A stretch of 64,000 nucleotides of DNA from sequence record MT161459.1; one strand, given 5' to 3'. The translations under genes were made by a program, and so were the position numbers. The notes beneath the pieces are model-generated. The model saw only the letters and a list, made by a program, of their open reading frames with translations. It searched no databases and was not told where the DNA came from. The stretch's first letter is position 1, and every line of letters begins with the position of its first letter. This document shows positions 1 to 64,000 of this stretch, piece after piece.

Positions 1-85
1 ATCAGCTCTCTAAATAGCGATACAATACAACGAGTCCTAGCGACTCGTTTTCTTTTTCCAATCACCTACGACAACGGAAAACTCA

Positions 86-2203
86 ATGCAAGTACAAAAA
101 CGTGACGGTCGCATCGTCAACTTTGACCGATCCTTTATTGAAAATGCAGTAACTAAAGCAGTGCACACCGCTGGAGTACTGGATTCAAATTTCCCATTGC
201 ATGTTACTAATGCAGTAGTTCGCAAGCTCCCACAAGATGGCGTTCTATCCATCTCCGATATCCAGAATGCTGTTGAAACCGTCCTAATGAAATCCCGCTA
301 TCCAAACGTAGCTCGTGAGTACATCGAATATCGACACGATCGTGATCAAGCTCGCGAAATGACGAGTGACATGACCAAGCAGATTGACGGTCTCATGAAC
401 GTGACCAATGATGACATCATCAATGAGAATGCCAACAAAGACGGCAACGTCATCCCCACCCAACGAGACCTACTCGCAGGCATCGTCAGCAAGCACTACG
501 CGAACCACATGATCCCGAAACATATCATGCAAGCGCACAAATCTGGCGTTCTCCACTTCCACGATCTGGATTACAGTCCGCTGTTCCCTATGTTCAACTG
601 TATGTTGATCGACATTGAGAACATGATGACCAACGGGTTCCGGATGGGCAATGCTTGGATCGAGACTCCACGCAGTATCGGTACAGCGTGTGCAGTTACC
701 GCTCAGATCATTGCGCAAGTAGCTAGTCACATCTATGGCGGCAACACTATCAACCGTATCGATGAAGTCCTAGCTCCATATGTAACAGCTACCCACAAAA
801 AGAACATCGAGTTCTTGGCATATGCTAAGTGTCCGGATGTTGAACGTGTAGCGATGGAAAAGACGCGCAAAGATGTGTACGATGCTATCCAAGCACTCGA
901 GTACGAAGTGAATACCATGCACACTGCCAACGGCCAGACTCCGTTCTGTACGTTTGGTTTTGGTCTGGGAGACTCCTGGGAGTCTGCACTGATCCAAGAA
1001 AGCATCTTGAAGATCCGAATGGCTGGGTTGGGTAAGGATAAGCACACCGCCATCTTCCCGAAACTGGTATTCGCTATCAAGCAAGGTCACAATGCAAATC
1101 CAGGAGATCCGTTGTATCGTATCAAGCAACTGGCTCTCGAGTGTGCGTCCAAGCGTATGTATCCAGACATCGTCAGCTACGAGAAGATTGTTGAGCAAAC
1201 TGGATCCTTCAAGTTCCCGATGGGCTGCCGCAGTTTCCTACATCGTTGGACCAACGAAGAAGGCAAAGAGATTCATGAAGGTCGCAACAACCTCGGTGTG
1301 GTGACCTTGAACCTTCCTCGCATCGCGTTGGACTCGAATGGTGATCCGTCCAAGTTTATGGATCTGCTGGACGAACGAATGGAGCTGATCCGTCAAGCTC
1401 TGCAAGTTCGGATCGATCGTCTGAAAGGCGTCAAGGCTAAAGTGGCTCCAATCCTGTACGTGGAAGGTGCGTGTGGTGTTCGTCTGGATCCAGAAGACTA
1501 CGTTATGGACATCTTTGTCAATAAGCGTGCAAGCGTCTCAGCTGGTTACATTGGGCTGCACGAAGTCAGCGAGCTTATGAATCTTGGTGACGACCATGTA
1601 TTCGATAGTCCGACCAAGCAACGGTTCCTCGTTGATGTCATGGAACGAATGAAGTCTTGGATCCAGAAATGGAACGACTCCAGTACATTTGCATACAGCT
1701 TGTATGGTACTCCGTCCGAGAGCCTGTGCGATCGATTCTGCCGTCTGGACAAAGCTGTGTATGGCGATGTCGTTCCTGGCATCTTCGAGAAGGGATACTA
1801 CACCAACAGTTTCCACCTCGATGTCAACAAGAAAGTCAATCCGTACGAGAAGATGATCTTCGAGAAGCAATTCCTTTCGTCAACTACTGGTGGGTTTATC
1901 TGCTACGGAGAGTTTCCGAATATGCAGCACAATCTAGAAGCTCTGGAGGATGTCTGGGACTTCGCGTGTGCTAACGTTCCGTACTACGGCACCAATACTC
2001 CCATCGATCGATGCTTCGAATGTGGTTACGAGGGAGAGTTTGAGGCTACTTCTAAAGGCTACAAATGTCCGAGTTGTGGCAACCACGATGACAAGAAAAT
2101 GAACGTCACGCGCCGCGTATGTGGATACCTAGGTTCACCTGGATCCAGACCATTCAATGCTGGCAAGCAATGCGAAGTGCAACGTCGTGTCAAACATCTG
2201 TAA
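86..2203 (+). CDS. nrdD: Anaerobic (class III) ribonucleoside-triphosphate reductase
   Basis: N-terminal ATP cone (VQKRDGRIV), central MGCRSFL motif, CxxC zinc site, C-terminal glycyl-radical RRVCGYLG; uninterrupted 705 aa. Confidence 0.98.
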   Translation: MQVQKRDGRIVNFDRSFIENAVTKAVHTAGVLDSNFPLHVTNAVVRKLPQDGVLSISDIQNAVETVLMKSRYPNVAREYIEYRHDRDQAREMTSDMTKQIDGLMNVTNDDIINENANKDGNVIPTQRDLLAGIVSKHYANHMIPKHIMQAHKSGVLHFHDLDYSPLFPMFNCMLIDIENMMTNGFRMGNAWIETPRSIGTACAVTAQIIAQVASHIYGGNTINRIDEVLAPYVTATHKKNIEFLAYAKCPDVERVAMEKTRKDVYDAIQALEYEVNTMHTANGQTPFCTFGFGLGDSWESALIQESILKIRMAGLGKDKHTAIFPKLVFAIKQGHNANPGDPLYRIKQLALECASKRMYPDIVSYEKIVEQTGSFKFPMGCRSFLHRWTNEEGKEIHEGRNNLGVVTLNLPRIALDSNGDPSKFMDLLDERMELIRQALQVRIDRLKGVKAKVAPILYVEGACGVRLDPEDYVMDIFVNKRASVSAGYIGLHEVSELMNLGDDHVFDSPTKQRFLVDVMERMKSWIQKWNDSSTFAYSLYGTPSESLCDRFCRLDKAVYGDVVPGIFEKGYYTNSFHLDVNKKVNPYEKMIFEKQFLSSTTGGFICYGEFPNMQHNLEALEDVWDFACANVPYYGTNTPIDRCFECGYEGEFEATSKGYKCPSCGNHDDKKMNVTRRVCGYLGSPGSRPFNAGKQCEVQRRVKHL

Positions 2204-3071
2204 CCAAGGAGCAGCCTTCGTAGAGAAGGCTGCTATAATCCACAACCACAAATACGACTACTCCCAAGTCCGCTATGTGAACATAAACACGTTAGTCGAC
2301 ATCGTGTGTCCAGTTCACGGACCATTCGAACAAACCCCAAAACGTCACTACCGAAACGGATGTCCGAAATGCGCTCGCAAAGCTAGAACTCTAACGATAA
2401 ATCAATTTATAATGGAGGCCACTGCTGTTCATGGTGATGTGTATGATTATTCGTTGATCGATTCATATAGATCGGCCAAACAGAAACTTCCGATTCGATG
2501 TCTCCTGCATGGCATATTTCATCAGAACAAGAACAAGCATGTAGATTCAGCCACAGGATGTCCAGAATGCGCCGCTATTGCGCGGCCAGCTAACAAGCGG
2601 CTAGACGTCGACGATTTGATCTGCCGCATGAACAAAGTCCATGGTGGAAAATATTCGTACAACATCGAATCTTATACGTGCGTGGACAACTTTATTGAAA
2701 TAATCTGTCCGATCCACGGACCGTTCAGTCAACGAGCTAATACTCATCTATACTCGGGTGGTGGATGTCCCGCATGCAATGGTATATCCGATGTATTGTA
2801 TCGTTGGATGGATGATGCGGGGAATTGGAAGATTGGAGTAACTTCTAGTCATCTTGGTCTGGATCGGATCCGAAGGTGTGCTAGGAGTAGAGGGACCGGA
2901 TTCCATCACGTATGTACTGTCCAAACCAACGAAGCTACAGTCCACGAGTCTGTACTGCTTGGAATGTTCGATTCAATGCCATATTCGTCTGGAGACGGTT
3001 ACACAGAGTTTCGGACTCTGAGTGATACCGATCTCCGTCAACTCGTCAACTACATGGAGAACATATGCTGA
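2157..3071 (+). CDS. Free-standing homing-endonuclease-like protein (zinc-ribbon repeats + GIY-YIG-like C-terminus)
   Basis: Three repeats of the type HxxxYDYS...CxxHGxFxQ...H...GCPxC, then LYRW...WKIGVT; sits between nrdD and nrdG (T4 mobC slot); start uncertain, overlaps the nrdD 3' end. Confidence 0.8.
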   Translation: MLASNAKCNVVSNICNQGAAFVEKAAIIHNHKYDYSQVRYVNINTLVDIVCPVHGPFEQTPKRHYRNGCPKCARKARTLTINQFIMEATAVHGDVYDYSLIDSYRSAKQKLPIRCLLHGIFHQNKNKHVDSATGCPECAAIARPANKRLDVDDLICRMNKVHGGKYSYNIESYTCVDNFIEIICPIHGPFSQRANTHLYSGGGCPACNGISDVLYRWMDDAGNWKIGVTSSHLGLDRIRRCARSRGTGFHHVCTVQTNEATVHESVLLGMFDSMPYSSGDGYTEFRTLSDTDLRQLVNYMENIC

Positions 3072-3550
3072 TTTTAGATTACAAATCCTTGGACGTGCTC
3101 AACGGTCAGGGAACTCGATCGTCAATCTGGTTGGCTGGATGTAGTCACCAATGCGAAGGTTGCTTCGCTCAAAGTACTTGGACGTGGAAGGGTTCTACGC
3201 CAGAATCCATCGGGTTATACGACCGTGTAGAACGCGATATGAACGATCCTATCATCAAGCGGAAGGGGATATCATTGCTCGGTGGGGATCCGCTATACGA
3301 GCGAAATAGAGCTGGATTATTGGAGTTCTTGGTATGGTTCAAATCCAATTTCCCATCAAAGGATGTGTGGCTATGGACTGGATACTTACACGAGCAATGT
3401 TTAGAAGACCCAGTAATGAGCAGTATACTGGAGTACGTAGACGTTCTTGTCGACGGTAGATTTGAGCAAGAACGGAAGAACCTTAACTTACAATGGCGCG
3501 GATCGGAAAATCAACGCGTCATCAACATCAAGGAAATCAAATGTTCGTAG
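3065..3550 (+). CDS. nrdG: Anaerobic RNR activating protein (radical SAM)
   Basis: GCSHQCEGC (CX3CX2C), GISLLGGDPL, WRGSENQRVI. Confidence 0.97.
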   Translation: MLILDYKSLDVLNGQGTRSSIWLAGCSHQCEGCFAQSTWTWKGSTPESIGLYDRVERDMNDPIIKRKGISLLGGDPLYERNRAGLLEFLVWFKSNFPSKDVWLWTGYLHEQCLEDPVMSSILEYVDVLVDGRFEQERKNLNLQWRGSENQRVINIKEIKCS

Positions 3551-3813
3551 AAATTTTTGGGTGGGATCCTGACCACCTCGTTTGCAAACCGTGTCTGAAT
3601 GCGAAGAATCTCGTCAAGAGTCGCGATATGGATCACGTATTCTATCCAATGGCTAAGATGTCCGTGACCGAAGAACACAAGGTCAACAAGATGGAGCTCT
3701 CCAATCGCGCAGCCAAGCTGGGATTCGTAGTAGCTACTCTGCCGCAGATCTTCGTAGACGGCAAGCACATCGGCGGCTTCGACGACTTTAAGGCATACGC
3801 CAATGGCCTATGA
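3541..3813 (+). CDS. nrdC: Glutaredoxin (T4 NrdC-like)
   Basis: CKPC active site, LPQIFVDGKHIGGFD; start set at ATG 3541. Confidence 0.8.
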   Translation: MFVEIFGWDPDHLVCKPCLNAKNLVKSRDMDHVFYPMAKMSVTEEHKVNKMELSNRAAKLGFVVATLPQIFVDGKHIGGFDDFKAYANGL

Positions 3814-3816
3814 AGC

Positions 3817-4104
3817 GTGTTTGATATGATCGAAATCTATGGCGTACCAGAACACCTCTTCAAATGTCCTGGATGCATGGCAGCTGTATCATACTGCGAA
3901 CAAAATGATCTGGAATTTCGATTCATCCCCATCATACTGGATGCGGATAATGAATTGGGATTTGAATACGATCGGCCTATCATCGAAGAGCTGAGAATCA
4001 AAGCCGGCAAAGAAACTCCGCCACGTCGGTATCCGCAGATCTTCGTCGATGGCGAATGGGTCGGCGGATTCCAAACGTTCAAGGAGAAGTATGGCCACGA
4101 ATGA
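3817..4104 (+). CDS. nrdH: Glutaredoxin (T4 NrdH-like)
   Basis: EIYGVPE..CPGC, EYDRPII, YPQIF resemble T4 NrdH; synteny after nrdG. Confidence 0.8.
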   Translation: MFDMIEIYGVPEHLFKCPGCMAAVSYCEQNDLEFRFIPIILDADNELGFEYDRPIIEELRIKAGKETPPRRYPQIFVDGEWVGGFQTFKEKYGHE

Positions 4105-4597
4105 TAAGTTGACTGAAAAATCTGTGCAGCGGATACTAGCGTCAGATCGAGACTTAGTTAAACGTCACGATGTCATGATCCCGAACTGCTTCACCTCATA
4201 CGACAACGAAGCGGATATGTTCTGCATCCGTAAGAGTGGATTGTGTGACGAGATTGAGATCAAAGTATCTCGAGCGGATTTCAGGATAGATGAGAAGAAG
4301 ATTGTGCAGATAGCGGAAAGTGTTTCGTTGTCTGGTAGGACAAAGTGGAGTAGAATCTCCAAACGAGAAGCGCTTCAAGCTGGTAAGATGTCCAACTACT
4401 TCTGGTATTGTATGCCGGAGGGGATTGTGGATCCCAGCGAAGTCCCAGAATGGGCAGGATTGCTTCACATCGTGAATGGTCGAGTCAAGACGATCAGGAG
4501 CGCAAAGCGTTTGCATGGCGATAAGATGTCCTACGAGGACAGATTCAAAGCAGCGCGTAAACTTGGTTATCGGTATTGGAATGAGGTCTTGGCATAA
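4091..4597 (+). CDS. MmcB-like PD-(D/E)XK nuclease
   Basis: EADMFCI...EIEIKVSRADF...NYFWYCMP...WAGLL pattern; AAGGAG SD before ATG 4091. Confidence 0.7.
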   Translation: MATNDKLTEKSVQRILASDRDLVKRHDVMIPNCFTSYDNEADMFCIRKSGLCDEIEIKVSRADFRIDEKKIVQIAESVSLSGRTKWSRISKREALQAGKMSNYFWYCMPEGIVDPSEVPEWAGLLHIVNGRVKTIRSAKRLHGDKMSYEDRFKAARKLGYRYWNEVLA

Positions 4598-4629
4598 GTC
4601 AAGACCTTTCTTTTTATCAAGGGGTTACA

Positions 4630-4887
4630 ATGAACACAGTTATTCTGGGCAACATCGTCAACGCGCGTATTATGGCAGCCCTCGAGAAGAGTCGGGAAAA
4701 GGCATTCCGCGAAGGTCTCAAGTTCTGGACCGTAGACCCAGCTTGGCTGGACGTCCAAGTTGAATGGATGTACGAAGCTGTCGAGCAACAACTCAGCAAA
4801 AATCGTTTGCGTGAGCACTTAGTTCAGTTTATACTGAAGGAGTTCACAGCATCTATTTTTGGAGTAGACAATGGCGTTGGTCGTTAA
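4630..4887 (+). CDS. Hypothetical protein
   Basis: 85-aa ORF, coupled to the next gene. Confidence 0.6.
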   Translation: MNTVILGNIVNARIMAALEKSREKAFREGLKFWTVDPAWLDVQVEWMYEAVEQQLSKNRLREHLVQFILKEFTASIFGVDNGVGR

Positions 4888-6310
4888 CATATTACAAGCA
4901 GTTCCTGCAGCTGGTAAAACGAAAGCCATTCTTGGGTACGTGAAGTCGAGTAAGAAGCCAACCATAATTGCATCGATCAGTTGTCAGTTATCTCAACAAA
5001 GCTACGACTACTACGTTGGGCTTGGTGGTAATGATGCAGTGGTGGTGGACTCCGACCACGTATCCAGATCTAGCAGCGTGACAGAAGCTATCGCTGAGTG
5101 TGTCGGTAAGCATCGCGTCATCTTCATTACGCATGCTGCTCTCATTCGATTTCCGAACTACGAGGATCTGGAAGGTCACGAGCTGTTTGTGGATGAGGTT
5201 CCTGACCTCGTCCAACTAAACCAGATGAAGTTCACCGACTACATGGGATTGTTGGGTCAATACTGTGATATGTCCAATGGGACCATGGTTCTGTTGGATG
5301 AACATAGGGATGCGGTGGAGAAGATAGCGCGTGACGGTCTAGCTGGATTGGATGTTGTGTCTACTAGCTTGTTCGAATTAGCGAGATCTCTGCTTCAAGG
5401 CATTCCGGTATTGACCAAAGATGATACTGTGTACTTCATCGACGATAACACCACACAAAAGTGGACAGCATTCTCAAAGATCACGATAGCGTGTGCGAAC
5501 TTCTATGAAACGTTCACTGGGACTATTCTCAAGGAGTTCTGTGGATGGAAGTTCCGAAACTCGGAGCTGACCAAGAAGCTAGACTTCATCCACTATCCGA
5601 ACACAGCTCGCGTTGAGATTGTTCCGATGTTTGGTGGGATCTGGAGTCGGTATTCGGCTGACAAGGAGATCGGCGGGGAAAGTGTATACAACAAGGTCAA
5701 AGCATCAGTGTACGATATCACTGGGATGACTCCGTTTATATACACAACCAACAGCTATCGTGGAGCTCTGAAACAAGGTCAACGGGTGGCGTACAATCCT
5801 CATGGGTTGAACAACTACATGAGCCACACTACGGCAGTGTCACTATTCAGCTACAATCCGACTCCGTGGCAAATCGATTTGCTCAAGTCATTGTCTCAAT
5901 CCAGATCGATGGATCAGGATAAGCTGATGCAGTCGTACATTGTGTCGAAGTACTTGGAGCCAACGTTCCAGTTGTGTCTTCGTACAGACATTCGCAACCA
6001 GTATAGTAACTGGAAGGTGAGACTGATAGTTCCGGATCTGAGAGCAGCAGAGTATCTCAAGTCGCGGTATTTGCACGAAGCGATCATCGATATGGATCAC
6101 ATGATTGAGCCACCTGAGCGCAAGGTCAGAGCTGCAGAAACTGCACCAAGACAGAAGAAGAAATCGTTCAAGAATCTCTTCAACTTCACAGACGTGGAGC
6201 TTCGGAAATTCTATCGGTATGTCAAAAAGGAAAATAAAAAGCTGGATCCTCTTGACCCAAGAGACTTCATGATAGTAAAATCGTGGATCGATAGCGTCAG
6301 AAGTTTATAG
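4871..6310 (+). CDS. SF2 helicase/ATPase-like protein of unknown function
   Basis: Walker A AVPAAGKT, Walker B LFVDEVP, motif VI-like QLCLRTDIR; 479 aa. Confidence 0.65.
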   Translation: MALVVNILQAVPAAGKTKAILGYVKSSKKPTIIASISCQLSQQSYDYYVGLGGNDAVVVDSDHVSRSSSVTEAIAECVGKHRVIFITHAALIRFPNYEDLEGHELFVDEVPDLVQLNQMKFTDYMGLLGQYCDMSNGTMVLLDEHRDAVEKIARDGLAGLDVVSTSLFELARSLLQGIPVLTKDDTVYFIDDNTTQKWTAFSKITIACANFYETFTGTILKEFCGWKFRNSELTKKLDFIHYPNTARVEIVPMFGGIWSRYSADKEIGGESVYNKVKASVYDITGMTPFIYTTNSYRGALKQGQRVAYNPHGLNNYMSHTTAVSLFSYNPTPWQIDLLKSLSQSRSMDQDKLMQSYIVSKYLEPTFQLCLRTDIRNQYSNWKVRLIVPDLRAAEYLKSRYLHEAIIDMDHMIEPPERKVRAAETAPRQKKKSFKNLFNFTDVELRKFYRYVKKENKKLDPLDPRDFMIVKSWIDSVRSL

Positions 6311-6332
6311 CTGGTACGTGTCATTGTATAGT
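6304..6332 (+). promoter_or_regulatory. Sigma70-type promoter upstream of gene 55
   Basis: TTTATA-N17-TATAGT, with TG immediately before the -10. Confidence 0.6.
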
Positions 6333-6359
6333 TCCTGCACAACTACAAGGAACCTTACA

Positions 6360-6878
6360 ATGACCGTTTACGTCGATAATGTGGAACTATATAACAACAT
6401 AGTTCTGTGGAAAGCTGAGTTGTCCGACAACCCAGCTACAAGGATCCCAGATAGTATTGGTCTGGCGATCATGAACATCGCCAATGGATTTACAAACTAC
6501 TGGCGATTCTCGAGATATACTGAATCGTGGAAAGAGCTGATGGTCGGAGATGCTGTTGAAACGTGCATCAAATACCTAAAGAGCTTCGACACTGACAAAT
6601 ACAACAACCCCCACGCGTACTTGACTATGATCTGTGCTAGATGCTTCATCCAGCGTATCAGAATCGAGAAGAAACGCGAAGCTGCCAAGTATAAGTTCTT
6701 CGTTGAGCACGTCTACGATGAAGATGATGAAGATATGGCCAAGCTCGTGGATTACGACTTCTACAGCGACATGCTCGGAAAGGTTTCCGAATTTGAAGCT
6801 ACTCAAAAGAAGCCGACAAAGAAGACGAAAGTCCAGCCAATTGGAATTTCGTGGATGGAGAGTGATGAAGATGAATGA
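6360..6878 (+). CDS. 55: Late-transcription sigma factor gp55
   Basis: YVDNVELY...IPDSIGLAIMNIANG...NPHAYLTMIC..F.QRI..EKK..A.KYK; synteny. Confidence 0.96.
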   Translation: MTVYVDNVELYNNIVLWKAELSDNPATRIPDSIGLAIMNIANGFTNYWRFSRYTESWKELMVGDAVETCIKYLKSFDTDKYNNPHAYLTMICARCFIQRIRIEKKREAAKYKFFVEHVYDEDDEDMAKLVDYDFYSDMLGKVSEFEATQKKPTKKTKVQPIGISWMESDEDE

Positions 6879-7128
6879 TCCAACCCACCCATCCGACAAT
6901 ATCACATTTTCAGTTCGATACGCCGACCTCCTTCAAGAATGTAACGGTGAGACAGATCTAGTCAGCTATATGCTCAAAATACACATGCACGAATTGCAGA
7001 TACCCATCGTCATCGATCCTCTTTCAATTCGTTCTGATACTCTCGAAGTAATGCATGGCCGACTGACTTCGTACACTTACCCTCCCACAGGTACTACCTC
7101 ATACATATGGACACCCAATGAATCCTGA
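6871..7128 (+). CDS. a-gt.5: Conserved T4-like protein (a-gt.5 position)
   Basis: Position between 55 and a-gt.4; resembles a-gt.5 (IDPLSI). Confidence 0.55.
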   Translation: MNDPTHPSDNITFSVRYADLLQECNGETDLVSYMLKIHMHELQIPIVIDPLSIRSDTLEVMHGRLTSYTYPPTGTTSYIWTPNES

Positions 7129-7480
7129 TGAAGAAATCTCCCAAGAGATTGAACAACGCAATGCAGCTATCAAGGCGATGGCCGACAAACAATCCCGCAA
7201 GTATCTCCGCAAGCACAAACGAGAGATGGACCGGTTACACGAACTAGCGAAAGATGCTCTGATCGCCAACCAACCAGACTCCTACAAGTATGCTGTTGGG
7301 AAGCTGAGATTCATCTCCCTCCAACCAGCATTGGACGCCGATACCATGCACACGATGTGGTTGACGTCCAAAACCCGCTGTGACGAGATGATCGAGGAGG
7401 CTATCGCGCACGAGCAAGGTCTCGTAGCTAATCCTGAAGAGATTGCGATCGATACAACTACTCCAGTTTGCTCATTGTAA
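7118..7480 (+). CDS. a-gt.4: Conserved T4-like protein a-gt.4
   Basis: A.K.LRKHKRE.DRL...A..A....YKYA..KLR pattern; synteny. Confidence 0.75.
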   Translation: MNPDEEISQEIEQRNAAIKAMADKQSRKYLRKHKREMDRLHELAKDALIANQPDSYKYAVGKLRFISLQPALDADTMHTMWLTSKTRCDEMIEEAIAHEQGLVANPEEIAIDTTTPVCSL

Positions 7481-7485
7481 GTACC

Positions 7486-7508
7486 AAGCCACCTTCGGGT
7501 GGCTTTTT
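7486..7508 (+). terminator. Intrinsic terminator
   Basis: AAGCCACC-TTCG-GGTGGCTT followed by a T run. Confidence 0.85.
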
Positions 7509-7565
7509 GTTGACTGTCGTTCGGAAGTATGCGAAGCTACAGGTTCTGTTCATAGGAGATACTTA

Positions 7566-8588
7566 ATGAAGCTCATTCTATGTGGAGACCTCCACACTGG
7601 TGCACGAAAAGACGATCCGTATGTCAATAACGCTCAGCGTCAATTCCTGACGTACATGTGCGACTACGCTATCAAACACAGCATCGATACCTGCTTGCAA
7701 GCAGGTGACTGGTTCGATCAACGATCTGGTCTGACCCAAGAAACGTTGAACTTCCAACGCGAGTTCGTTACTCCGCTGATGGAGAATGCCTTCCGGAAGA
7801 TCGTGTTGATCGTCGGCAACCACGACATGCACTTGAAGAACAAGATCACTCCGAATAGCGCGTTCGAGGTATTCAGTCTTCGTCCGCAGTTCTACGTGAT
7901 CCAAGAACCAACCACTATGCTGTTCGGCAATACTATGTGGGATCTGTTCCCATGGGAATGCGACGAGAACAAAGAAGCTATCCACAAATTCATCGAAGAA
8001 TCCAACTCCGAATACTCTCTGGGTCACTGGGAGCTTGATGGGTTTGAATTCTACTCCGGCGTCCCATCTACTGGCGTAAGTCGAGAATTCCTCGAGAAGT
8101 ACAAGCGCGCGTATTCTGGTCACTACCACACTATTAGCCAGAAAGACAACGTACAGTACCTCGGCACTCCATACACCATTACTCTGGGCGATGCTAATGA
8201 CGTCCGTGGGTTCTGGGTGTTCGATACCGATACCGGCGAACATGAATTTGTGGCAAACCCGATGATGTGGCACCACAAGATCGTGTACAATGAAGCGTTC
8301 GATGTGTCGTCAATCTCGAAATATGCCGACAAGATTGTTCACATGACCATCCAGAAATCTGACGATCGTCTGGACAATGTGCTGACGCAGCTGGAGACCA
8401 TCTGCTACAAGTTTGATACCACCCAGACCGAGACTCTCGCATTCTCTGCCGACGAAGATGTTGAGCTCGAAGGACTGTTGACTACTGTGAATAAGTACGT
8501 TGACTCTTTGGAGGAAGACGCGGAGACTATCAGTCGAGTTAAACGATATATTAACGAACTGCACGCGGAGGCATTGGCCGGAAAATGA
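7566..8588 (+). CDS. 47: Recombination nuclease subunit gp47 (Mre11-like)
   Basis: GDLHTG, GDWFD, VGNHD, GHWE, SGHYH phosphoesterase motifs. Confidence 0.96.
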   Translation: MKLILCGDLHTGARKDDPYVNNAQRQFLTYMCDYAIKHSIDTCLQAGDWFDQRSGLTQETLNFQREFVTPLMENAFRKIVLIVGNHDMHLKNKITPNSAFEVFSLRPQFYVIQEPTTMLFGNTMWDLFPWECDENKEAIHKFIEESNSEYSLGHWELDGFEFYSGVPSTGVSREFLEKYKRAYSGHYHTISQKDNVQYLGTPYTITLGDANDVRGFWVFDTDTGEHEFVANPMMWHHKIVYNEAFDVSSISKYADKIVHMTIQKSDDRLDNVLTQLETICYKFDTTQTETLAFSADEDVELEGLLTTVNKYVDSLEEDAETISRVKRYINELHAEALAGK

Positions 8589-10900
8589 ATGTAGATTTCA
8601 AGTGGATTGAGTATAAGAACATACTCTCGGTGGGCGCAAAGTCTATCCGAATCGATCTGGAAGGGTACAAGAAAACTCTGATCACTGGCCACAACGGTGC
8701 AGGCAAGAGTACCTCGATTGAGGCTCTCACCTTCCTGTGGTTCGGCAAAGCCTTCCGCGATATCAAGAAAGGACTTCTGGTCAATACCCTGAACAAGAAG
8801 GGGTTGTTGGTCGAAGGTGAGATCCAAGTTGGCAACAAGCTGATCTACGCTAAGCGCGGGATCAAACCTGACGTTTTCGAGATATCAGTCAATGGGACTC
8901 CTGTCGATAAAATGGCGTCCGTGACAGAGTTCCAACAGTATCTCGAAACTGAGCTGCTCGGATTCTCGTACGATAGCTTCAAACAGATCATCGTTCTCGG
9001 GACAGCTGGTTACACTCCATTCATGGAACTGCCAGCAGCTCAACGTCGGAGTCTGGTTGAAGATCTGCTCAACGTGTCGATCCTGGGAACTATGGACAAG
9101 GACAACAAGGCAGCTCTCAAACGGTGTAACACCCAAGCTGAGATTCTATCCAACCAAATGGATAGCCTTAGTCGCGAGCGGGACACCGCGGCATCCAGTA
9201 TTGCATCGCAGAAGGCTCAGATTGACGGACTGATCAACAAGAGCACCGCAGAGCTGATCGAGCTCGTTGGAACTGTCAAGACCCTCAAGGCAGATCGCGA
9301 TGTGAAGGCTGTGGAGATCGAGGGGCTCAAGTATCCAAAGTTCGATCAGTACCAAGAGCGGATCGATGAAGTCAACATGTCCAACGAATCTGATGACATC
9401 CTGCAGGGCATTGCTCACATCGAAGAGCTGATCGCAAATGATCCAAACGTCGTAGCTCAGGAGATCGCTAAGCTCGGTCCGGAACCTGTATTCGATGAGG
9501 CTGCATTCAATGCCATCATCGTTCCTACGGACGCGGATCTGACGGCCGCCATCTACGAGCTGACCAAAACTGTTCCAGATGAGTACGTCAGTCAAGAAAT
9601 CCCAGCTCCAGAGCTGTTGAACGTTGACTATGACTCGATGTTGGGTCAGGCTAACGACACTCGATCTCGCACCAAGATGAGGATCGAACAGATCCAGGAG
9701 CGTCAACGTCTGCTCGCGAATGGAGTGTGTCCGACCTGTAACCACGAGATTGACGCTAGCTGTAACCACGAGATCGATGACGAGTTGAGCGATCTCAGTC
9801 AACGGATGGACGACAATCTTCTGGTCATTTCCGACACAGAACGAAAGCGTGACGATCAAAAGGCCGAGAATGAACGCCGTATGCAGGCTCATCGAGATGC
9901 TGTGGCAGATAATGCTACCAAGCTGAACGAATATCAGCGAGCTACGGCTGCATACGTCGAGAAATGCAAGACGATGGAACGCGATCATCGCGATCTGGTT
10001 GCTGCACGCGAACGCGAACGAGAAGATCTGGTCCGTGCATTCGATACCTCCAAGATGGTGTGGAGTTCCAACAAGTTTGGGATAGAGAATGTCCACCAGT
10101 CCATGATCCTGTCGTGGAACAGCAATCTGAATAGTTACAGAGGACGTCTGCAGTTCCTCGAACGCGATAAGTCTGACAAGATTACCGCTATCAATAACGA
10201 GTACGAAACTGCGAAGACTGCAGTTGATCACCAACGTAGTTTGATGGAGGTAAATCTTGAGTCTCAAGAAAGACGTATTGAGTTGGAAACGACTAGAGCT
10301 CGATCTATCAAGACGCAGATCGATGAATGGAAAGCAACTGCGTTTGATGAGAGTGCAGTTACTGAAATTGAAGATCAGATCAAGGTTGTCCAAGCTGCCC
10401 GAGGAGAGACTCTTGCCGAGAAGCATGCCCGATCCATTATCGGAAACATGTTGAAAGACAACGGGATCAAAGCTCATATCGTGCGGAAGTACATCCCAGT
10501 CTTCAACAAGAAGATCAACGAGTATCTGACCACGTTGGGCGCGGACTATTGCTTTGCATTGGACGACAGTTTTAGCGAGACCATCAAATCCAGAGGTCGT
10601 GAAGAGTTCTGTTACGCATCATTCTCCGAAGGCGAGAAGGCTCGGATTAATCTCAGTTTGCTGTTTACTTGGCGAGATGTCTCCAGTATGGTGAGTGGCG
10701 TGCATGTCAACATGCTGTTCCTGGATGAAGTGTTTGATGGTAGCTGCGACGAAGCTGGGTTAAAGGGTATCAACAGTATCTTGGCCAAGATGAAATCTAA
10801 TGCTTATGTCATCTCACATCGTCCGGATGCATTGGATGACTCCTTCGACCGTCACATCGTCATGCACAAACAAGGTCGATTCACTACCATGGTGGAATAA
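8585..10900 (+). CDS. 46: Recombination ATPase gp46 (Rad50-like), elongated
   Basis: GHNGAGKST, CPTC zinc hook, FSEGEKARI signature, FLDEVFDG; 771 aa. Confidence 0.96.
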   Translation: MNVDFKWIEYKNILSVGAKSIRIDLEGYKKTLITGHNGAGKSTSIEALTFLWFGKAFRDIKKGLLVNTLNKKGLLVEGEIQVGNKLIYAKRGIKPDVFEISVNGTPVDKMASVTEFQQYLETELLGFSYDSFKQIIVLGTAGYTPFMELPAAQRRSLVEDLLNVSILGTMDKDNKAALKRCNTQAEILSNQMDSLSRERDTAASSIASQKAQIDGLINKSTAELIELVGTVKTLKADRDVKAVEIEGLKYPKFDQYQERIDEVNMSNESDDILQGIAHIEELIANDPNVVAQEIAKLGPEPVFDEAAFNAIIVPTDADLTAAIYELTKTVPDEYVSQEIPAPELLNVDYDSMLGQANDTRSRTKMRIEQIQERQRLLANGVCPTCNHEIDASCNHEIDDELSDLSQRMDDNLLVISDTERKRDDQKAENERRMQAHRDAVADNATKLNEYQRATAAYVEKCKTMERDHRDLVAAREREREDLVRAFDTSKMVWSSNKFGIENVHQSMILSWNSNLNSYRGRLQFLERDKSDKITAINNEYETAKTAVDHQRSLMEVNLESQERRIELETTRARSIKTQIDEWKATAFDESAVTEIEDQIKVVQAARGETLAEKHARSIIGNMLKDNGIKAHIVRKYIPVFNKKINEYLTTLGADYCFALDDSFSETIKSRGREEFCYASFSEGEKARINLSLLFTWRDVSSMVSGVHVNMLFLDEVFDGSCDEAGLKGINSILAKMKSNAYVISHRPDALDDSFDRHIVMHKQGRFTTMVE

Positions 10901-11077
10901 GTGTTTGACAATATAGAGGAGACGTTCCCAGATGTAGAGTTCTGGGTTCTCTCCAGCAAAGTAACTGAGCACGAGATTGCGATTACGCGCGCTCAGTTAG
11001 TTGAGACATTCGGAGAAGACCGATTGGTCAAGATCCATAACGGATTTGACAGATATTGGGCGGCGTGGAAGCGATGA
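10901..11077 (+). CDS. 45.2: Conserved T4-like protein gp45.2 (58 aa, below the ORF-track cutoff)
   Basis: Manual translation MFDNIEETFPDVEFWVLSSKVTEHEIAITRAQLVETFGEDRLVKIHNGFDRYWAAWKR; GTG start right after the gp46 stop; synteny. Confidence 0.65.
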   Translation: MFDNIEETFPDVEFWVLSSKVTEHEIAITRAQLVETFGEDRLVKIHNGFDRYWAAWKR

Positions 11078-11244
11078 TAGATCGAATAATTTTGGGATTG
11101 TTGTTCGTTCCGTTATGGATAATAATCCTAGTTTACTTCTGCGTTAGATCGTGTAAGATGAGCTCTCCTGAGAGACGTAAGATGAATTCTCATCTGAGCT
11201 CATCACTCCAACGTTACACAAATTTTATTATGAGAGGTTTATAA
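11074..11244 (+). CDS. Small predicted membrane protein
   Basis: Hydrophobic IILGLLFVPLWIIILVYFCV; ATGA overlap with the upstream ORF. Confidence 0.55.
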   Translation: MIDRIILGLLFVPLWIIILVYFCVRSCKMSSPERRKMNSHLSSSLQRYTNFIMRGL

Positions 11245-11519
11245 TGGCTGTTACTACCGAATCTGCTGCATTCTTTCACAAAAATCTGGCTCGCTCTGCA
11301 CTGAGAGCTCTTTCAGCTCAACTTCGTGCAACTACACAGTTCATGACGCGTGACGAACGCTTCGCTCTGTATGAGGAGTTAGATGAACGAGTTATTCGAG
11401 AAGCTGTTCGCCTCTCACAAGAACACAAACAAACCAATCGGAACAAGGTCGAGTTCGATCTGTTCTTCCCAACTGCTGCTGCCAACGTCGTTGACGCATA
11501 CACCAAAACAGGAAACTAA
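11244..11519 (+). CDS. rpbA: RNA polymerase binding protein RpbA-like
   Basis: RFALYEELDERVIREAVRLSQEH resembles T4 RpbA [23 protein letters not shown]; directly before gene 45. Confidence 0.7.
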   Translation: MAVTTESAAFFHKNLARSALRALSAQLRATTQFMTRDERFALYEELDERVIREAVRLSQEHKQTNRNKVEFDLFFPTAAANVVDAYTKTGN

Positions 11520-12179
11520 ATGAAACTGTCCAAATCTACTATGGAAGTACTGGCTAACTTTGCAACTATCAATCCGTCAGCAATGGTCAAGCCAGGCAAG
11601 TTCATCAACACCAAAAGTATCAACAACGTGATCTACGCAGAAGCGACTCTGGAAGACGAGATCGATATCACTGCTGGGATCTACAGTCTGTCCGAATTCC
11701 TGGGCATTGTTGGCATCGTCGGATCTGATAGCGTAGTGACTGAAGACAAAGAATTCATCACCATCGCTGCTGGTCGTTCCAAGAGTCGTTTGAAAATGGC
11801 AGATCCGTCTACCATCGTGCATCCGAAGAAGGCTATCAATTTCCCCGTAGCGGACGTAATGTTCGAGATGGGCGAAAGCGAATTCAACCAGATCAAGAGT
11901 GCTGCTTCTGGTATGGGCATGACCACTCTGTGCTTCTTCAACAAAGATGGTCGCATATTTGCAGGGGTGTCCAGCGAGACCAGCGAGAACAGCTATCAGG
12001 TTGAGCTGGCAGACTACGACGGTACCGCAACTTTTGAGTTCGTCCTGCAATTCGCAAACATGAAGATGATCAAGGGCAAGTATCAGGTCATGATCGCCAA
12101 AGAAGGCGCTGTCATGTTCAAGGGCGAGCGTATCAATTACGTAGTTGCTCTCGACGAGAAATCCAAGTACACTGCTTAA
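11520..12179 (+). CDS. 45: Sliding clamp gp45
   Basis: MKLSKSTMEVLANFATINPS, IYSLSEFL; synteny. Confidence 0.97.
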   Translation: MKLSKSTMEVLANFATINPSAMVKPGKFINTKSINNVIYAEATLEDEIDITAGIYSLSEFLGIVGIVGSDSVVTEDKEFITIAAGRSKSRLKMADPSTIVHPKKAINFPVADVMFEMGESEFNQIKSAASGMGMTTLCFFNKDGRIFAGVSSETSENSYQVELADYDGTATFEFVLQFANMKMIKGKYQVMIAKEGAVMFKGERINYVVALDEKSKYTA

Positions 12180-12229
12180 TCCGTCTACGAGCCAGGCAAC
12201 TGGCTCTTTATTATCCAGAGGAATAGAAA

Positions 12230-13189
12230 ATGATTAGTGTTGATACTACGCAATGGATGTGGGAACAGAAATTCCGTCCGCAGAGCTTAGCGGAGTGCAT
12301 TCTCCCAGCTCACGATCTGGCTGCCTTCAAGGGAGCTATCGAGTCAGGTCGTATCGCTCACACTCTGCTGTATTCAAAGAAGCCAGGAACTGGTAAGACT
12401 ACAATGGCTCACGTCTTGTGTGCTGAGATTGACGCCGAAGTAATGTTTATCAGTGGCGGCAATCTGCGTATCGACGACCTTCGTGGAGATCTGACTGCAT
12501 TCGCAAGCACCATGACCACCAAACCTGGCGGCAAAGTTATCATCATCGATGAAGCTGATAACAAAGGCATGAAAGCAGTGCAGGAAGAACTTCGATCTTG
12601 GATGGAGGCTTATAGCCATAACTGCTCAGTCATTATGACTTGCAACCACATCGAAGCTATCATTCCGCATCTGCAGTCACGTTGCGACACCATCGAGTTC
12701 GGCAATCCGACAGCCGAAGACAAGAAGCGGATGATGATCGAAATGGTCAAACGCTGCATCGAGATGTGCAAAATCCAGGAAGTTGAAGTTGAGAATAACA
12801 AGATCATTCTGGCATTGGTTCAGAAGAACTTCCCAGACTTCCGGAAGACTGTGACTGAGCTCGGTGGGTACGCTAAGTGTGGGAAGATCGATGCTGGAGT
12901 TCTGACTCGAGCAACCCAAGCAACTGAGGATCTTGATGAGCTGATCATCATGCTCCGAAATAAGAAGCTGGGTGACGTTCGTGGAATGGTTCCGAAGTTC
13001 ACTGTCGACTACGGTAACTTCATCACTAAGCTGTACGAGCGTCTGTTCCTGGAAATCCAACCCGCAAGCATCCGGACGTTAGTCAAGATCGTGGCAGAGA
13101 ACCAGAAGTACGCCAACGGCATTCCGAATCTGGAAATCCATCTATTCGATCTCCTGGCAGACATCGCAATGGAGTTGACCTGGAAATGA
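12230..13189 (+). CDS. 44: Clamp loader large subunit gp44
   Basis: WEQKFRPQSLAECILP, PGTGKTT, IIIDEAD, LQSRC. Confidence 0.97.
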   Translation: MISVDTTQWMWEQKFRPQSLAECILPAHDLAAFKGAIESGRIAHTLLYSKKPGTGKTTMAHVLCAEIDAEVMFISGGNLRIDDLRGDLTAFASTMTTKPGGKVIIIDEADNKGMKAVQEELRSWMEAYSHNCSVIMTCNHIEAIIPHLQSRCDTIEFGNPTAEDKKRMMIEMVKRCIEMCKIQEVEVENNKIILALVQKNFPDFRKTVTELGGYAKCGKIDAGVLTRATQATEDLDELIIMLRNKKLGDVRGMVPKFTVDYGNFITKLYERLFLEIQPASIRTLVKIVAENQKYANGIPNLEIHLFDLLADIAMELTWK

Positions 13190-13767
13190 GTCTAGCCTTC
13201 TTAGGCGAAGAACAACTGAATGAGCACGAAATAGCATGGCGGTCCAGAGATTGGGCCGCAGTCAAAGAGCTTGCTAAGCAGTTCAAGGTACCTGCTGAGC
13301 GTAGTTTGTTTGATATCATCGCTAACGTAACTCAAAAGACTGGTCACAAACCAGTTGAATGCTTCGCAGAATATGACCAGCACAATATCAATCTAGCTCT
13401 CAGTCAGCATGTATCCATGAGCGGGTATGCATCGGAGCTGAATCAGATGGAAGGGTATATCTCAGATCAGATGCACTACGACTATCTGTATTTCTCTGTG
13501 CGAACTGTTACTCTTCCGAGGATCAAGTTTGCTAAGCTGTCTGAGGATTGGGAGTACAAGATCATGATCCGAATGATCGCACGTCACTTCCAAGTATCTG
13601 TACCGCGAGCGCAAGAGTATCTGTCTGAGTTTTCAGAAGAGCAAGTTGCACACCTCAAGAAATTATTCGGACCAACGATCACTGGTCCAGATAGCGAGTT
13701 CTTGAAGTTCCTTCCAAATAAGACCGAGCGGACTAAGATGCATTCGAGCATTAAGTCGTCTTGGTAA
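13186..13767 (+). CDS. 62: Clamp loader small subunit gp62
   Basis: Between 44 and regA; N.ALSQH, QMHYDYL pattern. Confidence 0.9.
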   Translation: MSLAFLGEEQLNEHEIAWRSRDWAAVKELAKQFKVPAERSLFDIIANVTQKTGHKPVECFAEYDQHNINLALSQHVSMSGYASELNQMEGYISDQMHYDYLYFSVRTVTLPRIKFAKLSEDWEYKIMIRMIARHFQVSVPRAQEYLSEFSEEQVAHLKKLFGPTITGPDSEFLKFLPNKTERTKMHSSIKSSW

Positions 13768-13776
13768 GGAGTTGTT

Positions 13777-14130
13777 ATGCTAGAGATTAAACTGACTGAT
13801 CCGGATTGCTTTTTGAAGATCAAAGAGACCCTGACACGTATGGGGATCGCAAACGGTCAAGAACACAAGCTGTATCAAAGCTGTCACATCATTTTCCGTC
13901 GCGGAAAATACTACATCGCTCACTTCAAAGAATTGTTGGAATCTGACGGGAATACCGTTGACATTTCCGCCGAAGACCTCGATCGTCGTGATGACATTAC
14001 ACATCTACTCGCAGAGTGGAAACTGTGTACAATCGTTCGCGACTTCCCCAGAGTTGGCAACAACTTCTTCAAAGTCATTCCGCATCGCAACAAAGGCGAT
14101 TGGGAACTGATCTCCAAGTACCAATTTTAA
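13777..14130 (+). CDS. regA: Translational repressor RegA
   Basis: FLKIKETLTRMGIAN...LYQSCHI...YYIAHFKEL. Confidence 0.97.
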   Translation: MLEIKLTDPDCFLKIKETLTRMGIANGQEHKLYQSCHIIFRRGKYYIAHFKELLESDGNTVDISAEDLDRRDDITHLLAEWKLCTIVRDFPRVGNNFFKVIPHRNKGDWELISKYQF

Positions 14131-14203
14131 TTCACGAGCTCCTCGTAAGAGGGGCTCTCCTAGATGTGAGCTGTTAATAGGCCACACTAACACAGGAGCT
14201 TTA

Positions 14204-16936
14204 ATGTACTACACCAACGTAACTACGAACGGCAGTCAGATTCTCGAACGGTATACCGACGACAACGGCAAAGATTGTTATCGGAAGGTGGACTTTGCTC
14301 CATCGCTGTTCAAGCACAGTCCAACTGGCAACCTGAAAGACATCTACGGTAAGTCAGTTCAGGAAGTAGAGTTCGAGAACATGGCTGGCGCTCGAGCATG
14401 GATGAAGAGTATGAAGGACATTAACCGAGAGTGTCTCGGTCAAGATGACTTCATCCTGCAATACGCGTACAATACGTATCCAGATCGCATCAACTACAAC
14501 ACCAAAGATCTCGACATTGGGTTCTTGGATATCGAAGTGCCGACTAATGGTCCTTTCCCAAAGCCATCAATTTGTAAATGGGAAATCGATGCAATCTGTC
14601 AGTACAGCACCAAGCGTGATACTTTCCACCTGTTTACCACGCGTCCGTGGGATAAGGCGAAGAGTGTTCTGATCAAGGATGATGATGGCAAGGACTGCGA
14701 TATTCTGGATCGCGTAGACTATCGATTCTACGCAACCGAGAAAGAGATGCTGATCGGATATCTGCGGTTCTTCCGTGAGTTTACTCCGCACGTCTTGACT
14801 GGCTGGAATACGGAGAAGTTCGATATTCCGTACATCATTCGACGCATGAGCATTGTGCTTGGCGAGAAGTTTGCTCAGAAACTTAGTCCATGGGACAAGG
14901 TCAAAGAGAAGCTGATCATTGCAGAGGACGGTGACGAGGACGATGAGAACGATCAGACATTCACGTACGATATTACTGGCGTCAGCTGTATCGACTATAT
15001 GAACGCGTACAAGAAGTTTACATTCACGACTAGACCATCTTATAAGTTGGACTACATCGGGATGATCGAACTCGGGATGCGTAAATTGGAGATGAGTCAC
15101 AAGACGTATCTGGCATTCAGTCAAAACGATCCACAACGGTACATCGACTATAACATTCGAGACGTTGATTTGTTGACACGACTGGATAACCGATTGAGCT
15201 TGTTCGAGCTGATCATTTCTATCGGGTACTACGCAAAGATTAACTTCGCGAACACATTCAGTCCGATCAAGACGTGGGATGCAATCATCCACAATAGTCT
15301 GATCGTCCAAGGGATTGTTGTTCCAGAAAACAAGACTGAGGTCAAGCAACGGTATGCTGGTGCATTCGTTAAGGATCCGATTATGGGGTTCAAGCGTTGG
15401 ATCCTATCATTCGACTTGACGTCTCTGTATCCACATGAGATCTTCCAGTACAACATCAGTCCAGAAACTTTGGTTGATCAGTATCCGATGACGCGCACAT
15501 TCGTCAAAGACCGTTTCATTACGGAATTGACTGGTATGGGTTTGGTGGACGGCACTTGGGTAGTTCCTCACGAAGGGTATTCATTTGCTCCGAACGGTTG
15601 TCGTTATCGCAAGGACAAACGTGGCATCCTGCCGATCGAGATCGAGAAGGTGTTCTTGCAGCGTAAAGCAGCTAAGAAAGCTGAATTCCATGCCGATAAA
15701 TTGGCATCAGCAGCGTACAACATCATCGTGGAACGGACAGAAGCTGGGATCACAGTACCGGAAACGGTTCAGTACAAGGCTAGGTTCGACTTTACGGATG
15801 AAGAGCTCCGTCAGCTGACTAACGCTCAGTTGGAACAGTTTATCAAGGATGCTCGTCACGAAGAGAAGATGCAGAACGTTATGCAACAAGCTCGTAAGGT
15901 ACTGATCAACAGTGCTTATGGTGCTTGCGGATCTGCTTTCTTCCGGTACTACGACACTCGTCTCGCAGAAAGTATCACAACTGGTGGTCAATTGTCCATT
16001 CGTTGGATCATGCGCAAGATGAACGAGTACATGAACAGACTGTGTAGCACCGCGGATGTGGACTACATTGTGTACGGTGACACTGACTCGATCTATGTGA
16101 ACTTTGAACCGTTTATCAACATCATGGCTGCTAAGAAGGGATGCAAGCCGGAAGACATCGAGACTATCAAATGGGTGGACTTCTTGGATAAATTTGCCAA
16201 GACCAAAGTCGAACCGTTTATCAATGAGTCATACGAAGAGCTGGCAGTCTACATGAACGCTTACGATCAGCGGATGTTTATGGATCGAGAGATCATCGCG
16301 GATACAGCATTCTGGACCAAGAAGAAACGGTATGCAGCTAACGTGTGGGATTCAGAAGGTAAGCGTCAGTATGACGAACACGGTAACGTGGTACCGAAGT
16401 TGAAGATCATGGGTATCGAGACACAACGGTCGAGTACTCCAGTGTTTGCTGGTAAGTCTCTGAAAGAAGCGATCAAGATCATCCTGACCAAAGGTGAGAA
16501 GGCTCTACAGGATCACGTAGCAGAAGTCAAGGCTGCTTATCCGAAGAAGGACTACAGAGAGATTGCGTCTGTATCTAGTGCCAACAACATTGAAAAGAAC
16601 CACAACAACTACGTTCCAGTTAGTGGGTGTCCTGGCCACATCAAAGCAGCTCTGGCGTACAACAAGACTGCTGCATCAGCTAACGTGTCTCCGATCGCTG
16701 ACGGCGAGAAGATTCAAGTTATCATGCTGAAAGAGCCAAATAAGTTACATTCTCCGACTCTGGCATTTCCGTCAGGAGAAACCATTCCAGCGGAGTTTGG
16801 ATTGGACATTGCACGGACCATCGACTACATCGGGATGTATAACAAACACTTCCTGAAACCGATGGATGTGTTGTGTGGGGCTGTAGGTTGGAATAGTTCC
16901 AAAGTAGTCACATTGAGTTCCATGTTTGACTTCTAG
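14204..16936 (+). CDS. 43: Family B DNA polymerase gp43
   Basis: Exonuclease DIEV, LSFDLTSLYP, KVLINSAYG, YGDTDS, KKRYA; single 910-aa gene. Confidence 0.99.
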   Translation: MYYTNVTTNGSQILERYTDDNGKDCYRKVDFAPSLFKHSPTGNLKDIYGKSVQEVEFENMAGARAWMKSMKDINRECLGQDDFILQYAYNTYPDRINYNTKDLDIGFLDIEVPTNGPFPKPSICKWEIDAICQYSTKRDTFHLFTTRPWDKAKSVLIKDDDGKDCDILDRVDYRFYATEKEMLIGYLRFFREFTPHVLTGWNTEKFDIPYIIRRMSIVLGEKFAQKLSPWDKVKEKLIIAEDGDEDDENDQTFTYDITGVSCIDYMNAYKKFTFTTRPSYKLDYIGMIELGMRKLEMSHKTYLAFSQNDPQRYIDYNIRDVDLLTRLDNRLSLFELIISIGYYAKINFANTFSPIKTWDAIIHNSLIVQGIVVPENKTEVKQRYAGAFVKDPIMGFKRWILSFDLTSLYPHEIFQYNISPETLVDQYPMTRTFVKDRFITELTGMGLVDGTWVVPHEGYSFAPNGCRYRKDKRGILPIEIEKVFLQRKAAKKAEFHADKLASAAYNIIVERTEAGITVPETVQYKARFDFTDEELRQLTNAQLEQFIKDARHEEKMQNVMQQARKVLINSAYGACGSAFFRYYDTRLAESITTGGQLSIRWIMRKMNEYMNRLCSTADVDYIVYGDTDSIYVNFEPFINIMAAKKGCKPEDIETIKWVDFLDKFAKTKVEPFINESYEELAVYMNAYDQRMFMDREIIADTAFWTKKKRYAANVWDSEGKRQYDEHGNVVPKLKIMGIETQRSSTPVFAGKSLKEAIKIILTKGEKALQDHVAEVKAAYPKKDYREIASVSSANNIEKNHNNYVPVSGCPGHIKAALAYNKTAASANVSPIADGEKIQVIMLKEPNKLHSPTLAFPSGETIPAEFGLDIARTIDYIGMYNKHFLKPMDVLCGAVGWNSSKVVTLSSMFDF

Positions 16937-16943
16937 TTTGTAG

Positions 16944-16978
16944 TTTATACCGCTTTCGGGGTGAGTGATAATCACCCC
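16944..16978 (+). promoter_or_regulatory. Promoter for uvsX with a palindrome over the -10
   Basis: TTTATA-N17-GATAAT; GGGGTGA/TCACCCC 7-bp inverted repeat spans the -10. Confidence 0.55.
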
Positions 16979-17002
16979 ACAACTGATAAAGGAAACAATC
17001 TA

Positions 17003-18232
17003 ATGGCAAAAGCTCCAACCGAAAAAGCGCTGAGCGCACTAATCTCTAAACTGTCTGGCACATCATCCAACAAGATGAGCGCTGTCCTGAGCGAGAGTCA
17101 ATTCTTTGACGGCAAAGACGTGATCCGCACGCGCGTACCTCTTTTGAATCTGGCGATGTCCGGTGAACTAGATGGCGGCATCACTGCTGGCCTGACTGTA
17201 TTTGCCGGTCCATCCAAGCATTTCAAATCCAACCTGTCGCTGGTGAACATCGCAGCATATATGCGGAAATATTCCGATGCAGTATGTCTGTTCTTCGACA
17301 ACGAGTTTGGTAGTACTCCGAGCTACTTCGAATCTCAAGGGATCGACATTAGCCGAGTGATCCACTGTCCGTTCAAGAACATCGAAGAACTGAAGTTCGA
17401 TATGATCAAGAAGTTGGAAGCGATCAAGCGTGGCGATCGTGTCATTTTCTTCGTGGATTCTGTTGGTAACGCTGCATCCAAGAAGGAAGTTGATGACGCT
17501 ATCGATGAGAAGGCCGTATCGGACATGACTCGTGCCAAGCAGATCAAGAGCTTGACACGAATGATTACTCCGTACCTAACTCTGTTGGACATTCCGTGCA
17601 TCCTCGTGGCACATACGTACGATACGCAAGAAATGCACTCCAAGAAGGTGGTTTCTGGCGGTACTGGTATCATGTACTCTGCAGACACTGTGATCGTGAT
17701 CGGACGTCAACAAGAGAAGGAAGGTACCGAGATCGTTGGGTACAGCTTCATTCTGAACATCGAGAAATCTCGCTTCGTGAAAGAAAAGAGCAAGTTGCCA
17801 TTGACAGTAACTTTCGAAGGTGGTATCAACACCTACACCGGTTTGCTGGACATCGCTACCGAGCTGGGGTTCGTCGTGAAGCCTTCCAATGGATGGTTCT
17901 GCCGAGCGTTCCTGGATCTCGAAACTGGCGAGATGGTTGCCGAAGAGAAGAAATGGCGTCGCAAGGACACCGACTGTCTCGAGTTCTGGAAGAAACTGTT
18001 CAACCACGCTCCATTCAAAGATGCATGTCGCGATCGATACAAGCTCAGCTCCGTTTCGGTCAGTGATGAAGTGCTCAATGAAGTTGACGATCTGTTCTCC
18101 GGTACTGATGACGAAGAGACTCTGCCACTGCGCGAATCTCTGCCAGTCTCAGACAACGAAGTCGATCAACTATTTGACGAAGAAGAGTTTGAAGACGAAG
18201 ATGAGTTATACCGGAAGATCGAAGAAGAGTAA
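17003..18232 (+). CDS. uvsX: RecA-like recombinase UvsX
   Basis: FAGPSKHFKS, FFDNEFG, DMTRAKQIKSL, SGGTGIMYSAD. Confidence 0.98.
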   Translation: MAKAPTEKALSALISKLSGTSSNKMSAVLSESQFFDGKDVIRTRVPLLNLAMSGELDGGITAGLTVFAGPSKHFKSNLSLVNIAAYMRKYSDAVCLFFDNEFGSTPSYFESQGIDISRVIHCPFKNIEELKFDMIKKLEAIKRGDRVIFFVDSVGNAASKKEVDDAIDEKAVSDMTRAKQIKSLTRMITPYLTLLDIPCILVAHTYDTQEMHSKKVVSGGTGIMYSADTVIVIGRQQEKEGTEIVGYSFILNIEKSRFVKEKSKLPLTVTFEGGINTYTGLLDIATELGFVVKPSNGWFCRAFLDLETGEMVAEEKKWRRKDTDCLEFWKKLFNHAPFKDACRDRYKLSSVSVSDEVLNEVDDLFSGTDDEETLPLRESLPVSDNEVDQLFDEEEFEDEDELYRKIEEE

Positions 18233-18237
18233 TGATG

Positions 18238-18281
18238 AGGGGCGCAAGCCCCTTTACTTTTATGCAGAGATAGCGTAACGT
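18238..18281 (+). promoter_or_regulatory. Hairpin plus sigma70-type promoter
   Basis: GGGGC-GCAA-GCCCC hairpin, then TTTACT-N17-TAACGT. Confidence 0.55.
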
Positions 18282-18310
18282 ACGTAGTAGAGATCACACG
18301 GAGAAACAAG

Positions 18311-19036
18311 ATGGTTTTCGATGAAAAGTATTGCGTTCGGTGGCATGACGGCAAAATCTCGTATCACACTCTGTACGAGCTAATGACTACTCCCAAGTAC
18401 CATCGACTTGAACGATTCGGTATGGTCCACCACCCAGTTCTACGGTCATCATACGGCTTTGAGATGGAGTACAATCGTCGTCAGCAGGTGGCGTTCAACG
18501 GATTGACATACCAGTTCCGTCACCAAGTATTCATAGAGCCTGATCGTGTATGGAATCGTTTTGGGCATTACGAGACCAAACATTACGCGGTATATGAAGG
18601 GGTTATCTATGACGGGTTCGATCGTCCGATGGATCCACGCGACATTGTAGCCGCATTTGACGCTATCTATACTCACAAAACTAAAGAACCCAAGGGACGC
18701 GGTCGCTGGAATAGTCGAGACTATGGCGCCAAACGAGGTGTGTATGGCTACCGTCCCAAGCGTCGAGTGCGTCGAAGCATGGAGGAATATCTCCTGTCGA
18801 AGCATCACGACAACTCCGTTCCACAAGAGTTTATGGACCTCCCTGCAGAAGAATGTCACGTCAACTGCTTCGAGCAACTAGATGATGCTTGGGATCACGT
18901 TCGCGAGCCGAAGATTCGCCAGACTAGCATGGTCGCGTCATTCTATCGGTGGGACGCTTGGTGGGATTCCAAGCCGCGAGACATCGAGAAGAGCTGGAAA
19001 TACCAAAGCAAAAGGAAACAACAGTGGAAGGCATAA
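18311..19036 (+). CDS. Basic, aromatic-rich hypothetical protein inserted between uvsX and 40
   Basis: 241 aa, GGAG SD; C-terminus PRDIEKSWKYQSKRKQQWK. Confidence 0.75.
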   Translation: MVFDEKYCVRWHDGKISYHTLYELMTTPKYHRLERFGMVHHPVLRSSYGFEMEYNRRQQVAFNGLTYQFRHQVFIEPDRVWNRFGHYETKHYAVYEGVIYDGFDRPMDPRDIVAAFDAIYTHKTKEPKGRGRWNSRDYGAKRGVYGYRPKRRVRRSMEEYLLSKHHDNSVPQEFMDLPAEECHVNCFEQLDDAWDHVREPKIRQTSMVASFYRWDAWWDSKPRDIEKSWKYQSKRKQQWKA

Positions 19037-19353
19037 GCAAAGAGCGCAGCTACAAGGATGTGCTGGAGGACGCCCTTCGGGGCGTCAAGCAAGAGTTAAT
19101 GATTCTCGTTGACGGGAAACCGTTTATCACGTACATTCATGATCTTCAAGTTGTAGATAACAAGATCCACATAGATTGGAGTACACCTCACGATGAAACA
19201 GAAATTGACCGCGACGAACTATTCCATTGCGTTCAGCAAGCTATTAACGTCCAACTCACAGAAGGATTACAATGTCAAACCAAATCAGCCAAACCATCCT
19301 CACGAACCTCCTCTATAATGAAGAGTATTTTCGGCAAACTTTTCCGTTCCTAA
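19024..19353 (+). CDS. 40: Head vertex assembly chaperone gp40
   Basis: KQELMIL.DG....YIHDL.VVD.K....W...CVQQAI..QL resembles gp40; precedes 41; GTG start inferred. Confidence 0.75.
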   Translation: MEGISKERSYKDVLEDALRGVKQELMILVDGKPFITYIHDLQVVDNKIHIDWSTPHDETEIDRDELFHCVQQAINVQLTEGLQCQTKSAKPSSRTSSIMKSIFGKLFRS

Positions 19354-20741
19354 AGGCTGAATACTTTCCTCGCGGAGCGATCCGGATTATCTTCGAGCTG
19401 ATCCGAGATCACTATAACCAACACAGCAACATTCCAACCAAGAACGCTTTAGCAATCTCTCTGGAGCAGAAAACCAATCTGAGCCAGATCGATCACGATG
19501 AAGCTCTCGAAGGTATCGGAGAGCTGGAAGGGGTTCCAGAAGATCTTGCATGGCTACTGTTCGAGACTGAGAAATTCTGTCAAGAACGAGCTATGCACAA
19601 TGCTCTGTCAGAGGCAATCCGGATCCAAGAGAACTTCGAGAAGCCGTTAGACGAACGCGACAACAGGATTCCTGGGATTGGATCTATTCCGGACATCATG
19701 AAGGATGCTCTGGCTGTCTGCTTTAGTACTGCAGTAGGTCACGACTACTTCGATGACATGGAACAACGTTGGCTCAGTTACAAGACTAAGAGCAAGAAGA
19801 TTCCATTCGGTATCAAGATCCTGAACCTGATCACCAAGGGTGGCGTAGAACGTAAGACGCTGAACGTTATTTTGGCTGGCGTGAACGTGGGTAAGTCATT
19901 GGGGTTGTGTCACTTAGCTGCTGACTACATGCTCCAAGGTTACAACGTGTTGTATGTCTCCATGGAGATGGGGGAAGAGGTTTGCGGTAAGCGTATTGAT
20001 GCAAACTTACTCGACGTCACGATGGATGACATTGACGACGGTTTGATCTCCGAAGCTGACTACATGAAGCGGTTTGCTGGATTGAAGCAGAAGAACTGCG
20101 GCAAACTGATCGTCAAGCAGTTCCCGACTGGTGGCGCGAGCGTCAACCATCTGAACAACTTGATGATGGATCTCAAGATCAAGAAGAACTTCGTTCCAGA
20201 CGTGGTAATTGTTGACTACTTGGGGATCATGGCATCCAAGCGTATGACAGCTTATTCTGAGAACTCATACACGATGGTGAAAGCTATCGCAGAAGAGCTT
20301 CGTGGGTTTGCTATCGAGCACAACGTTGCAGTTTGGTCAGCAGCTCAGACGACGCGTGCTGGATGGGATAGTTCGGATATCAATATGTCGGATACTGCAG
20401 AATCTGCTGGTCTTCCTGCGACTTGCGACTTCCTGTTGGCAGCAATGGAAACAGAAGAGCTGGCGGAGATTGGTCAACAACTGTTGAAGCAGTTGAAGTC
20501 TCGGTATGGCGACAAGAACAAGAACCAGAAGTTCAATATGGTCGTACATAAGGGTAAGCAGCGATGGTCTGAACCTGATAGTCAATGCACTGGGGAATTG
20601 AAGGGTGCAAACGATCGGATGAACCAAAAACGGAAAGACAACATCGAAGAGCAGCGCAAAGAATCTATGACTACCGCAGGTAAGATGGATGCATTGGCAG
20701 AACTCGATGATGTGAATGGCATTCCAGATTGGGGTGTGTAA
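19272..20741 (+). CDS. 41: Replicative DNA helicase gp41
   Basis: AGVNVGKS, SMEM, VIVDYLGI, SAAQTTR, QLKSRYGD. Confidence 0.98.
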   Translation: MSNQISQTILTNLLYNEEYFRQTFPFLKAEYFPRGAIRIIFELIRDHYNQHSNIPTKNALAISLEQKTNLSQIDHDEALEGIGELEGVPEDLAWLLFETEKFCQERAMHNALSEAIRIQENFEKPLDERDNRIPGIGSIPDIMKDALAVCFSTAVGHDYFDDMEQRWLSYKTKSKKIPFGIKILNLITKGGVERKTLNVILAGVNVGKSLGLCHLAADYMLQGYNVLYVSMEMGEEVCGKRIDANLLDVTMDDIDDGLISEADYMKRFAGLKQKNCGKLIVKQFPTGGASVNHLNNLMMDLKIKKNFVPDVVIVDYLGIMASKRMTAYSENSYTMVKAIAEELRGFAIEHNVAVWSAAQTTRAGWDSSDINMSDTAESAGLPATCDFLLAAMETEELAEIGQQLLKQLKSRYGDKNKNQKFNMVVHKGKQRWSEPDSQCTGELKGANDRMNQKRKDNIEEQRKESMTTAGKMDALAELDDVNGIPDWGV

Positions 20742-20744
20742 ATA
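20738..20744 (+). promoter_or_regulatory. Possible late promoter for the 61.1-like gene
   Basis: GTAAATA about 50 nt upstream of ATG 20794. Confidence 0.4.
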
Positions 20745-20793
20745 GTAGAGCCACTTCGGTGGCTCTCGTCGTATCTACATAGGAGATGAAAAG

Positions 20794-21288
20794 ATGGGTG
20801 CAAAGAGTTTCATGGATGCGATCTACGCATACCGCGTAGTCATGCTAATGGGAAAACCGTTCTCCAGCTGGACTGCATGCAAGTTGGGGATTTTGGATAC
20901 GAAAGGTAACGTTCTGCGTAAGCCAGAGACTCCTCGGGAGAAGAGCAACTACACCAAGTTCCACAGTATCATCCGGACTATCAAACAAACTGTGTCCCAA
21001 AACACAGCCAACGTTGGCCCACTATATTTGGCTATCAAGTCAGCTTGGAAGGCATTGCGTGAAGACTACAACGTCGAGTTGTCTGACGTCAAAACGCACA
21101 TGCTGAGCGAAAGCGTTGAGGGATCCGATCTCGACCGGTTTATCCGCTTCGTTGAGATGGTCGGTGGGGATTGCGGAGGCGATGCAAACGCAATAGCATC
21201 TGGCAACAATAGTGGGGATGTGGTTGGTAAGGGTCCATCCACGATGAAAGTCAACGCCAAGAAGAAGAAAGAGCAAGCCACTCCATGA
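20794..21288 (+). CDS. 61.1: Conserved T4-like protein (commonly annotated gp61.1)
   Basis: DAIYAYR...KPFSSW.A.KLGILD.KGNVL..P; between 41 and 61. Confidence 0.65.
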   Translation: MGAKSFMDAIYAYRVVMLMGKPFSSWTACKLGILDTKGNVLRKPETPREKSNYTKFHSIIRTIKQTVSQNTANVGPLYLAIKSAWKALREDYNVELSDVKTHMLSESVEGSDLDRFIRFVEMVGGDCGGDANAIASGNNSGDVVGKGPSTMKVNAKKKKEQATP

Positions 21289-21297
21289 GTGGCTTTT
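21275..21297. terminator. Bidirectional terminator
   Basis: AAGCCACTC-CAT-GAGTGGCTT TT between convergent genes. Confidence 0.75.
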
Positions 21298-21332
21298 CCT
21301 TTTAGCGGTGTATAACGGTGTATAAACTCATT

Positions 21333-22277
21333 CTATGAGATAGACGGTAGATCGCTCAGGACGAAACGAGGATCGTTAATAGCGGTTATTAAACGGGTTA
21401 TATAGGGGTAGTGCTCAATGTCGATCGTTTCTGTCCACCCATCTGGAAATAGTTCTTTTGATATTGCTGGAGGAAAATTCGATAGATGTCGCTCGATGGC
21501 TGGAGGGACAGAACCGTCTGCAAATTGGATGCACACAACCTGCGTTGGGGCGTATTCGGTAGATTGGGATTGTTGATATAAGCGTCTCCTCGGATTGGAC
21601 GTTATTCCATACTTGATAAACTTATGACCTCCGAGCTCCCAAACATACAAGTAGAACCATCCTGGGGATGTTGGATCGTATCCAGATTTCGAACATCCTG
21701 GGCAACTAGTTTTGGCGTGCATGAAGTTGTCGTATGTAGGGCTCCAACTGTGACCCAAATCGCACGACATCGATAGCCTAGTAAGCCCACCAATCCAACC
21801 ATCGTGACCCAAGTAGTTGTATTGATGCGCTTCGCACTGGGCACGCACACGTTCAATAGCTGTTTGCTCATCGAGACGAAATCTGACTATTTTCCGGAGG
21901 CGGTTGCACTCAGGACATCCAGTTTTGTTATTGATCATTCTTGTAGCATCGACGCTCCACCGATGACCCTGATGGCATACGCAGTTAGCAATTCCATCAA
22001 CGACAATGGAGGTGTATTTCCCAGCTCCGATCCTGTTTGATCTCAACGTTTGTTGACTATCATTCCATCGATAGTTTTTACTGCATGCACACGGAAGAAA
22101 GCCGGAGGTCAACCTAGCTTTCGTTGTGGGGTACACTGATAACCCATTCAGTTCCGGATCAGTAGCACATAAGCGACAACGAACGTGATATATTTTACAC
22201 CCATTGGGCGACTTGCCATCCCATCCCACCACTTCCAAGTGGCCGATAGTAGTTCCGCAGAAATCATCTTGATTCAT
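21333..22277 (-). CDS. Free-standing homing-endonuclease-like protein (antisense insertion)
   Basis: CxxC/CxxH zinc ribbons, DPELNG...PCAC N-terminus, GWFYLY...KFIKYGITSNPRRRL GIY-YIG-like C-terminus; AGGAG SD before ATG 22277. Confidence 0.8.
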   Translation of the reverse strand: MNQDDFCGTTIGHLEVVGWDGKSPNGCKIYHVRCRLCATDPELNGLSVYPTTKARLTSGFLPCACSKNYRWNDSQQTLRSNRIGAGKYTSIVVDGIANCVCHQGHRWSVDATRMINNKTGCPECNRLRKIVRFRLDEQTAIERVRAQCEAHQYNYLGHDGWIGGLTRLSMSCDLGHSWSPTYDNFMHAKTSCPGCSKSGYDPTSPGWFYLYVWELGGHKFIKYGITSNPRRRLYQQSQSTEYAPTQVVCIQFADGSVPPAIERHLSNFPPAISKELFPDGWTETIDIEHYPYITRLITAINDPRFVLSDLPSIS

Positions 22278-22316
22278 AGCATCTCCTTTTTTTTTGAACA
22301 CCATTATACATCATAT

Positions 22317-22405
22317 GTGGAGCGTAGCGACACTCCCCGAAGGGGGGAGAAATAGAATCTCCTTATACCCTTTAAGAGACTCTATAAGTCCCCCTCGCTA
22401 CGCTC
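22317..22405. repeat. Structured non-coding repeat, copy 1
   Basis: 22317-22395 matches 47465-47545 except for two homopolymer lengths; closed by an 11-bp inverted repeat GAGCGTAGCGA/TCGCTACGCTC. Confidence 0.9.
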
Positions 22406-22417
22406 GGAAAGCTGCGC

Positions 22418-22446
22418 TTTATTTCCATTTCAAAATGCTATACAGT
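22418..22446 (+). promoter_or_regulatory. Sigma70-type promoter for primase
   Basis: TTTATT-N17-TACAGT. Confidence 0.5.
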
Positions 22447-22471
22447 GATCGTCATTCAACAGGAGAAGGGT

Positions 22472-23593
22472 ATGCTATTTTTAGAACGCGAGATGGCTCG
22501 TCAGATTGCTTTCGTACTTCCGATGTTTTCTGACCACTCCCGTCCAGATGCTATCAAGCTCAACTTCCGGTGTCCGATATGCGGAGACTCGAAGAAGGAT
22601 AAGTACAAGTCTCGTGGATGGTTTCATGAGCACAAGGGTCATGTGTGGTACGGATGCTTTAACTGCAACGTCAACATGTCTCTCGTCAACTTCATGAAGA
22701 ATTATCGCGAGGAGATGTACAAGGAGTTCCTGAAAGAAAAGTTCAGGGATTCGGAACCTTCGAAGCCAACTAAACCGGTGGAACCGACTCGAAAGCTGGT
22801 AACGCAAGCTGAACTGGAGAAGAAATTCAGCCTCGATCGGTGTGATCTGGTCAAGCGATGCGATCTACTTCCTCTGGAGCATCCAGTTATCAAGTGGATG
22901 ACGGGTCGCGTTATTCCTCGGGATAAGCACCATCTGTTCTATTTCACTGGAGCGTGGAAAGAGTTGACTAACCTAGTCAAACCCGATACGTATCGGCACG
23001 TGGAGCCAGAGTATAGACTGGTCATTCCGATATACAATGCTGATGGATCGTTTAGCTGTATGCAAGGACGAGCTCTCGGTAACGTAGAGAAGAACCAACG
23101 GTACTTGACGGTCAAACCAGACGACGATGTCAACAAATTGTATGGGTTAGAGCGGATTGATCCGACCAAGACTGTGTACTACTTTGAAGGTCCAATCGAT
23201 AGTGTGTTTATTCCAAACTCGTTGGCGATTGTCGGTGGTGCCATGGCTATTCAGGATGCACCGTTTAAAGAAAAAAGAGTCTGGGTTCTTGATAATGAGC
23301 CGAGATCGAAGGATACTATAGAACGCTTGGAGAAACTGATCCGAGCAGGAGAACGTGTTGTCGTGTGGTTAGATTGTCCGTGGGCTGACCAGAAGGACAT
23401 CAACGACATGATACTGAAATCTGGCGCGACTGCTGAGCTCATCCAACAATATTTGGTTGAGAACACTTGCAGCGGTTTGAGCGCACAACGTAGATTAAGC
23501 GAATGGAGAAAATTGAATGAACCGCAAAAAAGAAAGCATGATCGAGTTGATCACTCTGCCTCATTACGATGGTCTGGATCTGCCGAAGTTTGA
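22472..23593 (+). CDS. 61: DNA primase gp61
   Basis: NFRCPICGDS...RGW...CFNC zinc finger, TOPRIM FEGPIDS, DNEPR, KDINDM. Confidence 0.97.
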   Translation: MLFLEREMARQIAFVLPMFSDHSRPDAIKLNFRCPICGDSKKDKYKSRGWFHEHKGHVWYGCFNCNVNMSLVNFMKNYREEMYKEFLKEKFRDSEPSKPTKPVEPTRKLVTQAELEKKFSLDRCDLVKRCDLLPLEHPVIKWMTGRVIPRDKHHLFYFTGAWKELTNLVKPDTYRHVEPEYRLVIPIYNADGSFSCMQGRALGNVEKNQRYLTVKPDDDVNKLYGLERIDPTKTVYYFEGPIDSVFIPNSLAIVGGAMAIQDAPFKEKRVWVLDNEPRSKDTIERLEKLIRAGERVVVWLDCPWADQKDINDMILKSGATAELIQQYLVENTCSGLSAQRRLSEWRKLNEPQKRKHDRVDHSASLRWSGSAEV

Positions 23594-24014
23594 AAGCACT
23601 GACGCAGCTGGCGTCGATATCCGAGCAGCTCATGATGGAGAGGTTCGATTGCAGCCAGGCGAAGATATGACAATTCCGACTGGCCTCAAAATGCATATCG
23701 GTTCCCACCACATGCACTCTATGTTTGTGGAGCTGGGTGTGTATGGCGAGATCGTTCCGCGTTCCGGTCTGGGGTTCAAGCATTTTGTGCGTCTGGCTAA
23801 TACCCTCGGCGTGATCGATGCAGATTACCAGGGTGAAATCTTCATCAAGATTCGCAACGAAGGCGATGGCGATCTCATCGTGAAGCGTGGCGATCGAATC
23901 TGTCAAATGATCTTCAAACCGTACTTCAAAGGCATCCAATTCGATGTAGTTTCAGAATTTACAGAGATTACCGATCGTGGCGCAAAAGGTATCGGTAGTA
24001 GTGGGGTCAAATAA
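23538..24014 (+). CDS. dut: Trimeric dUTPase
   Basis: AAGVDI, PRSGLG, GVIDADYQGEI, RICQM, RGAKGIGSSG. Confidence 0.95.
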   Translation: MIELITLPHYDGLDLPKFESTDAAGVDIRAAHDGEVRLQPGEDMTIPTGLKMHIGSHHMHSMFVELGVYGEIVPRSGLGFKHFVRLANTLGVIDADYQGEIFIKIRNEGDGDLIVKRGDRICQMIFKPYFKGIQFDVVSEFTEITDRGAKGIGSSGVK

Positions 24015-24685
24015 TGGCCGAGAAAATCTACACAGATTTTATCATTGACTTCGAGGCGCTGAGCATATTCGCTAACTCGAATGTGGTGGATCTGTCGGCG
24101 TTGACGTTTGTCGATGACTACATGAACGTTCCGAAGTTTAGTGACCTGATCCAACAAGGGATCACCGTCAAGTTTGACATCACTAAGCAGCCAGGTCGTC
24201 ATCGTCTCCCTTCCACTATGAATTGGTGGAAGACTCAGGATCCGGAAGCTCGTATAGCTCTCCGGCCATCTGCTAACGACGTGACCCTCGAAGACGGTAT
24301 CATGAAAGTATACCAGTACTTGAAGGCTCAAGGCGTTGACTATTGGAAATCCAGAGGTTGGGCTCGTGGGCACACCTACGACTTCCCAATTTTCTACAAT
24401 CTGTTGTCTCTGGCTCTTGGCAAAGACGATGTTATCGATGACGATGTAGTTAACTTCTCTCGTCAACGTGATATCCGAACAGCTTTGGAGTGCTACATAG
24501 GTCGTGGGCACAATACTTGCCCATTGCCGAAGGGTACTCTGGATGGGTTTATCAAACACAACTCCATCCACGATTCGGCTAAGGATGTCATCATGTATCT
24601 GTACGCAAAAAGATACGCATTTGGTGTTGAAGAACCTCCGAAACCAGAGGATGCTGATCCCCTGTCATTACAACAACGGTCATAA
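24014..24685 (+). CDS. dexA: Exonuclease A
   Basis: DFIIDFE, WWKTQDPEAR, W.RG..YDFPI, CPLPKGTLDGFIKHNSIHDSAKD. Confidence 0.95.
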   Translation: MAEKIYTDFIIDFEALSIFANSNVVDLSALTFVDDYMNVPKFSDLIQQGITVKFDITKQPGRHRLPSTMNWWKTQDPEARIALRPSANDVTLEDGIMKVYQYLKAQGVDYWKSRGWARGHTYDFPIFYNLLSLALGKDDVIDDDVVNFSRQRDIRTALECYIGRGHNTCPLPKGTLDGFIKHNSIHDSAKDVIMYLYAKRYAFGVEEPPKPEDADPLSLQQRS

Positions 24686-24696
24686 AGGAACAAAGA

Positions 24697-25575
24697 ATGC
24701 AAACAATGTTCGTACGCAACATTACTCAAGTGGACTTCGCTTACGTCAATCACGATGGTGCTATCATCGGCGATAGTGTGAATCTCAACGCCAACGTTAC
24801 TGGCTCTGTGGATGACGCAGAACAAGTGGTCATTGACTTCAGTGCGTGCAAAAAGCAGATCAAGCACATCATTGATGATACCGATCTGGGCATGGATCAC
24901 AAGCTGGTCGTGTTCAATGGTTGGAGCAACTACTCTAGTCAAGTACAACGCGACTCTAAGTTCGTGGTCGATACACACCAGGTTTGTGTGACTGCCGAGA
25001 GTTCTCGCAACGTTACCGAGATCGATTGGGTTGGGACCTATGAGCTCAGTCTGGTCAACTATCTCAACAATATGCTGAGTGCGCAACTGAGCGAACTGCA
25101 CGGTCGCGAAGTGATTGTTGAGTGTGATCTGAATCACATCCTGGCAATGCCGCCGTTTGTCAAGACTTTTGCTACGTTCTCGTATGCTCATGGTCTGAAA
25201 AACAGCTCATCGTACGGCTGTCAGAACATCGCTCACGGTCACTTCTCTTACGTTGGCGTCGATGTAATGGATTTCACTGCTAATGCGCAGATCGTCATGA
25301 ACAACATCGCGAAATATTTCCACGAAGCTCTGTTGATTAACGTGAACGATGTATCGGACGGTGTATTGGCTTATACTGGTATGACTCGCGGTAAGTTCAG
25401 TCTGGATCTGAAACGCAAGCAGCACAAAGTTATCTACATGGATACCGATACCACTGTAGAGAACATCGTCAAGTTCGTGTACAGTCTATTCGAACAAGAC
25501 CTGAAAGACATCGGTGCTACCAAACTGTGGGTATCCGAAGGTTTGTCCAAAGGCGCAGTAGTCGAAGTCAAGTAA
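24697..25575 (+). CDS. queD: QueD-like 6-carboxytetrahydropterin synthase (tandem T-fold type)
   Basis: MFVRNITQVDFAY, IDFSACKKQIK..ID...DHKL, YAHGLK...GCQNIAHGH, TTVENI. Confidence 0.75.
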   Translation: MQTMFVRNITQVDFAYVNHDGAIIGDSVNLNANVTGSVDDAEQVVIDFSACKKQIKHIIDDTDLGMDHKLVVFNGWSNYSSQVQRDSKFVVDTHQVCVTAESSRNVTEIDWVGTYELSLVNYLNNMLSAQLSELHGREVIVECDLNHILAMPPFVKTFATFSYAHGLKNSSSYGCQNIAHGHFSYVGVDVMDFTANAQIVMNNIAKYFHEALLINVNDVSDGVLAYTGMTRGKFSLDLKRKQHKVIYMDTDTTVENIVKFVYSLFEQDLKDIGATKLWVSEGLSKGAVVEVK

Positions 25576-25626
25576 TTTTTCAATCTGGGGCAGATAATTC
25601 TGCCCCCACACCAAAAGGGTAGTATA

Positions 25627-25833
25627 ATGAAAACCATTACCGAAGAACAGTACTTTGCCATCCTGAATGATCCGACCCGTAAGATCGTAGAACGTACATC
25701 TTACGGTCCTGGTACCATGACCACTGGCCTGTACGACGAAGATACTGGCGAGTTACTCGCTGTCCGTGAAGTATCCGAATTGGGTACTGAATACTATCAA
25801 GAAACCGACACCAAAGGTGCTAAAAATGTTTGA
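25627..25833 (+). CDS. Hypothetical protein
   Basis: 68-aa ORF with typical codon usage. Confidence 0.6.
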   Translation: MKTITEEQYFAILNDPTRKIVERTSYGPGTMTTGLYDEDTGELLAVREVSELGTEYYQETDTKGAKNV

Positions 25834-26032
25834 ACAATTCATTGAACCGTCTATTGACGACCAAACCCTGATCAATAACTTTGACCGTCGAGTGTACCTG
25901 CTGATCGAAGCTGGTTTCCAACCGAGCGACCTGATCGCTCGCATGGAACACTCTCGCACTCCGGAAGGGTTCGATCGCGATGCTCGCGTAGAGCACATCG
26001 TACTGTCATACCGCAAGGCTCGAGGTCTGTAA
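25826..26032 (+). CDS. Hypothetical protein
   Basis: AAGG SD, coupled to flanking ORFs. Confidence 0.6.
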   Translation: MFEQFIEPSIDDQTLINNFDRRVYLLIEAGFQPSDLIARMEHSRTPEGFDRDARVEHIVLSYRKARGL

Positions 26033-26340
26033 TGTTCAAGCAGATCCTGGTATTGTCTGAAGTCGCTAACCGCCGCACCCAACATAAGGTGCTCGGGAAG
26101 TGTACAGAAGAGCTCGGAGAGATCGCGACCATTATCAACAAGCCGCGCAAGATCCACGCTGAGGCCATCGAGTTTGAGGTGGCTGATCTGATCGTTGCTG
26201 CTACCGATCTGGTGTACGTTCACTACAAAAAGAAAGGGGTCGATCTGACTATCGATCAGATCAACACTATGCTGACTGACGCAGTTGCTAAGAAAAATGG
26301 CAAGTGGGCAGGGCAACTCCAACAAAAAGGCTTGATCTAA
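26032..26340 (+). CDS. MazG-like nucleotide pyrophosphohydrolase
   Basis: KCTEELGEIA...EFEVADLI all-alpha NTP-PPase motif. Confidence 0.75.
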   Translation: MFKQILVLSEVANRRTQHKVLGKCTEELGEIATIINKPRKIHAEAIEFEVADLIVAATDLVYVHYKKKGVDLTIDQINTMLTDAVAKKNGKWAGQLQQKGLI

Positions 26341-26370
26341 CTGCAATTAGTAGGGATACTCTCCCTACTA
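26332..26370 (+). promoter_or_regulatory. Promoter/hairpin upstream of topoisomerase
   Basis: TTGATC-N17-GATACT inside the 9-bp inverted repeat TAGTAGGGA/TCCCTACTA, followed by TTTTATTT. Confidence 0.5.
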
Positions 26371-26393
26371 TTTTATTTGAAGAGGAAAACACT

Positions 26394-28244
26394 TTGACCA
26401 CTCCTGTAGACTTTCGAATCCTTTCGGACAAAGAGGCTGCTCTCCAGAACACTGATATGTTCATTGGATCCGTTACCACTGAAACCCATGAGGTTTTAGT
26501 TGACGGCAAGTTTGTACAGCTGCCTTACGTTCCAGGTCTGGTAAAGATTGCGGATGAAGTGATCGACAACTCAGTGGACGAAGCCATTCGAACTGAGTTT
26601 GAGCACGCCAACGTTATCGAAGTGACCATCGAAGACAATAAGATCACTGTGACTGACAATGGTCGTGGGATCCCACAAGACATGATCCAGACTCCAGAGG
26701 GCGAAAGCATTCCACGTCCTTTGGCAGCATGGACAAGGGCACGAGCTGGTAGTAACTTCAACGCAGATCGTAAGACTGGCGGTAAGAACGGTATCGGCTC
26801 AGCTCTGACTAACTGGTTCTCGGACTCATTTGTAGGCATCACATGTAACGGTAAAGATGTAGTTACTGTTAATTGCACTAATAATGCAGATAATGTGTCA
26901 TACAAGACATCTAAGGGTAAGACCAAAGGCACGTCAGTAGCGTTTGTTCCAGACTTCGAGCAATTTGATGTTCGTGGACTGGATAGCAACTTCGAAACTG
27001 TGGTCCGCAGTCGTCTGAACATCCTGGCTATTGCCTTTCCGAAGGTGAAGTTTAAGATGAACGGCAAGACTGTGGATGGCAAATTCAGCAAGTTTGTTAG
27101 CTTGTTCGGTCCATCTGTATCCGATTCATCCGAGAACCATAGTCTGTTCCTGGCGACGTCTGATGTATTCCGTCAGGTTTCGTATGTGAACAACATCCAT
27201 ACCAAACAAGGTGGGACGCACGTCAACGGGATCATGACAGCATTGACGGATGAACTCATCCCGATGATCAAACGCAAACATAAGATCGAGATCACCAAGG
27301 CTCAGATTGCCGAGCGACTGATTCTGGGTGTATTCTTGCGATCGTTCGTTGCGCCGAAGTATGATAGTCAGACCAAAGAGCGTTTGAGTAGCTCGTGGGC
27401 TCAGATTCGCGATCATATGAACGTGGATTATAAAGCTCTGGCGAAGAAATTGCTGGGGTCGGAAGATCTGATCATGCCAATCATCGAGACGGCATTAGCG
27501 AAGAAAGAGGCTGCCGATAAGGCTGCTGCTACCAAAGCTCAGAAGAAAGCGAAGGGTGCTGACGTACCTAAGCACGTCAAAGCGAATGACATTGGTCGTC
27601 GCAAGTGCACGCTATTCTTGGCAGAAGGCGACTCAGCTATCGGTCCGTTTGCTCAGTTCCGAGATAAAGACACACAAGGTGGTTTCCCTCTCAAGGGTAA
27701 GCTGCTGAACGTGTGGGATCTTCCAGATCACGAGGTTCTGAAAAGCAAGGAAGTATCTGAGATCATTTCTATTCTCGGAGTCGGGTTGCGTTCCACCGAG
27801 AAACCAGCGTATGATCAGATTGCAATCTTCACCGATGCTGACTTAGACGGTCGTGGTTCAATCTGTCCGCTTGTCATTGGATTCTTCTACAAGTACTGGC
27901 CTCACTGGTTTGCAGAGGGTCGGATCCTGATCGCGAAGACTCCAGAGTACATCAGTACTGATGGCAAACAGACTGTGTGGTCGTACGACAAAGAAGAGTT
28001 CCAGAATCAAAACTTCAAAGGATCCAAATGGACACATCGTCACATTAAGGGTCTTGGTACTCTGACTACCGATGGAAAGAACTCCGAATATGCACAGTGT
28101 TTGAAGAATCCGGTATTCGAGCAAGTTGTCATCGATGATGAAGCGGCTGCGTGTCTGCAAATGCTTCTCGGTAGCGATTCTCAGTGTCGGAAAGATTGGC
28201 TCGGATATGAAACAATCGATGGAGATGAGAGCGACGATGAATAA
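26394..28244 (+). CDS. 39: DNA topoisomerase II large subunit (fused gp39+gp60)
   Basis: EVIDNSVDE, DNGRGIP, GKNGIGS, LAEGDSA, FPLKGKLLN, DADLDG, HIKGLGT; TTG start after GAGG. Confidence 0.96.
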   Translation: MTTPVDFRILSDKEAALQNTDMFIGSVTTETHEVLVDGKFVQLPYVPGLVKIADEVIDNSVDEAIRTEFEHANVIEVTIEDNKITVTDNGRGIPQDMIQTPEGESIPRPLAAWTRARAGSNFNADRKTGGKNGIGSALTNWFSDSFVGITCNGKDVVTVNCTNNADNVSYKTSKGKTKGTSVAFVPDFEQFDVRGLDSNFETVVRSRLNILAIAFPKVKFKMNGKTVDGKFSKFVSLFGPSVSDSSENHSLFLATSDVFRQVSYVNNIHTKQGGTHVNGIMTALTDELIPMIKRKHKIEITKAQIAERLILGVFLRSFVAPKYDSQTKERLSSSWAQIRDHMNVDYKALAKKLLGSEDLIMPIIETALAKKEAADKAAATKAQKKAKGADVPKHVKANDIGRRKCTLFLAEGDSAIGPFAQFRDKDTQGGFPLKGKLLNVWDLPDHEVLKSKEVSEIISILGVGLRSTEKPAYDQIAIFTDADLDGRGSICPLVIGFFYKYWPHWFAEGRILIAKTPEYISTDGKQTVWSYDKEEFQNQNFKGSKWTHRHIKGLGTLTTDGKNSEYAQCLKNPVFEQVVIDDEAAACLQMLLGSDSQCRKDWLGYETIDGDESDDE

Positions 28245-28728
28245 AGAGATCGAACGGAAGTTTGCTGTTAAGGAGGTCCCTCCGGACCTCCCCAATAGCA
28301 TCAAAGCTGAGTTCGTCCAGACGTACGCAGTTGGACTCAGATTCAGATCAAAGGAAGCTAACGGTCACGTTGTATCGTTTGTGACTTACAAAGGTCCAGC
28401 ATCTGAATCTGGAATGACTCGAACTGAGATCGAAAGGGTATGTCCCAACTGGATTGCTAGATTGGTACACCTACTCAGCAAGAAGACGGTACACAAAACT
28501 CGGCATTATTTGCCAATCTACACTAGACGTTTGGGGTTTCCTATACTAAGGTGTGCAGAGCTAGACATCTATCACGGTGCAAACAAAGGTTTGATGACTG
28601 TTGAAGTTGAGCTAGGAGATGAAATCGAGGAGATTAATCCTCCCGACTGGTTTGGCGAAGAGCTGACTGGTATCAAGAAGTACGACAACGCTTCACTGGC
28701 AACCAATCCATACACAACCTGGAACTGA
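28237..28728 (+). CDS. CYTH / triphosphate tunnel metalloenzyme
   Basis: N-terminal EIERKF, KTRH, ELDIY, VEVEL, PDWFGEELT..KKYDN.SLA. Confidence 0.85.
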   Translation: MNKEIERKFAVKEVPPDLPNSIKAEFVQTYAVGLRFRSKEANGHVVSFVTYKGPASESGMTRTEIERVCPNWIARLVHLLSKKTVHKTRHYLPIYTRRLGFPILRCAELDIYHGANKGLMTVEVELGDEIEEINPPDWFGEELTGIKKYDNASLATNPYTTWN

Positions 28729-28730
28729 TA

Positions 28731-29048
28731 ATGAACTCTAATTCAATGACCCGCAATCTTGGTGACATCGGTAAAGTGATCAAACCCGTATTCAAAATGG
28801 GTGGCGTCCAATTCCTGCGCGAAAAATTCATCCGGTTTATGGATGGAAAGTTCAACGAGTGGGAAGCGTACTGCAAAGAGAACGATCTAGACATCCTGAT
28901 CGAGGTCAAAACTGAGATCGAGAAGTTCCGTCACGCCCTCCGCGTCGAAGCTGAAGTAACTAATAAGATGTTCAATCGGACATTGGTCTTTGGTCGCGAC
29001 GAGAGTCTGGAAGAGTTGGCCAACCGTTGGTTCGACGAATACCTATAA
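28731..29048 (+). CDS. Hypothetical protein
   Basis: 105-aa ORF in operon. Confidence 0.65.
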   Translation: MNSNSMTRNLGDIGKVIKPVFKMGGVQFLREKFIRFMDGKFNEWEAYCKENDLDILIEVKTEIEKFRHALRVEAEVTNKMFNRTLVFGRDESLEELANRWFDEYL

Positions 29049-29052
29049 GCTG

Positions 29053-29088
29053 TTGACTTATCCCTGGAGGTAAGAGATCCTTACCTCC
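29053..29088 (+). promoter_or_regulatory. Promoter/hairpin upstream of rIIA
   Basis: TTGACT-N17-GATCCT inside the 9-bp inverted repeat GGAGGTAAG/CTTACCTCC. Confidence 0.45.
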
Positions 29089-29154
29089 TACTTTACTCAC
29101 AATCTGAGGAATACACGATGATAGCAAAACTGTTAAAACTTCAAAGAGGAAATA

Positions 29155-31380
29155 ATGAGACTTCATACTGTCGATACTCCAGTTTATGGTAGTTCAAATC
29201 TGCAAACTACCGGATTCAAGATTGCTACGAGTGCAAAAGCATTTCGAATCCTGAGCTCCAACCTGTACAAATACAAGAAGCGTGCGATCATCCGAGAACT
29301 CTGCTGCAACGCGGTAGACGGTCACGTAGCGCTTGATCTGTCTGGCGTTACTCCAAGATCGACATTTGATGTAACTCTGCCCACAATCTTTGATCAGCAG
29401 TTTAGCGTTCGAGATTACGGTATCGGTCTGAGTCGCGAATCTGTCATGAATCTGTACACTACGTACTTCGCGAGTACCAAGTCTGAGTCTGACGAATTTG
29501 TCGGCGCTCTGGGTCTGGGTTCGAAGAGTCCGTTCGCGTACACCGACACATTCTCTGTGACTTCCTGGTTCGATGGCACCAAGACTACCTACAGCGCGTT
29601 CATCAAAGATGGCGAGCCGAACATCATGGTAGTTCACGAAGAGCCAACTACTGAGCCAAATGGCGTTGAAGTGACGGTTCCGTGCGGTACTAACGATACC
29701 AGCGAATGGATCGAAGAGGCGGAGCGCGTATTCATCAGCTTCGACAAATACCGTCCAAACTTTGTGAACCGGTCGTCCACTGATATCAAGTACATCGATT
29801 TCTCGAAGGATCGAGTCTACGTGACTGATCGGACCAAGGAATACGGTTGTGGTGTGTTCGCTGTGATGGGTGGGGTAGTTTACCCAATTCCGAAGCAGTA
29901 TTGGGATGGATCATTCATCTCTCTGTGGGCAAACGTCAAAGCGTACTACGTGAAGTTTGAGCTCGGTGAGCTGGACATTACTCCGTCGCGCGAAGAGCTG
30001 AGCTTGGATGATGATACCATCGCCAACATCAAAGCTCGCATGGCTGGGATGAACACTAAGTATGATCTGGAACTCGACGAGATCTTTGCAAAGTCTCCGG
30101 ACATCTTTGATCTGCGCCGTCAGCTGTGTTCCAAGTATCCTCACGAGGTTTGGAATCGTATCGTGAACAATCGAGTGTTCAAGGGCAAGGCTATCCACCA
30201 CTGGAAAGAGCAGCACGAGACCTTCATCACCCACGATGCGAAGAATATCGTCGAGGTTACCACTAACTCAGACAATGCTATCCGTCGGACTGAGATGAAG
30301 CAGCGTCATTATCGCAATGGGTCGCCGAGTCAAGGGATCGTGCGGTTGACTGAGAGTTTTGTTCCGGTAATCGTGAACGACATCAAGACTGGCTACAACG
30401 ACATCATTCGCGGTCTGCACGTATTGGGTAAAGTCAACCTCTATGCTGGCAAGGCGTACGTGTTTGATGTGAATGACACCAGACTGATCAATCCGAAAGA
30501 ACCGAAGATTGGGACGTACGGCGATGCTAACACATTCAACCTGAAACGCTATCTGGGGTTCTGGCCGAATCGGATGAAGGTTGGGAAGGTATTCATACTG
30601 TCCCAGATCCGAGATGCGATCAACGCTGAGTTGAAGGCCAAAGGTCTGGAGAAAGTCAAGAAGCCGCGGACTGGTGTCCAGCACAACGTTACTCGCTACG
30701 ATAAGACCGGAGCGGTTGACATCAAGATGTACGCTGAGGACATCGATGAGTTGGATGGAGCTTTCTGGGTGGGTCGCGTGTCTGATAGACCGTGCCAGGT
30801 GACTGCAGTCATGAAGAACGTGACTGATAAGAAGGGCGTAGTGTCTCAACGATATGACAAAGCGACGACTGAATCGATTGCATCGGATCACGGATTTACC
30901 ATTATCCAGCGGTGGTGCGAATTGACCGACAATGTGTGCTATTCATTCCGGAGTCCGCAATTCCGGAGAGCGCTAGCTAACCCAAATATCACGCAAATTC
31001 GCGACATGTTGAAAGAGGATGCAGTGAAGTTCGCCAAGACGCTGACTCCAGATGACGTTCCGATGACCAATATTCCGTCTTGGGTAGCTCGTCTGAATAA
31101 ACATCCGCTGACTCAGCCATTGTATAACAAGCTGATCCAGACACAACCAGGCAACATTGCTTATCTGATCGTTGAGCAGGCAAGTAAGTATATGTACGGC
31201 GATTTCAAGGCACCGCTGGGCACCCTGATTTCGAAGCTGCGACAAACGGCACAAACGTCGACCGGTCAAGTTCAGGCTGATTTCATGAAGAACAACCACG
31301 TGATTTACCGTCTGATGAACAACATCTATGACCTCGACGACAGTACTGCGAAGAACATCGTAGAACTGGCCAAGATCTAA
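29155..31380 (+). CDS. rIIA: RIIA lysis-inhibition protein
   Basis: AFRILSSNLY..K.RAIIREL.CNAVD, DYGIGLS, YFASTK, GLGSKSPF, FELGELDITPSRE.LS. Confidence 0.95.
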   Translation: MRLHTVDTPVYGSSNLQTTGFKIATSAKAFRILSSNLYKYKKRAIIRELCCNAVDGHVALDLSGVTPRSTFDVTLPTIFDQQFSVRDYGIGLSRESVMNLYTTYFASTKSESDEFVGALGLGSKSPFAYTDTFSVTSWFDGTKTTYSAFIKDGEPNIMVVHEEPTTEPNGVEVTVPCGTNDTSEWIEEAERVFISFDKYRPNFVNRSSTDIKYIDFSKDRVYVTDRTKEYGCGVFAVMGGVVYPIPKQYWDGSFISLWANVKAYYVKFELGELDITPSREELSLDDDTIANIKARMAGMNTKYDLELDEIFAKSPDIFDLRRQLCSKYPHEVWNRIVNNRVFKGKAIHHWKEQHETFITHDAKNIVEVTTNSDNAIRRTEMKQRHYRNGSPSQGIVRLTESFVPVIVNDIKTGYNDIIRGLHVLGKVNLYAGKAYVFDVNDTRLINPKEPKIGTYGDANTFNLKRYLGFWPNRMKVGKVFILSQIRDAINAELKAKGLEKVKKPRTGVQHNVTRYDKTGAVDIKMYAEDIDELDGAFWVGRVSDRPCQVTAVMKNVTDKKGVVSQRYDKATTESIASDHGFTIIQRWCELTDNVCYSFRSPQFRRALANPNITQIRDMLKEDAVKFAKTLTPDDVPMTNIPSWVARLNKHPLTQPLYNKLIQTQPGNIAYLIVEQASKYMYGDFKAPLGTLISKLRQTAQTSTGQVQADFMKNNHVIYRLMNNIYDLDDSTAKNIVELAKI

Positions 31381-31385
31381 ATAAC

Positions 31386-31436
31386 TCCGGCTTTTCGAAG
31401 CCGGAAGTTTAGACCACCGAAACGAAGACGTATCAT
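31386..31436 (+). promoter_or_regulatory. Hairpin plus promoter for rIIB
   Basis: TCCGGCTT-TTCG-AAGCCGGA hairpin, then TTTAGA-N17-TATCAT. Confidence 0.55.
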
Positions 31437-31466
31437 AATCAAACAATCCAATAGGAAATCGAGCAA

Positions 31467-32612
31467 ATGAAAACTGTATCTAAAGAACTGCACACCAAGA
31501 TTCTGGCCAAACAAGTTGGTCGTACCGCTCTGGCTAAAGAGCTGAAGATCACCGAGAGCCAAGCTCGCAAGCTGATCGAAGATGTTCGCGCTGGCAAAAT
31601 CAAGCCTGTAGAACCCGTCGTTGTCAAACCTGTTGCCGTACCGCAACCTGTTGCAACCACCAGTCGTCACGAAGCCCAATTCAAAGAAGTTGGCGCCGCC
31701 GTCAAGAAGCGCGATGAAGAAGTCATCAGTCTGTACAAGACCACTTCTATGACCATGGAAGAGATCGGCAAGAAAGTTGGCATTGGTCGCTCCACCGTTG
31801 GTGAGATCCTGAAACGAGCTGGCGTTCCGAAGCGTGGTCCTCAGACTGCTTCAGTTCCGAAAGTCAAAGTGACTGAGGTTCCGTCAGACTCCAAAGAAGA
31901 GGTCAAGTGGGTCATGGGTCCAACCTTCCTGAACATCTACGCCGATGGTCAGACCTTCACCGCCAGCAAGGATCACGCGAACTTCACTGCTGCTGCCAAG
32001 CTGTGTATGGATGGCAAGATTCGTGAAGCTCTGGACAAGATCAACGTGGCCAAAGCTGTTAAGTCATACAGCAAGGGCGACATCAAGATCGATGGCGAGA
32101 CTGTGTCTTACAAAGGTCTGGTAGTGGATCTGGGGATCACCAAGCGTATCATCGCCGCGATGAACGAAGGCAAGCCGTTTGAGAATCTGGTTAACTTCCT
32201 CGAGAAGCTGATGCTGAACCCAAGCTACCGTGCAGTGCAAGAGCTGTTTGGTTTCCTGCAACACAACGACATCGAGCTGACTCCAGAAGGCGACTTCCTC
32301 GCATTCAAACGCGTGAACACCAACTACACCGACTTCTACACCGGCAAGATGGACAACAAACCTGGTGCCAAAGTATCTATGCTGCGCAACACTGTCAACG
32401 AAGACAAAAACCAGACTTGTTCCAGCGGTCTGCACGTTGCTGCGAAGAGCTACATTCCGAAATATCATGGCGGTCAAGGTAAGATCGTTGTATGTCGCGT
32501 CAACCCGAAAGATGTTGTGTCAGTACCGACTGACTATTCAAACAGCAAAATGCGCGTATGCGAATACATCGTCGAGAAAGATGTGACTGCTACTTTCAGC
32601 CACTACAAGTAA
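31467..32612 (+). CDS. rIIB: RIIB protein
   Basis: N-terminal HTH repeats; NPSYRAVQELFGFL, GDFLAFKRV, CSSGLHV, DVVSVPTDY..SKMRVCEY. Confidence 0.96.
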   Translation: MKTVSKELHTKILAKQVGRTALAKELKITESQARKLIEDVRAGKIKPVEPVVVKPVAVPQPVATTSRHEAQFKEVGAAVKKRDEEVISLYKTTSMTMEEIGKKVGIGRSTVGEILKRAGVPKRGPQTASVPKVKVTEVPSDSKEEVKWVMGPTFLNIYADGQTFTASKDHANFTAAAKLCMDGKIREALDKINVAKAVKSYSKGDIKIDGETVSYKGLVVDLGITKRIIAAMNEGKPFENLVNFLEKLMLNPSYRAVQELFGFLQHNDIELTPEGDFLAFKRVNTNYTDFYTGKMDNKPGAKVSMLRNTVNEDKNQTCSSGLHVAAKSYIPKYHGGQGKIVVCRVNPKDVVSVPTDYSNSKMRVCEYIVEKDVTATFSHYK

Positions 32613-32619
32613 TCAACAG

Positions 32620-32647
32620 AGCCGCCTTCGGGCGGCTTTCTTTTTTT
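32620..32647 (+). terminator. Intrinsic terminator after rIIB
   Basis: AGCCGCC-TTCG-GGCGGCT followed by a T run. Confidence 0.85.
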
Positions 32648-32656
32648 GGAGATCGC

Positions 32657-33772
32657 ATGAGATCGATAGACATCAGCGGGTCAACGTACAATAATGGCAA
32701 ACTAATAATTGTCCGCAAACTACCAAAGATTGGAAAGATTTCGTTATACGAGTGTCATTGCACGGAGTGCGCCAAGGATCCAGAGCTTAACGGTCAGGCG
32801 CTGTATAGCATTCGCAAAGGAGAGTTGGACCGAGGTAATATCCCATGTGCTTGTGGACCTCGTGTGAATTGGACGTCCGATCAGTACAAGATTCTACTGC
32901 GCCGTAAGTTGGGCGATGGTGTTGATGTTAATGTCCCTGCTGTTTGTCGCGCAGCGACTAAAATCGAATGCACGTGTAGCGTTTGTCTACACACGTGGCA
33001 CCCGGTTGTCAGCAATGTAATTCATCTCGATAGTGGGTGTCCTAAGTGTGCGGGGAATGCCCCACTCGATGAAACTGAAGTTCGATTCGTCCTGCAGAAT
33101 AGAGGGTTTGATCTGCATAGCGTTGGACCAATTAGGAATAAATCTAAGGTGACTGTATCTTGTCAATATGGGCATACGTGGACCCCAGTTCTGAGCGATG
33201 TGATTAACGGAGGGTGCGGATGTCCAGAATGCGCAGGGAATAAAAAGATATCGGAAGATACTGCTATCGAGACGATAGCTGCAGTATGCAATGCCAATGG
33301 GTGGAAATTCAATGGGTGGAAGACTTCATGGACCGGAGTTGCCACTATCCTGAATCTATCGTGCTCGTGTGGATGTAGTTGGAATCCGTGGTATAGCACC
33401 ATTGCGTCAGGTCGCACTGGATGTCCTAAGTGCTCTAAGAGTGGATTCGATCCGTCATCTCCTGGTTGGGTGTACGTCTATAGGTGGGATCATCCTCAGC
33501 TTCCTCCATTCTTGAAGTATGGTATCACCAACTATCCAGACCAAAGATTGAAGCAACAGTTATCCAAAACAAAACATACGCCAACAAAGCTGCACCTTAT
33601 AGAGTTTGACATCGGATCGGATGCACAGCTGGTGGAGCGTAGTATCAAGAATTTATATCTTCCTATTGGCGCGACCAAGAATGCATTTGCTGATGGTTGG
33701 ACGGAAACTGCTAGCGTCAAGTCCTTGAATGACATAGAGCGTTGTCTATCCATGCACATTGAGCGACAATGA
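32657..33772 (+). CDS. Free-standing homing-endonuclease-like protein, paralog of 21333-22277
   Basis: DPELNG, PCAC, repeated C..GHTW.P....I....GCP.C, CSKSGFDPSSPGWVY...KYGITNYPDQRL. Confidence 0.82.
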   Translation: MRSIDISGSTYNNGKLIIVRKLPKIGKISLYECHCTECAKDPELNGQALYSIRKGELDRGNIPCACGPRVNWTSDQYKILLRRKLGDGVDVNVPAVCRAATKIECTCSVCLHTWHPVVSNVIHLDSGCPKCAGNAPLDETEVRFVLQNRGFDLHSVGPIRNKSKVTVSCQYGHTWTPVLSDVINGGCGCPECAGNKKISEDTAIETIAAVCNANGWKFNGWKTSWTGVATILNLSCSCGCSWNPWYSTIASGRTGCPKCSKSGFDPSSPGWVYVYRWDHPQLPPFLKYGITNYPDQRLKQQLSKTKHTPTKLHLIEFDIGSDAQLVERSIKNLYLPIGATKNAFADGWTETASVKSLNDIERCLSMHIERQ

Positions 33773-33800
33773 GGCTTCACAACAACTGTAGGTATACGAA

Positions 33801-34235
33801 ATGTCAATCTTCCATCTCACCAACTTAGCAACATCCAGTATTCACGCTATCACCCATGTGGGGAATCTGTTCAGTGGCGTCCGCAACTTCCAACTGAAAC
33901 TTGCAGACAACTTCGACGTCAAGACGCCTGGCTTCTACTTCATTGTAGTTGGTGGAGTCGTCAAGCATGTCTCTCATGCCGGTATTCAGAAGCGTCAGAT
34001 TGGGTTCCGTGAGGTATTGAATCGTCTGAACTGCCCCCGCACCCTCCAGAACAGAGATTTCAGCCGTCAGCTGACAAAAGATATGTCAACTTCCGTTGTC
34101 AAAGTATATCATATGAGTTATGCTGCAATCCGCGCTACTCTTCAAATTGATGAGTATAGCGCACAAAACAACGGTTTGCATATGTTGACTTTGCTTCGCG
34201 AGAAGTATACAATCGTTGGCCGTAACCAGTCATAA
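33801..34235 (+). CDS. ndd: Nucleoid disruption protein Ndd-like
   Basis: TPGFYFIV and QIGFREVLNRL resemble T4 KPGFYFLV / KQGFSAVLSHI; between rIIB and 52. Confidence 0.7.
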   Translation: MSIFHLTNLATSSIHAITHVGNLFSGVRNFQLKLADNFDVKTPGFYFIVVGGVVKHVSHAGIQKRQIGFREVLNRLNCPRTLQNRDFSRQLTKDMSTSVVKVYHMSYAAIRATLQIDEYSAQNNGLHMLTLLREKYTIVGRNQS

Positions 34236-34247
34236 GTAAGGAAGAAG

Positions 34248-35546
34248 ATGAAGCTCCGTACAATTTCTAGCATTGTTAACAAAGAGTGTCGCGAATACGT
34301 TGAATATACCGTCGAAGAGCGTGCTCTGCCGAGTATGATCGATGGGTTGAAACCGGTTCAACGATACATCGTGTTCAGTGCGCTGAAAAGTGCAACCAAA
34401 GATTTCAAGAAGATTGCTGCCATTGGTGGGGTCATCTCGGACTTCGGTTATAACCACGGTGAAGCTGCTGCTCTCGGTACAGCTGCTCTGATGGCCAACA
34501 CTTGGACCAACAACTATCCGATCCTTCATGGACAAGGCAACTTCGGGTCTCGGATCGTGAACGATTGCGCAGAGCCGCGATACATCTTTGCAAAAGCTCA
34601 CACCAACTTCTTTGATATGTTCAAAGATATGGATCTGCTGGAACCATCTGCAGTCGCTGGTAGCGATCTGCCAAAGTATTACTTGCCAGTTCTACCGATC
34701 GTTCTTATCAACGGGGTATCTGGGATTGCTTCTGGTTATTCAACCAAGATTCGTCCTCACTCGGTTGAGAGCGTAAAGCGTTGTGTGCAGCAAGTACTGG
34801 ATACTGGCACATGCGACGAGCCGGAGATCAGTTTCCCACAATTCATTGGCAAGATCTCAACCGCTCCTGGCGAGAAGTGGTACATGGAAGGAACTTACGA
34901 GGTTATCGGGAAAACTCGTCTGATTATCAACGAGATTCCGTTGAAGTTTGATCGCGTCAAGTACGTGGCGGTTCTGAACGCGTTGATCGCAAAAGACGTC
35001 ATCCTGCGCTATGATGAGGTTGACGGCGAGGGCAACTTCTGCTTCAAGATCGATTTGAAGCGAGATTTTGACACCAGTCATGCTAATATCGTCAAGACCT
35101 TCAAATTGAAGCAAGGGTTTGGTCAGCACATTAACGTTATCGACGAGAATGGCAAGCTGAAACCTTATCGTAATGCATCCAGTTTGATCGTAGACTTTGT
35201 CAATTTCCGGACTGCCGTTCTCGAGAAGCGGATCGCTAAGAAAATTGTAGACACCAAATCAGATTACGAGTATGCTTACGCGAAAGTAGATTTCATCAAG
35301 AAGGTGATCGCTAAAGAGATCGTCTTTGATGGGAAGACTCGAAAACAGGTTGTAGATATCATCGAAAGCTACGATAATCTCAAAGCTCACTCTAGCGATC
35401 TGGTTCAGATGAACTTGTATCACATGACAGCTGACGAGGTTGCGAAGCTGGAGAGGGTAGCTGCTGACATCGCTAAAGAACACGAGTATTGGAAATCCAC
35501 TACTCCCAAGAAACAATTCATCAAAGACCTAAAGGACATCAAATGA
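34248..35546 (+). CDS. 52: DNA topoisomerase II medium subunit gp52
   Basis: RALPSMIDGLKPVQR, YNHGE, QGNFGSR, AEPRYIF catalytic Tyr. Confidence 0.97.
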   Translation: MKLRTISSIVNKECREYVEYTVEERALPSMIDGLKPVQRYIVFSALKSATKDFKKIAAIGGVISDFGYNHGEAAALGTAALMANTWTNNYPILHGQGNFGSRIVNDCAEPRYIFAKAHTNFFDMFKDMDLLEPSAVAGSDLPKYYLPVLPIVLINGVSGIASGYSTKIRPHSVESVKRCVQQVLDTGTCDEPEISFPQFIGKISTAPGEKWYMEGTYEVIGKTRLIINEIPLKFDRVKYVAVLNALIAKDVILRYDEVDGEGNFCFKIDLKRDFDTSHANIVKTFKLKQGFGQHINVIDENGKLKPYRNASSLIVDFVNFRTAVLEKRIAKKIVDTKSDYEYAYAKVDFIKKVIAKEIVFDGKTRKQVVDIIESYDNLKAHSSDLVQMNLYHMTADEVAKLERVAADIAKEHEYWKSTTPKKQFIKDLKDIK

Positions 35547-35812
35547 GCATTATCTCTTTCTTTCTGCGTGCCAAACGTATCATCCGTCGTGACGTAGAAG
35601 AGGTTCAAGCTGGACCGCGTCTCCTGTCCGACATCATCGGGACCATGGAACAGACTGGCCGCGAACTGGAAGAACGCATCGCGTTTGATAAAGACACCAT
35701 CGTGACTCTGGAAGCTCGAGTTGCAGCTCTGGAAGGCCAGAAGCGCGCCAAGGCATCTGATATCGAACGCGCTGGCCGGATCGTTTCCAAAATCAACGAC
35801 TTTGTAGCATAA
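35543..35812 (+). CDS. Hypothetical coiled-coil protein
   Basis: ATGA overlap with the gp52 stop, AAGGA SD. Confidence 0.65.
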   Translation: MSIISFFLRAKRIIRRDVEEVQAGPRLLSDIIGTMEQTGRELEERIAFDKDTIVTLEARVAALEGQKRAKASDIERAGRIVSKINDFVA

Positions 35813-35814
35813 GT

Positions 35815-36276
35815 ATGCTGCTCGCAACCAAACTGAATCGCCAACTCAAGACGGAGTTGGCGGTCTTCAAAGTAGCACGAAATACGTCTATAGCAGTCAC
35901 CGTCTGGCTGCTGGGAATGGCTTGGGCGGTCGATCCATCGCTTATGTCCAAGATGTACTACATCTCGCTGGCGTTCATGGCAGCCACTACGTTTGGTTGC
36001 ATGGTATACATCGAGCGAACTAGACCGATCAATTGCGGTAACAAGTACGGGGACTTTGTGATCCTGTATCACCTGTCATACAAAACCAGCAAAGAAATGG
36101 GAGAAATCTCGGATCAGGTTGCTGAGGATTGGGATCGACTTCCTACTGCCAAACGCGAAGAAGTAGTTCGAACCCTGACCGGATTCACCGCAATGTCCTA
36201 CGCTGCATGGATTGCGATCCTAGCTTGTGTTCCGGATCTTGTCACTGCGTTGTCTTCTCTGGTAAATGCTGGATAA
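35815..36276 (+). CDS. Hypothetical membrane protein
   Basis: Three hydrophobic segments. Confidence 0.65.
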   Translation: MLLATKLNRQLKTELAVFKVARNTSIAVTVWLLGMAWAVDPSLMSKMYYISLAFMAATTFGCMVYIERTRPINCGNKYGDFVILYHLSYKTSKEMGEISDQVAEDWDRLPTAKREEVVRTLTGFTAMSYAAWIAILACVPDLVTALSSLVNAG

Positions 36277-36446
36277 TGATCACATCGAAACAAATTGCAG
36301 ATCTGGAGATCCAAATGAACACGAACAACTTCGTAGCCAAACACGCTCGCGAATTCAACGTAGCGGTTGTAATGACCGATCGGAAGAAAGAAGAACGTAA
36401 AGGTTCAGCTCGCAAGATGAAACACAAGGGGCGTCAAGAATGGTAA
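36276..36446 (+). CDS. Small basic hypothetical protein
   Basis: NNFVAKHAREFN.AVVMTDRKK; coupled stop/start. Confidence 0.6.
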   Translation: MITSKQIADLEIQMNTNNFVAKHAREFNVAVVMTDRKKEERKGSARKMKHKGRQEW

Positions 36447-36742
36447 TCTACATTCGAGGTAAAGCTGCTTTGATGTTGAATGTGGATCCCGAGACTACAT
36501 GTCTCGGTGATCTGAGCACAAAGCACGCGAAGACTCTGGCCGAACACATCGTTCTCGTTAGGGACAATGGTACAGTCGAGGTCATCAAGAGTCAGTCTGA
36601 CTACATCCGTAGCGTGGGCAACTACTTCGGCATCCCAGAGTTTTTGACCGATCTGGAACAATATTCTGGAGTTCAGTTGACTGGATTTAAAACTGTGTAC
36701 TCAGTATCCGCGGCGTTGAATCACTTGAATACTGGATGGTAA
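36440..36742 (+). CDS. Hypothetical protein (tandem paralog A)
   Basis: IYIRGKAALMLNVDP shared with the next ORF. Confidence 0.65.
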   Translation: MVIYIRGKAALMLNVDPETTCLGDLSTKHAKTLAEHIVLVRDNGTVEVIKSQSDYIRSVGNYFGIPEFLTDLEQYSGVQLTGFKTVYSVSAALNHLNTGW

Positions 36743-36745
36743 CGT

Positions 36746-37060
36746 ATGGACACTACAATCGTCAATACAATATACGTACGCGGTAATCTTGCAGCGATGC
36801 TAACGAGCGATCCACATTCGTTATACTTATTGATGGCATTTCGCGCATCCGATTTTGTATTTGAGGTGGATAACATTGGCTGGCTACACTGCATCAAGGA
36901 TAGGCATTCGATGCACCCGTTATCGTTTGGATCATTTGATGCTGCAATGGCGTACGTGAAGCGGAGTGGCGATCTCCAGCTCAACATCGATTGTGTAGTC
37001 CGATACGATAATCACAAATCACTCCAATCAGCACTCGAAACTGCTGGCAAATCTGCATAA
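36746..37060 (+). CDS. Hypothetical protein (tandem paralog B)
   Basis: IYVRGNLAAMLTSDP. Confidence 0.65.
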   Translation: MDTTIVNTIYVRGNLAAMLTSDPHSLYLLMAFRASDFVFEVDNIGWLHCIKDRHSMHPLSFGSFDAAMAYVKRSGDLQLNIDCVVRYDNHKSLQSALETAGKSA

Positions 37061-37104
37061 CAACAAGAGACAGTTAAAAGGCCCAAAAGGCTTAGGAGAA
37101 TACA

Positions 37105-37365
37105 GTGTTTAAACAACTTTTAGTTACAGGCTCCGTTGTAGAGGCCAATCCGCCTCAGTGGGAAGAAAACGCTGTAAAAGAACCCATTCAAGTTGACCTT
37201 TCCGAATATCAGATGACAGAGGTCAGCATTCTTCTTCAACGCAATCGTCATAACCACGTTACAGCTAGTCTGATGGTGCTTCACGACGGCATCGAGGTTA
37301 GAGTAAAGGGCGATATCAGAGATCACAGCAATTTCACTATCCGTGATCTAGGGTACGAAGTATGA
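37105..37365 (+). CDS. Hypothetical protein
   Basis: AGGAG SD, GTG start. Confidence 0.6.
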   Translation: MFKQLLVTGSVVEANPPQWEENAVKEPIQVDLSEYQMTEVSILLQRNRHNHVTASLMVLHDGIEVRVKGDIRDHSNFTIRDLGYEV

Positions 37366-37667
37366 GCAAGAAGGTAGAGTTACTCAAGGACATAGTTGCT
37401 ACCATCTCTGTCATGGTGAAGCTGGGAGTAGAGGGCGAAGTTCTCGATACCCAAACCAATTTGATCGCGTTTCTGAGCGAAGCTGGTTTCACTACAACTT
37501 CCGGCAAACCGCTCACCCAGATGAATTTCCGTTATATGTTTGGCAGTTGCACTCACGATGAAATCAGAGAGATCCTCAGCGAGTTTAGCGCTCAGCACGC
37601 ATATGACCTCATCGCAAGTATGACTCACCAACGTTCCAACGATGCAGCTGCATCATTGATTGGATAA
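37362..37667 (+). CDS. asiA: Anti-sigma70 factor AsiA
   Basis: DIVATISVMVKL...NLIAFLSEAG....GKPLTQMNFR resembles T4 AsiA; synteny. Confidence 0.85.
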   Translation: MSKKVELLKDIVATISVMVKLGVEGEVLDTQTNLIAFLSEAGFTTTSGKPLTQMNFRYMFGSCTHDEIREILSEFSAQHAYDLIASMTHQRSNDAAASLIG

Positions 37668-37668
37668 A

Positions 37669-37697
37669 GAAAAGCCACTCCTAGGAGTGGCTTTTTT
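37669..37697. terminator. Bidirectional terminator between early and late blocks
   Basis: AAAAGCCACTCC-TA-GGAGTGGCTTTTTT. Confidence 0.85.
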
Positions 37698-38010
37698 ATT
37701 TTGCAGCATCGTGATCTTCTTTCAGGTACTGGATGGCTGTATTCAACTCCCTGATGGAACCATTTACATCCGCTAGGGTTTTGTTCAACTCCTTGCTAAT
37801 GGTATTCAGTTCAACCTGTTGTTGGATAAGCGCTCCAATCTGCGCGTCTTGTTTGACATTAGTATTGTCGATCGGACCAAGCCTAGACTCAATCCTATCA
37901 ACAGTTCCAGCCAATGCCGTCAATTGGCTATCGAGACTGACTACTGGTGGATATATGACCCAGCAAGCAGAGCGATCGATAGTATGGAATTGCCCACTCT
38001 GGCTTGACAT
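37696..38010 (-). CDS. Coiled-coil protein downstream of the endolysin (possible lysis accessory)
   Basis: Heptad-rich C-terminal two thirds; the N-terminal reading frame is uncertain. Confidence 0.5.
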   Translation of the reverse strand: MSSQSGQFHTIDRSACWVIYPPVVSLDSQLTALAGTVDRIESRLGPIDNTNVKQDAQIGALIQQQVELNTISKELNKTLADVNGSIRELNTAIQYLKEDHDAAK

Positions 38011-38508
38011 TCATAGGCCGTATCCAGCAAGCGATCCCGACCGAAGAACCTCAGTGACCTTCTTGGCACGATTTGGAGTTTGCTTCGCCCAAAGACTATC
38101 TAGTCCGTGACGTTTGGCGCCTTCCCAATCCTTCGATATAAGCGCTTTTAACATCGATGGGAATCCAGCGACACCGTTCGCCCCAAGCTGAAAGACCATG
38201 TTCTCTAAGGCGTTTCTACGCACGTTATCAAGGCTGTTATACACCGGATACAGCTTCTGGTGTCGGTTGATGCTAGACTGCACAACCTGCAGATCTTTTG
38301 CAAATAGAGCTTGTGCTTCGGAGTCAGTTATGATACCATCAGTGATAGATCTCCCTACTTGGGAGCTAAGCTCTTTGCAGATGACTTTCATATCTTTGGT
38401 ACGGACTCTCATAATGAGATGTCCGATACCAATTGTCGGATACCCTTCGGTATCCCAGTAGACTTTGGTCTTGTAACCCTCGTCTTGTTTGAGCATTTTA
38501 TCGATCAT
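38011..38508 (-). CDS. e: T4-type lysozyme (endolysin)
   Basis: DEG.K.KVYWDTEGYPTIGIGHL catalytic motif, NMVFQLG..GVAGF, SLWAKQTPNRAKKV. Confidence 0.93.
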   Translation of the reverse strand: MIDKMLKQDEGYKTKVYWDTEGYPTIGIGHLIMRVRTKDMKVICKELSSQVGRSITDGIITDSEAQALFAKDLQVVQSSINRHQKLYPVYNSLDNVRRNALENMVFQLGANGVAGFPSMLKALISKDWEGAKRHGLDSLWAKQTPNRAKKVTEVLRSGSLAGYGL

Positions 38509-38523
38509 TTTAACCTCCTGATG

Positions 38524-38553
38524 AAAGGGGCCGAAGCCCCTTGGATTATTTAG
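38524..38553 (-). promoter_or_regulatory. Late-promoter-like CTAAATA plus hairpin upstream of lysozyme
   Basis: CGCTAAATA embedded in the last codons of the fibre gene (38547-38553), then GGGGC-TTCG-GCCCC. Confidence 0.55.
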
Positions 38554-41500
38554 CGATTTGCTGGCGCAGTTGATTTACCTCGGCTCGAAGTTCCTTGATC
38601 GCCTCAACCAACAGAGCGTTGACTCCAGAGTTTGAAATAGTCAGCACATTGAGGTTATCAACTGGGTTGACCACTTCGGTTACTGCCTCAGGAAGAACAA
38701 GTTGGACGTCCTGAGCAATCAATCCAACCTCGTGAGTTGAATAATCGTTGGACGATAGCGACTGCTTCTTGTCATATGTGTACGCGCACAGTTGGCTGAC
38801 CTTATCGAGAGCTCCGCTAATCTTCACGAAGTTCTTTTTAAGTCTGCGATCCGATCTGATATTGACGTCGTTGAAGTTGCCGTTCCCAACAACGTACAGA
38901 CCACCGCCGGTATCAGCTTGGAATCGCAGAGCTACTTCCCCGCCAGCTCCGTTGGACGTTGCAAGACGGTAGTTTCCAGATCCATCGATGTACGTACAAA
39001 CTGCGTGCTTCCCTGGCATGTGATACTCTAGCATTGGGTTGGAGCCAGCATTAACTTCAACGCGACCGGCGAGTATACTATCTCCGCGTTTGACCAACTC
39101 GTAAGGTCCCTTCTGATTGCCGCCTTCTTGGCCGCCTATCCACGCTTGAGTTCCAGCAAAGTTGATAGCCAGGTATCCAAAGTATCCAGCCGCATTTCCA
39201 TGAGCTTGGTTGAAAAGATATGTCCATCCAGCATTCGGAATGCCCGCAATGTTAGATCCTTGGAAGAATCCAGATTGGCGGCGGAGGTTACAATCGCCCA
39301 AAACTGTGGAAATGCTCGTTCCGTACGTCCCAAGACCGAATCCAACAGGTGCTGCTCCGACCTCCGCTGCAGTGGGTTTGAATCCTTGGTGATATACTCG
39401 TTGGTCAGCATTGCCAAGGTATATATCGCCGCCGGATACGTTCATACAAATCTTGTTCGTTCCGGCGCCCGTAGTGCCCGTAGAGTAGTACAGGTTCCCT
39501 CCAGCCACCTTTTCCCATAACCACGTTGCGCCAGTCGATTCTCTCATAGATCTGATGTTGATCTGCGTTCCAGTTACTCCATTTCCGTTGTGGAATAATT
39601 GTGATACTGCAGCACCGATAGCCGGAGCGGACGTGAATGTCAACCCACCAGTCATCGTATCGCCAGTTTTCGCAACGTTCTTGGCATCAATTGCATCAGC
39701 GTACGCTTTCGTAGCAAGTGATGTTGACTTGGTTCCCATTCCCTCGCTACTAACTTCTGGCTTATACAAATAAATGGAATCATTCGCTTTGTTATAATGC
39801 CACACAGTTCTACCGGTTGTGCTATCTTCGTTTAATCTAATTCCGCCGCCATCAGAAACGAATACATACGACTTCGGACCGCCAACTGCATCAGATTCTA
39901 CAAAGTTGATAGTCGGATACGTCATATTGATCGTCAATGCGCCAGTCATCGTATCGCCAGTTTTAGCAACACGCTTTGCGTCTTGAGCATCAACGTAATC
40001 CTTTCGTGTACTAGCAGCTGCGTTATCAATCTGCGCAGTGGTCTGGATAAAGTCCTTGGCGGTAAACGATCCAACTGAGGTAATATTTCCGTCAGGTAAT
40101 ACGCTTAGAATCGCAGTTTGTGCTTCCGTCCCATGATTCAATTTAAATGCGTTACCATCAGCCCATAGATGGAATCTGGTATTCGATCCATCCGCAAAGC
40201 TGATACTGCCTCTACCGTGAACGTTGATCGCGTTCTTGACTTGATTGGCAACGATGTTATTATAGAACTGAGTCTTATCCAGCTTGATATCAATTAACTC
40301 ATGTTTGTCACCAGTTGTATTGTGCATTCTGAACTTGAAGTATTCGTTCTTATTGTCACCAGTCTCAAACCACATATAGCTGTCTACATCAGAGTCGCTA
40401 TCGTTCTTGAATCCGATCTTGGCCCAATCGGTATTTCTATTCCACACCAATTGACTATCGTTGCTGAATATCATGCTACCAGAGAGGGTATCGCCCGTTT
40501 TCGCAACGCGTTTGGCATCTTGATCGTCAACGTAGTCCTTGCGAGTACTTGCAGCTGCATTATTGAGTTGCGCGGTGGTCTGGATGAAGTTCTGCGCAAA
40601 CGCTTCACCTTCAACGTCTAGCCACGCTCCTGATGCCCCAGCATTGCCAGCACCTCTCATCAGTCTCACACCATATCCAACTCGATAATCATCATGAACG
40701 GAATGCAACAACTCTACGTGCTGATCGCCAGTTCCATGCTCGAACCGAATACGACCGTAATTCTCCTTGACATCAGCTCCTGGATTTTTCAAAACCAGCG
40801 CAGCTTTCTCGCTAGTAATGGACAGATTGCCAGTCATCGGAATGGTGCCATCAGCAACTAGAACTCGACGGTTTCTATCCCATACTTCGCCACTGCGATT
40901 TGACCATCGTGGCATAATTTCAGACAAGTTAGCAGCAGTTGCTTCTTCCATCGTTCTTGTCAAAAACTCTTTCTTGTCTTCGGCAACGAATTTATCGAGA
41001 TAAACTACAACGCCACCTTTATTTCCCTCATCGCTGTGGAATTTATATTCGGCACCACCACCGCGCAACCATACGATCATTGCGTTAGCAGCTAGAACGA
41101 GGCCACCACAAACAGTCGTGTAAGATTGGCTGAATTCGTTGACGTTGATGTTATGGGAGTTGCCACCCCAACCGCCGTCATTGGTCATTTGGAATTCGAA
41201 TGTCAATCCGCCTTTGTGCGTTTTGTTGTTCCACGTATTCGGTGCGGTTGCTGCATAGTGGCGAGAGAAGCAGTACCGCTTCCAACTAAATCCGTCAGTT
41301 GCACCTCTCAGGTTGATAACCACTGGATAGAACGTAGCTGCATCCCCACCAACTGTGAATGTGGTGTGATATCCGTATCCAACATCAGAGTCTTCGTTCA
41401 GGTTCTCTTTCCACGCAGTCCATGCCATGGTACCGTCATTGCGAGTACGAACGTACACGATATTGGTGCGTTGATCGGTCGCCATTTGAGTTACAAATGT

Positions 41501-42805
41501 GTTCCCATCTTTCTCCGAACCAACGACACTCATAGTACCGTAGTCGAACGGAGGTGGGTTCTTGGATCCAGTTGCCTTTGCGAGATACAAGTTGTAATCG
41601 CCAGTCAGATTCAGGGCATCGAAATCGATTGGCCCTTTGAGCTGCTTGGACTTACCTTCCAGCCCGATACGGTCCTTCACGCTCGCCCACGGAATGAATC
41701 CATCAGAGTCAACCAGAACGCGACCTGAGTTGGACCACTTCATGGTAGAGTACAGGAGTACGTCCTTAGTGGTATAAGTTTGAGCGTCAGTCTTGTACCC
41801 GATATACAGATCGCCACCAGCACCACTAACTGTTACGTGACCGTTGTTGTGATCGCGGAAAATGCTGTATTCTTTACCGCCAGTGATAGAGTTAATACCA
41901 CCCACGCCATCGAGTTTGATGATACCGTTGTTCTTCATGGTACCGCCTGAACGACTCAGCGCATCTGCTGGAAGATCATCGAGCTTGATCTTGTCGTCAG
42001 AGCTCATGGATCCGGAACTAGCGCGAGTAGCTGGAGTGATGCTGATGACTGGGTTGATACCGCCAGTTGATACGACAGGAGACGTTGCAGTCACGCTCTT
42101 CACGCTCGTTGCATTCAGCTTGTCCACGTACCCCTTGTGAGCGGCTTGAGTCGCAGCAGTTGGATCCGCTGCTGGTACAGTAATATGAGAGCTGAATGTC
42201 TTGATCCCAGCAATAGTCTGGTTCCCTGAGATCTTGACATTTTGTGCATCCAGGGTCGTTACCCTCGTATCCAAAGCAGCGACAGTTGCGTTAGATGCAG
42301 CATCCTTGGAATCGGTATAATCCATGGATCGCTTGACTTCAGCATCAACATAGTCTTTGCGGGTCAGATGACTAGCAGAAGATGGCATAGTAGCTTGAAC
42401 GGATACCTGTCCACCGCCAATGTCCACGTACTTGGTGATGTTGTCCGTATACAGACGCATGATCCCAGTATTGGAAGTCAGCACTTGGATGCCTGCACGT
42501 CCAGATCCATCTTTGCGATTGGAGGTGAGCAGCCAGTGAGCACTAGAGTCGTTCTCGATAACCTGACTAAACGCTCCGCGAGGTGCAGATGCCCAGCTTC
42601 CATTGGCACCGACACCGAACACACGTCCAGTAGTATCGACATCGCCCTTGAGGCTCAGACCGCCATTGATTGTTTGGCCGCCAATGTCCGTGATGACATC
42701 GAACTGTCTGAAAAACAACTTGTCGTCAACAGGGTTCAGATCCAGGATCCCTTGGTGCCAGACCAAGTTCCCGCCAATCTGCGTCCCTAATTTTAATTCT
42801 GCCAT
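38546..42805 (-). CDS. Long tail fibre distal subunit 2 (gp36/37-like) with C-terminal S74 intramolecular chaperone
   Basis: gp36-like N-terminus LKLGTQIGGNLVWHQG, repeated RKDYVD..DAK.VAKTGDT modules, C-terminal IRSDRRLKKN...LLVEAIKEL. Confidence 0.9.
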   Translation of the reverse strand: MAELKLGTQIGGNLVWHQGILDLNPVDDKLFFRQFDVITDIGGQTINGGLSLKGDVDTTGRVFGVGANGSWASAPRGAFSQVIENDSSAHWLLTSNRKDGSGRAGIQVLTSNTGIMRLYTDNITKYVDIGGGQVSVQATMPSSASHLTRKDYVDAEVKRSMDYTDSKDAASNATVAALDTRVTTLDAQNVKISGNQTIAGIKTFSSHITVPAADPTAATQAAHKGYVDKLNATSVKSVTATSPVVSTGGINPVISITPATRASSGSMSSDDKIKLDDLPADALSRSGGTMKNNGIIKLDGVGGINSITGGKEYSIFRDHNNGHVTVSGAGGDLYIGYKTDAQTYTTKDVLLYSTMKWSNSGRVLVDSDGFIPWASVKDRIGLEGKSKQLKGPIDFDALNLTGDYNLYLAKATGSKNPPPFDYGTMSVVGSEKDGNTFVTQMATDQRTNIVYVRTRNDGTMAWTAWKENLNEDSDVGYGYHTTFTVGGDAATFYPVVINLRGATDGFSWKRYCFSRHYAATAPNTWNNKTHKGGLTFEFQMTNDGGWGGNSHNINVNEFSQSYTTVCGGLVLAANAMIVWLRGGGAEYKFHSDEGNKGGVVVYLDKFVAEDKKEFLTRTMEEATAANLSEIMPRWSNRSGEVWDRNRRVLVADGTIPMTGNLSITSEKAALVLKNPGADVKENYGRIRFEHGTGDQHVELLHSVHDDYRVGYGVRLMRGAGNAGASGAWLDVEGEAFAQNFIQTTAQLNNAAASTRKDYVDDQDAKRVAKTGDTLSGSMIFSNDSQLVWNRNTDWAKIGFKNDSDSDVDSYMWFETGDNKNEYFKFRMHNTTGDKHELIDIKLDKTQFYNNIVANQVKNAINVHGRGSISFADGSNTRFHLWADGNAFKLNHGTEAQTAILSVLPDGNITSVGSFTAKDFIQTTAQIDNAAASTRKDYVDAQDAKRVAKTGDTMTGALTINMTYPTINFVESDAVGGPKSYVFVSDGGGIRLNEDSTTGRTVWHYNKANDSIYLYKPEVSSEGMGTKSTSLATKAYADAIDAKNVAKTGDTMTGGLTFTSAPAIGAAVSQLFHNGNGVTGTQINIRSMRESTGATWLWEKVAGGNLYYSTGTTGAGTNKICMNVSGGDIYLGNADQRVYHQGFKPTAAEVGAAPVGFGLGTYGTSISTVLGDCNLRRQSGFFQGSNIAGIPNAGWTYLFNQAHGNAAGYFGYLAINFAGTQAWIGGQEGGNQKGPYELVKRGDSILAGRVEVNAGSNPMLEYHMPGKHAVCTYIDGSGNYRLATSNGAGGEVALRFQADTGGGLYVVGNGNFNDVNIRSDRRLKKNFVKISGALDKVSQLCAYTYDKKQSLSSNDYSTHEVGLIAQDVQLVLPEAVTEVVNPVDNLNVLTISNSGVNALLVEAIKELRAEVNQLRQQIAK

Positions 42806-42826
42806 TGAAGGTCTCCTCTTTACACG

Positions 42827-42833
42827 TATTTAG
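42827..42833 (-). promoter_or_regulatory. Late-promoter-like CTAAATA
   Basis: CCCTAAATA 22 nt upstream of the fibre-2 ATG. Confidence 0.65.
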
Positions 42834-42841
42834 GGTAAAAG

Positions 42842-42862
42842 AAAAGGCCCCGAAGGGCCTTT
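42842..42862 (-). terminator. Intrinsic terminator after the gp38-like gene
   Basis: AAGGCCC-TTCG-GGGCCTTTT on the minus strand. Confidence 0.8.
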
Positions 42863-42863
42863 G

Positions 42864-43313
42864 TTATAGGTTGAATGTCCAATCGTATCTCTTGTTGGGA
42901 GAGAATGGAGCGTTGCCGAATGTAACGGTTGCGCTGCCTGCTGCACTCCAAGCTTTACCAATCTTGATCCGAGATAAGCTCATCCTCTGCCAAGTATTTG
43001 GCTTGATCCCCTCGGCCACAGCAACTCCAGAACAAGCTACATATACCCACGGATCGCCACTCAGAATGGCATATTGAGCGATCGCTCCATACGGACCGCT
43101 ATGTTTGATGATGACGTTAGAGCCATCGAACCAGAACTCTGGCGCATAGCCGTATAGTCGAGGAGCTTCAATCAGATTGAAGTACACTTTGTCGACCAAC
43201 TCGCTGATCATCCCAGCAGCGCCTAGTCCAGCTTGGGTCCGCATATTCGAACCCCATCCATTTGCTCTTAGCTCCGCATTTGCAGTGCTCATGAAAAACG
43301 GTAGTGCTACCAT
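42864..43313 (-). CDS. 38: gp38-like fibre-tip adhesin/assembly protein
   Basis: Follows distal fibre 1; N-terminal helical attachment-like segment (FFMSTA...GMISELV); hairpin-bridged SD as described for T4 gene 38. Confidence 0.6.
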   Translation of the reverse strand: MVALPFFMSTANAELRANGWGSNMRTQAGLGAAGMISELVDKVYFNLIEAPRLYGYAPEFWFDGSNVIIKHSGPYGAIAQYAILSGDPWVYVACSGVAVAEGIKPNTWQRMSLSRIKIGKAWSAAGSATVTFGNAPFSPNKRYDWTFNL

Positions 43314-43347
43314 AATTTTGACGGGGGATTTCTCCCCCGACCTCCTT
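43314..43347 (-). promoter_or_regulatory. Split ribosome-binding site bridged by a hairpin
   Basis: AAGGAGG-t-CGGGGGA-GAAA-TCCCCCG-tcaaaatt-ATG. Confidence 0.75.
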
Positions 43348-46300
43348 TAGTTAAGTTTAGATTCCAGGTATTTAACTCTGTCCGTTAGTTCCTTGATCGC
43401 TTCCACCAACAGAGCGTTGACTCCGGAGTTGGAAACTGTTAGGTACTCGTTACCAGCGGTATTTTTGAATGTCCCGACGGATTCCGGAAGAACCTTCTGC
43501 AGATCTTGAGCGATAATACCAGCTTCGCGTTTGTCGCATCCAATCTTATCGAACGTGAATCCTGAGAGCATACCAACCTTCTCAACGGCGCTCACGATCG
43601 GCAGGAAGTTGGACTTCAATCGACGGTCCGATCTGATCTGGACATCGTTGAATGATCCATTGCGACTGAACTGAACATCACCGTTGGCTAGATTCATCGT
43701 CATTGGGTGAATGCCGTTGGGACCAGCATCGAACGTATCCCCATTCGCGCCAGCAGATCTCAGAATGTAGAAGATACCACTGTTGGTATGCAGGAATGAG
43801 GAGTGGTTATCCAGATCTTGCAACAACACCGTTGGTGAGCTGTTGTTGATTGTCAAATAACCATCGTTGAGCTGCGTAATAGGCTTGTTGAATGCAAACT
43901 TCGGTCTATCAGTGTAGATGTGCGCATAGCTGCTATTCTGAGCACCGATATCAACAGAACCATTGGTACTGAAAATCTGGAGCTGCTTACTGCCGCCAAC
44001 CGCCAGACGAGTTGTGAAGTCCTCGGTGCTATTGGTGTCATGGAAGTCGATGTACTTCGCGACTTCCATGACACCGTTGGATCCAATGAATGGAACCTTC
44101 CCAACTACTCCTGCCCAAGAGTTGCCGTTATCAACCACCATAGTGTCATTGATCTGACGTCTCCACTTTGGTTGATATGACGCACCTTGGTTGTTGTAGA
44201 TAAACTCACTTTGTGTGTTGTTCTGAGCCCCAGGCATGGAGGTTCCGGACATCGTTGGCGTGGTCAGACGGATCGTATATTCGGCAATTCCATTCACCTC
44301 AACGGTACATCCAGCCAAGTGAATGTTGCCGTATCCAGTATCGGTCAATACGTTATTGGCAGCGTAGTTCCACGTTACATTGCCAACCCAATCGACAGTC
44401 TTGAATGCACCCATAGCAGTCAACAGCTCGATGAATCGAGCAGTCGTGATTCCCGTTTCTCCCGAGGTCTTACCTGCAGCTTTGTCACCGAATGTGATCT
44501 GATGACCGGTAACGTTGACGTTGTCCTTAACGAAGATATCGGTCTTGACTACGAGGTTACCGGTCATCGTGTCACCAGTTTTGGCCACATTCTTCGCATC
44601 TACCGCATCGACGTAATCTTTACGAGCTGCCGAGTTAGCCTCAGTTCCTTGGGCTGCCGATAGTAGGACTTTCGGTACAGTCAAGTTACCGGACATAGTG
44701 TCACCGGTTTTAATGACGTATCTTGCATCGCTCGTCGATTTGGAATATACATCATTTCGAAGAGTAGTAACTAGGTTATCGACGTAGTCTTTGCGAGTAC
44801 ATGCAGCAGCGCTCGTGGATTGAGCTGTGGTCTGGATGAAATCTGGAGCGTTCAATGTACCAGTCATTGTGTCGCCAGCTCTGGACACCAAGTTCAGATC
44901 AACGTTCGTTGGCTTGTTCAGGTTGGTGTAGATTTCTGCCCAGATAGGAGCGTTCGTTCCGGTTTGGTTTGTGCCGATGTAGTTCTTGTTATCAGTATCA
45001 CCATACGGAATATAGATCCCTGCGTATCCGCCTGCACTATCCCGACGACCTAGAATATTCCAATAACCGCCCTTCATTCCAGCTGGACCGCCAACGGAGT
45101 CTGGCTTAACCATTCGAGCTTGGCCCAGAGGTCCAGCCCATTGGTTGGCAGGGACTGTAACGTATGCCAGTGCATCTTTGCCGAGGTTGGTAGCGTTATC
45201 AATGATGCTTGGGACGGTCAGACGACCGGTCATAGTATCGCCAGTTCTGTTGACTGCAGCAGCAGGAATGCCGTCCAGCTTAGCCTTATCAGCAAAGCTC
45301 ATTGCGCCGTCAGTCTGGTTGGTAGCGTTATCCAAGCTAATGACTGGATTGATACCGCCAGTGCTCTTGACTGCTCCAGTTGCAGTTACGGACTGAACAG
45401 CAGTTCCGACTTTGTCATCCACATACTTCTTGGTAACCAGGTGATTATCGGCCGTACCAGTTTTGTAGATCGCGATCGTGCCATCGTTGTTGAACACGCT
45501 TTCGCCTGCTGGAGTGCCAATACCCTGAGGTCTTATTGACAATACTCCAGTACCGCCACCAAGTATAGTACGCCCATCAGCCCCTACAAACATACCCTGA
45601 GCATTGTTCGTCGAACGCACAAATCCGTAGTCGGTGGATGCCTTGAACTGAGTAGCGATCAGTACACCAGTCATAGTGTCACCAGCTTTTGCTACAGTCT
45701 TCGCATCCTGAGCGTCGACGTAGTCCTTACGAGCGCTAGCTGCACCGTTACTAGACTGCGGAGTGGTCTGGATGAAGTCTGGACCGTTCAATGATCCGGT
45801 CATGGTATCGCCAGCTCTGGACACCAAGTTCAGATCGACGTTTGTTGGTTTGTTGTCGGAGCTGTAAATCCGCTCCCTAACTTCGACATCGGTGACTGTG
45901 TAGCTAGTTGCGTCGGAAATCAGGATTGGATCTGCGCCGTAACAGTATCCGTCGATGACCAGAGTTGCTGCAGAAACTGCCGCGCGATACATCGCCAGAT
46001 ATTCGACTCCATTGTGAGTCGTGTATACCAGTTTGACCGGAGTGCCGCCAGATGCGTAGTGGATCTGAGCATCGGTCGCTGTGTATCCAGTCACAGCAGA
46101 TAAGTCGACGTAGTTTGCTTGGAGAGTTGATGTCGTTGCACCGCGATCGAACGTTACACGACCAACAAATCCACTCTTAGGCAGAGCAGCGCCGATGTAT
46201 TTCGGACAGAATAGAACCAGCACAGGCTTCGCATCATTTTGCGGTCCCAATTGCTTCATGATGCGACGAACGCCCCATCCAGTCACGCACTGGAAGGTGC

Positions 46301-47432
46301 TATTCCGAATGGTCAGAGGTCCAGTCATTTCATCGCCAGCGCGAGAAACCAGATTCAGCTCGTCATTAGTCGGCTTATCATCTTCGTGGTAGATGCGAGT
46401 AGATGCCATCCAATCTGCACGACCGTGTTTGAACCACAATCTCTTGTCGTCGGCGTCGGAACGCGCAGCAGAGAATAGAGACCACGCTGCGTAGTTGCCT
46501 TCCCACCCCTTGACCGTGAACCCAGACACCCAACTACTCGTAACATCACTCTGGTTAGTGAAGTACAATCCCATCGTTTTTGGATCCAACGCACTTGGCT
46601 GAATCATTGTAGCTCGCTCGTCCTTGACGCGCAACCAACTCTTGGTATCAATCTCAGCCTTGTTATAAGCGCCTAGGTCGTTTGGCGTTGGCTTGTTTGC
46701 TGGGTGATACACCATGTGGTCGCCAACGTATAGTGGCGTATTCGAAATGTTCTTGGTCGTTCTAACATCAAACCCCGATGTTCTATTTCCAACTCCGGCA
46801 CCAGCAGATCTGATTTCAAGCAGATCTCCACCCTTCGCTTGATCATACGGCCCCATTCTGAAAAAGGTAGAATTGCCTGCTGCGTCCCACCCAGCGGTAA
46901 CGCTTGCCACTTCGTTTACACGAACCTTTCTTGACGCTGAGTCGAACAACAGATCGCCAGTCATAGTATCGCCAGCTTTGGCCACGTTCTTAGCATCGAT
47001 AGCATCCACGTAGTCTTTACGAACAAAGCTGTTTGCAGCTGTCGATTGAGCAGCGTTGGTCAATACAGAGTTTTGGAAGATTGCTGATGCACCATGAGCG
47101 AGTTCCAGAATCAACCCAGCATCGGTATTCCCAGTCGAGATCCGATATTTCGTATTCTGGACTGTTTCGTGCCAAATCGTATCATTATTACCGCCGCGGA
47201 ATTTTCTCAGCATACTCTTGGAGCCAGCTGGCAATACAGAGATACTTTCGATATCGTATTGGTTAGCTGGGACATTGAACTTCATGGTGCCCTTGAGAGT
47301 CTGATAACCAGTATCGACTAGCACCTCTTGATCTTGAAAGTACAGCTTGGTGTCAACTGGGTTTAGGTCCAAGATCCCTTGGTGCCATACCAAGTTACCA
47401 CCAATCTGCGTACCTAATTTTAGGTCAGCCAT
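43347..47432 (-). CDS. Long tail fibre distal subunit 1 (gp36/37-like) with C-terminal S74 chaperone
   Basis: Same N-terminal motif as fibre 2, fibre repeat modules, IRSDRRLKSN...LLVEAIKEL. Confidence 0.9.
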   Translation of the reverse strand: MADLKLGTQIGGNLVWHQGILDLNPVDTKLYFQDQEVLVDTGYQTLKGTMKFNVPANQYDIESISVLPAGSKSMLRKFRGGNNDTIWHETVQNTKYRISTGNTDAGLILELAHGASAIFQNSVLTNAAQSTAANSFVRKDYVDAIDAKNVAKAGDTMTGDLLFDSASRKVRVNEVASVTAGWDAAGNSTFFRMGPYDQAKGGDLLEIRSAGAGVGNRTSGFDVRTTKNISNTPLYVGDHMVYHPANKPTPNDLGAYNKAEIDTKSWLRVKDERATMIQPSALDPKTMGLYFTNQSDVTSSWVSGFTVKGWEGNYAAWSLFSAARSDADDKRLWFKHGRADWMASTRIYHEDDKPTNDELNLVSRAGDEMTGPLTIRNSTFQCVTGWGVRRIMKQLGPQNDAKPVLVLFCPKYIGAALPKSGFVGRVTFDRGATTSTLQANYVDLSAVTGYTATDAQIHYASGGTPVKLVYTTHNGVEYLAMYRAAVSAATLVIDGYCYGADPILISDATSYTVTDVEVRERIYSSDNKPTNVDLNLVSRAGDTMTGSLNGPDFIQTTPQSSNGAASARKDYVDAQDAKTVAKAGDTMTGVLIATQFKASTDYGFVRSTNNAQGMFVGADGRTILGGGTGVLSIRPQGIGTPAGESVFNNDGTIAIYKTGTADNHLVTKKYVDDKVGTAVQSVTATGAVKSTGGINPVISLDNATNQTDGAMSFADKAKLDGIPAAAVNRTGDTMTGRLTVPSIIDNATNLGKDALAYVTVPANQWAGPLGQARMVKPDSVGGPAGMKGGYWNILGRRDSAGGYAGIYIPYGDTDNKNYIGTNQTGTNAPIWAEIYTNLNKPTNVDLNLVSRAGDTMTGTLNAPDFIQTTAQSTSAAACTRKDYVDNLVTTLRNDVYSKSTSDARYVIKTGDTMSGNLTVPKVLLSAAQGTEANSAARKDYVDAVDAKNVAKTGDTMTGNLVVKTDIFVKDNVNVTGHQITFGDKAAGKTSGETGITTARFIELLTAMGAFKTVDWVGNVTWNYAANNVLTDTGYGNIHLAGCTVEVNGIAEYTIRLTTPTMSGTSMPGAQNNTQSEFIYNNQGASYQPKWRRQINDTMVVDNGNSWAGVVGKVPFIGSNGVMEVAKYIDFHDTNSTEDFTTRLAVGGSKQLQIFSTNGSVDIGAQNSSYAHIYTDRPKFAFNKPITQLNDGYLTINNSSPTVLLQDLDNHSSFLHTNSGIFYILRSAGANGDTFDAGPNGIHPMTMNLANGDVQFSRNGSFNDVQIRSDRRLKSNFLPIVSAVEKVGMLSGFTFDKIGCDKREAGIIAQDLQKVLPESVGTFKNTAGNEYLTVSNSGVNALLVEAIKELTDRVKYLESKLN

Positions 47433-47455
47433 TAGAGTCTCCTTATGTATTGATT

Positions 47456-47462
47456 TATTTAG
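47456..47462 (-). promoter_or_regulatory. Late-promoter-like CTAAATA
   Basis: CGCTAAATA 24 nt upstream of the fibre-1 ATG. Confidence 0.65.
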
Positions 47463-47464
47463 CG

Positions 47465-47545
47465 GTGGAGCGTAGCGACACTCCCCGAAGGGGGGGAGAA
47501 ATAGAATCTCCTTATACCCTTTAAAGAGACTCTATAAGTCCCCCT
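47465..47545. repeat. Structured non-coding repeat, copy 2
   Basis: Near-identical to 22317-22395. Confidence 0.9.
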
Positions 47546-47670
47546 GTCGACCTACGGTCGAGATGCTTCGCATCAAACCTTCTATAACTCGCTACTATCA
47601 ATCCTCTCGGTATCCCGATAGATCGTACCGATGCTACCAAGAAACGATTCCTACGTGGATTTAGACGCAC

Positions 47671-47696
47671 AAAAAAGCCCTCCCCGAAGGGAGGGC
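47671..47696 (-). terminator. Intrinsic terminator after gene 35
   Basis: GCCCTCCC-TTCG-GGGAGGGC-TTTTTT on the minus strand. Confidence 0.85.
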
Positions 47697-47722
47697 AAAG
47701 GTACCGGGTGAATGGTACAATC

Positions 47723-50700
47723 TTATAGTTCAACCCAAGATGGACCAACTATCACGCTGTTGGCTCCATCACCTCTCGGTATGAACACTATCTTCTTATT
47801 TGCGTTTACTTCGTCGAACCACTTTGCAACGATTTCGGATTCTGGAATACCATATCCAAACCCATCGATTGCTTGGTTAGCGTTAAACGTCCCAACGAGT
47901 TGGTCATCCACTGAATACAACTCGATGTCAATGCTATTGAATGGTCTAGCATTATTCTCGAAATTCAGGTAAGCGCTATAACCTGTTGTATTTATAGAGG
48001 TAAACTTCAACAGCTTGTAACCATCAACAGCCCACATATCCTTTAGACGACCAACTTCTTTCGGAAGAGTTCGATCCCAGCCAGTCACCTTTGGCGATTC
48101 GCTTATGGTATCAATTCTCAACTGTTTCGAGATCTTGACGTCGTTTGGAATAATGTTGGTTGTTGGCTTCACACTGCTGCGTCTAGTAAGATCGTAGCGT
48201 CGGTGGTTACACTTCTCGGTAGATGTGTCAATCAGCTCTACCAACGAGATGTCACTATTGTATCTCCACGCTCCGTCGCGAGCTCCAATCATTTTCACGT
48301 TACAAGACTGATCTTTGGTCCACAGACACGATTTGGATTTACCGTTCACAGTGACTGTTGCAGTACCATCAACCACATCAACTACTACCGTTGCCACATC
48401 GCCAACCTTTAGACCGTGAGGAATGGTTACTCCATCGATAACCTTCTTGTTAGCATCATATCCGAAGAATCTCAGATTTGTTCCGGTATAGATATCGATG
48501 TTGATCGTGCTCTGATCATACTTCGCTCCGGAGATGATGGGAGATGGCATCTCAGTCGTTACGCCCAGTCTAAAGTCCACTCTGATTCGGAAGTTGTTGG
48601 CATCCGGAGTCCAAGTCGGAACGTTGACAAACGCATTACTGCCTCGGAAGTTCGGGACCCAAGTCGTCATCCCAGTAGTTCTCATGCTTGGCTCAACGAA
48701 GTCGTTGAACTGGTAATCTCCACCAGTGACGTTAGATCCAATTCCGTCAGTTGGGACACGCGTTATTTTCAATTTGTGAACCTTGACGACTTCATCCAGC
48801 TTTGGACTGATCGTTCTGATGTAAACCCCAGGACCATCTTTGCCTGTAACCGGAACGTGTTGAAAGCTGACCGCCCCTCTAGCTCTACCAACTGGAAGTG
48901 CTTTGATGAGTGGCGCAGATCCATTTGTTACTCCAGATGCGCGAAACTCAGTGGGGCTCGAGGTCTCGATATCATATTCAATGCGATACCGATCTGCAGG
49001 GTTTAATCCAGCAGAATACACAATGCCCGATGGAGTCAACGCTGTGGTGAACTTATACGACTTGCTATTAACTCGCACTGCGGTACTGAACAATGTCCAA
49101 TCGTTGATATCAAACGCCTTGTAAACTGTATCAGTTTTAGCGCTCATGTCTCTGATAGAGTTGCTAAACGCTGGGAATCTAGATCTTGCTACGTTCTTGT
49201 AGTATCGACTATCAGTCTCGCCCGTGACGGAGAAGTCCCAAATGTATCCATCCAAGAACTCGGTGTCGTTATGACGACATCCAATGCAACTCACTCCACC
49301 TTTGTGGATATAACCGGTTATGTGATAATCGGTATTCAGCGCGACGTTCATCTGTCCAGCAACAAATGGCAATCCGTTAACGGACGCAATTGTAATATTG
49401 CCACCGCCGCCATTGATTATCTGATTGGTAACATATACGTGGCACGGAGTTGCAGCATCCTCTACGGTACGGCCATCGAACAAATAATACGCATTAGTCT
49501 TTGGATAGCTGTTGAGACGAAACTTCAAGCTAAACTCGCCTGGCCCTTTCCAAGTTGGAACGTAGACCCCAGACTTACCGTTGAAGTTGTATGTCTTTGT
49601 TCCGACATTCACCCAATCGACGTTGGTTACTTCTGCATCGATGAGAGGGTGAGCAACGTACTCCACCTTGACCTTCATTTTATTAGCATTCTGCGTTCCA
49701 TCCGGACGTATTACGATCCATCCTATATCGCCAGTCGTTGGGTTAGCGAATGCGGATCTATTTCCAGTAGTTCGTCCACCATCCTCGGGCATCGCAACCA
49801 CCTTCACTTTGTATCGAGTGCCGACAACTACTCCGATCAGCTCGTTTCCGCCAGCATCGAGAATAGTCACAAATGCTTCATCTCCTGCTTGTAATCCATA
49901 CTGAGCAGCACCAGATGTCGGACCGCAGTACAGAGCTTGGTTTGATGGCGATGGAGTGACGTTATCAGAAACGTACGTTTTACCGCTGTATCTAGATCTG
50001 CCAACAACCTTGCGATCGTCGTCTAGTTGACCAGCTAGCACGAAATTGTAGTATCGACTATTGCGGTCGTCATTCAGATCGATCAGATTGAGCTCGTGAA
50101 CTGCGCCACTAATTGGATGCATGAATGAACCGGCGCGTCCCTCAGCTCCGACTACAAAGTATGGGAATACCTTAGGTTTGTTGGTTCCTGAACCTGCTGG
50201 CTGATACTGAACGCCGTCAATGTAGAACGATGGCGTTCCGCTATTGACTACGATCTTGTACGTGTACGACTTGCCGTACTCGATTGTAGTCGGAACGTCA
50301 ACTCTTGTACTGCCATATCTCAAGAAATGAGCTTCTCCATCTGGATGCAGAATAGTTCGAATGCCGCACTCGAGCGCCATGTCTTCGGTATTGCCCGATA
50401 TTCCACCTTGGCCAGATCTCATCCAAGTGCTGCCACCATTGATGATGGCCGGATATTTGTACGACACCGTCTGACTCATTTCAAAGTCGCCAGTCGGTTG
50501 CCATAACGGAACTACGAATTGACCATCTCCGTTGAAATCTGGGAGCCATTCTTCATCCAGGCTCTCGTATGATGATGTGACAAACGTCTTTCCATTAACT
50601 GTAGCAACAGGCTTATCAGCTTCTTTCGCTACGTCTGTAATGAAACCCCATTGACCGATTGACCCCATTCCGGTCTTGCTGTATATGGCAGGCTTGCACA

Positions 50701-51634
50701 ATTTAACGGTTACGTCGCGAACCCCAATCTTACCTTTACCCTTTGTGTTGTTGGTGATCCGATACAAACTGATCTCAATGTGAGTCGTCTTGGGTGGGAT
50801 CTTAGTTTGAACAGATTTGGATCCCCATTCAAATGGAGCAAGATATGCCGATGTAATAGAATCCCCAGACACGTACGCAGCGCCATTCCAATACTGAATA
50901 ATCAACGCACTAAACTGACCGTCTTTTTTGCAGATATCGTCGTGCATTAATTCGGCAGTAATCTCGATCGTTTCTCCAATCTTTGCTTGGAAGTTGCCAA
51001 GCGGCTCGCTCTTGATAAAACTCTTGACCAAGTAGTCCGGTCCGCCAGCGGATATAAACTCATTTTCGTCCCACACGATAGTATCACCGTAACCAGTAGT
51101 TCCGATATCCGCAAATGTGTCATACACTACACTAAGCTGTGCTGGAGGTGTAGTCTTGCCGTGGCCCATATATTGTTCAGACATCAACTTCATGAGTTTG
51201 CAGTCCAATATACCAACCATCGATGTTCTGTTGGTCCCCTTCTCTGGATTCCAATAATATTTCCAGCCCACAGATCCCCACGATTCAAATAACGCATTAA
51301 GCGTATCATTTGTAACGTTTTCTGTGTGACTCATGAATAGTACAATCCCTGATGTTTTGCCGCCAATCCAAGTAGAGAACATTGCAGTATCTGCAGCTTC
51401 TGCAAAGTTGAACACAGCGGGAGTCAACTCGTTAGTCTCGCTGATGTGAATGCAATTGAGTCCCTTGAGGTTGGACGGACTAAGGCTTATCCCATTGAGG
51501 GTGGCAACGCAGGATCCCCCCGCGTTGCCTTGTTGACCTTTGATGTAAATTTCATTTTGGCCGGAGAACGTTTCCGACAGATCTCTCGTCTGTACTCCGT
51601 TCTCCGTAATACGAGCAATTACTAACTCAGCCAT
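47723..51634 (-). CDS. 35: Long tail fibre hinge gp35 with large C-terminal extension
   Basis: First ~345 aa resemble gp35 (VYDTFADIGTTGY...EFISAGG); synteny after 34; 1303 aa. Confidence 0.8.
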   Translation of the reverse strand: MAELVIARITENGVQTRDLSETFSGQNEIYIKGQQGNAGGSCVATLNGISLSPSNLKGLNCIHISETNELTPAVFNFAEAADTAMFSTWIGGKTSGIVLFMSHTENVTNDTLNALFESWGSVGWKYYWNPEKGTNRTSMVGILDCKLMKLMSEQYMGHGKTTPPAQLSVVYDTFADIGTTGYGDTIVWDENEFISAGGPDYLVKSFIKSEPLGNFQAKIGETIEITAELMHDDICKKDGQFSALIIQYWNGAAYVSGDSITSAYLAPFEWGSKSVQTKIPPKTTHIEISLYRITNNTKGKGKIGVRDVTVKLCKPAIYSKTGMGSIGQWGFITDVAKEADKPVATVNGKTFVTSSYESLDEEWLPDFNGDGQFVVPLWQPTGDFEMSQTVSYKYPAIINGGSTWMRSGQGGISGNTEDMALECGIRTILHPDGEAHFLRYGSTRVDVPTTIEYGKSYTYKIVVNSGTPSFYIDGVQYQPAGSGTNKPKVFPYFVVGAEGRAGSFMHPISGAVHELNLIDLNDDRNSRYYNFVLAGQLDDDRKVVGRSRYSGKTYVSDNVTPSPSNQALYCGPTSGAAQYGLQAGDEAFVTILDAGGNELIGVVVGTRYKVKVVAMPEDGGRTTGNRSAFANPTTGDIGWIVIRPDGTQNANKMKVKVEYVAHPLIDAEVTNVDWVNVGTKTYNFNGKSGVYVPTWKGPGEFSLKFRLNSYPKTNAYYLFDGRTVEDAATPCHVYVTNQIINGGGGNITIASVNGLPFVAGQMNVALNTDYHITGYIHKGGVSCIGCRHNDTEFLDGYIWDFSVTGETDSRYYKNVARSRFPAFSNSIRDMSAKTDTVYKAFDINDWTLFSTAVRVNSKSYKFTTALTPSGIVYSAGLNPADRYRIEYDIETSSPTEFRASGVTNGSAPLIKALPVGRARGAVSFQHVPVTGKDGPGVYIRTISPKLDEVVKVHKLKITRVPTDGIGSNVTGGDYQFNDFVEPSMRTTGMTTWVPNFRGSNAFVNVPTWTPDANNFRIRVDFRLGVTTEMPSPIISGAKYDQSTINIDIYTGTNLRFFGYDANKKVIDGVTIPHGLKVGDVATVVVDVVDGTATVTVNGKSKSCLWTKDQSCNVKMIGARDGAWRYNSDISLVELIDTSTEKCNHRRYDLTRRSSVKPTTNIIPNDVKISKQLRIDTISESPKVTGWDRTLPKEVGRLKDMWAVDGYKLLKFTSINTTGYSAYLNFENNARPFNSIDIELYSVDDQLVGTFNANQAIDGFGYGIPESEIVAKWFDEVNANKKIVFIPRGDGANSVIVGPSWVEL

Positions 51635-51649
51635 CTGGCCCCCTTGATC

Positions 51650-54600
51650 TTATGTAATCCAAACAAACTCGATCGATCTGGTCGTAGCATTTGGACGAAG
51701 TTCCAAGAACTCTCCATTGCCTACTGCGATGCGAACGGTTTTAACGGTAAGAATTTCTTTGATGTCTACACTGCCTTCCGCAACCAGAGCTTGTCCAGCC
51801 TTGATGGTCAGGGTTCCAGTCATCGTGTCTCCTTTCTTATTTACACGCATACTGGCACTAGAGGTGACATCATCGATTGCATTATCGACGTAATCCTTAC
51901 GAGTCAAGTCGTTGGCAGCAACAGGAGCGCTCTGAGCAGTACGAACCTGACCGGATGCAGTGAAGATACCATTCGTGTCCAGAATTGCGTGGTTGGTTGC
52001 ATCGGCACGACCTTTCGGACGCAGATACAAAGTTCCAGTAGATCCCAGTGACGTCATGCCGTTTGCATCGACAGAGATACCAGCGTTACCAGCACCAATG
52101 TTCACATCGTACGCAATGTTGTTGCCAGCACTCAGCACAATGTTGTTCTGGAACGTCTTGATCCCAGTGATCGTCTCAGCTAGTGCACCAGTCTTGCGTA
52201 GATATCGACCTTCGGTGTAGTTGAAGCGAGTCAAGTGGTTAGCAGAGTTTGGATCTTGACCGCCGTTTGCTACTTGGTTAGTAGTAACCAATGTACCGTC
52301 ACGTCCGAACGTTGCAGTCGGAGTGTGAGTTGCTCCAGCCAGAGTTCCAACTGTGTACGAACCATCAAGAACGTTGACGCCAGTCTGCCATCCAGTATCT
52401 TTTGCAGTTGCAGTGTATTGGATTGCTGTATTGTGTCCAGTAGCTGCATCGTTCAGAATCAATCTGCAAGTATTCTTGGAGATGGTCAGATTCTGGGTCA
52501 GGGTCAGTGCACCGGTAACTGTTTGATCTACAGTACGACGAACCCAATCGTCTGCCTTGACACGAGTGCCATCAGCCGTATCCATATTACGCGTTGACTC
52601 GGCAACTGCCTTGATCGGAAGATAATGACTCAGTGCAGTATTCAGACCGCGAGGACTGACTACGATGTCGAAGTGGCCGTAACTTGCGAGAGCTCGAGTA
52701 CTACCAGCAACGTCGTCACCCTGCCATACAGATTGAACGTTCGCGTCGTTACCAAGAGTAGACATTTTAGATCCACCGTAACGGGACTCAGTCATCCGAT
52801 GGTTACCACTGTCGCGAATAGCAGTCAACAGTTTCTTGGGTGTTAATGCTTTAGCATCGTCAGTGCCATCGTTTACTTCAACTTGGGTAGCGATCTCGAT
52901 CAAGCCTGTCAGAGTCTCTGTTGCTTGTCTTGCGTTCAGTTTCTTTGGCGTTACTACAGCGTCATCGACCGGAGTAACCATCGCGTTGGTTTCAGCTTGG
53001 GTCGCTACGCGCAGAGTACCACGTTGCGCTTCGGTAGACAGTTGGATGTTGAAGCTCTGTCCAGCCCAGATGTTCCCAGCTGTAGTCAGACCGCTTGCTG
53101 GATCTACAGTCAAACGTTCTCTGATCAACCAGTTGCCAAACGTTTTTGGAGTCACGAAGTACTTGTCGTGCAATGCGCCACCGTCTACTTCAGCTTGGGT
53201 TGCAGTCTCAGCAAATCCCCAACATACTTCAGTTGCAGTTCGCTTGACCAACGCATCGGGCGTAGCGTGAACGTTATCTCCAGCTGGTGGAGTGTTTGAC
53301 AGCATTTCTGCATCCGTCACCGCTCTGGACAATCCAGTCAACGTCTGGGTTGCTTGTCTTGCATTCAAACGACTTGCGTTGACAAACAGTGGACCGTTCG
53401 CGTGATCTGCAGTTCCAGCATTGACTTCTGCCTGAGTAGCAACGAATCCCATACCCTGAGATGTATCAGTCGCCACCTTCTCGAACAGAGTCTTTGGAGT
53501 TACATAACGGTAATGCTCGGCGAAGTTGTGAACCCCAGCGCCAGCCGTTCCGCGTTCTGCCTGCTTAGCTCCTGCCGCGATCACTTGGTACGTGATACCG
53601 GTTTGAGTTTCGGTTGACTTCCGACCATCAAGAACTGCTGGAGTGATAGCAGTCTGAGACCACATTTCGCCAGATCCGGACATCGCATTGGCTTGTGCCT
53701 GAGTCGCTACAGTGAGAACGCCGCGCATTGTATCCGTTGCTAGTCTGTTGTTCAGACGCTCAGGAGTAATGATGACTCCATTCCAACCTTCGGTAGTTCC
53801 TGCGGTCGCTTTGGATTCGGCATCAGTAGCGAGACGAGCAATACCACGCATCGTCGTATTCGCGATCTTACTTGCCAGAGTTTCTGGAGTTACAAACGCT
53901 TCGCAATCGCGAGTCTGTCCTGCAGTGATTTGTTCCTTGTTCTTGTTGACTTCTGCCTGATCTGCAATTGCAGCCATACCAACGAACTTGGTATCAGAAC
54001 GATCAACGCGGAACGGCAACGGAATGTTGGTCACGAGCGTCCAAACGTCCAGCCCTGTGTTGTTAGCATTACGCCAGTACGCAAACTCCCACTGGGATGC
54101 GCGGTTATCGATGATAACTGTTTCTTTCTTGGTAGCGTATGCACGAAGGTTCTTGACAATATCTCTATACTTCGATACACGAGGGGAAATTAGGACTTCG
54201 TCGTCTGGGACGATATAGTCATTGGTCTGGGCTGGATCAACCTGCAAGATGATCGTACTGCCTTGGATCATGTAGCTCGTGTCGATATAAAAACTGTCAC
54301 CGTTTGCTGCCTCTGGTGGAAGCGTGATCGTGATCGGAGTCTTGGTATCCAGAGTACAGACTGCTAACTTCTCTCCAAGTACTGCGGTGTAGCTTGATTG
54401 CACCATCTTCCAACGACCTTGCTTGTCGCCATCAAAGATGCGCCATTGGTTGACTCGGCTATCAAAAATCAACATACCCCATCCAGAACTATCTGAACGA
54501 ATGGAATCGACTGGAGTCTCGCCTGGCCCCCACACAATCTTGTGGTTGCTGCCTGGATAGATGAAGACCTCAGTTTTAGTCAGAGGGTTCATGCCATCTA

Positions 54601-55351
54601 GGTCATACATGGAGATTGTGTCACCGTGGTTTGCGTAACGCGGCAAACGAATACGGAGTCCACCGCCGTACTGGGTTTCTCTCAGGATGTGCTCACCTAC
54701 GTGCGAACGATAGAAGTTCTCACCCAGGATGTAGTTGTTTGCACTCAACAGGATCTTGTTGGAGTCGCCTTGGTCCCAAATCTGAGCAGACCATTCAACG
54801 CCGTTGTAAATCAGAACGACTGTGCATCCAGGACGCGTCAATCTAAATGTTGGAACCCCGTTGATGTTTTTGCCGTTACCGTTGATGATAAATTCGAATT
54901 CGTGAAGGGCAAATCCGTTGTCTTTGATAACGATAGTGTCCCCAACCAACGGAACGTTGTCTACCTTGCTGAAAGGCAGGGTATAGACGGCGTTGTCTGC
55001 TTTAATCTGGCTGATGATGTAGTCACCTTGGCTCAGGTTCCCTTGAAGGGCAGCAGTCGAAGTAATAACCTTCCATTCTGGGTCAACACGAGTACCTCTC
55101 CATTTCTGAGGTTGGAAAGCCTCCGGAGCAGTAATTTCTACTTGACTTACATAGATACGGTCGTTGTATAGTACAGCGAATCCAACAGGATACTTCCGTT
55201 TCGGATCGTATTTCTGGATAGTGTTCTCGTAGACAAAGAAGTCAACGTTAACACCGTCACCTCCGGACAATCTGTCTGGGTATCCGAAGTTTATTGCTTT
55301 CTGACCAGCAGAGTCCAGACCTCTGGTGGCACGTAATGGTTGTCCGAGCAT
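51650..55351 (-). CDS. 34: Long tail fibre proximal subunit gp34
   Basis: RATRGLDSAGQKAIN, repeated ATE...G...ATQAE....VTPKKL gp34 repeats. Confidence 0.96.
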   Translation of the reverse strand: MLGQPLRATRGLDSAGQKAINFGYPDRLSGGDGVNVDFFVYENTIQKYDPKRKYPVGFAVLYNDRIYVSQVEITAPEAFQPQKWRGTRVDPEWKVITSTAALQGNLSQGDYIISQIKADNAVYTLPFSKVDNVPLVGDTIVIKDNGFALHEFEFIINGNGKNINGVPTFRLTRPGCTVVLIYNGVEWSAQIWDQGDSNKILLSANNYILGENFYRSHVGEHILRETQYGGGLRIRLPRYANHGDTISMYDLDGMNPLTKTEVFIYPGSNHKIVWGPGETPVDSIRSDSSGWGMLIFDSRVNQWRIFDGDKQGRWKMVQSSYTAVLGEKLAVCTLDTKTPITITLPPEAANGDSFYIDTSYMIQGSTIILQVDPAQTNDYIVPDDEVLISPRVSKYRDIVKNLRAYATKKETVIIDNRASQWEFAYWRNANNTGLDVWTLVTNIPLPFRVDRSDTKFVGMAAIADQAEVNKNKEQITAGQTRDCEAFVTPETLASKIANTTMRGIARLATDAESKATAGTTEGWNGVIITPERLNNRLATDTMRGVLTVATQAQANAMSGSGEMWSQTAITPAVLDGRKSTETQTGITYQVIAAGAKQAERGTAGAGVHNFAEHYRYVTPKTLFEKVATDTSQGMGFVATQAEVNAGTADHANGPLFVNASRLNARQATQTLTGLSRAVTDAEMLSNTPPAGDNVHATPDALVKRTATEVCWGFAETATQAEVDGGALHDKYFVTPKTFGNWLIRERLTVDPASGLTTAGNIWAGQSFNIQLSTEAQRGTLRVATQAETNAMVTPVDDAVVTPKKLNARQATETLTGLIEIATQVEVNDGTDDAKALTPKKLLTAIRDSGNHRMTESRYGGSKMSTLGNDANVQSVWQGDDVAGSTRALASYGHFDIVVSPRGLNTALSHYLPIKAVAESTRNMDTADGTRVKADDWVRRTVDQTVTGALTLTQNLTISKNTCRLILNDAATGHNTAIQYTATAKDTGWQTGVNVLDGSYTVGTLAGATHTPTATFGRDGTLVTTNQVANGGQDPNSANHLTRFNYTEGRYLRKTGALAETITGIKTFQNNIVLSAGNNIAYDVNIGAGNAGISVDANGMTSLGSTGTLYLRPKGRADATNHAILDTNGIFTASGQVRTAQSAPVAANDLTRKDYVDNAIDDVTSSASMRVNKKGDTMTGTLTIKAGQALVAEGSVDIKEILTVKTVRIAVGNGEFLELRPNATTRSIEFVWIT

Positions 55352-55383
55352 GCTAATTCCTTACAGTTACGGTTTTCTTTCTC

Positions 55384-55414
55384 TATTTAGCGATGTATGC
55401 TGCTGAGCTACGCT
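55384..55414. promoter_or_regulatory. Back-to-back promoters for 34 (late) and rnh
   Basis: Minus strand: CGCTAAATA (55384-55392); plus strand: TTTAGC-N17-TACGCT. Confidence 0.55.
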
Positions 55415-55434
55415 AACAACAAAGAGGTTACTCG

Positions 55435-56355
55435 ATGTCATTGAAATCATTCCTCGATGAAGATGATGAGCCGCAAGGCATCAACTTCGTTGACTTTAGC
55501 CAGATTGTGCTGAGCACAGTCCTACAGCTATACAAACCTGGCGATGAAATAAAGCTAGAAACGGTTCGCGAAATCGTTCTAAACTGTCTCCGATTTAACG
55601 TCCTCAAGCAGAAAGATAAGTATCCTCGGATCGTTGTCTGTGTGGATAACGGTCAGGGTGGATACTGGCGGCGTCACAAGTACTACTTCTACAAGAAGAA
55701 CCGCGATAAGCAGAAAGCCAAGACAGAAATGGATTGGGAGACTATTTACGGTCACATGAACACTGTAGCGCAAGAGTTCGCAGAGAACTTGCCATATATG
55801 GTCCTGAATCTCCCGCACACCGAGGCCGATGATATTATTGGCGTGATGTGTCGTCATATTCATGAAACTGCGCCCAATACTCCGATCCTGATAACTTCTT
55901 CTGATGGAGACTTTACTCAGGCGCAGAAGTATAAGAACGTTAAGCAGTACAGCCCGACTATGAAGAAGATGATAACTCCGAAGCATGGTCACTGGCGTAA
56001 GGATCTGTTGACTAAAGTAGTCAAAGGAGATCCGAAGGACACAGTATCCAATATCAAGATGCCTGTTGACTTCTTATACGCTAAGTTAGACGGTGAACGT
56101 CAGAAATCTATCTCCGCTAAACTGATGGTAGAAGTTTTTGAAGCTTCTGATCCTAAGTCGCTGTTTACTGGAGACGAGTTAAAGCGTTATAATGAAAACC
56201 TGGAGTTAGTCGACTTCGACTACATTCCCAAAGAGATTTCGGATGTTATCATCCACGCGTTTGACAACACTCCTGTTGCTCCGAAGCGTAAGTTGTATCC
56301 GTACTTCGTCAAGAACCGACTGGTGAAAATGATTGAAGTGTTGAACGATTTTTAA
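55435..56355 (+). CDS. rnh: RNase H (5'-3' exonuclease)
   Basis: DFSQIV, YWRR..Y.FYKKNR, EADDIIG, SSDGDFTQ, GDPKD.VSNI. Confidence 0.97.
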   Translation: MSLKSFLDEDDEPQGINFVDFSQIVLSTVLQLYKPGDEIKLETVREIVLNCLRFNVLKQKDKYPRIVVCVDNGQGGYWRRHKYYFYKKNRDKQKAKTEMDWETIYGHMNTVAQEFAENLPYMVLNLPHTEADDIIGVMCRHIHETAPNTPILITSSDGDFTQAQKYKNVKQYSPTMKKMITPKHGHWRKDLLTKVVKGDPKDTVSNIKMPVDFLYAKLDGERQKSISAKLMVEVFEASDPKSLFTGDELKRYNENLELVDFDYIPKEISDVIIHAFDNTPVAPKRKLYPYFVKNRLVKMIEVLNDF

Positions 56356-56402
56356 GAATCGTGTAAAGTAATCATCCTACTCAAACCAAAGAGAAACTGA
56401 AA

Positions 56403-56675
56403 ATGGCCAAACAACCTAAAGCTAAAGTAGAATTCAACGTCGCAGCAGATGCTAAAGCTCTGAAAGACATGATCAAAGAAGCGTCTGATATCAAGACCAT
56501 GATCGAGGGCCAAAATGACGCTCTGAAAGCTACCAAGGATCGCGCCAAGACTGAGCTGGGTCTGGAACCCAAGAAGTTCAACCAGCTGCTGAGCATGTAC
56601 CACAAGCGCACTCGTGATGAAGTCGAAGCTAACAACGAGGAAATTGTTGAACTGTATGACAAAACTTTTAACTAA
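56403..56675 (+). CDS. dsbA: Double-stranded DNA-binding protein
   Basis: MIKEASD.K..IE...K..K.RAK.ELG...K.FN.LL..YHK. Confidence 0.93.
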   Translation: MAKQPKAKVEFNVAADAKALKDMIKEASDIKTMIEGQNDALKATKDRAKTELGLEPKKFNQLLSMYHKRTRDEVEANNEEIVELYDKTFN

Positions 56676-56892
56676 GATTGAGTTCAGTCAACTGGTTGAA
56701 GAGGTCGCGCAAGCGCGTGACCTCACCTTGATTGAATCTTGCATCGCCGTTGCCGAAGAGCACGACATCGAGTACAGTGACGTTCCGCTACTGATATACC
56801 CAACGCTTCAAGACAAATTGAAAGTCGAAGCGATTGAAAACCGCACCATGCGTGTCCCCAAGCAGTTAACTTTAGCAGGTTTCTTCGATTGA
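56656..56892 (+). CDS. 33: Late transcription coactivator gp33
   Basis: IE......I....KLKVEAIE....R, C-terminal clamp-binding LAGFFD; synteny. Confidence 0.88.
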   Translation: MTKLLTKIEFSQLVEEVAQARDLTLIESCIAVAEEHDIEYSDVPLLIYPTLQDKLKVEAIENRTMRVPKQLTLAGFFD

Positions 56893-57536
56893 TAGAACTC
56901 ATACTACCGCCCAAGCCAAAGATGATGATCAACGGTGTCAGTGCATACCGTCTGTATTTGACCCTAAAGAACCACTTCGGTGGTAAGTATGACATCATCA
57001 AATACAACTGGAATCCCATCAATGCTTCCGAGCGGAGCTTTGTGCAAAACAGATCCAGAGCTATCTTCGAAAGATTAGCGAAAAAGTATAGTCTCGGCGA
57101 ACTTGCTGCGATAATGACAGTCAACTTCGCTGCTAACCCAGATGCCTGGGGAGGCGACATCGCGAATGCTGATGCTGTATCGTTTTACCGATCGGCTATT
57201 GGCAGACACGAAAGAATCAGTTCTGTCCTCTCCGAAGAGGTGGAACAGATGATCTACTTTGCTCGTAAGCGGGAGATGAAGTTTAAGGATCTCATTTATT
57301 CGACAAACGGTCAGCCTTGGATCTTCAAGTTCTTGCAGACTAATACCATTAGTTACGAGACGATGATTATTCTCGACTGTTTGTTTAATTTTGTCGATTC
57401 TTACGATAAACTGCAAGACCACGTATGGGCAAACGGATATGCAGATCGAGTTAAAGCATACCGCAAACTCTGTCGCATAAATAAGGAGCAAGCGAAAGCC
57501 TGCTTTGTACAAACTGTAAACAAAACCAAACTCTAA
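56889..57536 (+). CDS. 59: Helicase loader gp59
   Basis: INGVSAYRLYL.LKNHF.GKYDIIKYNW; synteny. Confidence 0.95.
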   Translation: MIELILPPKPKMMINGVSAYRLYLTLKNHFGGKYDIIKYNWNPINASERSFVQNRSRAIFERLAKKYSLGELAAIMTVNFAANPDAWGGDIANADAVSFYRSAIGRHERISSVLSEEVEQMIYFARKREMKFKDLIYSTNGQPWIFKFLQTNTISYETMIILDCLFNFVDSYDKLQDHVWANGYADRVKAYRKLCRINKEQAKACFVQTVNKTKL

Positions 57537-57553
57537 AACTGAAGGAAATTCAA

Positions 57554-58480
57554 ATGTCAATTTTTAAGCGCAAAGATCCCTCCGTACTTCAACAAGAAAT
57601 GGCTGCATTCACTGCTAAGAAAGGCTTCGAGTCTGATGGCAAAGAATGGAAACTGGCTCAGGACAAACAAGGTAACGGTTCTGCTGTTATTCGCTTCCTG
57701 CCTGCTGCTTCTGATGATGCAACAACTTTCATCAAGTTGGTGAACCACGGTTTCGAGCGTAATGGCAAATGGTACATCGAGAACTGTACTTCTACCCACG
57801 GTGACTATGAGTCCTGCCCGGCTTGCCAGTGGATCAAGGAGCAGAACTGGAACTACGACGTAGAAGCCGACAAGAAAGCAATGTACGCTTCTGGTGTGAC
57901 TCGTAAGACCTCTTTCTGGGCCAACATCCTGGTTATTACCGACAAGGCTAACCCAGAGAATGAAGGCAAGGTCTTCAAGATGCGCTTCGGTAAGAAGATC
58001 ATGGACAAGATCACTGCACAGATCGAAGTAGATGCCGACTGTGGTGAGATCCCATGTGACGTTACCTGTCCGTTCGAAGGCAAGAACTTCATTATGAAGG
58101 TCAAGAAAGTTGCCAAGAACAACAACTTCGATGACAGCTACTTCACCGATCGTAGCCAGATCAAGAACATCGATGACGAATCCTATCAAGCAAAACTGAT
58201 GGACGAGATGCACGATCTGATGGGCATGATCGCAAAAGACAAGTTCAAAACCAAAGAAGAGCTGACTGCTAACTTCAACAAGGTCATCGGTGCTGGCGTG
58301 CGCAATGCACAGCGTGCAGCTGACGACTTCGATAAGCAGATGGCTGGTTTTGAAGAAAAGACCGACAACTCTCAAGCTGCTGCTAAGGCCGCAACTGCTG
58401 CAGAGGCTGCTGCCATGGTCACCGGTTCCGGTGATGACATGGACGCTGAGCTGAACGCACTGCTTGACGAAATCGAATAA
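57554..58480 (+). CDS. 32: Single-stranded DNA-binding protein gp32
   Basis: GNGSAVIRFLP, WYIENCTSTHGDYESCPAC, FGKKIMDKI, acidic tail. Confidence 0.98.
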   Translation: MSIFKRKDPSVLQQEMAAFTAKKGFESDGKEWKLAQDKQGNGSAVIRFLPAASDDATTFIKLVNHGFERNGKWYIENCTSTHGDYESCPACQWIKEQNWNYDVEADKKAMYASGVTRKTSFWANILVITDKANPENEGKVFKMRFGKKIMDKITAQIEVDADCGEIPCDVTCPFEGKNFIMKVKKVAKNNNFDDSYFTDRSQIKNIDDESYQAKLMDEMHDLMGMIAKDKFKTKEELTANFNKVIGAGVRNAQRAADDFDKQMAGFEEKTDNSQAAAKAATAAEAAAMVTGSGDDMDAELNALLDEIE

Positions 58481-58493
58481 GCAATGTACAATG

Positions 58494-58518
58494 AGCCATC
58501 CTTCGGGATGGCTTTTTT
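58494..58518 (+). terminator. Intrinsic terminator after gene 32
   Basis: AGCCATCC-TTCG-GGATGGCT-TTTTT. Confidence 0.85.
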
Positions 58519-58530
58519 ATTGGAGGACAA

Positions 58531-60000
58531 TTGGCTAAGCTCACACCATCTCAACTATCGAAATCGTTAGCAGATTTTATTCACGACGCTAACGCCAAAC
58601 ACAACAACAAGTTTGAATATGACGTCGCTACATTTCTCGGACGTCACACGCCGATGTCCATTAAGTGTCCGGTTCACGGTCCGTTCGAACAAACTCCACA
58701 CAATCATTTGAAATATACTGGATGTAATAAGTGCGCTCGTGAAATCCAATCGGATAGGAGACGATCGTGCACTAACGATTTTATTCGCGATGCTGTTGCA
58801 GTCCACGGAAACGTCTACGATTATTCTCGAGTTGAATATATTAGCACCCATGAGAAGGTTACTATCATTTGTCCAGTTCATGGCCCATTTGAACAAACTC
58901 CGAACAAACACTTGATGGGCTCAACGTGCCTAGATTGTAAATTTGATGGACAGAAGCATACAACGCAGTCGTTCGTCGAGAAGGTGGAATCTATCCACGG
59001 CAAGCTGTACGATTACTCTCGAGTTGAATATATTAGCGCCCATGAGAAGGTTACTATTGTTTGTCCAGTTCATGGCCCATTTGAACAAACTCCATCTAGT
59101 CATGGGTCCGGAACTAGATGTCCAAAATGCGCCGGTTGGGGTCCATCTATACAGGAGACTGAGGTGTACAACTACATCAAAACTTTATCACAAACGGCAG
59201 TTCAATCGGATCGCACCGTCCTGAAACCAAAAGAGCTCGACATCTACGATCCAGAGTCTAGGATTGCTATCGAGTTTGATGGTCTGTACTGGCACTCCAG
59301 TGGGTCCAAGGAAAATGACGCTGAGAGTCGGAAGAAGCACGTTCACAAGACTGACGAATGTAACAAACTTGGGATCCAGCTGTTCCACGTTTTCGAGAAC
59401 GAGTGGAACGAGAAGCCTGAGATCTGGAAGAGCGTCATTCAAAATGCTTACGGCCAAAGCTCAAAAGTGTACGCGCGTCAATGCGAGATCGGAGCAGTAG
59501 ATTCCAAGACTGCCCGAGCGTTCTGCGATGCTAACCACTTGCAAGGAGGATCCAATAGCTCGATAGCTTATGGACTGTACCACAACACAGTGCTCGTTAG
59601 CCTAATGACGTTTGGTCCAGCGAGATACTCCGATGCCAAGTACGAGTTGTTGAGATTCTGCAATAAACTAGGATTGACTGTAGTTGGCGGAGCTAGTAAG
59701 ATCATCAAGCACTTCAGAAAGAACCATCCGGGTTCCATAGTATCTTATGCCAACAAACGCTGGTCTATTGGGAACTTGTATGATGCTCTGGGGTTCGAAT
59801 ACTTACACGACTCTGATCCGTGCTATTGGTATTTCAAGACCGATGATGCAACTATGTTCCATAGAAGCAGTTTCATGAAGCATAAACTGAAGGACAAGTT
59901 AGAGACGTTCGATCCTGATATGTCCGAGGTCGACAACATGTACGCGAATGGATACAGACGAATCTGGGATAGTGGCAACAAAGTTTACATTTTAAGGTGA
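58531..60000 (+). CDS. Hef-like homing endonuclease (zinc-ribbon repeats + PD-(D/E)XK/Vsr-like domain + C-terminal domain)
   Basis: Three CPVHGPFEQTP repeats; ELDIY...IAIEFDGLYWHS; NHLQG...ELLRFC...GGASK; TTG start after GGAGG. Confidence 0.85.
   Translation: MAKLTPSQLSKSLADFIHDANAKHNNKFEYDVATFLGRHTPMSIKCPVHGPFEQTPHNHLKYTGCNKCAREIQSDRRRSCTNDFIRDAVAVHGNVYDYSRVEYISTHEKVTIICPVHGPFEQTPNKHLMGSTCLDCKFDGQKHTTQSFVEKVESIHGKLYDYSRVEYISAHEKVTIVCPVHGPFEQTPSSHGSGTRCPKCAGWGPSIQETEVYNYIKTLSQTAVQSDRTVLKPKELDIYDPESRIAIEFDGLYWHSSGSKENDAESRKKHVHKTDECNKLGIQLFHVFENEWNEKPEIWKSVIQNAYGQSSKVYARQCEIGAVDSKTARAFCDANHLQGGSNSSIAYGLYHNTVLVSLMTFGPARYSDAKYELLRFCNKLGLTVVGGASKIIKHFRKNHPGSIVSYANKRWSIGNLYDALGFEYLHDSDPCYWYFKTDDATMFHRSSFMKHKLKDKLETFDPDMSEVDNMYANGYRRIWDSGNKVYILR
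58816..59093 (+). repeat. Intragenic 86-bp direct repeat, period 192 nt
   Basis: 58816-58901 vs 59008-59093, four mismatches by eye. Confidence 0.9.
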
Positions 60001-60004
60001 AATC

Positions 60005-60508
60005 ATGATCAAGATCGTATTTGCAGTAGGCGAGGATAACAGCTTTGGGTTCCAGAATCGGTTACCATGGCCGCACAACAAACAGGATATGTTGAACTTC
60101 GCTCGCGAAACAAAGGATAGTGTGGTTGTGATGGGTGCTAATACCTTTATCAGCCTTCCGCATCTTTTGCCAGGTAGAACCCACGCTGTAATCTCTTCGA
60201 GAATCGGGTTTGATCGCGTTCTAACGCAGAACGGATGCCGCCCCGACATCATCGCATTCGGCGACATCGATAACCTGTTAGCGGAGCTCTCAGATGCGTA
60301 TGAGACTGTATGCGTAATTGGCGGACCGAAAGTAATTGCAGATTGTCTGCATCTAGCTGACGAGATTGTGTTGACTTCCATTGCCGGTTCATACGAACAT
60401 GACGTATCTTTTGACGCTGATGTACTTGCTAAGATCCGATCGTTCCGTTTGGTCGGTCAAGACTGGTATGACGGCCTACTTGTTAATCGCTATAAGGTAA
60501 CCAAATAA
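60005..60508 (+). CDS. frd: Dihydrofolate reductase
   Basis: FGFQNRLPWPH...D..F, VVMGANTF.SLP..LPGR, VIGG. Confidence 0.95.
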   Translation: MIKIVFAVGEDNSFGFQNRLPWPHNKQDMLNFARETKDSVVVMGANTFISLPHLLPGRTHAVISSRIGFDRVLTQNGCRPDIIAFGDIDNLLAELSDAYETVCVIGGPKVIADCLHLADEIVLTSIAGSYEHDVSFDADVLAKIRSFRLVGQDWYDGLLVNRYKVTK

Positions 60509-60987
60509 TGTCTCGATACGACAGCTCTGTAGATCTGACCCTCCAAGATTGGTCAGATTTCAACGATCGCAACAAACCGAATTGCATCCAAGTGGTTGCA
60601 GTCCGCAAAGACCACAAGAAACGCAAATGGTGTCCACGTACCGACTCCGCTGGCATGATCCGAACTGGCTACCACCCAGAGTCGTACGACAACCAGGAAA
60701 GCGGTCACTTCGTTTATCGCGCGGACATGAAGATCCAAGGTCACGGTCGCGGACAGAGTGCATACTACATGTACCTCGAACTGCCGCATGGTCAGACTAT
60801 CCAGTTTGGCGCAACTGGTGTCGACATGTTGATGAAGATGTTCGCCAATGGCCACGTCAATCTCAAAGGCAACGGATACTTCGAGGTCGCGTTTGTAGTT
60901 GAGAAGAAGGGTGCCAATGTGTACGCAGAGCCTGTGTACGTGAACCCAACCGATCACATCCTCATCGAGGACTTCGCAAATGCGTGA
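60508..60987 (+). CDS. Hypothetical protein (paralog pair A)
   Basis: GHFVYRA and FVVEKKG..VYAE shared with the next ORF. Confidence 0.7.
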   Translation: MSRYDSSVDLTLQDWSDFNDRNKPNCIQVVAVRKDHKKRKWCPRTDSAGMIRTGYHPESYDNQESGHFVYRADMKIQGHGRGQSAYYMYLELPHGQTIQFGATGVDMLMKMFANGHVNLKGNGYFEVAFVVEKKGANVYAEPVYVNPTDHILIEDFANA

Positions 60988-61426
60988 CATCTTGCTACAC
61001 GATAGCGTAGATCTCATTCATCCGCTCATCAAAGTAGTCGGTCTTCGGACCGATTACAAGCTGCGCAAGTGGAAGCCAGCTGCATTCAAAGGAGTTCCCA
61101 ATACCGGCGAGTCCGAACCTTACAAGTGTTCCGGTCACGGTGGACACTTCGTTTATCGCGCAAAGTTTCGCGTTGCGTATCCAGTTTATTGTGGGACTTC
61201 GGTATCGATGCAGATGAATCTGTATGAGATTCCTGGGTTCAGCATCGAGTTCAGCATGGGGGCCATTGCATCCCTCATAGAGACCATGTCTCGTGGGTAC
61301 ATCGTTCCGGACACTCAGAACAACTTCATTGAGATTGATTTCGTTCTTGAAAAGACTGGAAAATATGTGTATGCTGAGCTAGCCGATAATGGCATTAACA
61401 AATATCAATACAGTGAGATCCAATGA
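60980..61426 (+). CDS. Hypothetical protein (paralog pair B)
   Basis: GHFVYRA, FVLEKTG.YVYAE. Confidence 0.7.
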   Translation: MRDILLHDSVDLIHPLIKVVGLRTDYKLRKWKPAAFKGVPNTGESEPYKCSGHGGHFVYRAKFRVAYPVYCGTSVSMQMNLYEIPGFSIEFSMGAIASLIETMSRGYIVPDTQNNFIEIDFVLEKTGKYVYAELADNGINKYQYSEIQ

Positions 61427-61731
61427 CGACTGAACAACTCGACATTCAAGCAATTCTGGCCAAAGATCCAGACCAAATGACCCAGGAAGAAACCAATCTC
61501 TTCCAGATCTACATGATCGGTATCCTGACCGATCGCGTGACAGCTCAGTCCGATAGCCTCACTCTCCACGAACAATGCATCGTTCAGTTGCAAGATTCAG
61601 TCAAGGCACACGAGCAGTGTATTGGCGAACTACAGGAAGCGATGATCGAGCTCCGCAAGCAACTGGATGTCATGAAGGGCGTCTCCGAACAATTTGGCAA
61701 ACAATCCGAAGGTGGGATCCTGCTGCTATGA
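61423..61731 (+). CDS. Hypothetical coiled-coil protein
   Basis: HEQCIVQLQ/HEQCIGELQ repeat; overlaps the td start. Confidence 0.6.
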   Translation: MTTEQLDIQAILAKDPDQMTQEETNLFQIYMIGILTDRVTAQSDSLTLHEQCIVQLQDSVKAHEQCIGELQEAMIELRKQLDVMKGVSEQFGKQSEGGILLL

Positions 61732-62561
61732 AACAACTCCAAGATCTAATGCGCGAGATTATGTGGGACGGTGACGATGAGATGGATCGAACTGGCGTAG
61801 GTACTCGATCTGTTCTTGGAGCTAAAGTCCAATTTGACCTCGGCGAAGGGTTCCCCGCTACTACTACCAAGCGACTCGCTCTCCGTGCTGTTATTGGCGA
61901 ACTGCTATGGTTTATCCGTGGCGGCAATAACGTCAACGATCTCCGCGAGATCACGTACGGCAAGGGTTCCGATAAAAGGACCATCTGGGACGATAACTAC
62001 GAGAACCAGGCAAAGGCTCTTGGGTACGAACAAGGTTACATGGGTCCAATTTACGGGTACACATGGCGGAACTTCAACGGCGTTGATCAACTGGCCCACG
62101 TCATCGAACAGATCAAAACAGATCCATCCAGCAGACGCATTATCGTCAGCGCTTGGAACGCATCCGTTGTCGATGCAATGACTCTGCCTCCGTGTCACGT
62201 TCTGTTTCGATTTAGTGTGAAACGTGGACGTCTGAATCTGACTTGGTATCAACGTAGCTGCGACGTTTTCCTCGGTCTGCCGTTCAACATCGCCAGCTAT
62301 GCAGTCTTGCTGACTATGGTAGCGAACATTACAGGTTACGCTCCAGGCATCCTGACTGGCCTACTCGATGACACTCATCTATACCTCAACCACTTCGATC
62401 AAGTTGAAGAGATGATCAAACGTCAGCCTAAAGATCTACCGGAGCTGGTTATCCACAAAGACTACGCGTCTCTGACCGATATCGAGAATCTGACTGTTGA
62501 TGACTTCGAGTTAGTCGGGTACGATCCCCATCCAGCAATCAAAGCTCCGATGGCGGTGTAA
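61728..62561 (+). CDS. td: Thymidylate synthase (intron-less)
   Basis: DRTGVGT, ELLWFI, GPIYG..WR, LPPCH, QRSCDVFLGLPFNIASY. Confidence 0.98.
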   Translation: MKQLQDLMREIMWDGDDEMDRTGVGTRSVLGAKVQFDLGEGFPATTTKRLALRAVIGELLWFIRGGNNVNDLREITYGKGSDKRTIWDDNYENQAKALGYEQGYMGPIYGYTWRNFNGVDQLAHVIEQIKTDPSSRRIIVSAWNASVVDAMTLPPCHVLFRFSVKRGRLNLTWYQRSCDVFLGLPFNIASYAVLLTMVANITGYAPGILTGLLDDTHLYLNHFDQVEEMIKRQPKDLPELVIHKDYASLTDIENLTVDDFELVGYDPHPAIKAPMAV

Positions 62562-63034
62562 TGAAACCCAAATTCTTGTTCCTTGACATAGATGCTGTGC
62601 TCAATGATCGAGACATAATGGACCAATACATGCGCAAGGATCCGAACGTCATAGTTTGGAGAAAGCATGGTCTATTAGAGTTGGCCCACACCACGTTTGT
62701 GGGCCGTCTCCAAGACATCATTCAGCGAACGAACTGTACAGTCGTTGGCATTAGTAGCTGGTTCTCGCATCCAGAAGATAAGGACGAGATCGGCATGGTA
62801 TTGGACATCCCAATCTCTGATGTGGTAGACAATACTGGCGGCGGTAGCTCTCGAGTGCGTTCCGTACTCCGATATTTGAAGAGTCACGACTACGAGAGCT
62901 TCGTCATAATCGATGACATTCCAAACTTTACCACAGATAACGTGGGGTTAGATGATCATCATGTACAACCAACTGGGAGTGGACTGACCGAAGAGCTTGC
63001 TAACAAAGCTGTGAGGATTCTCGGCCCTATGTAG
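62561..63034 (+). CDS. HAD-family phosphatase (Swiss-army-knife RNA-repair type)
   Basis: FLDIDAVLN, ISSW, FVIIDD, GLTEE. Confidence 0.75.
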   Translation: MKPKFLFLDIDAVLNDRDIMDQYMRKDPNVIVWRKHGLLELAHTTFVGRLQDIIQRTNCTVVGISSWFSHPEDKDEIGMVLDIPISDVVDNTGGGSSRVRSVLRYLKSHDYESFVIIDDIPNFTTDNVGLDDHHVQPTGSGLTEELANKAVRILGPM

Positions 63035-63036
63035 AT

Positions 63037-63489
63037 ATGGAGCTATCCAAACTCATCGATAGGTATGGGTTCTACAAACTGACCACTATGGAGCTAGATG
63101 ATGGCGGGAAGATTTCTCGCAACTTCGCTAGACCCAACGAGTTCACCAATGTACTGTATGCGATAGTCGTGAATAGCGATATCAAGTACATCGGCAAGGC
63201 ATCTTGTTTGTGGAAGCGGTTCGATACTTATCGCAACTGCGCAAATTGGAGTAACGCGTTTCAATCGAACGTGACTAAAACGAAGCTGATAGAGAAGTCT
63301 ATCGAGCATGGACTAGCATCCCTGTATATCAGGAGGTGCCCGAGTCTTTACATTGGCCGGAAATCGGGAGCAACGTTAATCACTACGATGCACGACGAAG
63401 AGCCGCACATAATTTCTGTATTCAATCCGGAGTGGAATGTACACTATGCGAACCCTGTATCAAAATCTCGTAAATCTGTGCGTCGATAA
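63037..63489 (+). CDS. denA: Endonuclease II (GIY-YIG)
   Basis: NVLYAIVVN..IKYIGKA..L.KR..TYRN; directly upstream of rnlA. Confidence 0.9.
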   Translation: MELSKLIDRYGFYKLTTMELDDGGKISRNFARPNEFTNVLYAIVVNSDIKYIGKASCLWKRFDTYRNCANWSNAFQSNVTKTKLIEKSIEHGLASLYIRRCPSLYIGRKSGATLITTMHDEEPHIISVFNPEWNVHYANPVSKSRKSVRR

Positions 63490-64000
63490 CGACACCAAAT
63501 TCTTTTTCTCTGATCACATCACGTCTCTTGGAAACAAGATGCGCGTGTTCAGCTACCACATCGCGAACTACTCCGATTGGCTGATGCCAGATGCGTTGGA
63601 AGCTCGCGGGATCATGTTCGAGATGGATGGTGAGATTCCGGTCCGTATTGCTTCTCGTCCAATGGCCAAGTTCTTCAACTTGTCCGAATTGCAAGGTTGG
63701 GTAGGTTTGTCTGACCTCCGAGAAGGGATGGTACTGCCTGACCTGACTAAGATCAACTTCTATATGGACAAACGCGATGGCAGTCTGATCAGCTCATTCA
63801 CTGATACCGATAAGACTGATGGTACGTCCAACGTTCTGTTGAAGAGCAAGACGTCAATCCGATCCGAGCAAGCTAACGACGCGAGCGTGTGGCTGTACGA
63901 TCACGAAGATCTGCTCGACTTCACATCAGATTGGGAGAATGATGGGTATACCGTCAACTTCGAGTGGACCAGTCCGAAGAACCAGATTGTGCTCGGCTAC
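63437..64000 (+). CDS. rnlA: RNA ligase 1 (5' part, runs off the window)
   Basis: Manual translation LYQNLVNLC...YSDWLMPDALEARGIMFEMDGEIPVRIASRPMAKFFNL and the KRDGSLI adenylation motif. Confidence 0.95.
   Translation, partial: MYTMRTLYQNLVNLCVDNDTKFFFSDHITSLGNKMRVFSYHIANYSDWLMPDALEARGIMFEMDGEIPVRIASRPMAKFFNLSELQGWVGLSDLREGMVLPDLTKINFYMDKRDGSLISSFTDTDKTDGTSNVLLKSKTSIRSEQANDASVWLYDHEDLLDFTSDWENDGYTVNFEWTSPKNQIVLGY

What the first reader, a model, noticed from the sequence alone, without database searches (positions are those of the whole stretch)
22317..47545. An ~80-bp structured non-coding element repeated 25 kb apart, each copy abutting a promoter
Seen: GTGGAGCGTAGCGACACTCCCCGAAG(G)nAGAAATAGAATCTCCTTATACCCTTTAA(A)GAGACTCTATAAGTCCCCCT occurs at 22317-22395 and 47465-47545 in the same orientation, differing only in two homopolymer lengths. 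It holds nested hairpins (CTCCCC..GGGGAG with a minus-strand UUCG loop; GGAGA..TCTCC). Copy 1 is closed by a perfect 11-bp inverted repeat (22320-22330 / 22395-22405). Each left end abuts a minus-strand promoter-like box (TATAAT for the antisense endonuclease; CTAAATA for fibre 1), and copy 1 also flanks the primase promoter. The identity is far higher than between the duplicated fibre genes, implying function or recent movement. Inference: a replication origin or primase/helicase loading site (as recalled, T4 oriA maps next to gene 61 and oriG near gene 34, roughly matching these two spots), a small structured RNA, or a miniature mobile element travelling with the endonuclease.
Basis: partly seen in the sequence, partly recalled or inferred. 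Interest (0 to 1): 0.75.

Follow-up and report, generated by a model that had tools for sequence, protein, structure and literature searches.

The report
Conserved seven-copy hairpin element in phages
The two repeats are two of seven evenly spaced copies of a conserved hairpin-forming intergenic element, shared by a whole group of T4-like Aeromonas phages and undescribed in the searched resources, that sits just upstream of gene promoters; its function is unknown.

Summary
The window is Aeromonas phage Ahp1_CNU-2021 (MT161459.1, record 62001-126000). The genome holds seven copies, not two. Each is a composite element of about 90-230 bp built around a ~56-nt hairpin.

Homologous elements exist in every Aeh1-group Aeromonas T4-type phage examined (PX29, Aeh1, Ah1, avDM12, phiAS5 and others). 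PX29 also has exactly seven; five of its sites are syntenic with Ahp1's.

Across genera the hairpin keeps pairing through compensatory changes. G.U pairs lie on the strand that reads towards the downstream gene. Copies follow the upstream gene's terminator where one is present and precede a promoter, usually the late motif CTAAATA. All seven Ahp1 copies point towards the downstream gene; five of seven do in PX29.

Spacing is strikingly even (25-39 kb; P about 5e-5).

No Rfam family matches. The defining features of T4 oriF/oriG origins are absent. Conserved positions argue against an actively moving element.

Best reading: a selected, single-strand-folding boundary element, most likely a cis-acting RNA hairpin. 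This is inference. The even spacing leaves open a DNA-level role.

The parts
22317..22405 (-). Copy C of the element (minimal form): outer helix enclosing the core hairpin and a UUCG hairpin
   Evidence: (RNA fold -45.7 kcal/mol, z -4.9)
22340..22394 (-). Core hairpin of copy C
   Evidence: covariance model R1 hit L003:34340-34394 minus, 61 bits; identical in all seven Ahp1 copies apart from run lengths
22320..22330 (-). 3' strand (in sense orientation) of the outer helix of copy C
   Evidence: perfect 11-nt complement of 22395-22405
22395..22405 (-). 5' strand (in sense orientation) of the outer helix of copy C
22303..22308 (-). -10-like hexamer between copy C and the start of the CapR/HNH gene
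   Evidence: read; the scan found no complete sigma-70 promoter
21333..22277 (-). AHP1_1431, homing-endonuclease-like gene downstream of copy C (CapR Zn-finger domain plus endonuclease)
   Evidence: Pfam CapR 1.9e-16; PHROG 681 endonuclease 2.8e-57; annotation
47465..47660 (-). Copy D of the element (full form): upstream module, two small hairpins, core hairpin, UUCG hairpin, orphan right arm
47489..47544 (-). Core hairpin of copy D
   Evidence: model R1 hit L004:9489-9544 minus, 61.5 bits
47465..47480 (-). Right arm of the outer helix; in copy D its partner is deleted
   Evidence: alignments
47547..47561 (-). Small hairpin (6-bp stem, 3-nt loop). Other copies carry a variant with a compensatory change in the outer pair
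47562..47574 (-). Mini-hairpin that replaces the left arm in copy D
47614..47628 (-). Conserved box of the upstream module (sequence-conserved, no consensus fold)
47456..47462 (-). Late-promoter motif CTAAATA of the downstream fibre gene, 2 nt from the element
47677..47696 (-). Intrinsic terminator of the upstream fibre gene, preceding the element
43347..47432 (-). Fibre gene AHP1_1701, downstream of copy D
47723..51634 (-). Fibre gene AHP1_1711, upstream of copy D

Best explanation
The two repeats are copies C and D of a seven-copy family of composite intergenic elements. The family is conserved throughout the Aeh1 group of T4-type Aeromonas phages.

Each element centres on a hairpin of about 56 nt, made of roughly 20 base pairs with an internal loop or mismatch. 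An outer helix and one or two small hairpins usually enclose it.

The fold under selection is that of a single strand: the strand with the same sense as the gene downstream. The element lies after the upstream gene's terminator (present in A, D, E and G) and immediately before the downstream gene's promoter. That promoter is the late motif in five of seven Ahp1 copies.

I infer that the element acts in cis as a very stable RNA structure when read-through or operon transcripts cross the boundary. A double-stranded segment of about 20 bp could be a site for processing by a double-strand-specific RNase. It could also be a block that insulates the downstream unit and protects transcript ends.

Copies within a genome are kept alike by recombination between them.

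Shown: the copies, the conserved fold, the strand bias, the position and the synteny. Inferred: transcription of the element and every step of the RNA mechanism.
For: Copy number:
- Ahp1 has seven copies and PX29 has seven, by BLAST and by covariance model. No further diverged copies appear at E<=1.
- The family is present in all Aeh1-group phages in the collection.
- Positions are syntenic in Ahp1, PX29, Ah1 and Aeh1.

Structure:
- RNA folds of -46 to -77 kcal/mol, z -3.8 to -10.
- RNAalifold recovers the hairpin, with 6 compensatory pairs.
- On 12 distinct variants, 92.5% of cells pair, against 46-63% when the partner is slid.
- 7 pairs change on both sides, and 0 of 500 shuffles reach the covariation score.

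Strand:
- G.U occupies 20 cells in 8 pair columns. A.C occupies 4 cells in 2 columns.
- The sense strand folds better in 7 of 9 variants.
- The model scores 54-77 bits on the sense strand and 24-37 bits on the opposite strand.

Orientation and position:
- 7 of 7 Ahp1 copies point to the start codon 17-118 nt away.
- Copy B lies inside an operon, 5 nt before the ribosome-binding site, with no promoter in between.
- Terminators precede copies A, D, E and G.
- Promoter motifs follow the element: the late motif in A, D, E, F and G, and a sigma-70-like pair at the gp47 site of Aeh1 and Ah1.

Constraint: 0 substitutions in 347 core sites between Ahp1 and its metagenomic relatives, against 10% and 6% in the adjacent flanks.
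Against: - No expression data exist, so transcription of the element is assumed.
- In four copies a good intrinsic terminator lies upstream. In five the promoter lies downstream. The element would therefore be transcribed only by read-through.
- Two of seven PX29 copies are inverted relative to their neighbouring genes.
- A simple processing or insulating hairpin explains neither the even spacing, nor the constant number of seven, nor the conserved apical loop sequence.
- G.T pairs are also tolerated in DNA hairpins, so the strand bias does not separate RNA from single-stranded DNA.
- Copies evolve in concert, so the 0/347 figure represents few independent comparisons.
Confidence: 0.4

Rival explanations
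1. DNA-level site. The hairpin forms in single-stranded or supercoiled DNA on the non-transcribed strand. There it serves genome-scale functions: a replication or recombination start point, an entry site for helicase or sliding clamp, or a topological anchor. Even spacing would divide the genome into domains of about 30 kb.
For: - Gaps of 25.1-38.6 kb in Ahp1. P(minimum gap) is 5e-5 on a circle, 1e-5 when sampling among the 35 CTAAATA sites, and 2.6e-4 treating the genome as linear.
- PX29 is also over-dispersed (P 0.002-0.011).
- Both genomes have exactly seven copies.
- The two non-syntenic sites are both shifted by about 12-14 kb in the same direction and keep their 25-kb distance (note).
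- The centre of the palindrome is A+T-rich.
- Orientation with transcription would place the folding strand on the non-transcribed strand of the adjacent late genes.
Against: - The Mot-box promoter and the A+T-rich unwinding element that define T4 oriF/oriG are absent.
- T4 origins share no motif.
- Spacing in the two genomes is not independent, because five sites are syntenic.
- The spacing statistic was chosen after seeing the data.
- G.U-type asymmetry is more typical of RNA.
Confidence: 0.2
2. Independent small RNA genes. The upstream module carries a promoter. The compound hairpin is a stable trans-acting or protein-binding RNA made from seven loci.
For: - The upstream module is conserved in sequence but has no consensus fold, and it occurs only next to the core.
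- The apical loop region is conserved across genera.
- Inverted copies in PX29 would still be expressed.
- The phages encode a DUF2828/vWA protein that PX29's annotators call RNA-binding.
Against: - No sigma-70-type promoter and no terminator were found in the element.
- The minimal copy C lacks the box of the upstream module.
- No Rfam family matches.
- The protein has no detectable solved relative.
Confidence: 0.15
3. Selfish palindromic repeat (MITE-, REP/BIME- or PeSL-like). It spread by recombination or together with homing endonuclease genes and persists without any function for the phage.
For: - Terminal inverted repeats of 11-14 nt.
- Subfamilies {A,D,F,G}, {B,E} and {C}.
- Ahp1 copy A carries the right arm of copy E, whereas the orthologous copy in a relative has the standard arm.
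- The core is 100% identical in a distant T4-type contig whose gp48 is only about 50% identical.
- CapR-domain endonuclease genes adjoin copy C, and adjoin the gp15 copy of PX29, Ah1 and Aeh1.
Against: - Five of seven sites are conserved between genera.
- All ten metagenomic hits fall on the same seven loci.
- No target-site duplication is visible.
- Compensatory evolution and a conserved apex indicate selection on the fold.
- The core was absent from one representative genome per bacterial species and from plasmids.
Confidence: 0.15
4. Assembly artefact: one copy is a duplicated read-through of the other.
For: Three metagenome contigs end inside the element, which shows that assemblers do break at this repeat.
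Against: - The seven copies have seven different unique flanks.
- Orthologous copies occur in independent metagenome assemblies and in other sequenced genera.
Confidence: 0.01

Closest known systems
PeSL / PmSL cassettes of T4-type phages (Arbiol et al. 2010, PMC2839356; Comeau et al. 2014, PMC4122927)
   Same: - A stem-loop placed just upstream of a promoter, ribosome-binding site and start codon.
- Repeated in intergenic spaces of T4-type genomes.
- Copies recombine with one another.
   Different: - PeSLs are short, numerous and clustered in hyperplastic regions. They carry early (or middle) promoters, and their stem-loops work as terminators.
- Here there are seven copies at least 25 kb apart, several in core regions.
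- The hairpin is about 56 nt, conserved and covarying between genera, and lacks a T-run.
- The promoter is not part of the conserved unit and is mostly of the late class.
RNase III processing sites of phage T7 (the R sites)
   Same: From my own knowledge: repeated intergenic hairpins of about two helical turns with an internal loop, similar to one another, lying between transcription units of a lytic phage.
   Different: No cleavage data exist here. T4-type phages are not known to depend on such sites. The T7 sites are not evenly spaced. This resemblance is recalled from memory, not tested.
REP/BIME, ERIC and Correia-type bacterial intergenic palindromic repeats
   Same: Mosaic combinations of palindromic modules in extragenic positions, co-transcribed with genes. 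The modules are reused in different order: in L007 the arms are swapped and enclose another insert.
   Different: Those are bacterial, occur in tens to hundreds of copies, and have associated transposases or host-factor sites. None was found here. The core was not found in bacterial genomes.
T4 replication origins oriF/oriG (PMC3016281)
   Same: Several sites per genome in a T4-type phage. Some copies lie near primase and fibre genes.
   Different: Those origins are defined by a Mot-dependent promoter plus an A+T-rich unwinding element and share no motif. Neither feature is present here.

Membership tests
Any Rfam 15 RNA family | Match at the family's gathering score | tested here: not met
   - 0 matches over the whole window.
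- In E-value mode, only weak matches to the neighbouring terminator.
- Nothing in the L007 region.
T4 oriF/oriG-type R-loop origin | Middle-mode promoter (Mot box at about -30 plus a -10 element) | tested here: not met
   - No full Mot box within 300 nt of any copy on either strand.
- The TGCTT core is absent within the elements.
- No sigma-70 promoter by scan.
- Caveat: the flanks of the Mot-box pattern were recalled from memory.
T4 oriF/oriG-type R-loop origin | [quoted passage not shown] | tested here: not met
   The highest 50-nt A+T content near the copies is 0.60-0.68. The genome's 95th percentile is 0.62 and the 99th is 0.66. No consistent A+T-rich block lies next to the element.
T4 oriF/oriG-type R-loop origin | Origin activity during infection | not testable with these tools
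   No replication data are available.
PeSL/PmSL cassette | Stem-loop directly upstream of promoter, ribosome-binding site and start codon | tested here: met
   In Ahp1 copies A, D, E, F and G a late motif follows the element. At the Aeh1/Ah1 gp47 site a sigma-70-like pair follows it.
PeSL/PmSL cassette | Early sigma-70-like (or Mot) promoter as part of the conserved unit | tested here: not met
   The promoter class varies. The promoter lies outside the conserved block. Copy B has none.
PeSL/PmSL cassette | Many copies concentrated in hyperplastic regions, often neighbouring each other | tested here: not met
   Seven copies at least 25 kb apart, several between core structural genes.
Intrinsic terminator | G+C-rich stem followed by a T-run | tested here: not met
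   The scan finds only the separate upstream terminator at 47677-47696 and none in the element.
MITE | Terminal inverted repeats | tested here: met
   Arms of 11-14 nt in copies A (left arm only), B, C, F and G. Degenerate in A and E. The left arm is deleted in D.
MITE | Target-site duplication, and presence/absence polymorphism between relatives | tested here: not met
   - No direct repeat flanks the arms.
- All metagenomic relatives have the same seven loci.
- Five sites are syntenic between genera.
RNase III-type processing hairpin | About 20 bp of double-stranded RNA with an internal loop, in a transcript | tested here: inconclusive
   The shape is met. Transcription and cleavage were not testable.
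Conserved structured RNA motif (general criterion) | Compensatory base changes that keep pairing across divergent homologues | tested here: met
   The strand is assigned from G.U against A.C counts.

The most novel reading that the evidence does not exclude
The seven elements are genome-architecture sites that act as folded DNA on the non-transcribed strand. They would be regularly spaced entry points where replication or recombination proteins (helicase loader, clamp loader or a structure-specific nuclease) engage the chromosome. This would couple DNA replication to activation of the adjacent late promoters in domains of about 30 kb. It would be the first sequence-defined, evenly spaced set of such sites in a T4-type phage.
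Probability: 0.12. Interest if true: 0.9.

Novelty: new variant of a known kind. Interest (0 to 1): 0.62.

Why it matters
- T4-type phages are among the best-studied viruses. Even so, no conserved, sequence-defined non-coding element with a fixed copy number and near-regular spacing has been reported for them in the literature I could search.
- The family gives the Aeh1 group of Aeromonas phages, which are used in aquaculture phage work, an unannotated feature at seven transcription-unit boundaries.
- If it is an RNA processing or insulating element, it adds a layer to late gene control.
- If it acts as DNA, it would offer sequence-defined candidates for how T4-type genomes choose where replication, recombination or clamp loading begins, a question that remains open for T4 itself (PMC3016281).
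- Practically, the repeats break metagenome assemblies and should be annotated.

Tried and rejected
- Rfam, in gathering and E-value modes: nothing.
- BLAST of the Ahp1 element against phages found only Ahp1 itself. The relatives appeared only through synteny at gp15.
- Exact-pattern scans: genome contigs gave only chance hits. IMG/VR hits L008, L009, L023 and L024 were chance.
- Plasmids: no match.
- L007 as an unrelated temperate phage: I first read it this way. tblastx withdrew that reading by showing T4-type gp48.
- attP-like site of the neighbouring serine recombinase: considered and dropped, because the same core occurs seven times in genomes without that gene.
- Consensus fold of the upstream module: none.
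- Ro60/Y-RNA idea for the DUF2828/vWA protein: no solved relative by sequence. Left open.
- Literature searches for dispersed or regularly spaced phage repeats returned CRISPR papers only. No paper on this phage isolate or this element was found.
- Small open reading frame in the core: rejected, because run-length variation shifts the frame.

Slips, declared:
- I used short consensus motifs recalled from memory in two scripts: the T4 late-promoter octamer, and the flanks of the Mot box.
- While reasoning, I named several other consensus motifs from memory.
- I wrote degenerate IUPAC summaries of copies in search patterns and notes.
- No conclusion rests on the recalled motifs alone, apart from the Mot-box test, which is flagged.


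Full report
**Identity of the window.** The window is 100% identical to Aeromonas phage Ahp1_CNU-2021 (MT161459.1, Straboviridae, 218,317 bp), record positions 62001-126000. I fetched the whole record as loci L002-L006.

**Check of the observation.**
- The sequence lies at 22317-22395 and 47465-47545 in the same orientation. The copies differ only in two run lengths.
- The 11-nt inverted repeat that closes copy 1 is perfect.
- CTAAATA is this phage's late-promoter motif. Eleven of its 18 minus-strand occurrences lie 20-40 nt upstream of late-gene start codons.
- The simple scan found no complete sigma-70 promoter beside either copy.

**The element is larger and more numerous than reported.** BLAST and a covariance model both find exactly seven copies in the genome:

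| Copy | Record position | Note |
|---|---|---|
| A | 17403-17466 | |
| B | 54987-55065 | |
| C | 84317-84395 | window copy 1 |
| D | 109465-109545 | window copy 2 |
| E | 140280-140341 | |
| F | 178852-178929 | |
| G | 207297-207378 | |

The parts follow below in the sense of the downstream gene, which in the window is the minus strand.
- Copies A, D, E and G begin after the upstream gene's own intrinsic terminator.
- Next comes an upstream module of about 100 nt with a conserved box.
- Then comes the left arm of an outer helix, often followed by a small hairpin.
- The core hairpin follows. It is identical in all copies apart from run lengths.
- A short UUCG hairpin follows (UACG-type in copy B), then the right arm.
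- The downstream gene's promoter motif, ribosome-binding site and start codon lie 17-118 nt further on.
- The upstream module occurs nowhere else in the genome and has no consensus fold.
- Copy C is the minimal form.
- Copy D has lost the left arm.
- Copies A and E carry a degenerate right arm.

**Relatives.**
- Exact-pattern scans found orthologous copies at all seven loci in metagenome contigs of close relatives, L010-L019.
- They also found one IMG/VR contig, L007/L025, with a core 100% identical over 56 nt.
- I first took L007 for an unrelated integrase-bearing phage. tblastx later showed a T4-type gp48 at about 50% identity and a small-protein family shared with Ahp1. It is therefore a distant T4-type phage that also carries a large serine recombinase.
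- L007's 1.1-kb non-coding region reuses the Ahp1 arms in swapped order around another insert. It also holds three units of about 190 nt and many mini-hairpins. It folds with z = -7.7.

The decisive lead came from synteny. PX29 (Angelvirus) and Ah1 (Cinqassovirus) carry a homologous hairpin upstream of their gp15 genes. The apex is similar to Ahp1's. The basal stem is entirely different but still complementary.

With the PX29 version as query, the family appears in every Aeh1-group phage of the collection:

| Phage | Places per record |
|---|---|
| PX29 | 11 |
| AsFcp isolates | 9-11 |
| Aeh1 | 8 |
| avDM12 | 7 |
| Ah1 | 6 |
| phiAS5 / phiWae14 | 3-4 |

- PX29 has exactly seven full copies.
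- Five PX29 sites are syntenic with Ahp1 sites: the site near gene 49, the site upstream of a ~1200-residue protein, the spanin to vs.1 junction, gp15, and the gp54 to gp26/51 junction.
- The other two sites differ. In Ahp1 they are 61.1/endonuclease|61 and between two fibre genes. In PX29 they are 55|47 and upstream of an ndd-like gene.
- Ah1 and Aeh1 copies lie at the corresponding map positions. Both have a tandem pair at the gp54 to gp26 site.

**Structure.**
- Sense-strand RNA folds of the Ahp1 elements reach -46 to -77 kcal/mol, with z from -3.8 to -10.
- RNAalifold on eleven Aeh1-group elements recovers an outer helix and the long hairpin, with six compensatory pairs.
- On twelve distinct core variants with an explicit 21-pair structure, 92.5% of cells pair, against 46-63% when the partner is slid.
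- Seven pairs change on both sides (2 of 500 shuffles reach this). No shuffle reaches the observed covariation score. The sequences are related, so these counts are indicative rather than probabilities.
- The fold belongs to one strand. G.U pairs occupy 20 cells in 8 pair columns, against 4 A.C cells in 2 columns.
- The sense strand folds better in 7 of 9 variants.
- The covariance model scores 54-77 bits on the sense strand, against 24-37 bits on the opposite strand.

**Constraint and concerted evolution.**
- Between Ahp1 and its metagenomic relatives, the core shows 0 substitutions in 347 aligned sites. The 200 nt upstream differ by 10.3% and the 60 nt downstream by 6.4%.
- Copies within a genome are almost identical while genera differ, so the copies evolve in concert. 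The seven comparisons are therefore not independent, and the true weight of this result is smaller than the raw figure.
- Exchange between copies is visible directly. Ahp1 copy A carries the right arm typical of copy E, while the orthologous copy in L017 has the standard arm.

**Orientation and spacing.**
- All seven Ahp1 copies point to the downstream start codon.
- In PX29 five of seven do. Two are inverted relative to their neighbours.
- Ahp1 gaps are 37.6, 29.3, 25.1, 30.8, 38.6, 28.4 and 28.4 kb.
- A minimum gap this large has P = 5e-5 for seven random points on a circle. It is 1e-5 when drawing from the 35 CTAAATA sites and 2.6e-4 for a linear genome.
- PX29 gaps are 16.7-43.7 kb (P 0.002-0.011).
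- The two genomes are not independent, and the statistic was chosen after seeing the data.
- The two non-syntenic sites are both displaced by about 12-14 kb in the same direction and keep a 25-kb distance. I note this as curious, not as evidence.

**Tests against known kinds.**
- Rfam: no family.
- T4 origins: the review PMC3016281 states that T4 origins share no motif, that oriF/oriG are a Mot-dependent promoter plus an A+T-rich unwinding element, and that oriA lies near soc. Neither feature occurs at any copy.
- PeSL cassettes share the general layout of a stem-loop before a promoter. They are short, numerous, clustered and tied to early promoters, and their stem-loops terminate transcription. 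This element fails those features.
- MITE: inverted arms are present. There is no target duplication and no presence/absence polymorphism.
- The genes next to copy C, and next to the gp15 copies of PX29, Ah1 and Aeh1, carry the CapR Zn-finger domain of T5orf172-type homing endonucleases. Such genes favour boundaries of exchange, and the association may be incidental.

**Interpretation.**
- Shown: a clade-wide family, a selected single-strand fold on the gene-sense strand, a fixed place between terminator and promoter, conserved loci, concerted evolution, and even spacing.
- Inferred: that the folding strand is RNA and that the hairpin acts in cis on transcripts crossing the boundary, by processing, end protection or insulation. 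I hold this at 0.4.
- A DNA-level role is the main rival (0.2) and the only one that uses the spacing.
- An independent small RNA and a selfish repeat are each at 0.15.

Noticed in passing
L002:15976-15999, 21550-21573, 37789-37812, 45965-45988; L003:4332-4355; L004:35499-35522; L005:12874-12897: An identical 24-nt terminator hairpin with its T-run is reused at the ends of at least seven early genes, with close variants at five more places. This is a separate repeat family.
   Followed up: no
window 2239-2747 and 58666-59103: Repeated coding segments (families D4/D6) lie inside AHP1_1201 (between the nrdD and nrdG genes) and AHP1_1781.
   Followed up: partly
window 38589-47433: Extensive internal and between-gene repeats in the fibre genes (families D1-D3, D5, D7 and D9), 66-90% identical.
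   Followed up: no
L007:7292-8580 (minus strand is sense): A distant T4-type contig has a 1.1-kb non-coding region next to a large serine recombinase gene. It holds three units of about 190 nt, the Ahp1 core and arms in a different arrangement, and four iteron-like direct repeats at 7292-7430.
   Followed up: partly
L053:8786-9031; L044:3999-4254: Aeh1 and Ah1 carry two tandem copies of the element 170-180 nt apart at the gp54 to gp26 junction.
   Followed up: no
L013 (end), L014 (start), L018 (end): Three metagenome contigs stop inside the element, so this repeat breaks short-read assemblies.
   Followed up: no
L002:7395-8789; L029:36369-37799: A conserved 464-476-residue protein next to thymidine kinase has DUF2828 + DUF7788, plus a vWA domain in PX29, where it is annotated 'RNA-binding protein'. 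It has no solved relative by sequence. A link to the element is pure conjecture.
   Followed up: partly
L003:4481-4837 (AHP1_1091), L004:26745-27098, L002:34767-35210; L025:6737-7192: A small-protein family with three paralogues in Ahp1 and one in the distant contig. The paralogue AHP1_1091 lies directly upstream of copy B and has a weak HTH_Tnp_1 match, E 0.007.
   Followed up: no
window 22341-22346, 22372-22374, 47489-47495, 47521-47524 and the other copies: The G-run and C-run that flank the core vary between 4 and 8 bases among copies and relatives. The C-run can pair with either G-run, giving two alternative folds. This is either real slippage or homopolymer sequencing error.
   Followed up: partly
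L026:704-1318; L027:728-1333: PX29 and Ah1 have an antisense gene of about 200 residues, with a weak CapR-domain match, inserted between gp14 and the element upstream of gp15. Aeh1 has a divergent 201-residue ORF at the same site, not scanned against Pfam. Ahp1 has no gene there.
   Followed up: partly

What the first reader, a model, noticed from the sequence alone, without database searches (positions are those of the whole stretch)
38546..47432. Two complete distal long-tail-fibre genes, each with its own late promoter
Seen: the 1361-aa and 1419-aa fibres both begin MA(D/E)LKLGTQIGGNLVWHQGILDLNPVD (identical protein apart from residue 3, many synonymous DNA differences) and both end in an S74-type chaperone (IRSDRRLK...LLVEAIKEL). 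Their middle and tip regions are largely unrelated. Each has its own CTAAATA and a terminator separates them. Only fibre 1 is followed by a gp38-like tip protein. Established: T4 has one gp36/37 per fibre. Inference: both N-termini dock on the same gp35 socket, so virions may carry mixed or alternative fibres. That would give two receptor specificities without an invertase; no recombinase is present nearby.
Basis: partly seen in the sequence, partly recalled or inferred. Interest (0 to 1): 0.65.

Follow-up and report, generated by a model that had tools for sequence, protein, structure and literature searches.

The report
Two alternative distal tail-fibre genes
This T4-like Aeromonas phage carries two complete, separately promoted genes for the outer half of its long tail fibre that share the same attachment end. 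The pair is real and conserved, but it was already reported for its relative Aeh1, and whether both fibres sit on virions is still untested.

Summary
The window is Aeromonas phage Ahp1_CNU-2021 (MT161459.1, 100% identity), an Aeh1-like member of the Straboviridae.

**Observation: confirmed.**
- Fibre 1 (43347-47432, minus strand, 1361 aa) and fibre 2 (38546-42805, minus strand, 1419 aa) share a 27-residue T4-gp36-type N-terminus that differs only at residue 3.
- Both end in a Peptidase_S74 chaperone with a Ser/Lys pair.
- Each has CTAAATA 22-24 nt upstream of its ATG. This is the published Aeh1 late-promoter motif.
- A strong terminator separates them.

**What the survey adds.**
- The pair is not peculiar to this phage. 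All ten Aeh1-like phages in GenBank have two such genes.
- In the six I compared, plus one metagenomic contig, they form two old lineages, A and B. Each lineage has its own conserved proximal shaft (dN/dS 0.11-0.20).
- In all seven phages the shared N-terminal peptide is held at the protein level while synonymous sites are heavily diverged, near saturation in most.
- Close relatives have exchanged the distal part of A or of B independently.

**Interpretation.** Two functional, alternative distal half-fibres competing for one gp35 kneecap is the best reading. Binding and virion content remain untested.

**Already published.** Trojet et al. 2011 described the tandem g37 duplication in Aeh1, each copy followed by a small ORF, and called its function unclear.

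**Correction.** The "gp38-like" ORF149 is gp38-like by position only.

The parts
51650..55351 (-). gp34, proximal half-fibre (1233 aa). CTAAATA lies at 55384-55390, 33 nt upstream.
   Evidence: phrog_972, E = 0. Promoter motif. Same position as gene 34 in Aeh1 and PX29.
47723..51634 (-). gp35 kneecap, enlarged to 1303 aa. Residues 3-340 are T4-gp35-like. Residues ~366-1303 are a string of lectin-type (LamG/ConA-like) beta-sandwiches. It has no promoter of its own and is probably co-transcribed with gp34.
   Evidence: phrog_11229 E = 0 and phrog_1154 E = 1.7e-40 over aa 3-340. AF2 of aa 360-1303, mean pLDDT 66. Best Foldseek match neurexin LNS1-6, E = 1.5e-8, then laminin LG and sialidase lectin domains.
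47677..47696 (-). Intrinsic terminator after gp35
   Evidence: 8-bp stem, UUCG loop, U run, -18.6 kcal/mol, z = -3.95.
47456..47462 (-). CTAAATA late-promoter motif of fibre 1, 24 nt before the ATG
   Evidence: The motif was published as the Aeh1 late promoter (PMC1524935). CTAAATA or a (T)ATAAATA variant sits about 30 nt upstream of fibA in all seven phages compared.
43347..47432 (-). Fibre 1 (A lineage), 1361 aa, a gp36::gp37-type distal half-fibre. The docking peptide is codons 1-28 (47349-47432). The S74 chaperone starts at Ser1268 (43347-43631).
42864..43313 (-). ORF149, a small conserved protein of unknown function (phrog_11523). It is probably co-transcribed with fibre 1. Its AGGAGG is separated from the AUG by a stable hairpin (within 43314-43345).
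42843..42862 (-). Intrinsic terminator between the two fibre transcription units
   Evidence: 8-bp stem, UUCG loop, U-rich tail, -13.6 kcal/mol, z = -3.4.
42827..42833 (-). CTAAATA late-promoter motif of fibre 2, 22 nt before the ATG
   Evidence: CTAAATA is present upstream of fibB in all seven phages compared.
38546..42805 (-). Fibre 2 (B lineage), 1419 aa. It has a B-type proximal shaft (aa 1 to ~800) and an A-type distal part. The docking peptide is codons 1-28 (42722-42805). The S74 chaperone starts at Ser1318 (38546-38854).
38011..38508 (-). Lysozyme e, which marks the end of the fibre module. It is preceded by CTAAATA (38547-38553) and a hairpin leader.
   Evidence: PF00959, E = 7.6e-13..

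Best explanation
Fibre 1 and fibre 2 are two functional, alternative distal halves of the long tail fibre.

Each is a single polypeptide that combines the roles of T4 gp36 (the N-terminal end that meets the gp35 kneecap) and T4 gp37 (shaft and receptor-binding tip). Each folds as a homotrimer with the help of its own C-terminal S74 chaperone, which then cuts itself off.

Both genes are transcribed late from their own CTAAATA promoters. Both trimers then present the same about 27-residue N-terminal peptide to the one kneecap protein. Each of the six knees would therefore receive either fibre 1 or fibre 2, and the burst would contain virions with mixed sets and two receptor specificities, without any DNA switch.

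Shown here: gene structure, homology of the N-terminus to gp36, the S74 domain with its Ser/Lys pair, the promoters and terminator, conservation and purifying selection on both lineages, and independent exchange of distal modules.

Inferred: binding to gp35, co-expression, competition for the socket, and mixed virions.
For: 1. The N-terminus aligns with T4 gp36, with invariant M1 A2 L4 K5 G7 G11 G12 W16 H17 Q18 G19 L23 N24 P25 plus the RKDYVD collar. tblastn of the first 45 aa hits annotated gp36 genes of T-even phages at 47-51% identity.
2. All ten distinct Aeh1-like phages in the phage collection have exactly two genes with this N-terminus. The layout gp34, long gp35, fibA, small ORF, fibB, lysozyme was read from the annotation of six of them plus one metagenomic contig.
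3. There are two orthologous lineages. fibA aa 1-370 is 53-78% identical between phages and fibB aa 30-470 is 57-100% identical. dN/dS is 0.11-0.20 for both.
4. Within every genome, the first 28 codons of A and B differ at 6-17 codons synonymously but at only 1-3 residues (pS 0.38-0.92 against pN 0.015-0.06). This points to selection on the peptide, not recent gene conversion.
5. Late-promoter motifs lie about 30 nt upstream of both genes in all seven phages, and this motif is the published Aeh1 late promoter.
6. Distal parts are exchanged independently. phiAS5 and phiWae14 have gp34 100%, gp35 99% and fibB 100% identical but a fibA tip only 22% identical. PX29 and AsFcp_2 have fibB aa 30-470 94% identical but aa 470-790 only 20%. 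A metagenomic relative has fibB 89% identical over aa 1-473 and unrelated beyond.
7. Part of the fibre 2 tip is 84-85% identical in DNA to the distal fibre of phiAS4-type Aeromonas phages.
8. Mature lengths of 1267 and 1317 aa match one T4 distal half-fibre.
Against: - There is no direct evidence that either N-terminus binds gp35.
- There are no proteomic, EM or RNA data for this phage or its relatives in the papers searched, and no usable RNA run.
- Relative expression levels are unknown.
- In Ah1 the fibB gene is annotated as two overlapping ORFs. If that is real, a phage can do without B.
- Trojet et al. state only that fibre length fits a single gp37 trimer. That fits this model but does not show that both types are used.
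Confidence: 0.55

Rival explanations
1. Only one fibre type is used at a time. Both genes are intact, but one product dominates through stronger translation, faster folding or higher affinity for gp35. The other would be a minor or host-dependent reserve, so virions are essentially uniform.
For: Nothing in the sequence fixes the ratio. Trojet et al. raised 'a single expressed version' as a possibility. The Ah1 fibB gene is annotated as split.
Against: Both have the same promoter motif at the same distance and strong Shine-Dalgarno sequences. Both lineages are under similar purifying selection, and both exchange their distal parts.
Confidence: 0.2
2. One of the two fibres is not part of the long tail fibre. 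It would attach elsewhere on the particle through the same kind of N-terminal peptide, or act as a free receptor-binding protein.
For: Binding to gp35 is inferred only. The kneecap is very large and other docking surfaces cannot be excluded.
Against: The 27-residue peptide is nearly the same in both and is homologous to gp36. Both genes lie inside the gp34-gp35 fibre module in every relative compared. Only two places per genome carry this peptide.
Confidence: 0.1
3. Forked fibres: the enlarged gp35 kneecap holds one trimer of each type at once, so every long fibre is Y-shaped.
For: gp35 is 3.5 times the size of T4 gp35 in exactly the phages that have two fibres.
Against: The same gp35 extension occurs in the phage 65, CC2 and ZPAH1 group (26-28% identity over 90-97% of it). 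In ZPAH1, the one genome of that group I searched, there is only one gene with the gp36-type N-terminus. gp35 has no internal repeat of its T4-like part. The extension looks like lectin domains, not a second socket. Trojet et al. report a fibre size that fits a single trimer.
Confidence: 0.05
4. One copy is a decaying duplicate, or the two products form heterotrimers.
For: [quoted passage not shown]
Against: Both ORFs are intact over more than 1300 codons in nearly all relatives, with dN/dS 0.11-0.20. Beyond residue ~30 the chains are only 20-37% identical, with many gaps. In the relatives checked, fibB lacks the S74 chaperone that fibA has. A common trimer is therefore very unlikely.
Confidence: 0.04

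Closest known systems
Aeromonas phage Aeh1 ORF316w/317w/318w/319w, the tandem 'g37 duplication' described by Trojet et al. 2011 (PMC3157838)
   Same: Same clade and same gene order: gp34, long gp35, fibre A, small ORF, fibre B. Same shared gp36-type N-terminus and the same late-promoter motif before each fibre.
   Different: Only the proximal shafts are alike (56% identical over fibre B aa 1-499 and about 54% over fibre A aa 1-370). In Ahp1 fibre 2 also ends in an S74 chaperone, whereas fibB of Aeh1, PX29, phiAS5 and AsFcp_2 does not. The DUF7338 gene that follows fibB in six relatives is missing.
T4 gp36 + gp37, the distal half of the long tail fibre
   Same: gp36-type N-terminal motif and collar motif. 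Total mature length 1267 or 1317 aa against 1247 aa. Position after gene 35.
   Different: One fused polypeptide instead of two. Self-cleaving S74 chaperone instead of the T4 needle tip with gp38/gp57A. Two genes instead of one.
Peptidase_S74 intramolecular chaperones, as in K1F endosialidase, T5 pb1 and many Straboviridae gp37
   Same: Pfam PF13884 above the cut-off on both fibres. Ser and Lys are five residues apart (S1268/K1273 and S1318/K1323). Described as common at gp37 C-termini of Straboviridae (PMC12143355).
   Different: Cleavage was not tested here.
Invertible tail-fibre switches of Mu (S/S', Gin) and P1
   Same: Two alternative distal fibre ends on a common attachment part. Shaft segments of both fibres resemble Mu S (5yvq E = 1e-27, 8ju3 E = 2e-17).
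   Different: No invertase and no inverted repeats. Both genes are complete, in the same orientation, and each has its own promoter, so both can be made in one infection.
T2/S16-type gp38 adhesin and T4-type gp38 / lambda-type Tfa chaperones, as models for ORF149
   Same: A small ORF directly after a distal fibre gene. Its N-terminal ~45 residues are conserved and its C-terminal part is more variable.
   Different: No Pfam family even at E <= 5. No glycine-rich motifs. Generic beta-sandwich fold with no clear structural match. Within each of its two types it is 93-98% identical while fibre A tips differ.

Membership tests
T4 gp36 (distal connector of the long tail fibre) | N-terminal motif of the end that joins the gp35 kneecap | tested here: met
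   Alignment with T4 gp36 has 14 invariant positions in the first 25 residues. tblastn hits annotated gp36 genes at 47-51% identity over 37-40 aa.
T4 gp36 (distal connector of the long tail fibre) | Pfam PF03903 (Phage_T4_gp36) above its gathering score | tested here: not met
   Neither Ahp1 fibre hits at E <= 0.01. The fibA orthologues of Aeh1 (33.7 bits) and PX29 (46.6 bits) pass the 26-bit cut-off.
T4 gp36 (distal connector of the long tail fibre) | Physical binding to gp35 | not testable with these tools
Peptidase_S74 intramolecular chaperone | Pfam PF13884 above its gathering score at the C-terminus | tested here: met
   41.2 bits and 55.9 bits against a cut-off of 22.
Peptidase_S74 intramolecular chaperone | Ser-Lys catalytic pair, with Lys five residues after Ser (spacing taken from my own knowledge of endosialidase) | tested here: met
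   SDRRLK at 1268-1273 in fibre 1 and at 1318-1323 in fibre 2.
Peptidase_S74 intramolecular chaperone | Autoproteolytic release after trimer folding | not testable with these tools
   Needs protein expression and mass determination.
T4 gp35 kneecap | Homology to the T4-type gp35 family | tested here: met
   phrog_1154, E = 1.7e-40 over aa 3-340. Direct BLAST against T4 gp35 is weak (27% over 70 aa, E = 0.004).
T2/S16-type gp38 adhesin (for ORF149) | Sequence family, glycine-rich motifs, hypervariable segments | tested here: not met
   No Pfam hit at E <= 5. No glycine runs. 93-98% identical within each type.
Caudovirales tail-fibre assembly chaperone (Caudo_TAP / T4 gp38) (for ORF149) | Sequence family | tested here: not met
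   No hit. By contrast, the ORF after fibB in PX29 and in L026 does hit Tfa-like families.
Invertase-driven tail-fibre switch (Mu Gin/G segment type) | Site-specific recombinase, plus inverted repeats that flank alternative 3' gene parts | tested here: not met
   No recombinase annotated within 12 kb. Only weak inverted repeats of 19-30 nt, 70-85% complementary, in no meaningful position.
Aeh1-type late promoter | CTAAATA upstream of late genes | tested here: met
   All four minus-strand copies lie 22-45 nt upstream of late-gene start codons. The motif is defined in PMC1524935. Promoter activity was not tested.

The most novel reading that the evidence does not exclude
The long fibres are forked. 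The enlarged, lectin-studded gp35 kneecap would hold one trimer of fibre 1 and one of fibre 2 at the same time. Each of the six fibres would then carry two different receptor-binding tips, plus a possible sugar-binding knee.
Probability: 0.05. Interest if true: 0.8.

Novelty: new member of a known kind. Interest (0 to 1): 0.3.

Why it matters
If both fibres are mounted, Aeh1-like phages would be T4-type phages that widen or hedge their host range simply by making two distal half-fibres for one socket. They would need no DNA inversion and no mutagenic retroelement.

The shared 27-residue docking peptide would then be a natural plug for swapping receptor-binding modules, which is useful for engineering phages against Aeromonas in aquaculture.

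The question has stood open since 2011. It can be answered with one proteomics experiment and two knock-outs. The sequence analysis here narrows it in three ways:
- heterotrimers and a decaying copy are unlikely;
- both lineages are maintained and diversify independently;
- the giant kneecap is not tied to having two fibres.

Tried and rejected
There is no verdict on docking.
- **The genome search 'own'**: no genome is held for this window. I used the GenBank record through its handle instead.
- **The look-up of sequencing runs**: 18 runs, all holding 9% or less of the sampled words, none a true infection RNA run. Read laying was therefore not used, and there is no expression evidence.
- **ORF149**:
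  - Pfam at E <= 5 gave nothing.
  - The word-based protein search found only 5 close relatives.
  - The full HMMER search added weak hits to unrelated repeat proteins with no common family.
  - The AF2 model has pLDDT 59.
  - Foldseek against PDB found nothing at E <= 0.001.
  - VIA-wide gave a best Z of 5.0, a generic sandwich.
- **ORF149 as a tip-specific partner of fibre A**: rejected. Its identity between phages tracks the neighbouring fibB shaft (r = 0.65-0.70) and not the fibA tip (r = -0.14). Simple linkage can explain that correlation.
- **Co-variation of residue 22 in both paralogues with gp35**: rejected. The metagenomic relative L026 has D22 in A but N22 in B.
- **Giant gp35 as a sign of two sockets**: rejected, see the forked-fibre rival.
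- **Literature**: no virion proteome or fibre study of an Aeh1-like phage was found in the library.
Full report
**Identity of the window.** Megablast of 38000-48000 gives a 100% match over the full length to Aeromonas phage Ahp1_CNU-2021 (MT161459.1, 218 kb, Straboviridae, host A. hydrophila). Window position equals record position minus 62000. All the genes discussed are annotated there as hypothetical proteins.

On the minus strand the long-tail-fibre module reads as follows:

| Gene | Coordinates | Length |
|---|---|---|
| gp34 | 51650-55351 | 1233 aa |
| gp35 | 47723-51634 | 1303 aa |
| Fibre 1 | 43347-47432 | 1361 aa |
| ORF149 | 42864-43313 | 149 aa |
| Fibre 2 | 38546-42805 | 1419 aa |
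| Lysozyme e | 38011-38508 | 165 aa |

- The two fibres share residues 1-27 apart from D3/E3, and they diverge from residue 28.
- At the DNA level the first 28 codons differ at 10 codons synonymously and at 2 with a residue change.
- Both C-termini hit Pfam Peptidase_S74 above the cut-off. Both contain SDRRLK, with Ser1268/Lys1273 in fibre 1 and Ser1318/Lys1323 in fibre 2. That Ser-Lys spacing is the catalytic pair of this chaperone family; this rests on my own knowledge of the endosialidase work.
- Between the ends the proteins share only repeated collar motifs.
- CTAAATA lies 24 nt before the ATG of fibre 1 and 22 nt before that of fibre 2. The motif is not over-represented in the window (6 copies against 4.5 expected). 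All four minus-strand copies nevertheless sit 22-45 nt upstream of the starts of gp34, fibre 1, fibre 2 and lysozyme.
- Nolan et al. 2006 derived exactly this motif as the late promoter of Aeh1 (PMC1524935).
- Stable UUCG hairpins with U runs follow gp35 and ORF149.

The transcription units are therefore gp34-gp35, then fibre 1-ORF149, then fibre 2, then lysozyme.

**What the fibres are.**
- The N-terminus aligns with T4 gp36. There are 14 invariant positions in the first 25 residues, followed by the RKDYVD collar.
- tblastn of the first 45 residues finds the annotated gp36 genes of hundreds of T-even-type phages at about 47-51% identity.
- If the S74 part is cut off before the Ser, the mature chains are 1267 and 1317 residues. 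T4 gp36 plus gp37 is 221 + 1026 = 1247.
- Each gene therefore encodes a whole distal half-fibre in one chain.
- A recent T4 cryo-EM preprint describes gp35 as a monomeric kneecap that joins the (gp34)3 rod to the (gp36)3-(gp37)3 rod (bioRxiv 10.64898/2026.03.06.709160). That the gp36 N-terminal end is the end at the knee is established T4 knowledge.

- All ten distinct Aeh1-like phages in the collection (Ahp1, Aeh1, PX29, phiAS5, Ah1, AsFcp_1, AsFcp_2, AsFcp_4, avDM12-TAAL, phiWae14) have exactly two places with this N-terminus. Almost all other Straboviridae have one: 563 records gave 581 places.
- The gene order is the same in Aeh1, PX29, phiAS5, AsFcp_2, phiWae14 and Ah1, and in a metagenomic contig close to Ahp1 (L026).
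- The genes form two orthologous lineages. fibA orthologues share aa 1-370 (53-78% identical) and fibB orthologues share aa 30-470 (57-100%). Further out, the sequences are mosaics.
- dN/dS for both shafts is 0.11-0.20.
- In every genome the first 28 codons of A and B differ at 6-17 codons synonymously but at only 1-3 residues (pS 0.38-0.92, pN 0.015-0.06). The peptide is held by selection in both genes and is not copied back and forth.
- A late-promoter motif lies about 30 nt upstream of both genes in all seven phages. It is CTAAATA for fibB throughout, and CTAAATA or a (T)ATAAATA variant for fibA.
- Close relatives have exchanged one fibre and kept the other. phiAS5 and phiWae14 are 99-100% identical in gp34, gp35 and fibB but only 22% identical in the fibA tip. 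PX29 and AsFcp_2 are 94% identical in fibB aa 30-470 but 20% in aa 470-790. L026 is 89% identical to Ahp1 fibre 2 over aa 1-473 and unrelated beyond that.

This independent module exchange is what one expects of two working receptor-binding proteins.

**What is particular to Ahp1.**
- fibA carries the S74 chaperone in all phages checked.
- fibB lacks it in Aeh1, PX29, phiAS5, AsFcp_2 and L026, but has it in Ahp1.
- From about residue 700-800 onwards, Ahp1 fibre 2 resembles A-type distal parts: 61% identity to AsFcp_2 fibA 667-917 and 50% to 868-1287.
- A 293-nt stretch of its tip is 84-85% identical to the distal fibre of phiAS4-type phages.
- The six other phages have a DUF7338 gene after fibB. 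PX29 and L026 also have a Tfa-like gene there. Ahp1 has neither, and the CTAAATA-plus-hairpin leader that precedes DUF7338 elsewhere now precedes lysozyme.

**ORF149.**
- The family (phrog_11523) follows fibA in all relatives compared.
- It has no Pfam family even at E <= 5 and no glycine-rich motifs.
- The AF2 model (pLDDT 59) shows an undefined N-terminal 54 residues and a small beta-sandwich. Neither Foldseek nor VIA-align finds a convincing match.
- It comes in two types that are 37% identical to each other and 93-98% identical within a type. Its identity between phages does not follow the fibA tip.

It is therefore gp38-like only by position, and its role is open. It could be an assembly factor or an accessory fibre protein.

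**Prior knowledge.**
- Trojet et al. 2011 state that RB43 and Aeh1 have duplications of g37 and that the function is unclear. [quoted passage not shown] - The Aeh1 GenBank notes already say 'similar to gp37 and gp36' for both ORFs.
- I found no proteomic or structural study of these fibres.

**Mechanism and rivals.**
- The best reading is two alternative homotrimeric distal half-fibres that compete for one kneecap socket, which would give mixed virions (confidence 0.55).
- Heterotrimers and a decaying copy are unlikely, given the divergence beyond residue 30 and the purifying selection.
- A forked fibre is weakened by the phage 65, CC2 and ZPAH1 group. These phages have the same gp35 extension, and ZPAH1, the one genome of that group I searched, has only one gp36-type fibre. 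phiAS4 has a 380-aa gp35 and one fibre.
- Still open are dominance of one fibre, and attachment of one fibre elsewhere on the particle.
- If the two are made in equal amounts, and if three engaged fibres suffice as in T4 (my own knowledge), about two-thirds of particles would carry at least three of a given type. This is arithmetic on an assumption, not a result.

**Verdict.** However, the feature is a conserved and already published trait of the Aeh1 group, and the decisive facts (binding to gp35, presence of both fibres in virions) remain to be measured.

Noticed in passing
window 47723-51634 (-): The gp35 kneecap has 1303 aa, against 372 in T4. After the T4-like first ~365 residues comes a string of about six all-beta lectin-type (LamG/ConA-like) domains. 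The best fold matches are neurexin LNS1-6, laminin LG and sialidase lectin modules. The extension is shared with the phage 65, CC2 and ZPAH1 group at 26-28% identity. It could be an extra sugar-binding element at the knee.
   Followed up: partly
window 47433-47722: The 290-nt spacer between gp35 and fibre 1 holds one of seven copies of a dispersed non-coding cassette in this genome (77-92% identity to the other copies). It is the element described in earlier finding s1-159441.
   Followed up: partly
window 43308-43352 (-): The AGGAGG of ORF149 lies 29 nt before its AUG, separated from it by a stable hairpin (7-bp core stem; the 45-nt stretch folds at -17 kcal/mol, z = -2.9). The arrangement is conserved in Aeh1 and PX29. 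From memory, it resembles the split ribosome-binding sites of T4 genes 38 and 25.
   Followed up: partly
window 38509-38556 (-): Ahp1 lacks the DUF7338 membrane-protein gene that follows fibB in six relatives. The CTAAATA and GGGGCTTCGGCCCC leader of that gene now sits directly before lysozyme e.
   Followed up: partly
window 39088-39380: Part of the fibre 2 tip (aa 1141-1239) is 84-85% identical in DNA to the distal fibre gene of phiAS4, IME13, AS-gz and related 160-kb Aeromonas phages. This indicates a fairly recent module exchange between distant T4-like groups.
   Followed up: partly
window 42864-43313; L003 14001-22534; L007 16701-20766; L026 63-3972: Annotation problems in public records:
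- ORF149 is annotated from an internal ATG (115 aa), while the family spans 142-149 aa.
- PX29 gp35 is not annotated.
- PX29 fibB starts 36 codons too late.
- Ah1 fibB and L026 fibA are split by apparent frameshifts.

   Followed up: no
fibre 1 aa 995-1096 and fibre 2 aa 765-886: Both shafts contain a segment homologous to the phage Mu tail-fibre protein S/S' (8ju3 E = 2e-17, 5yvq E = 1e-27). The S74 region of fibre 2 also matches the C-terminal gp37 fragment crystallised with gp38 from phage S16 (6f45, E = 7e-9).
   Followed up: no
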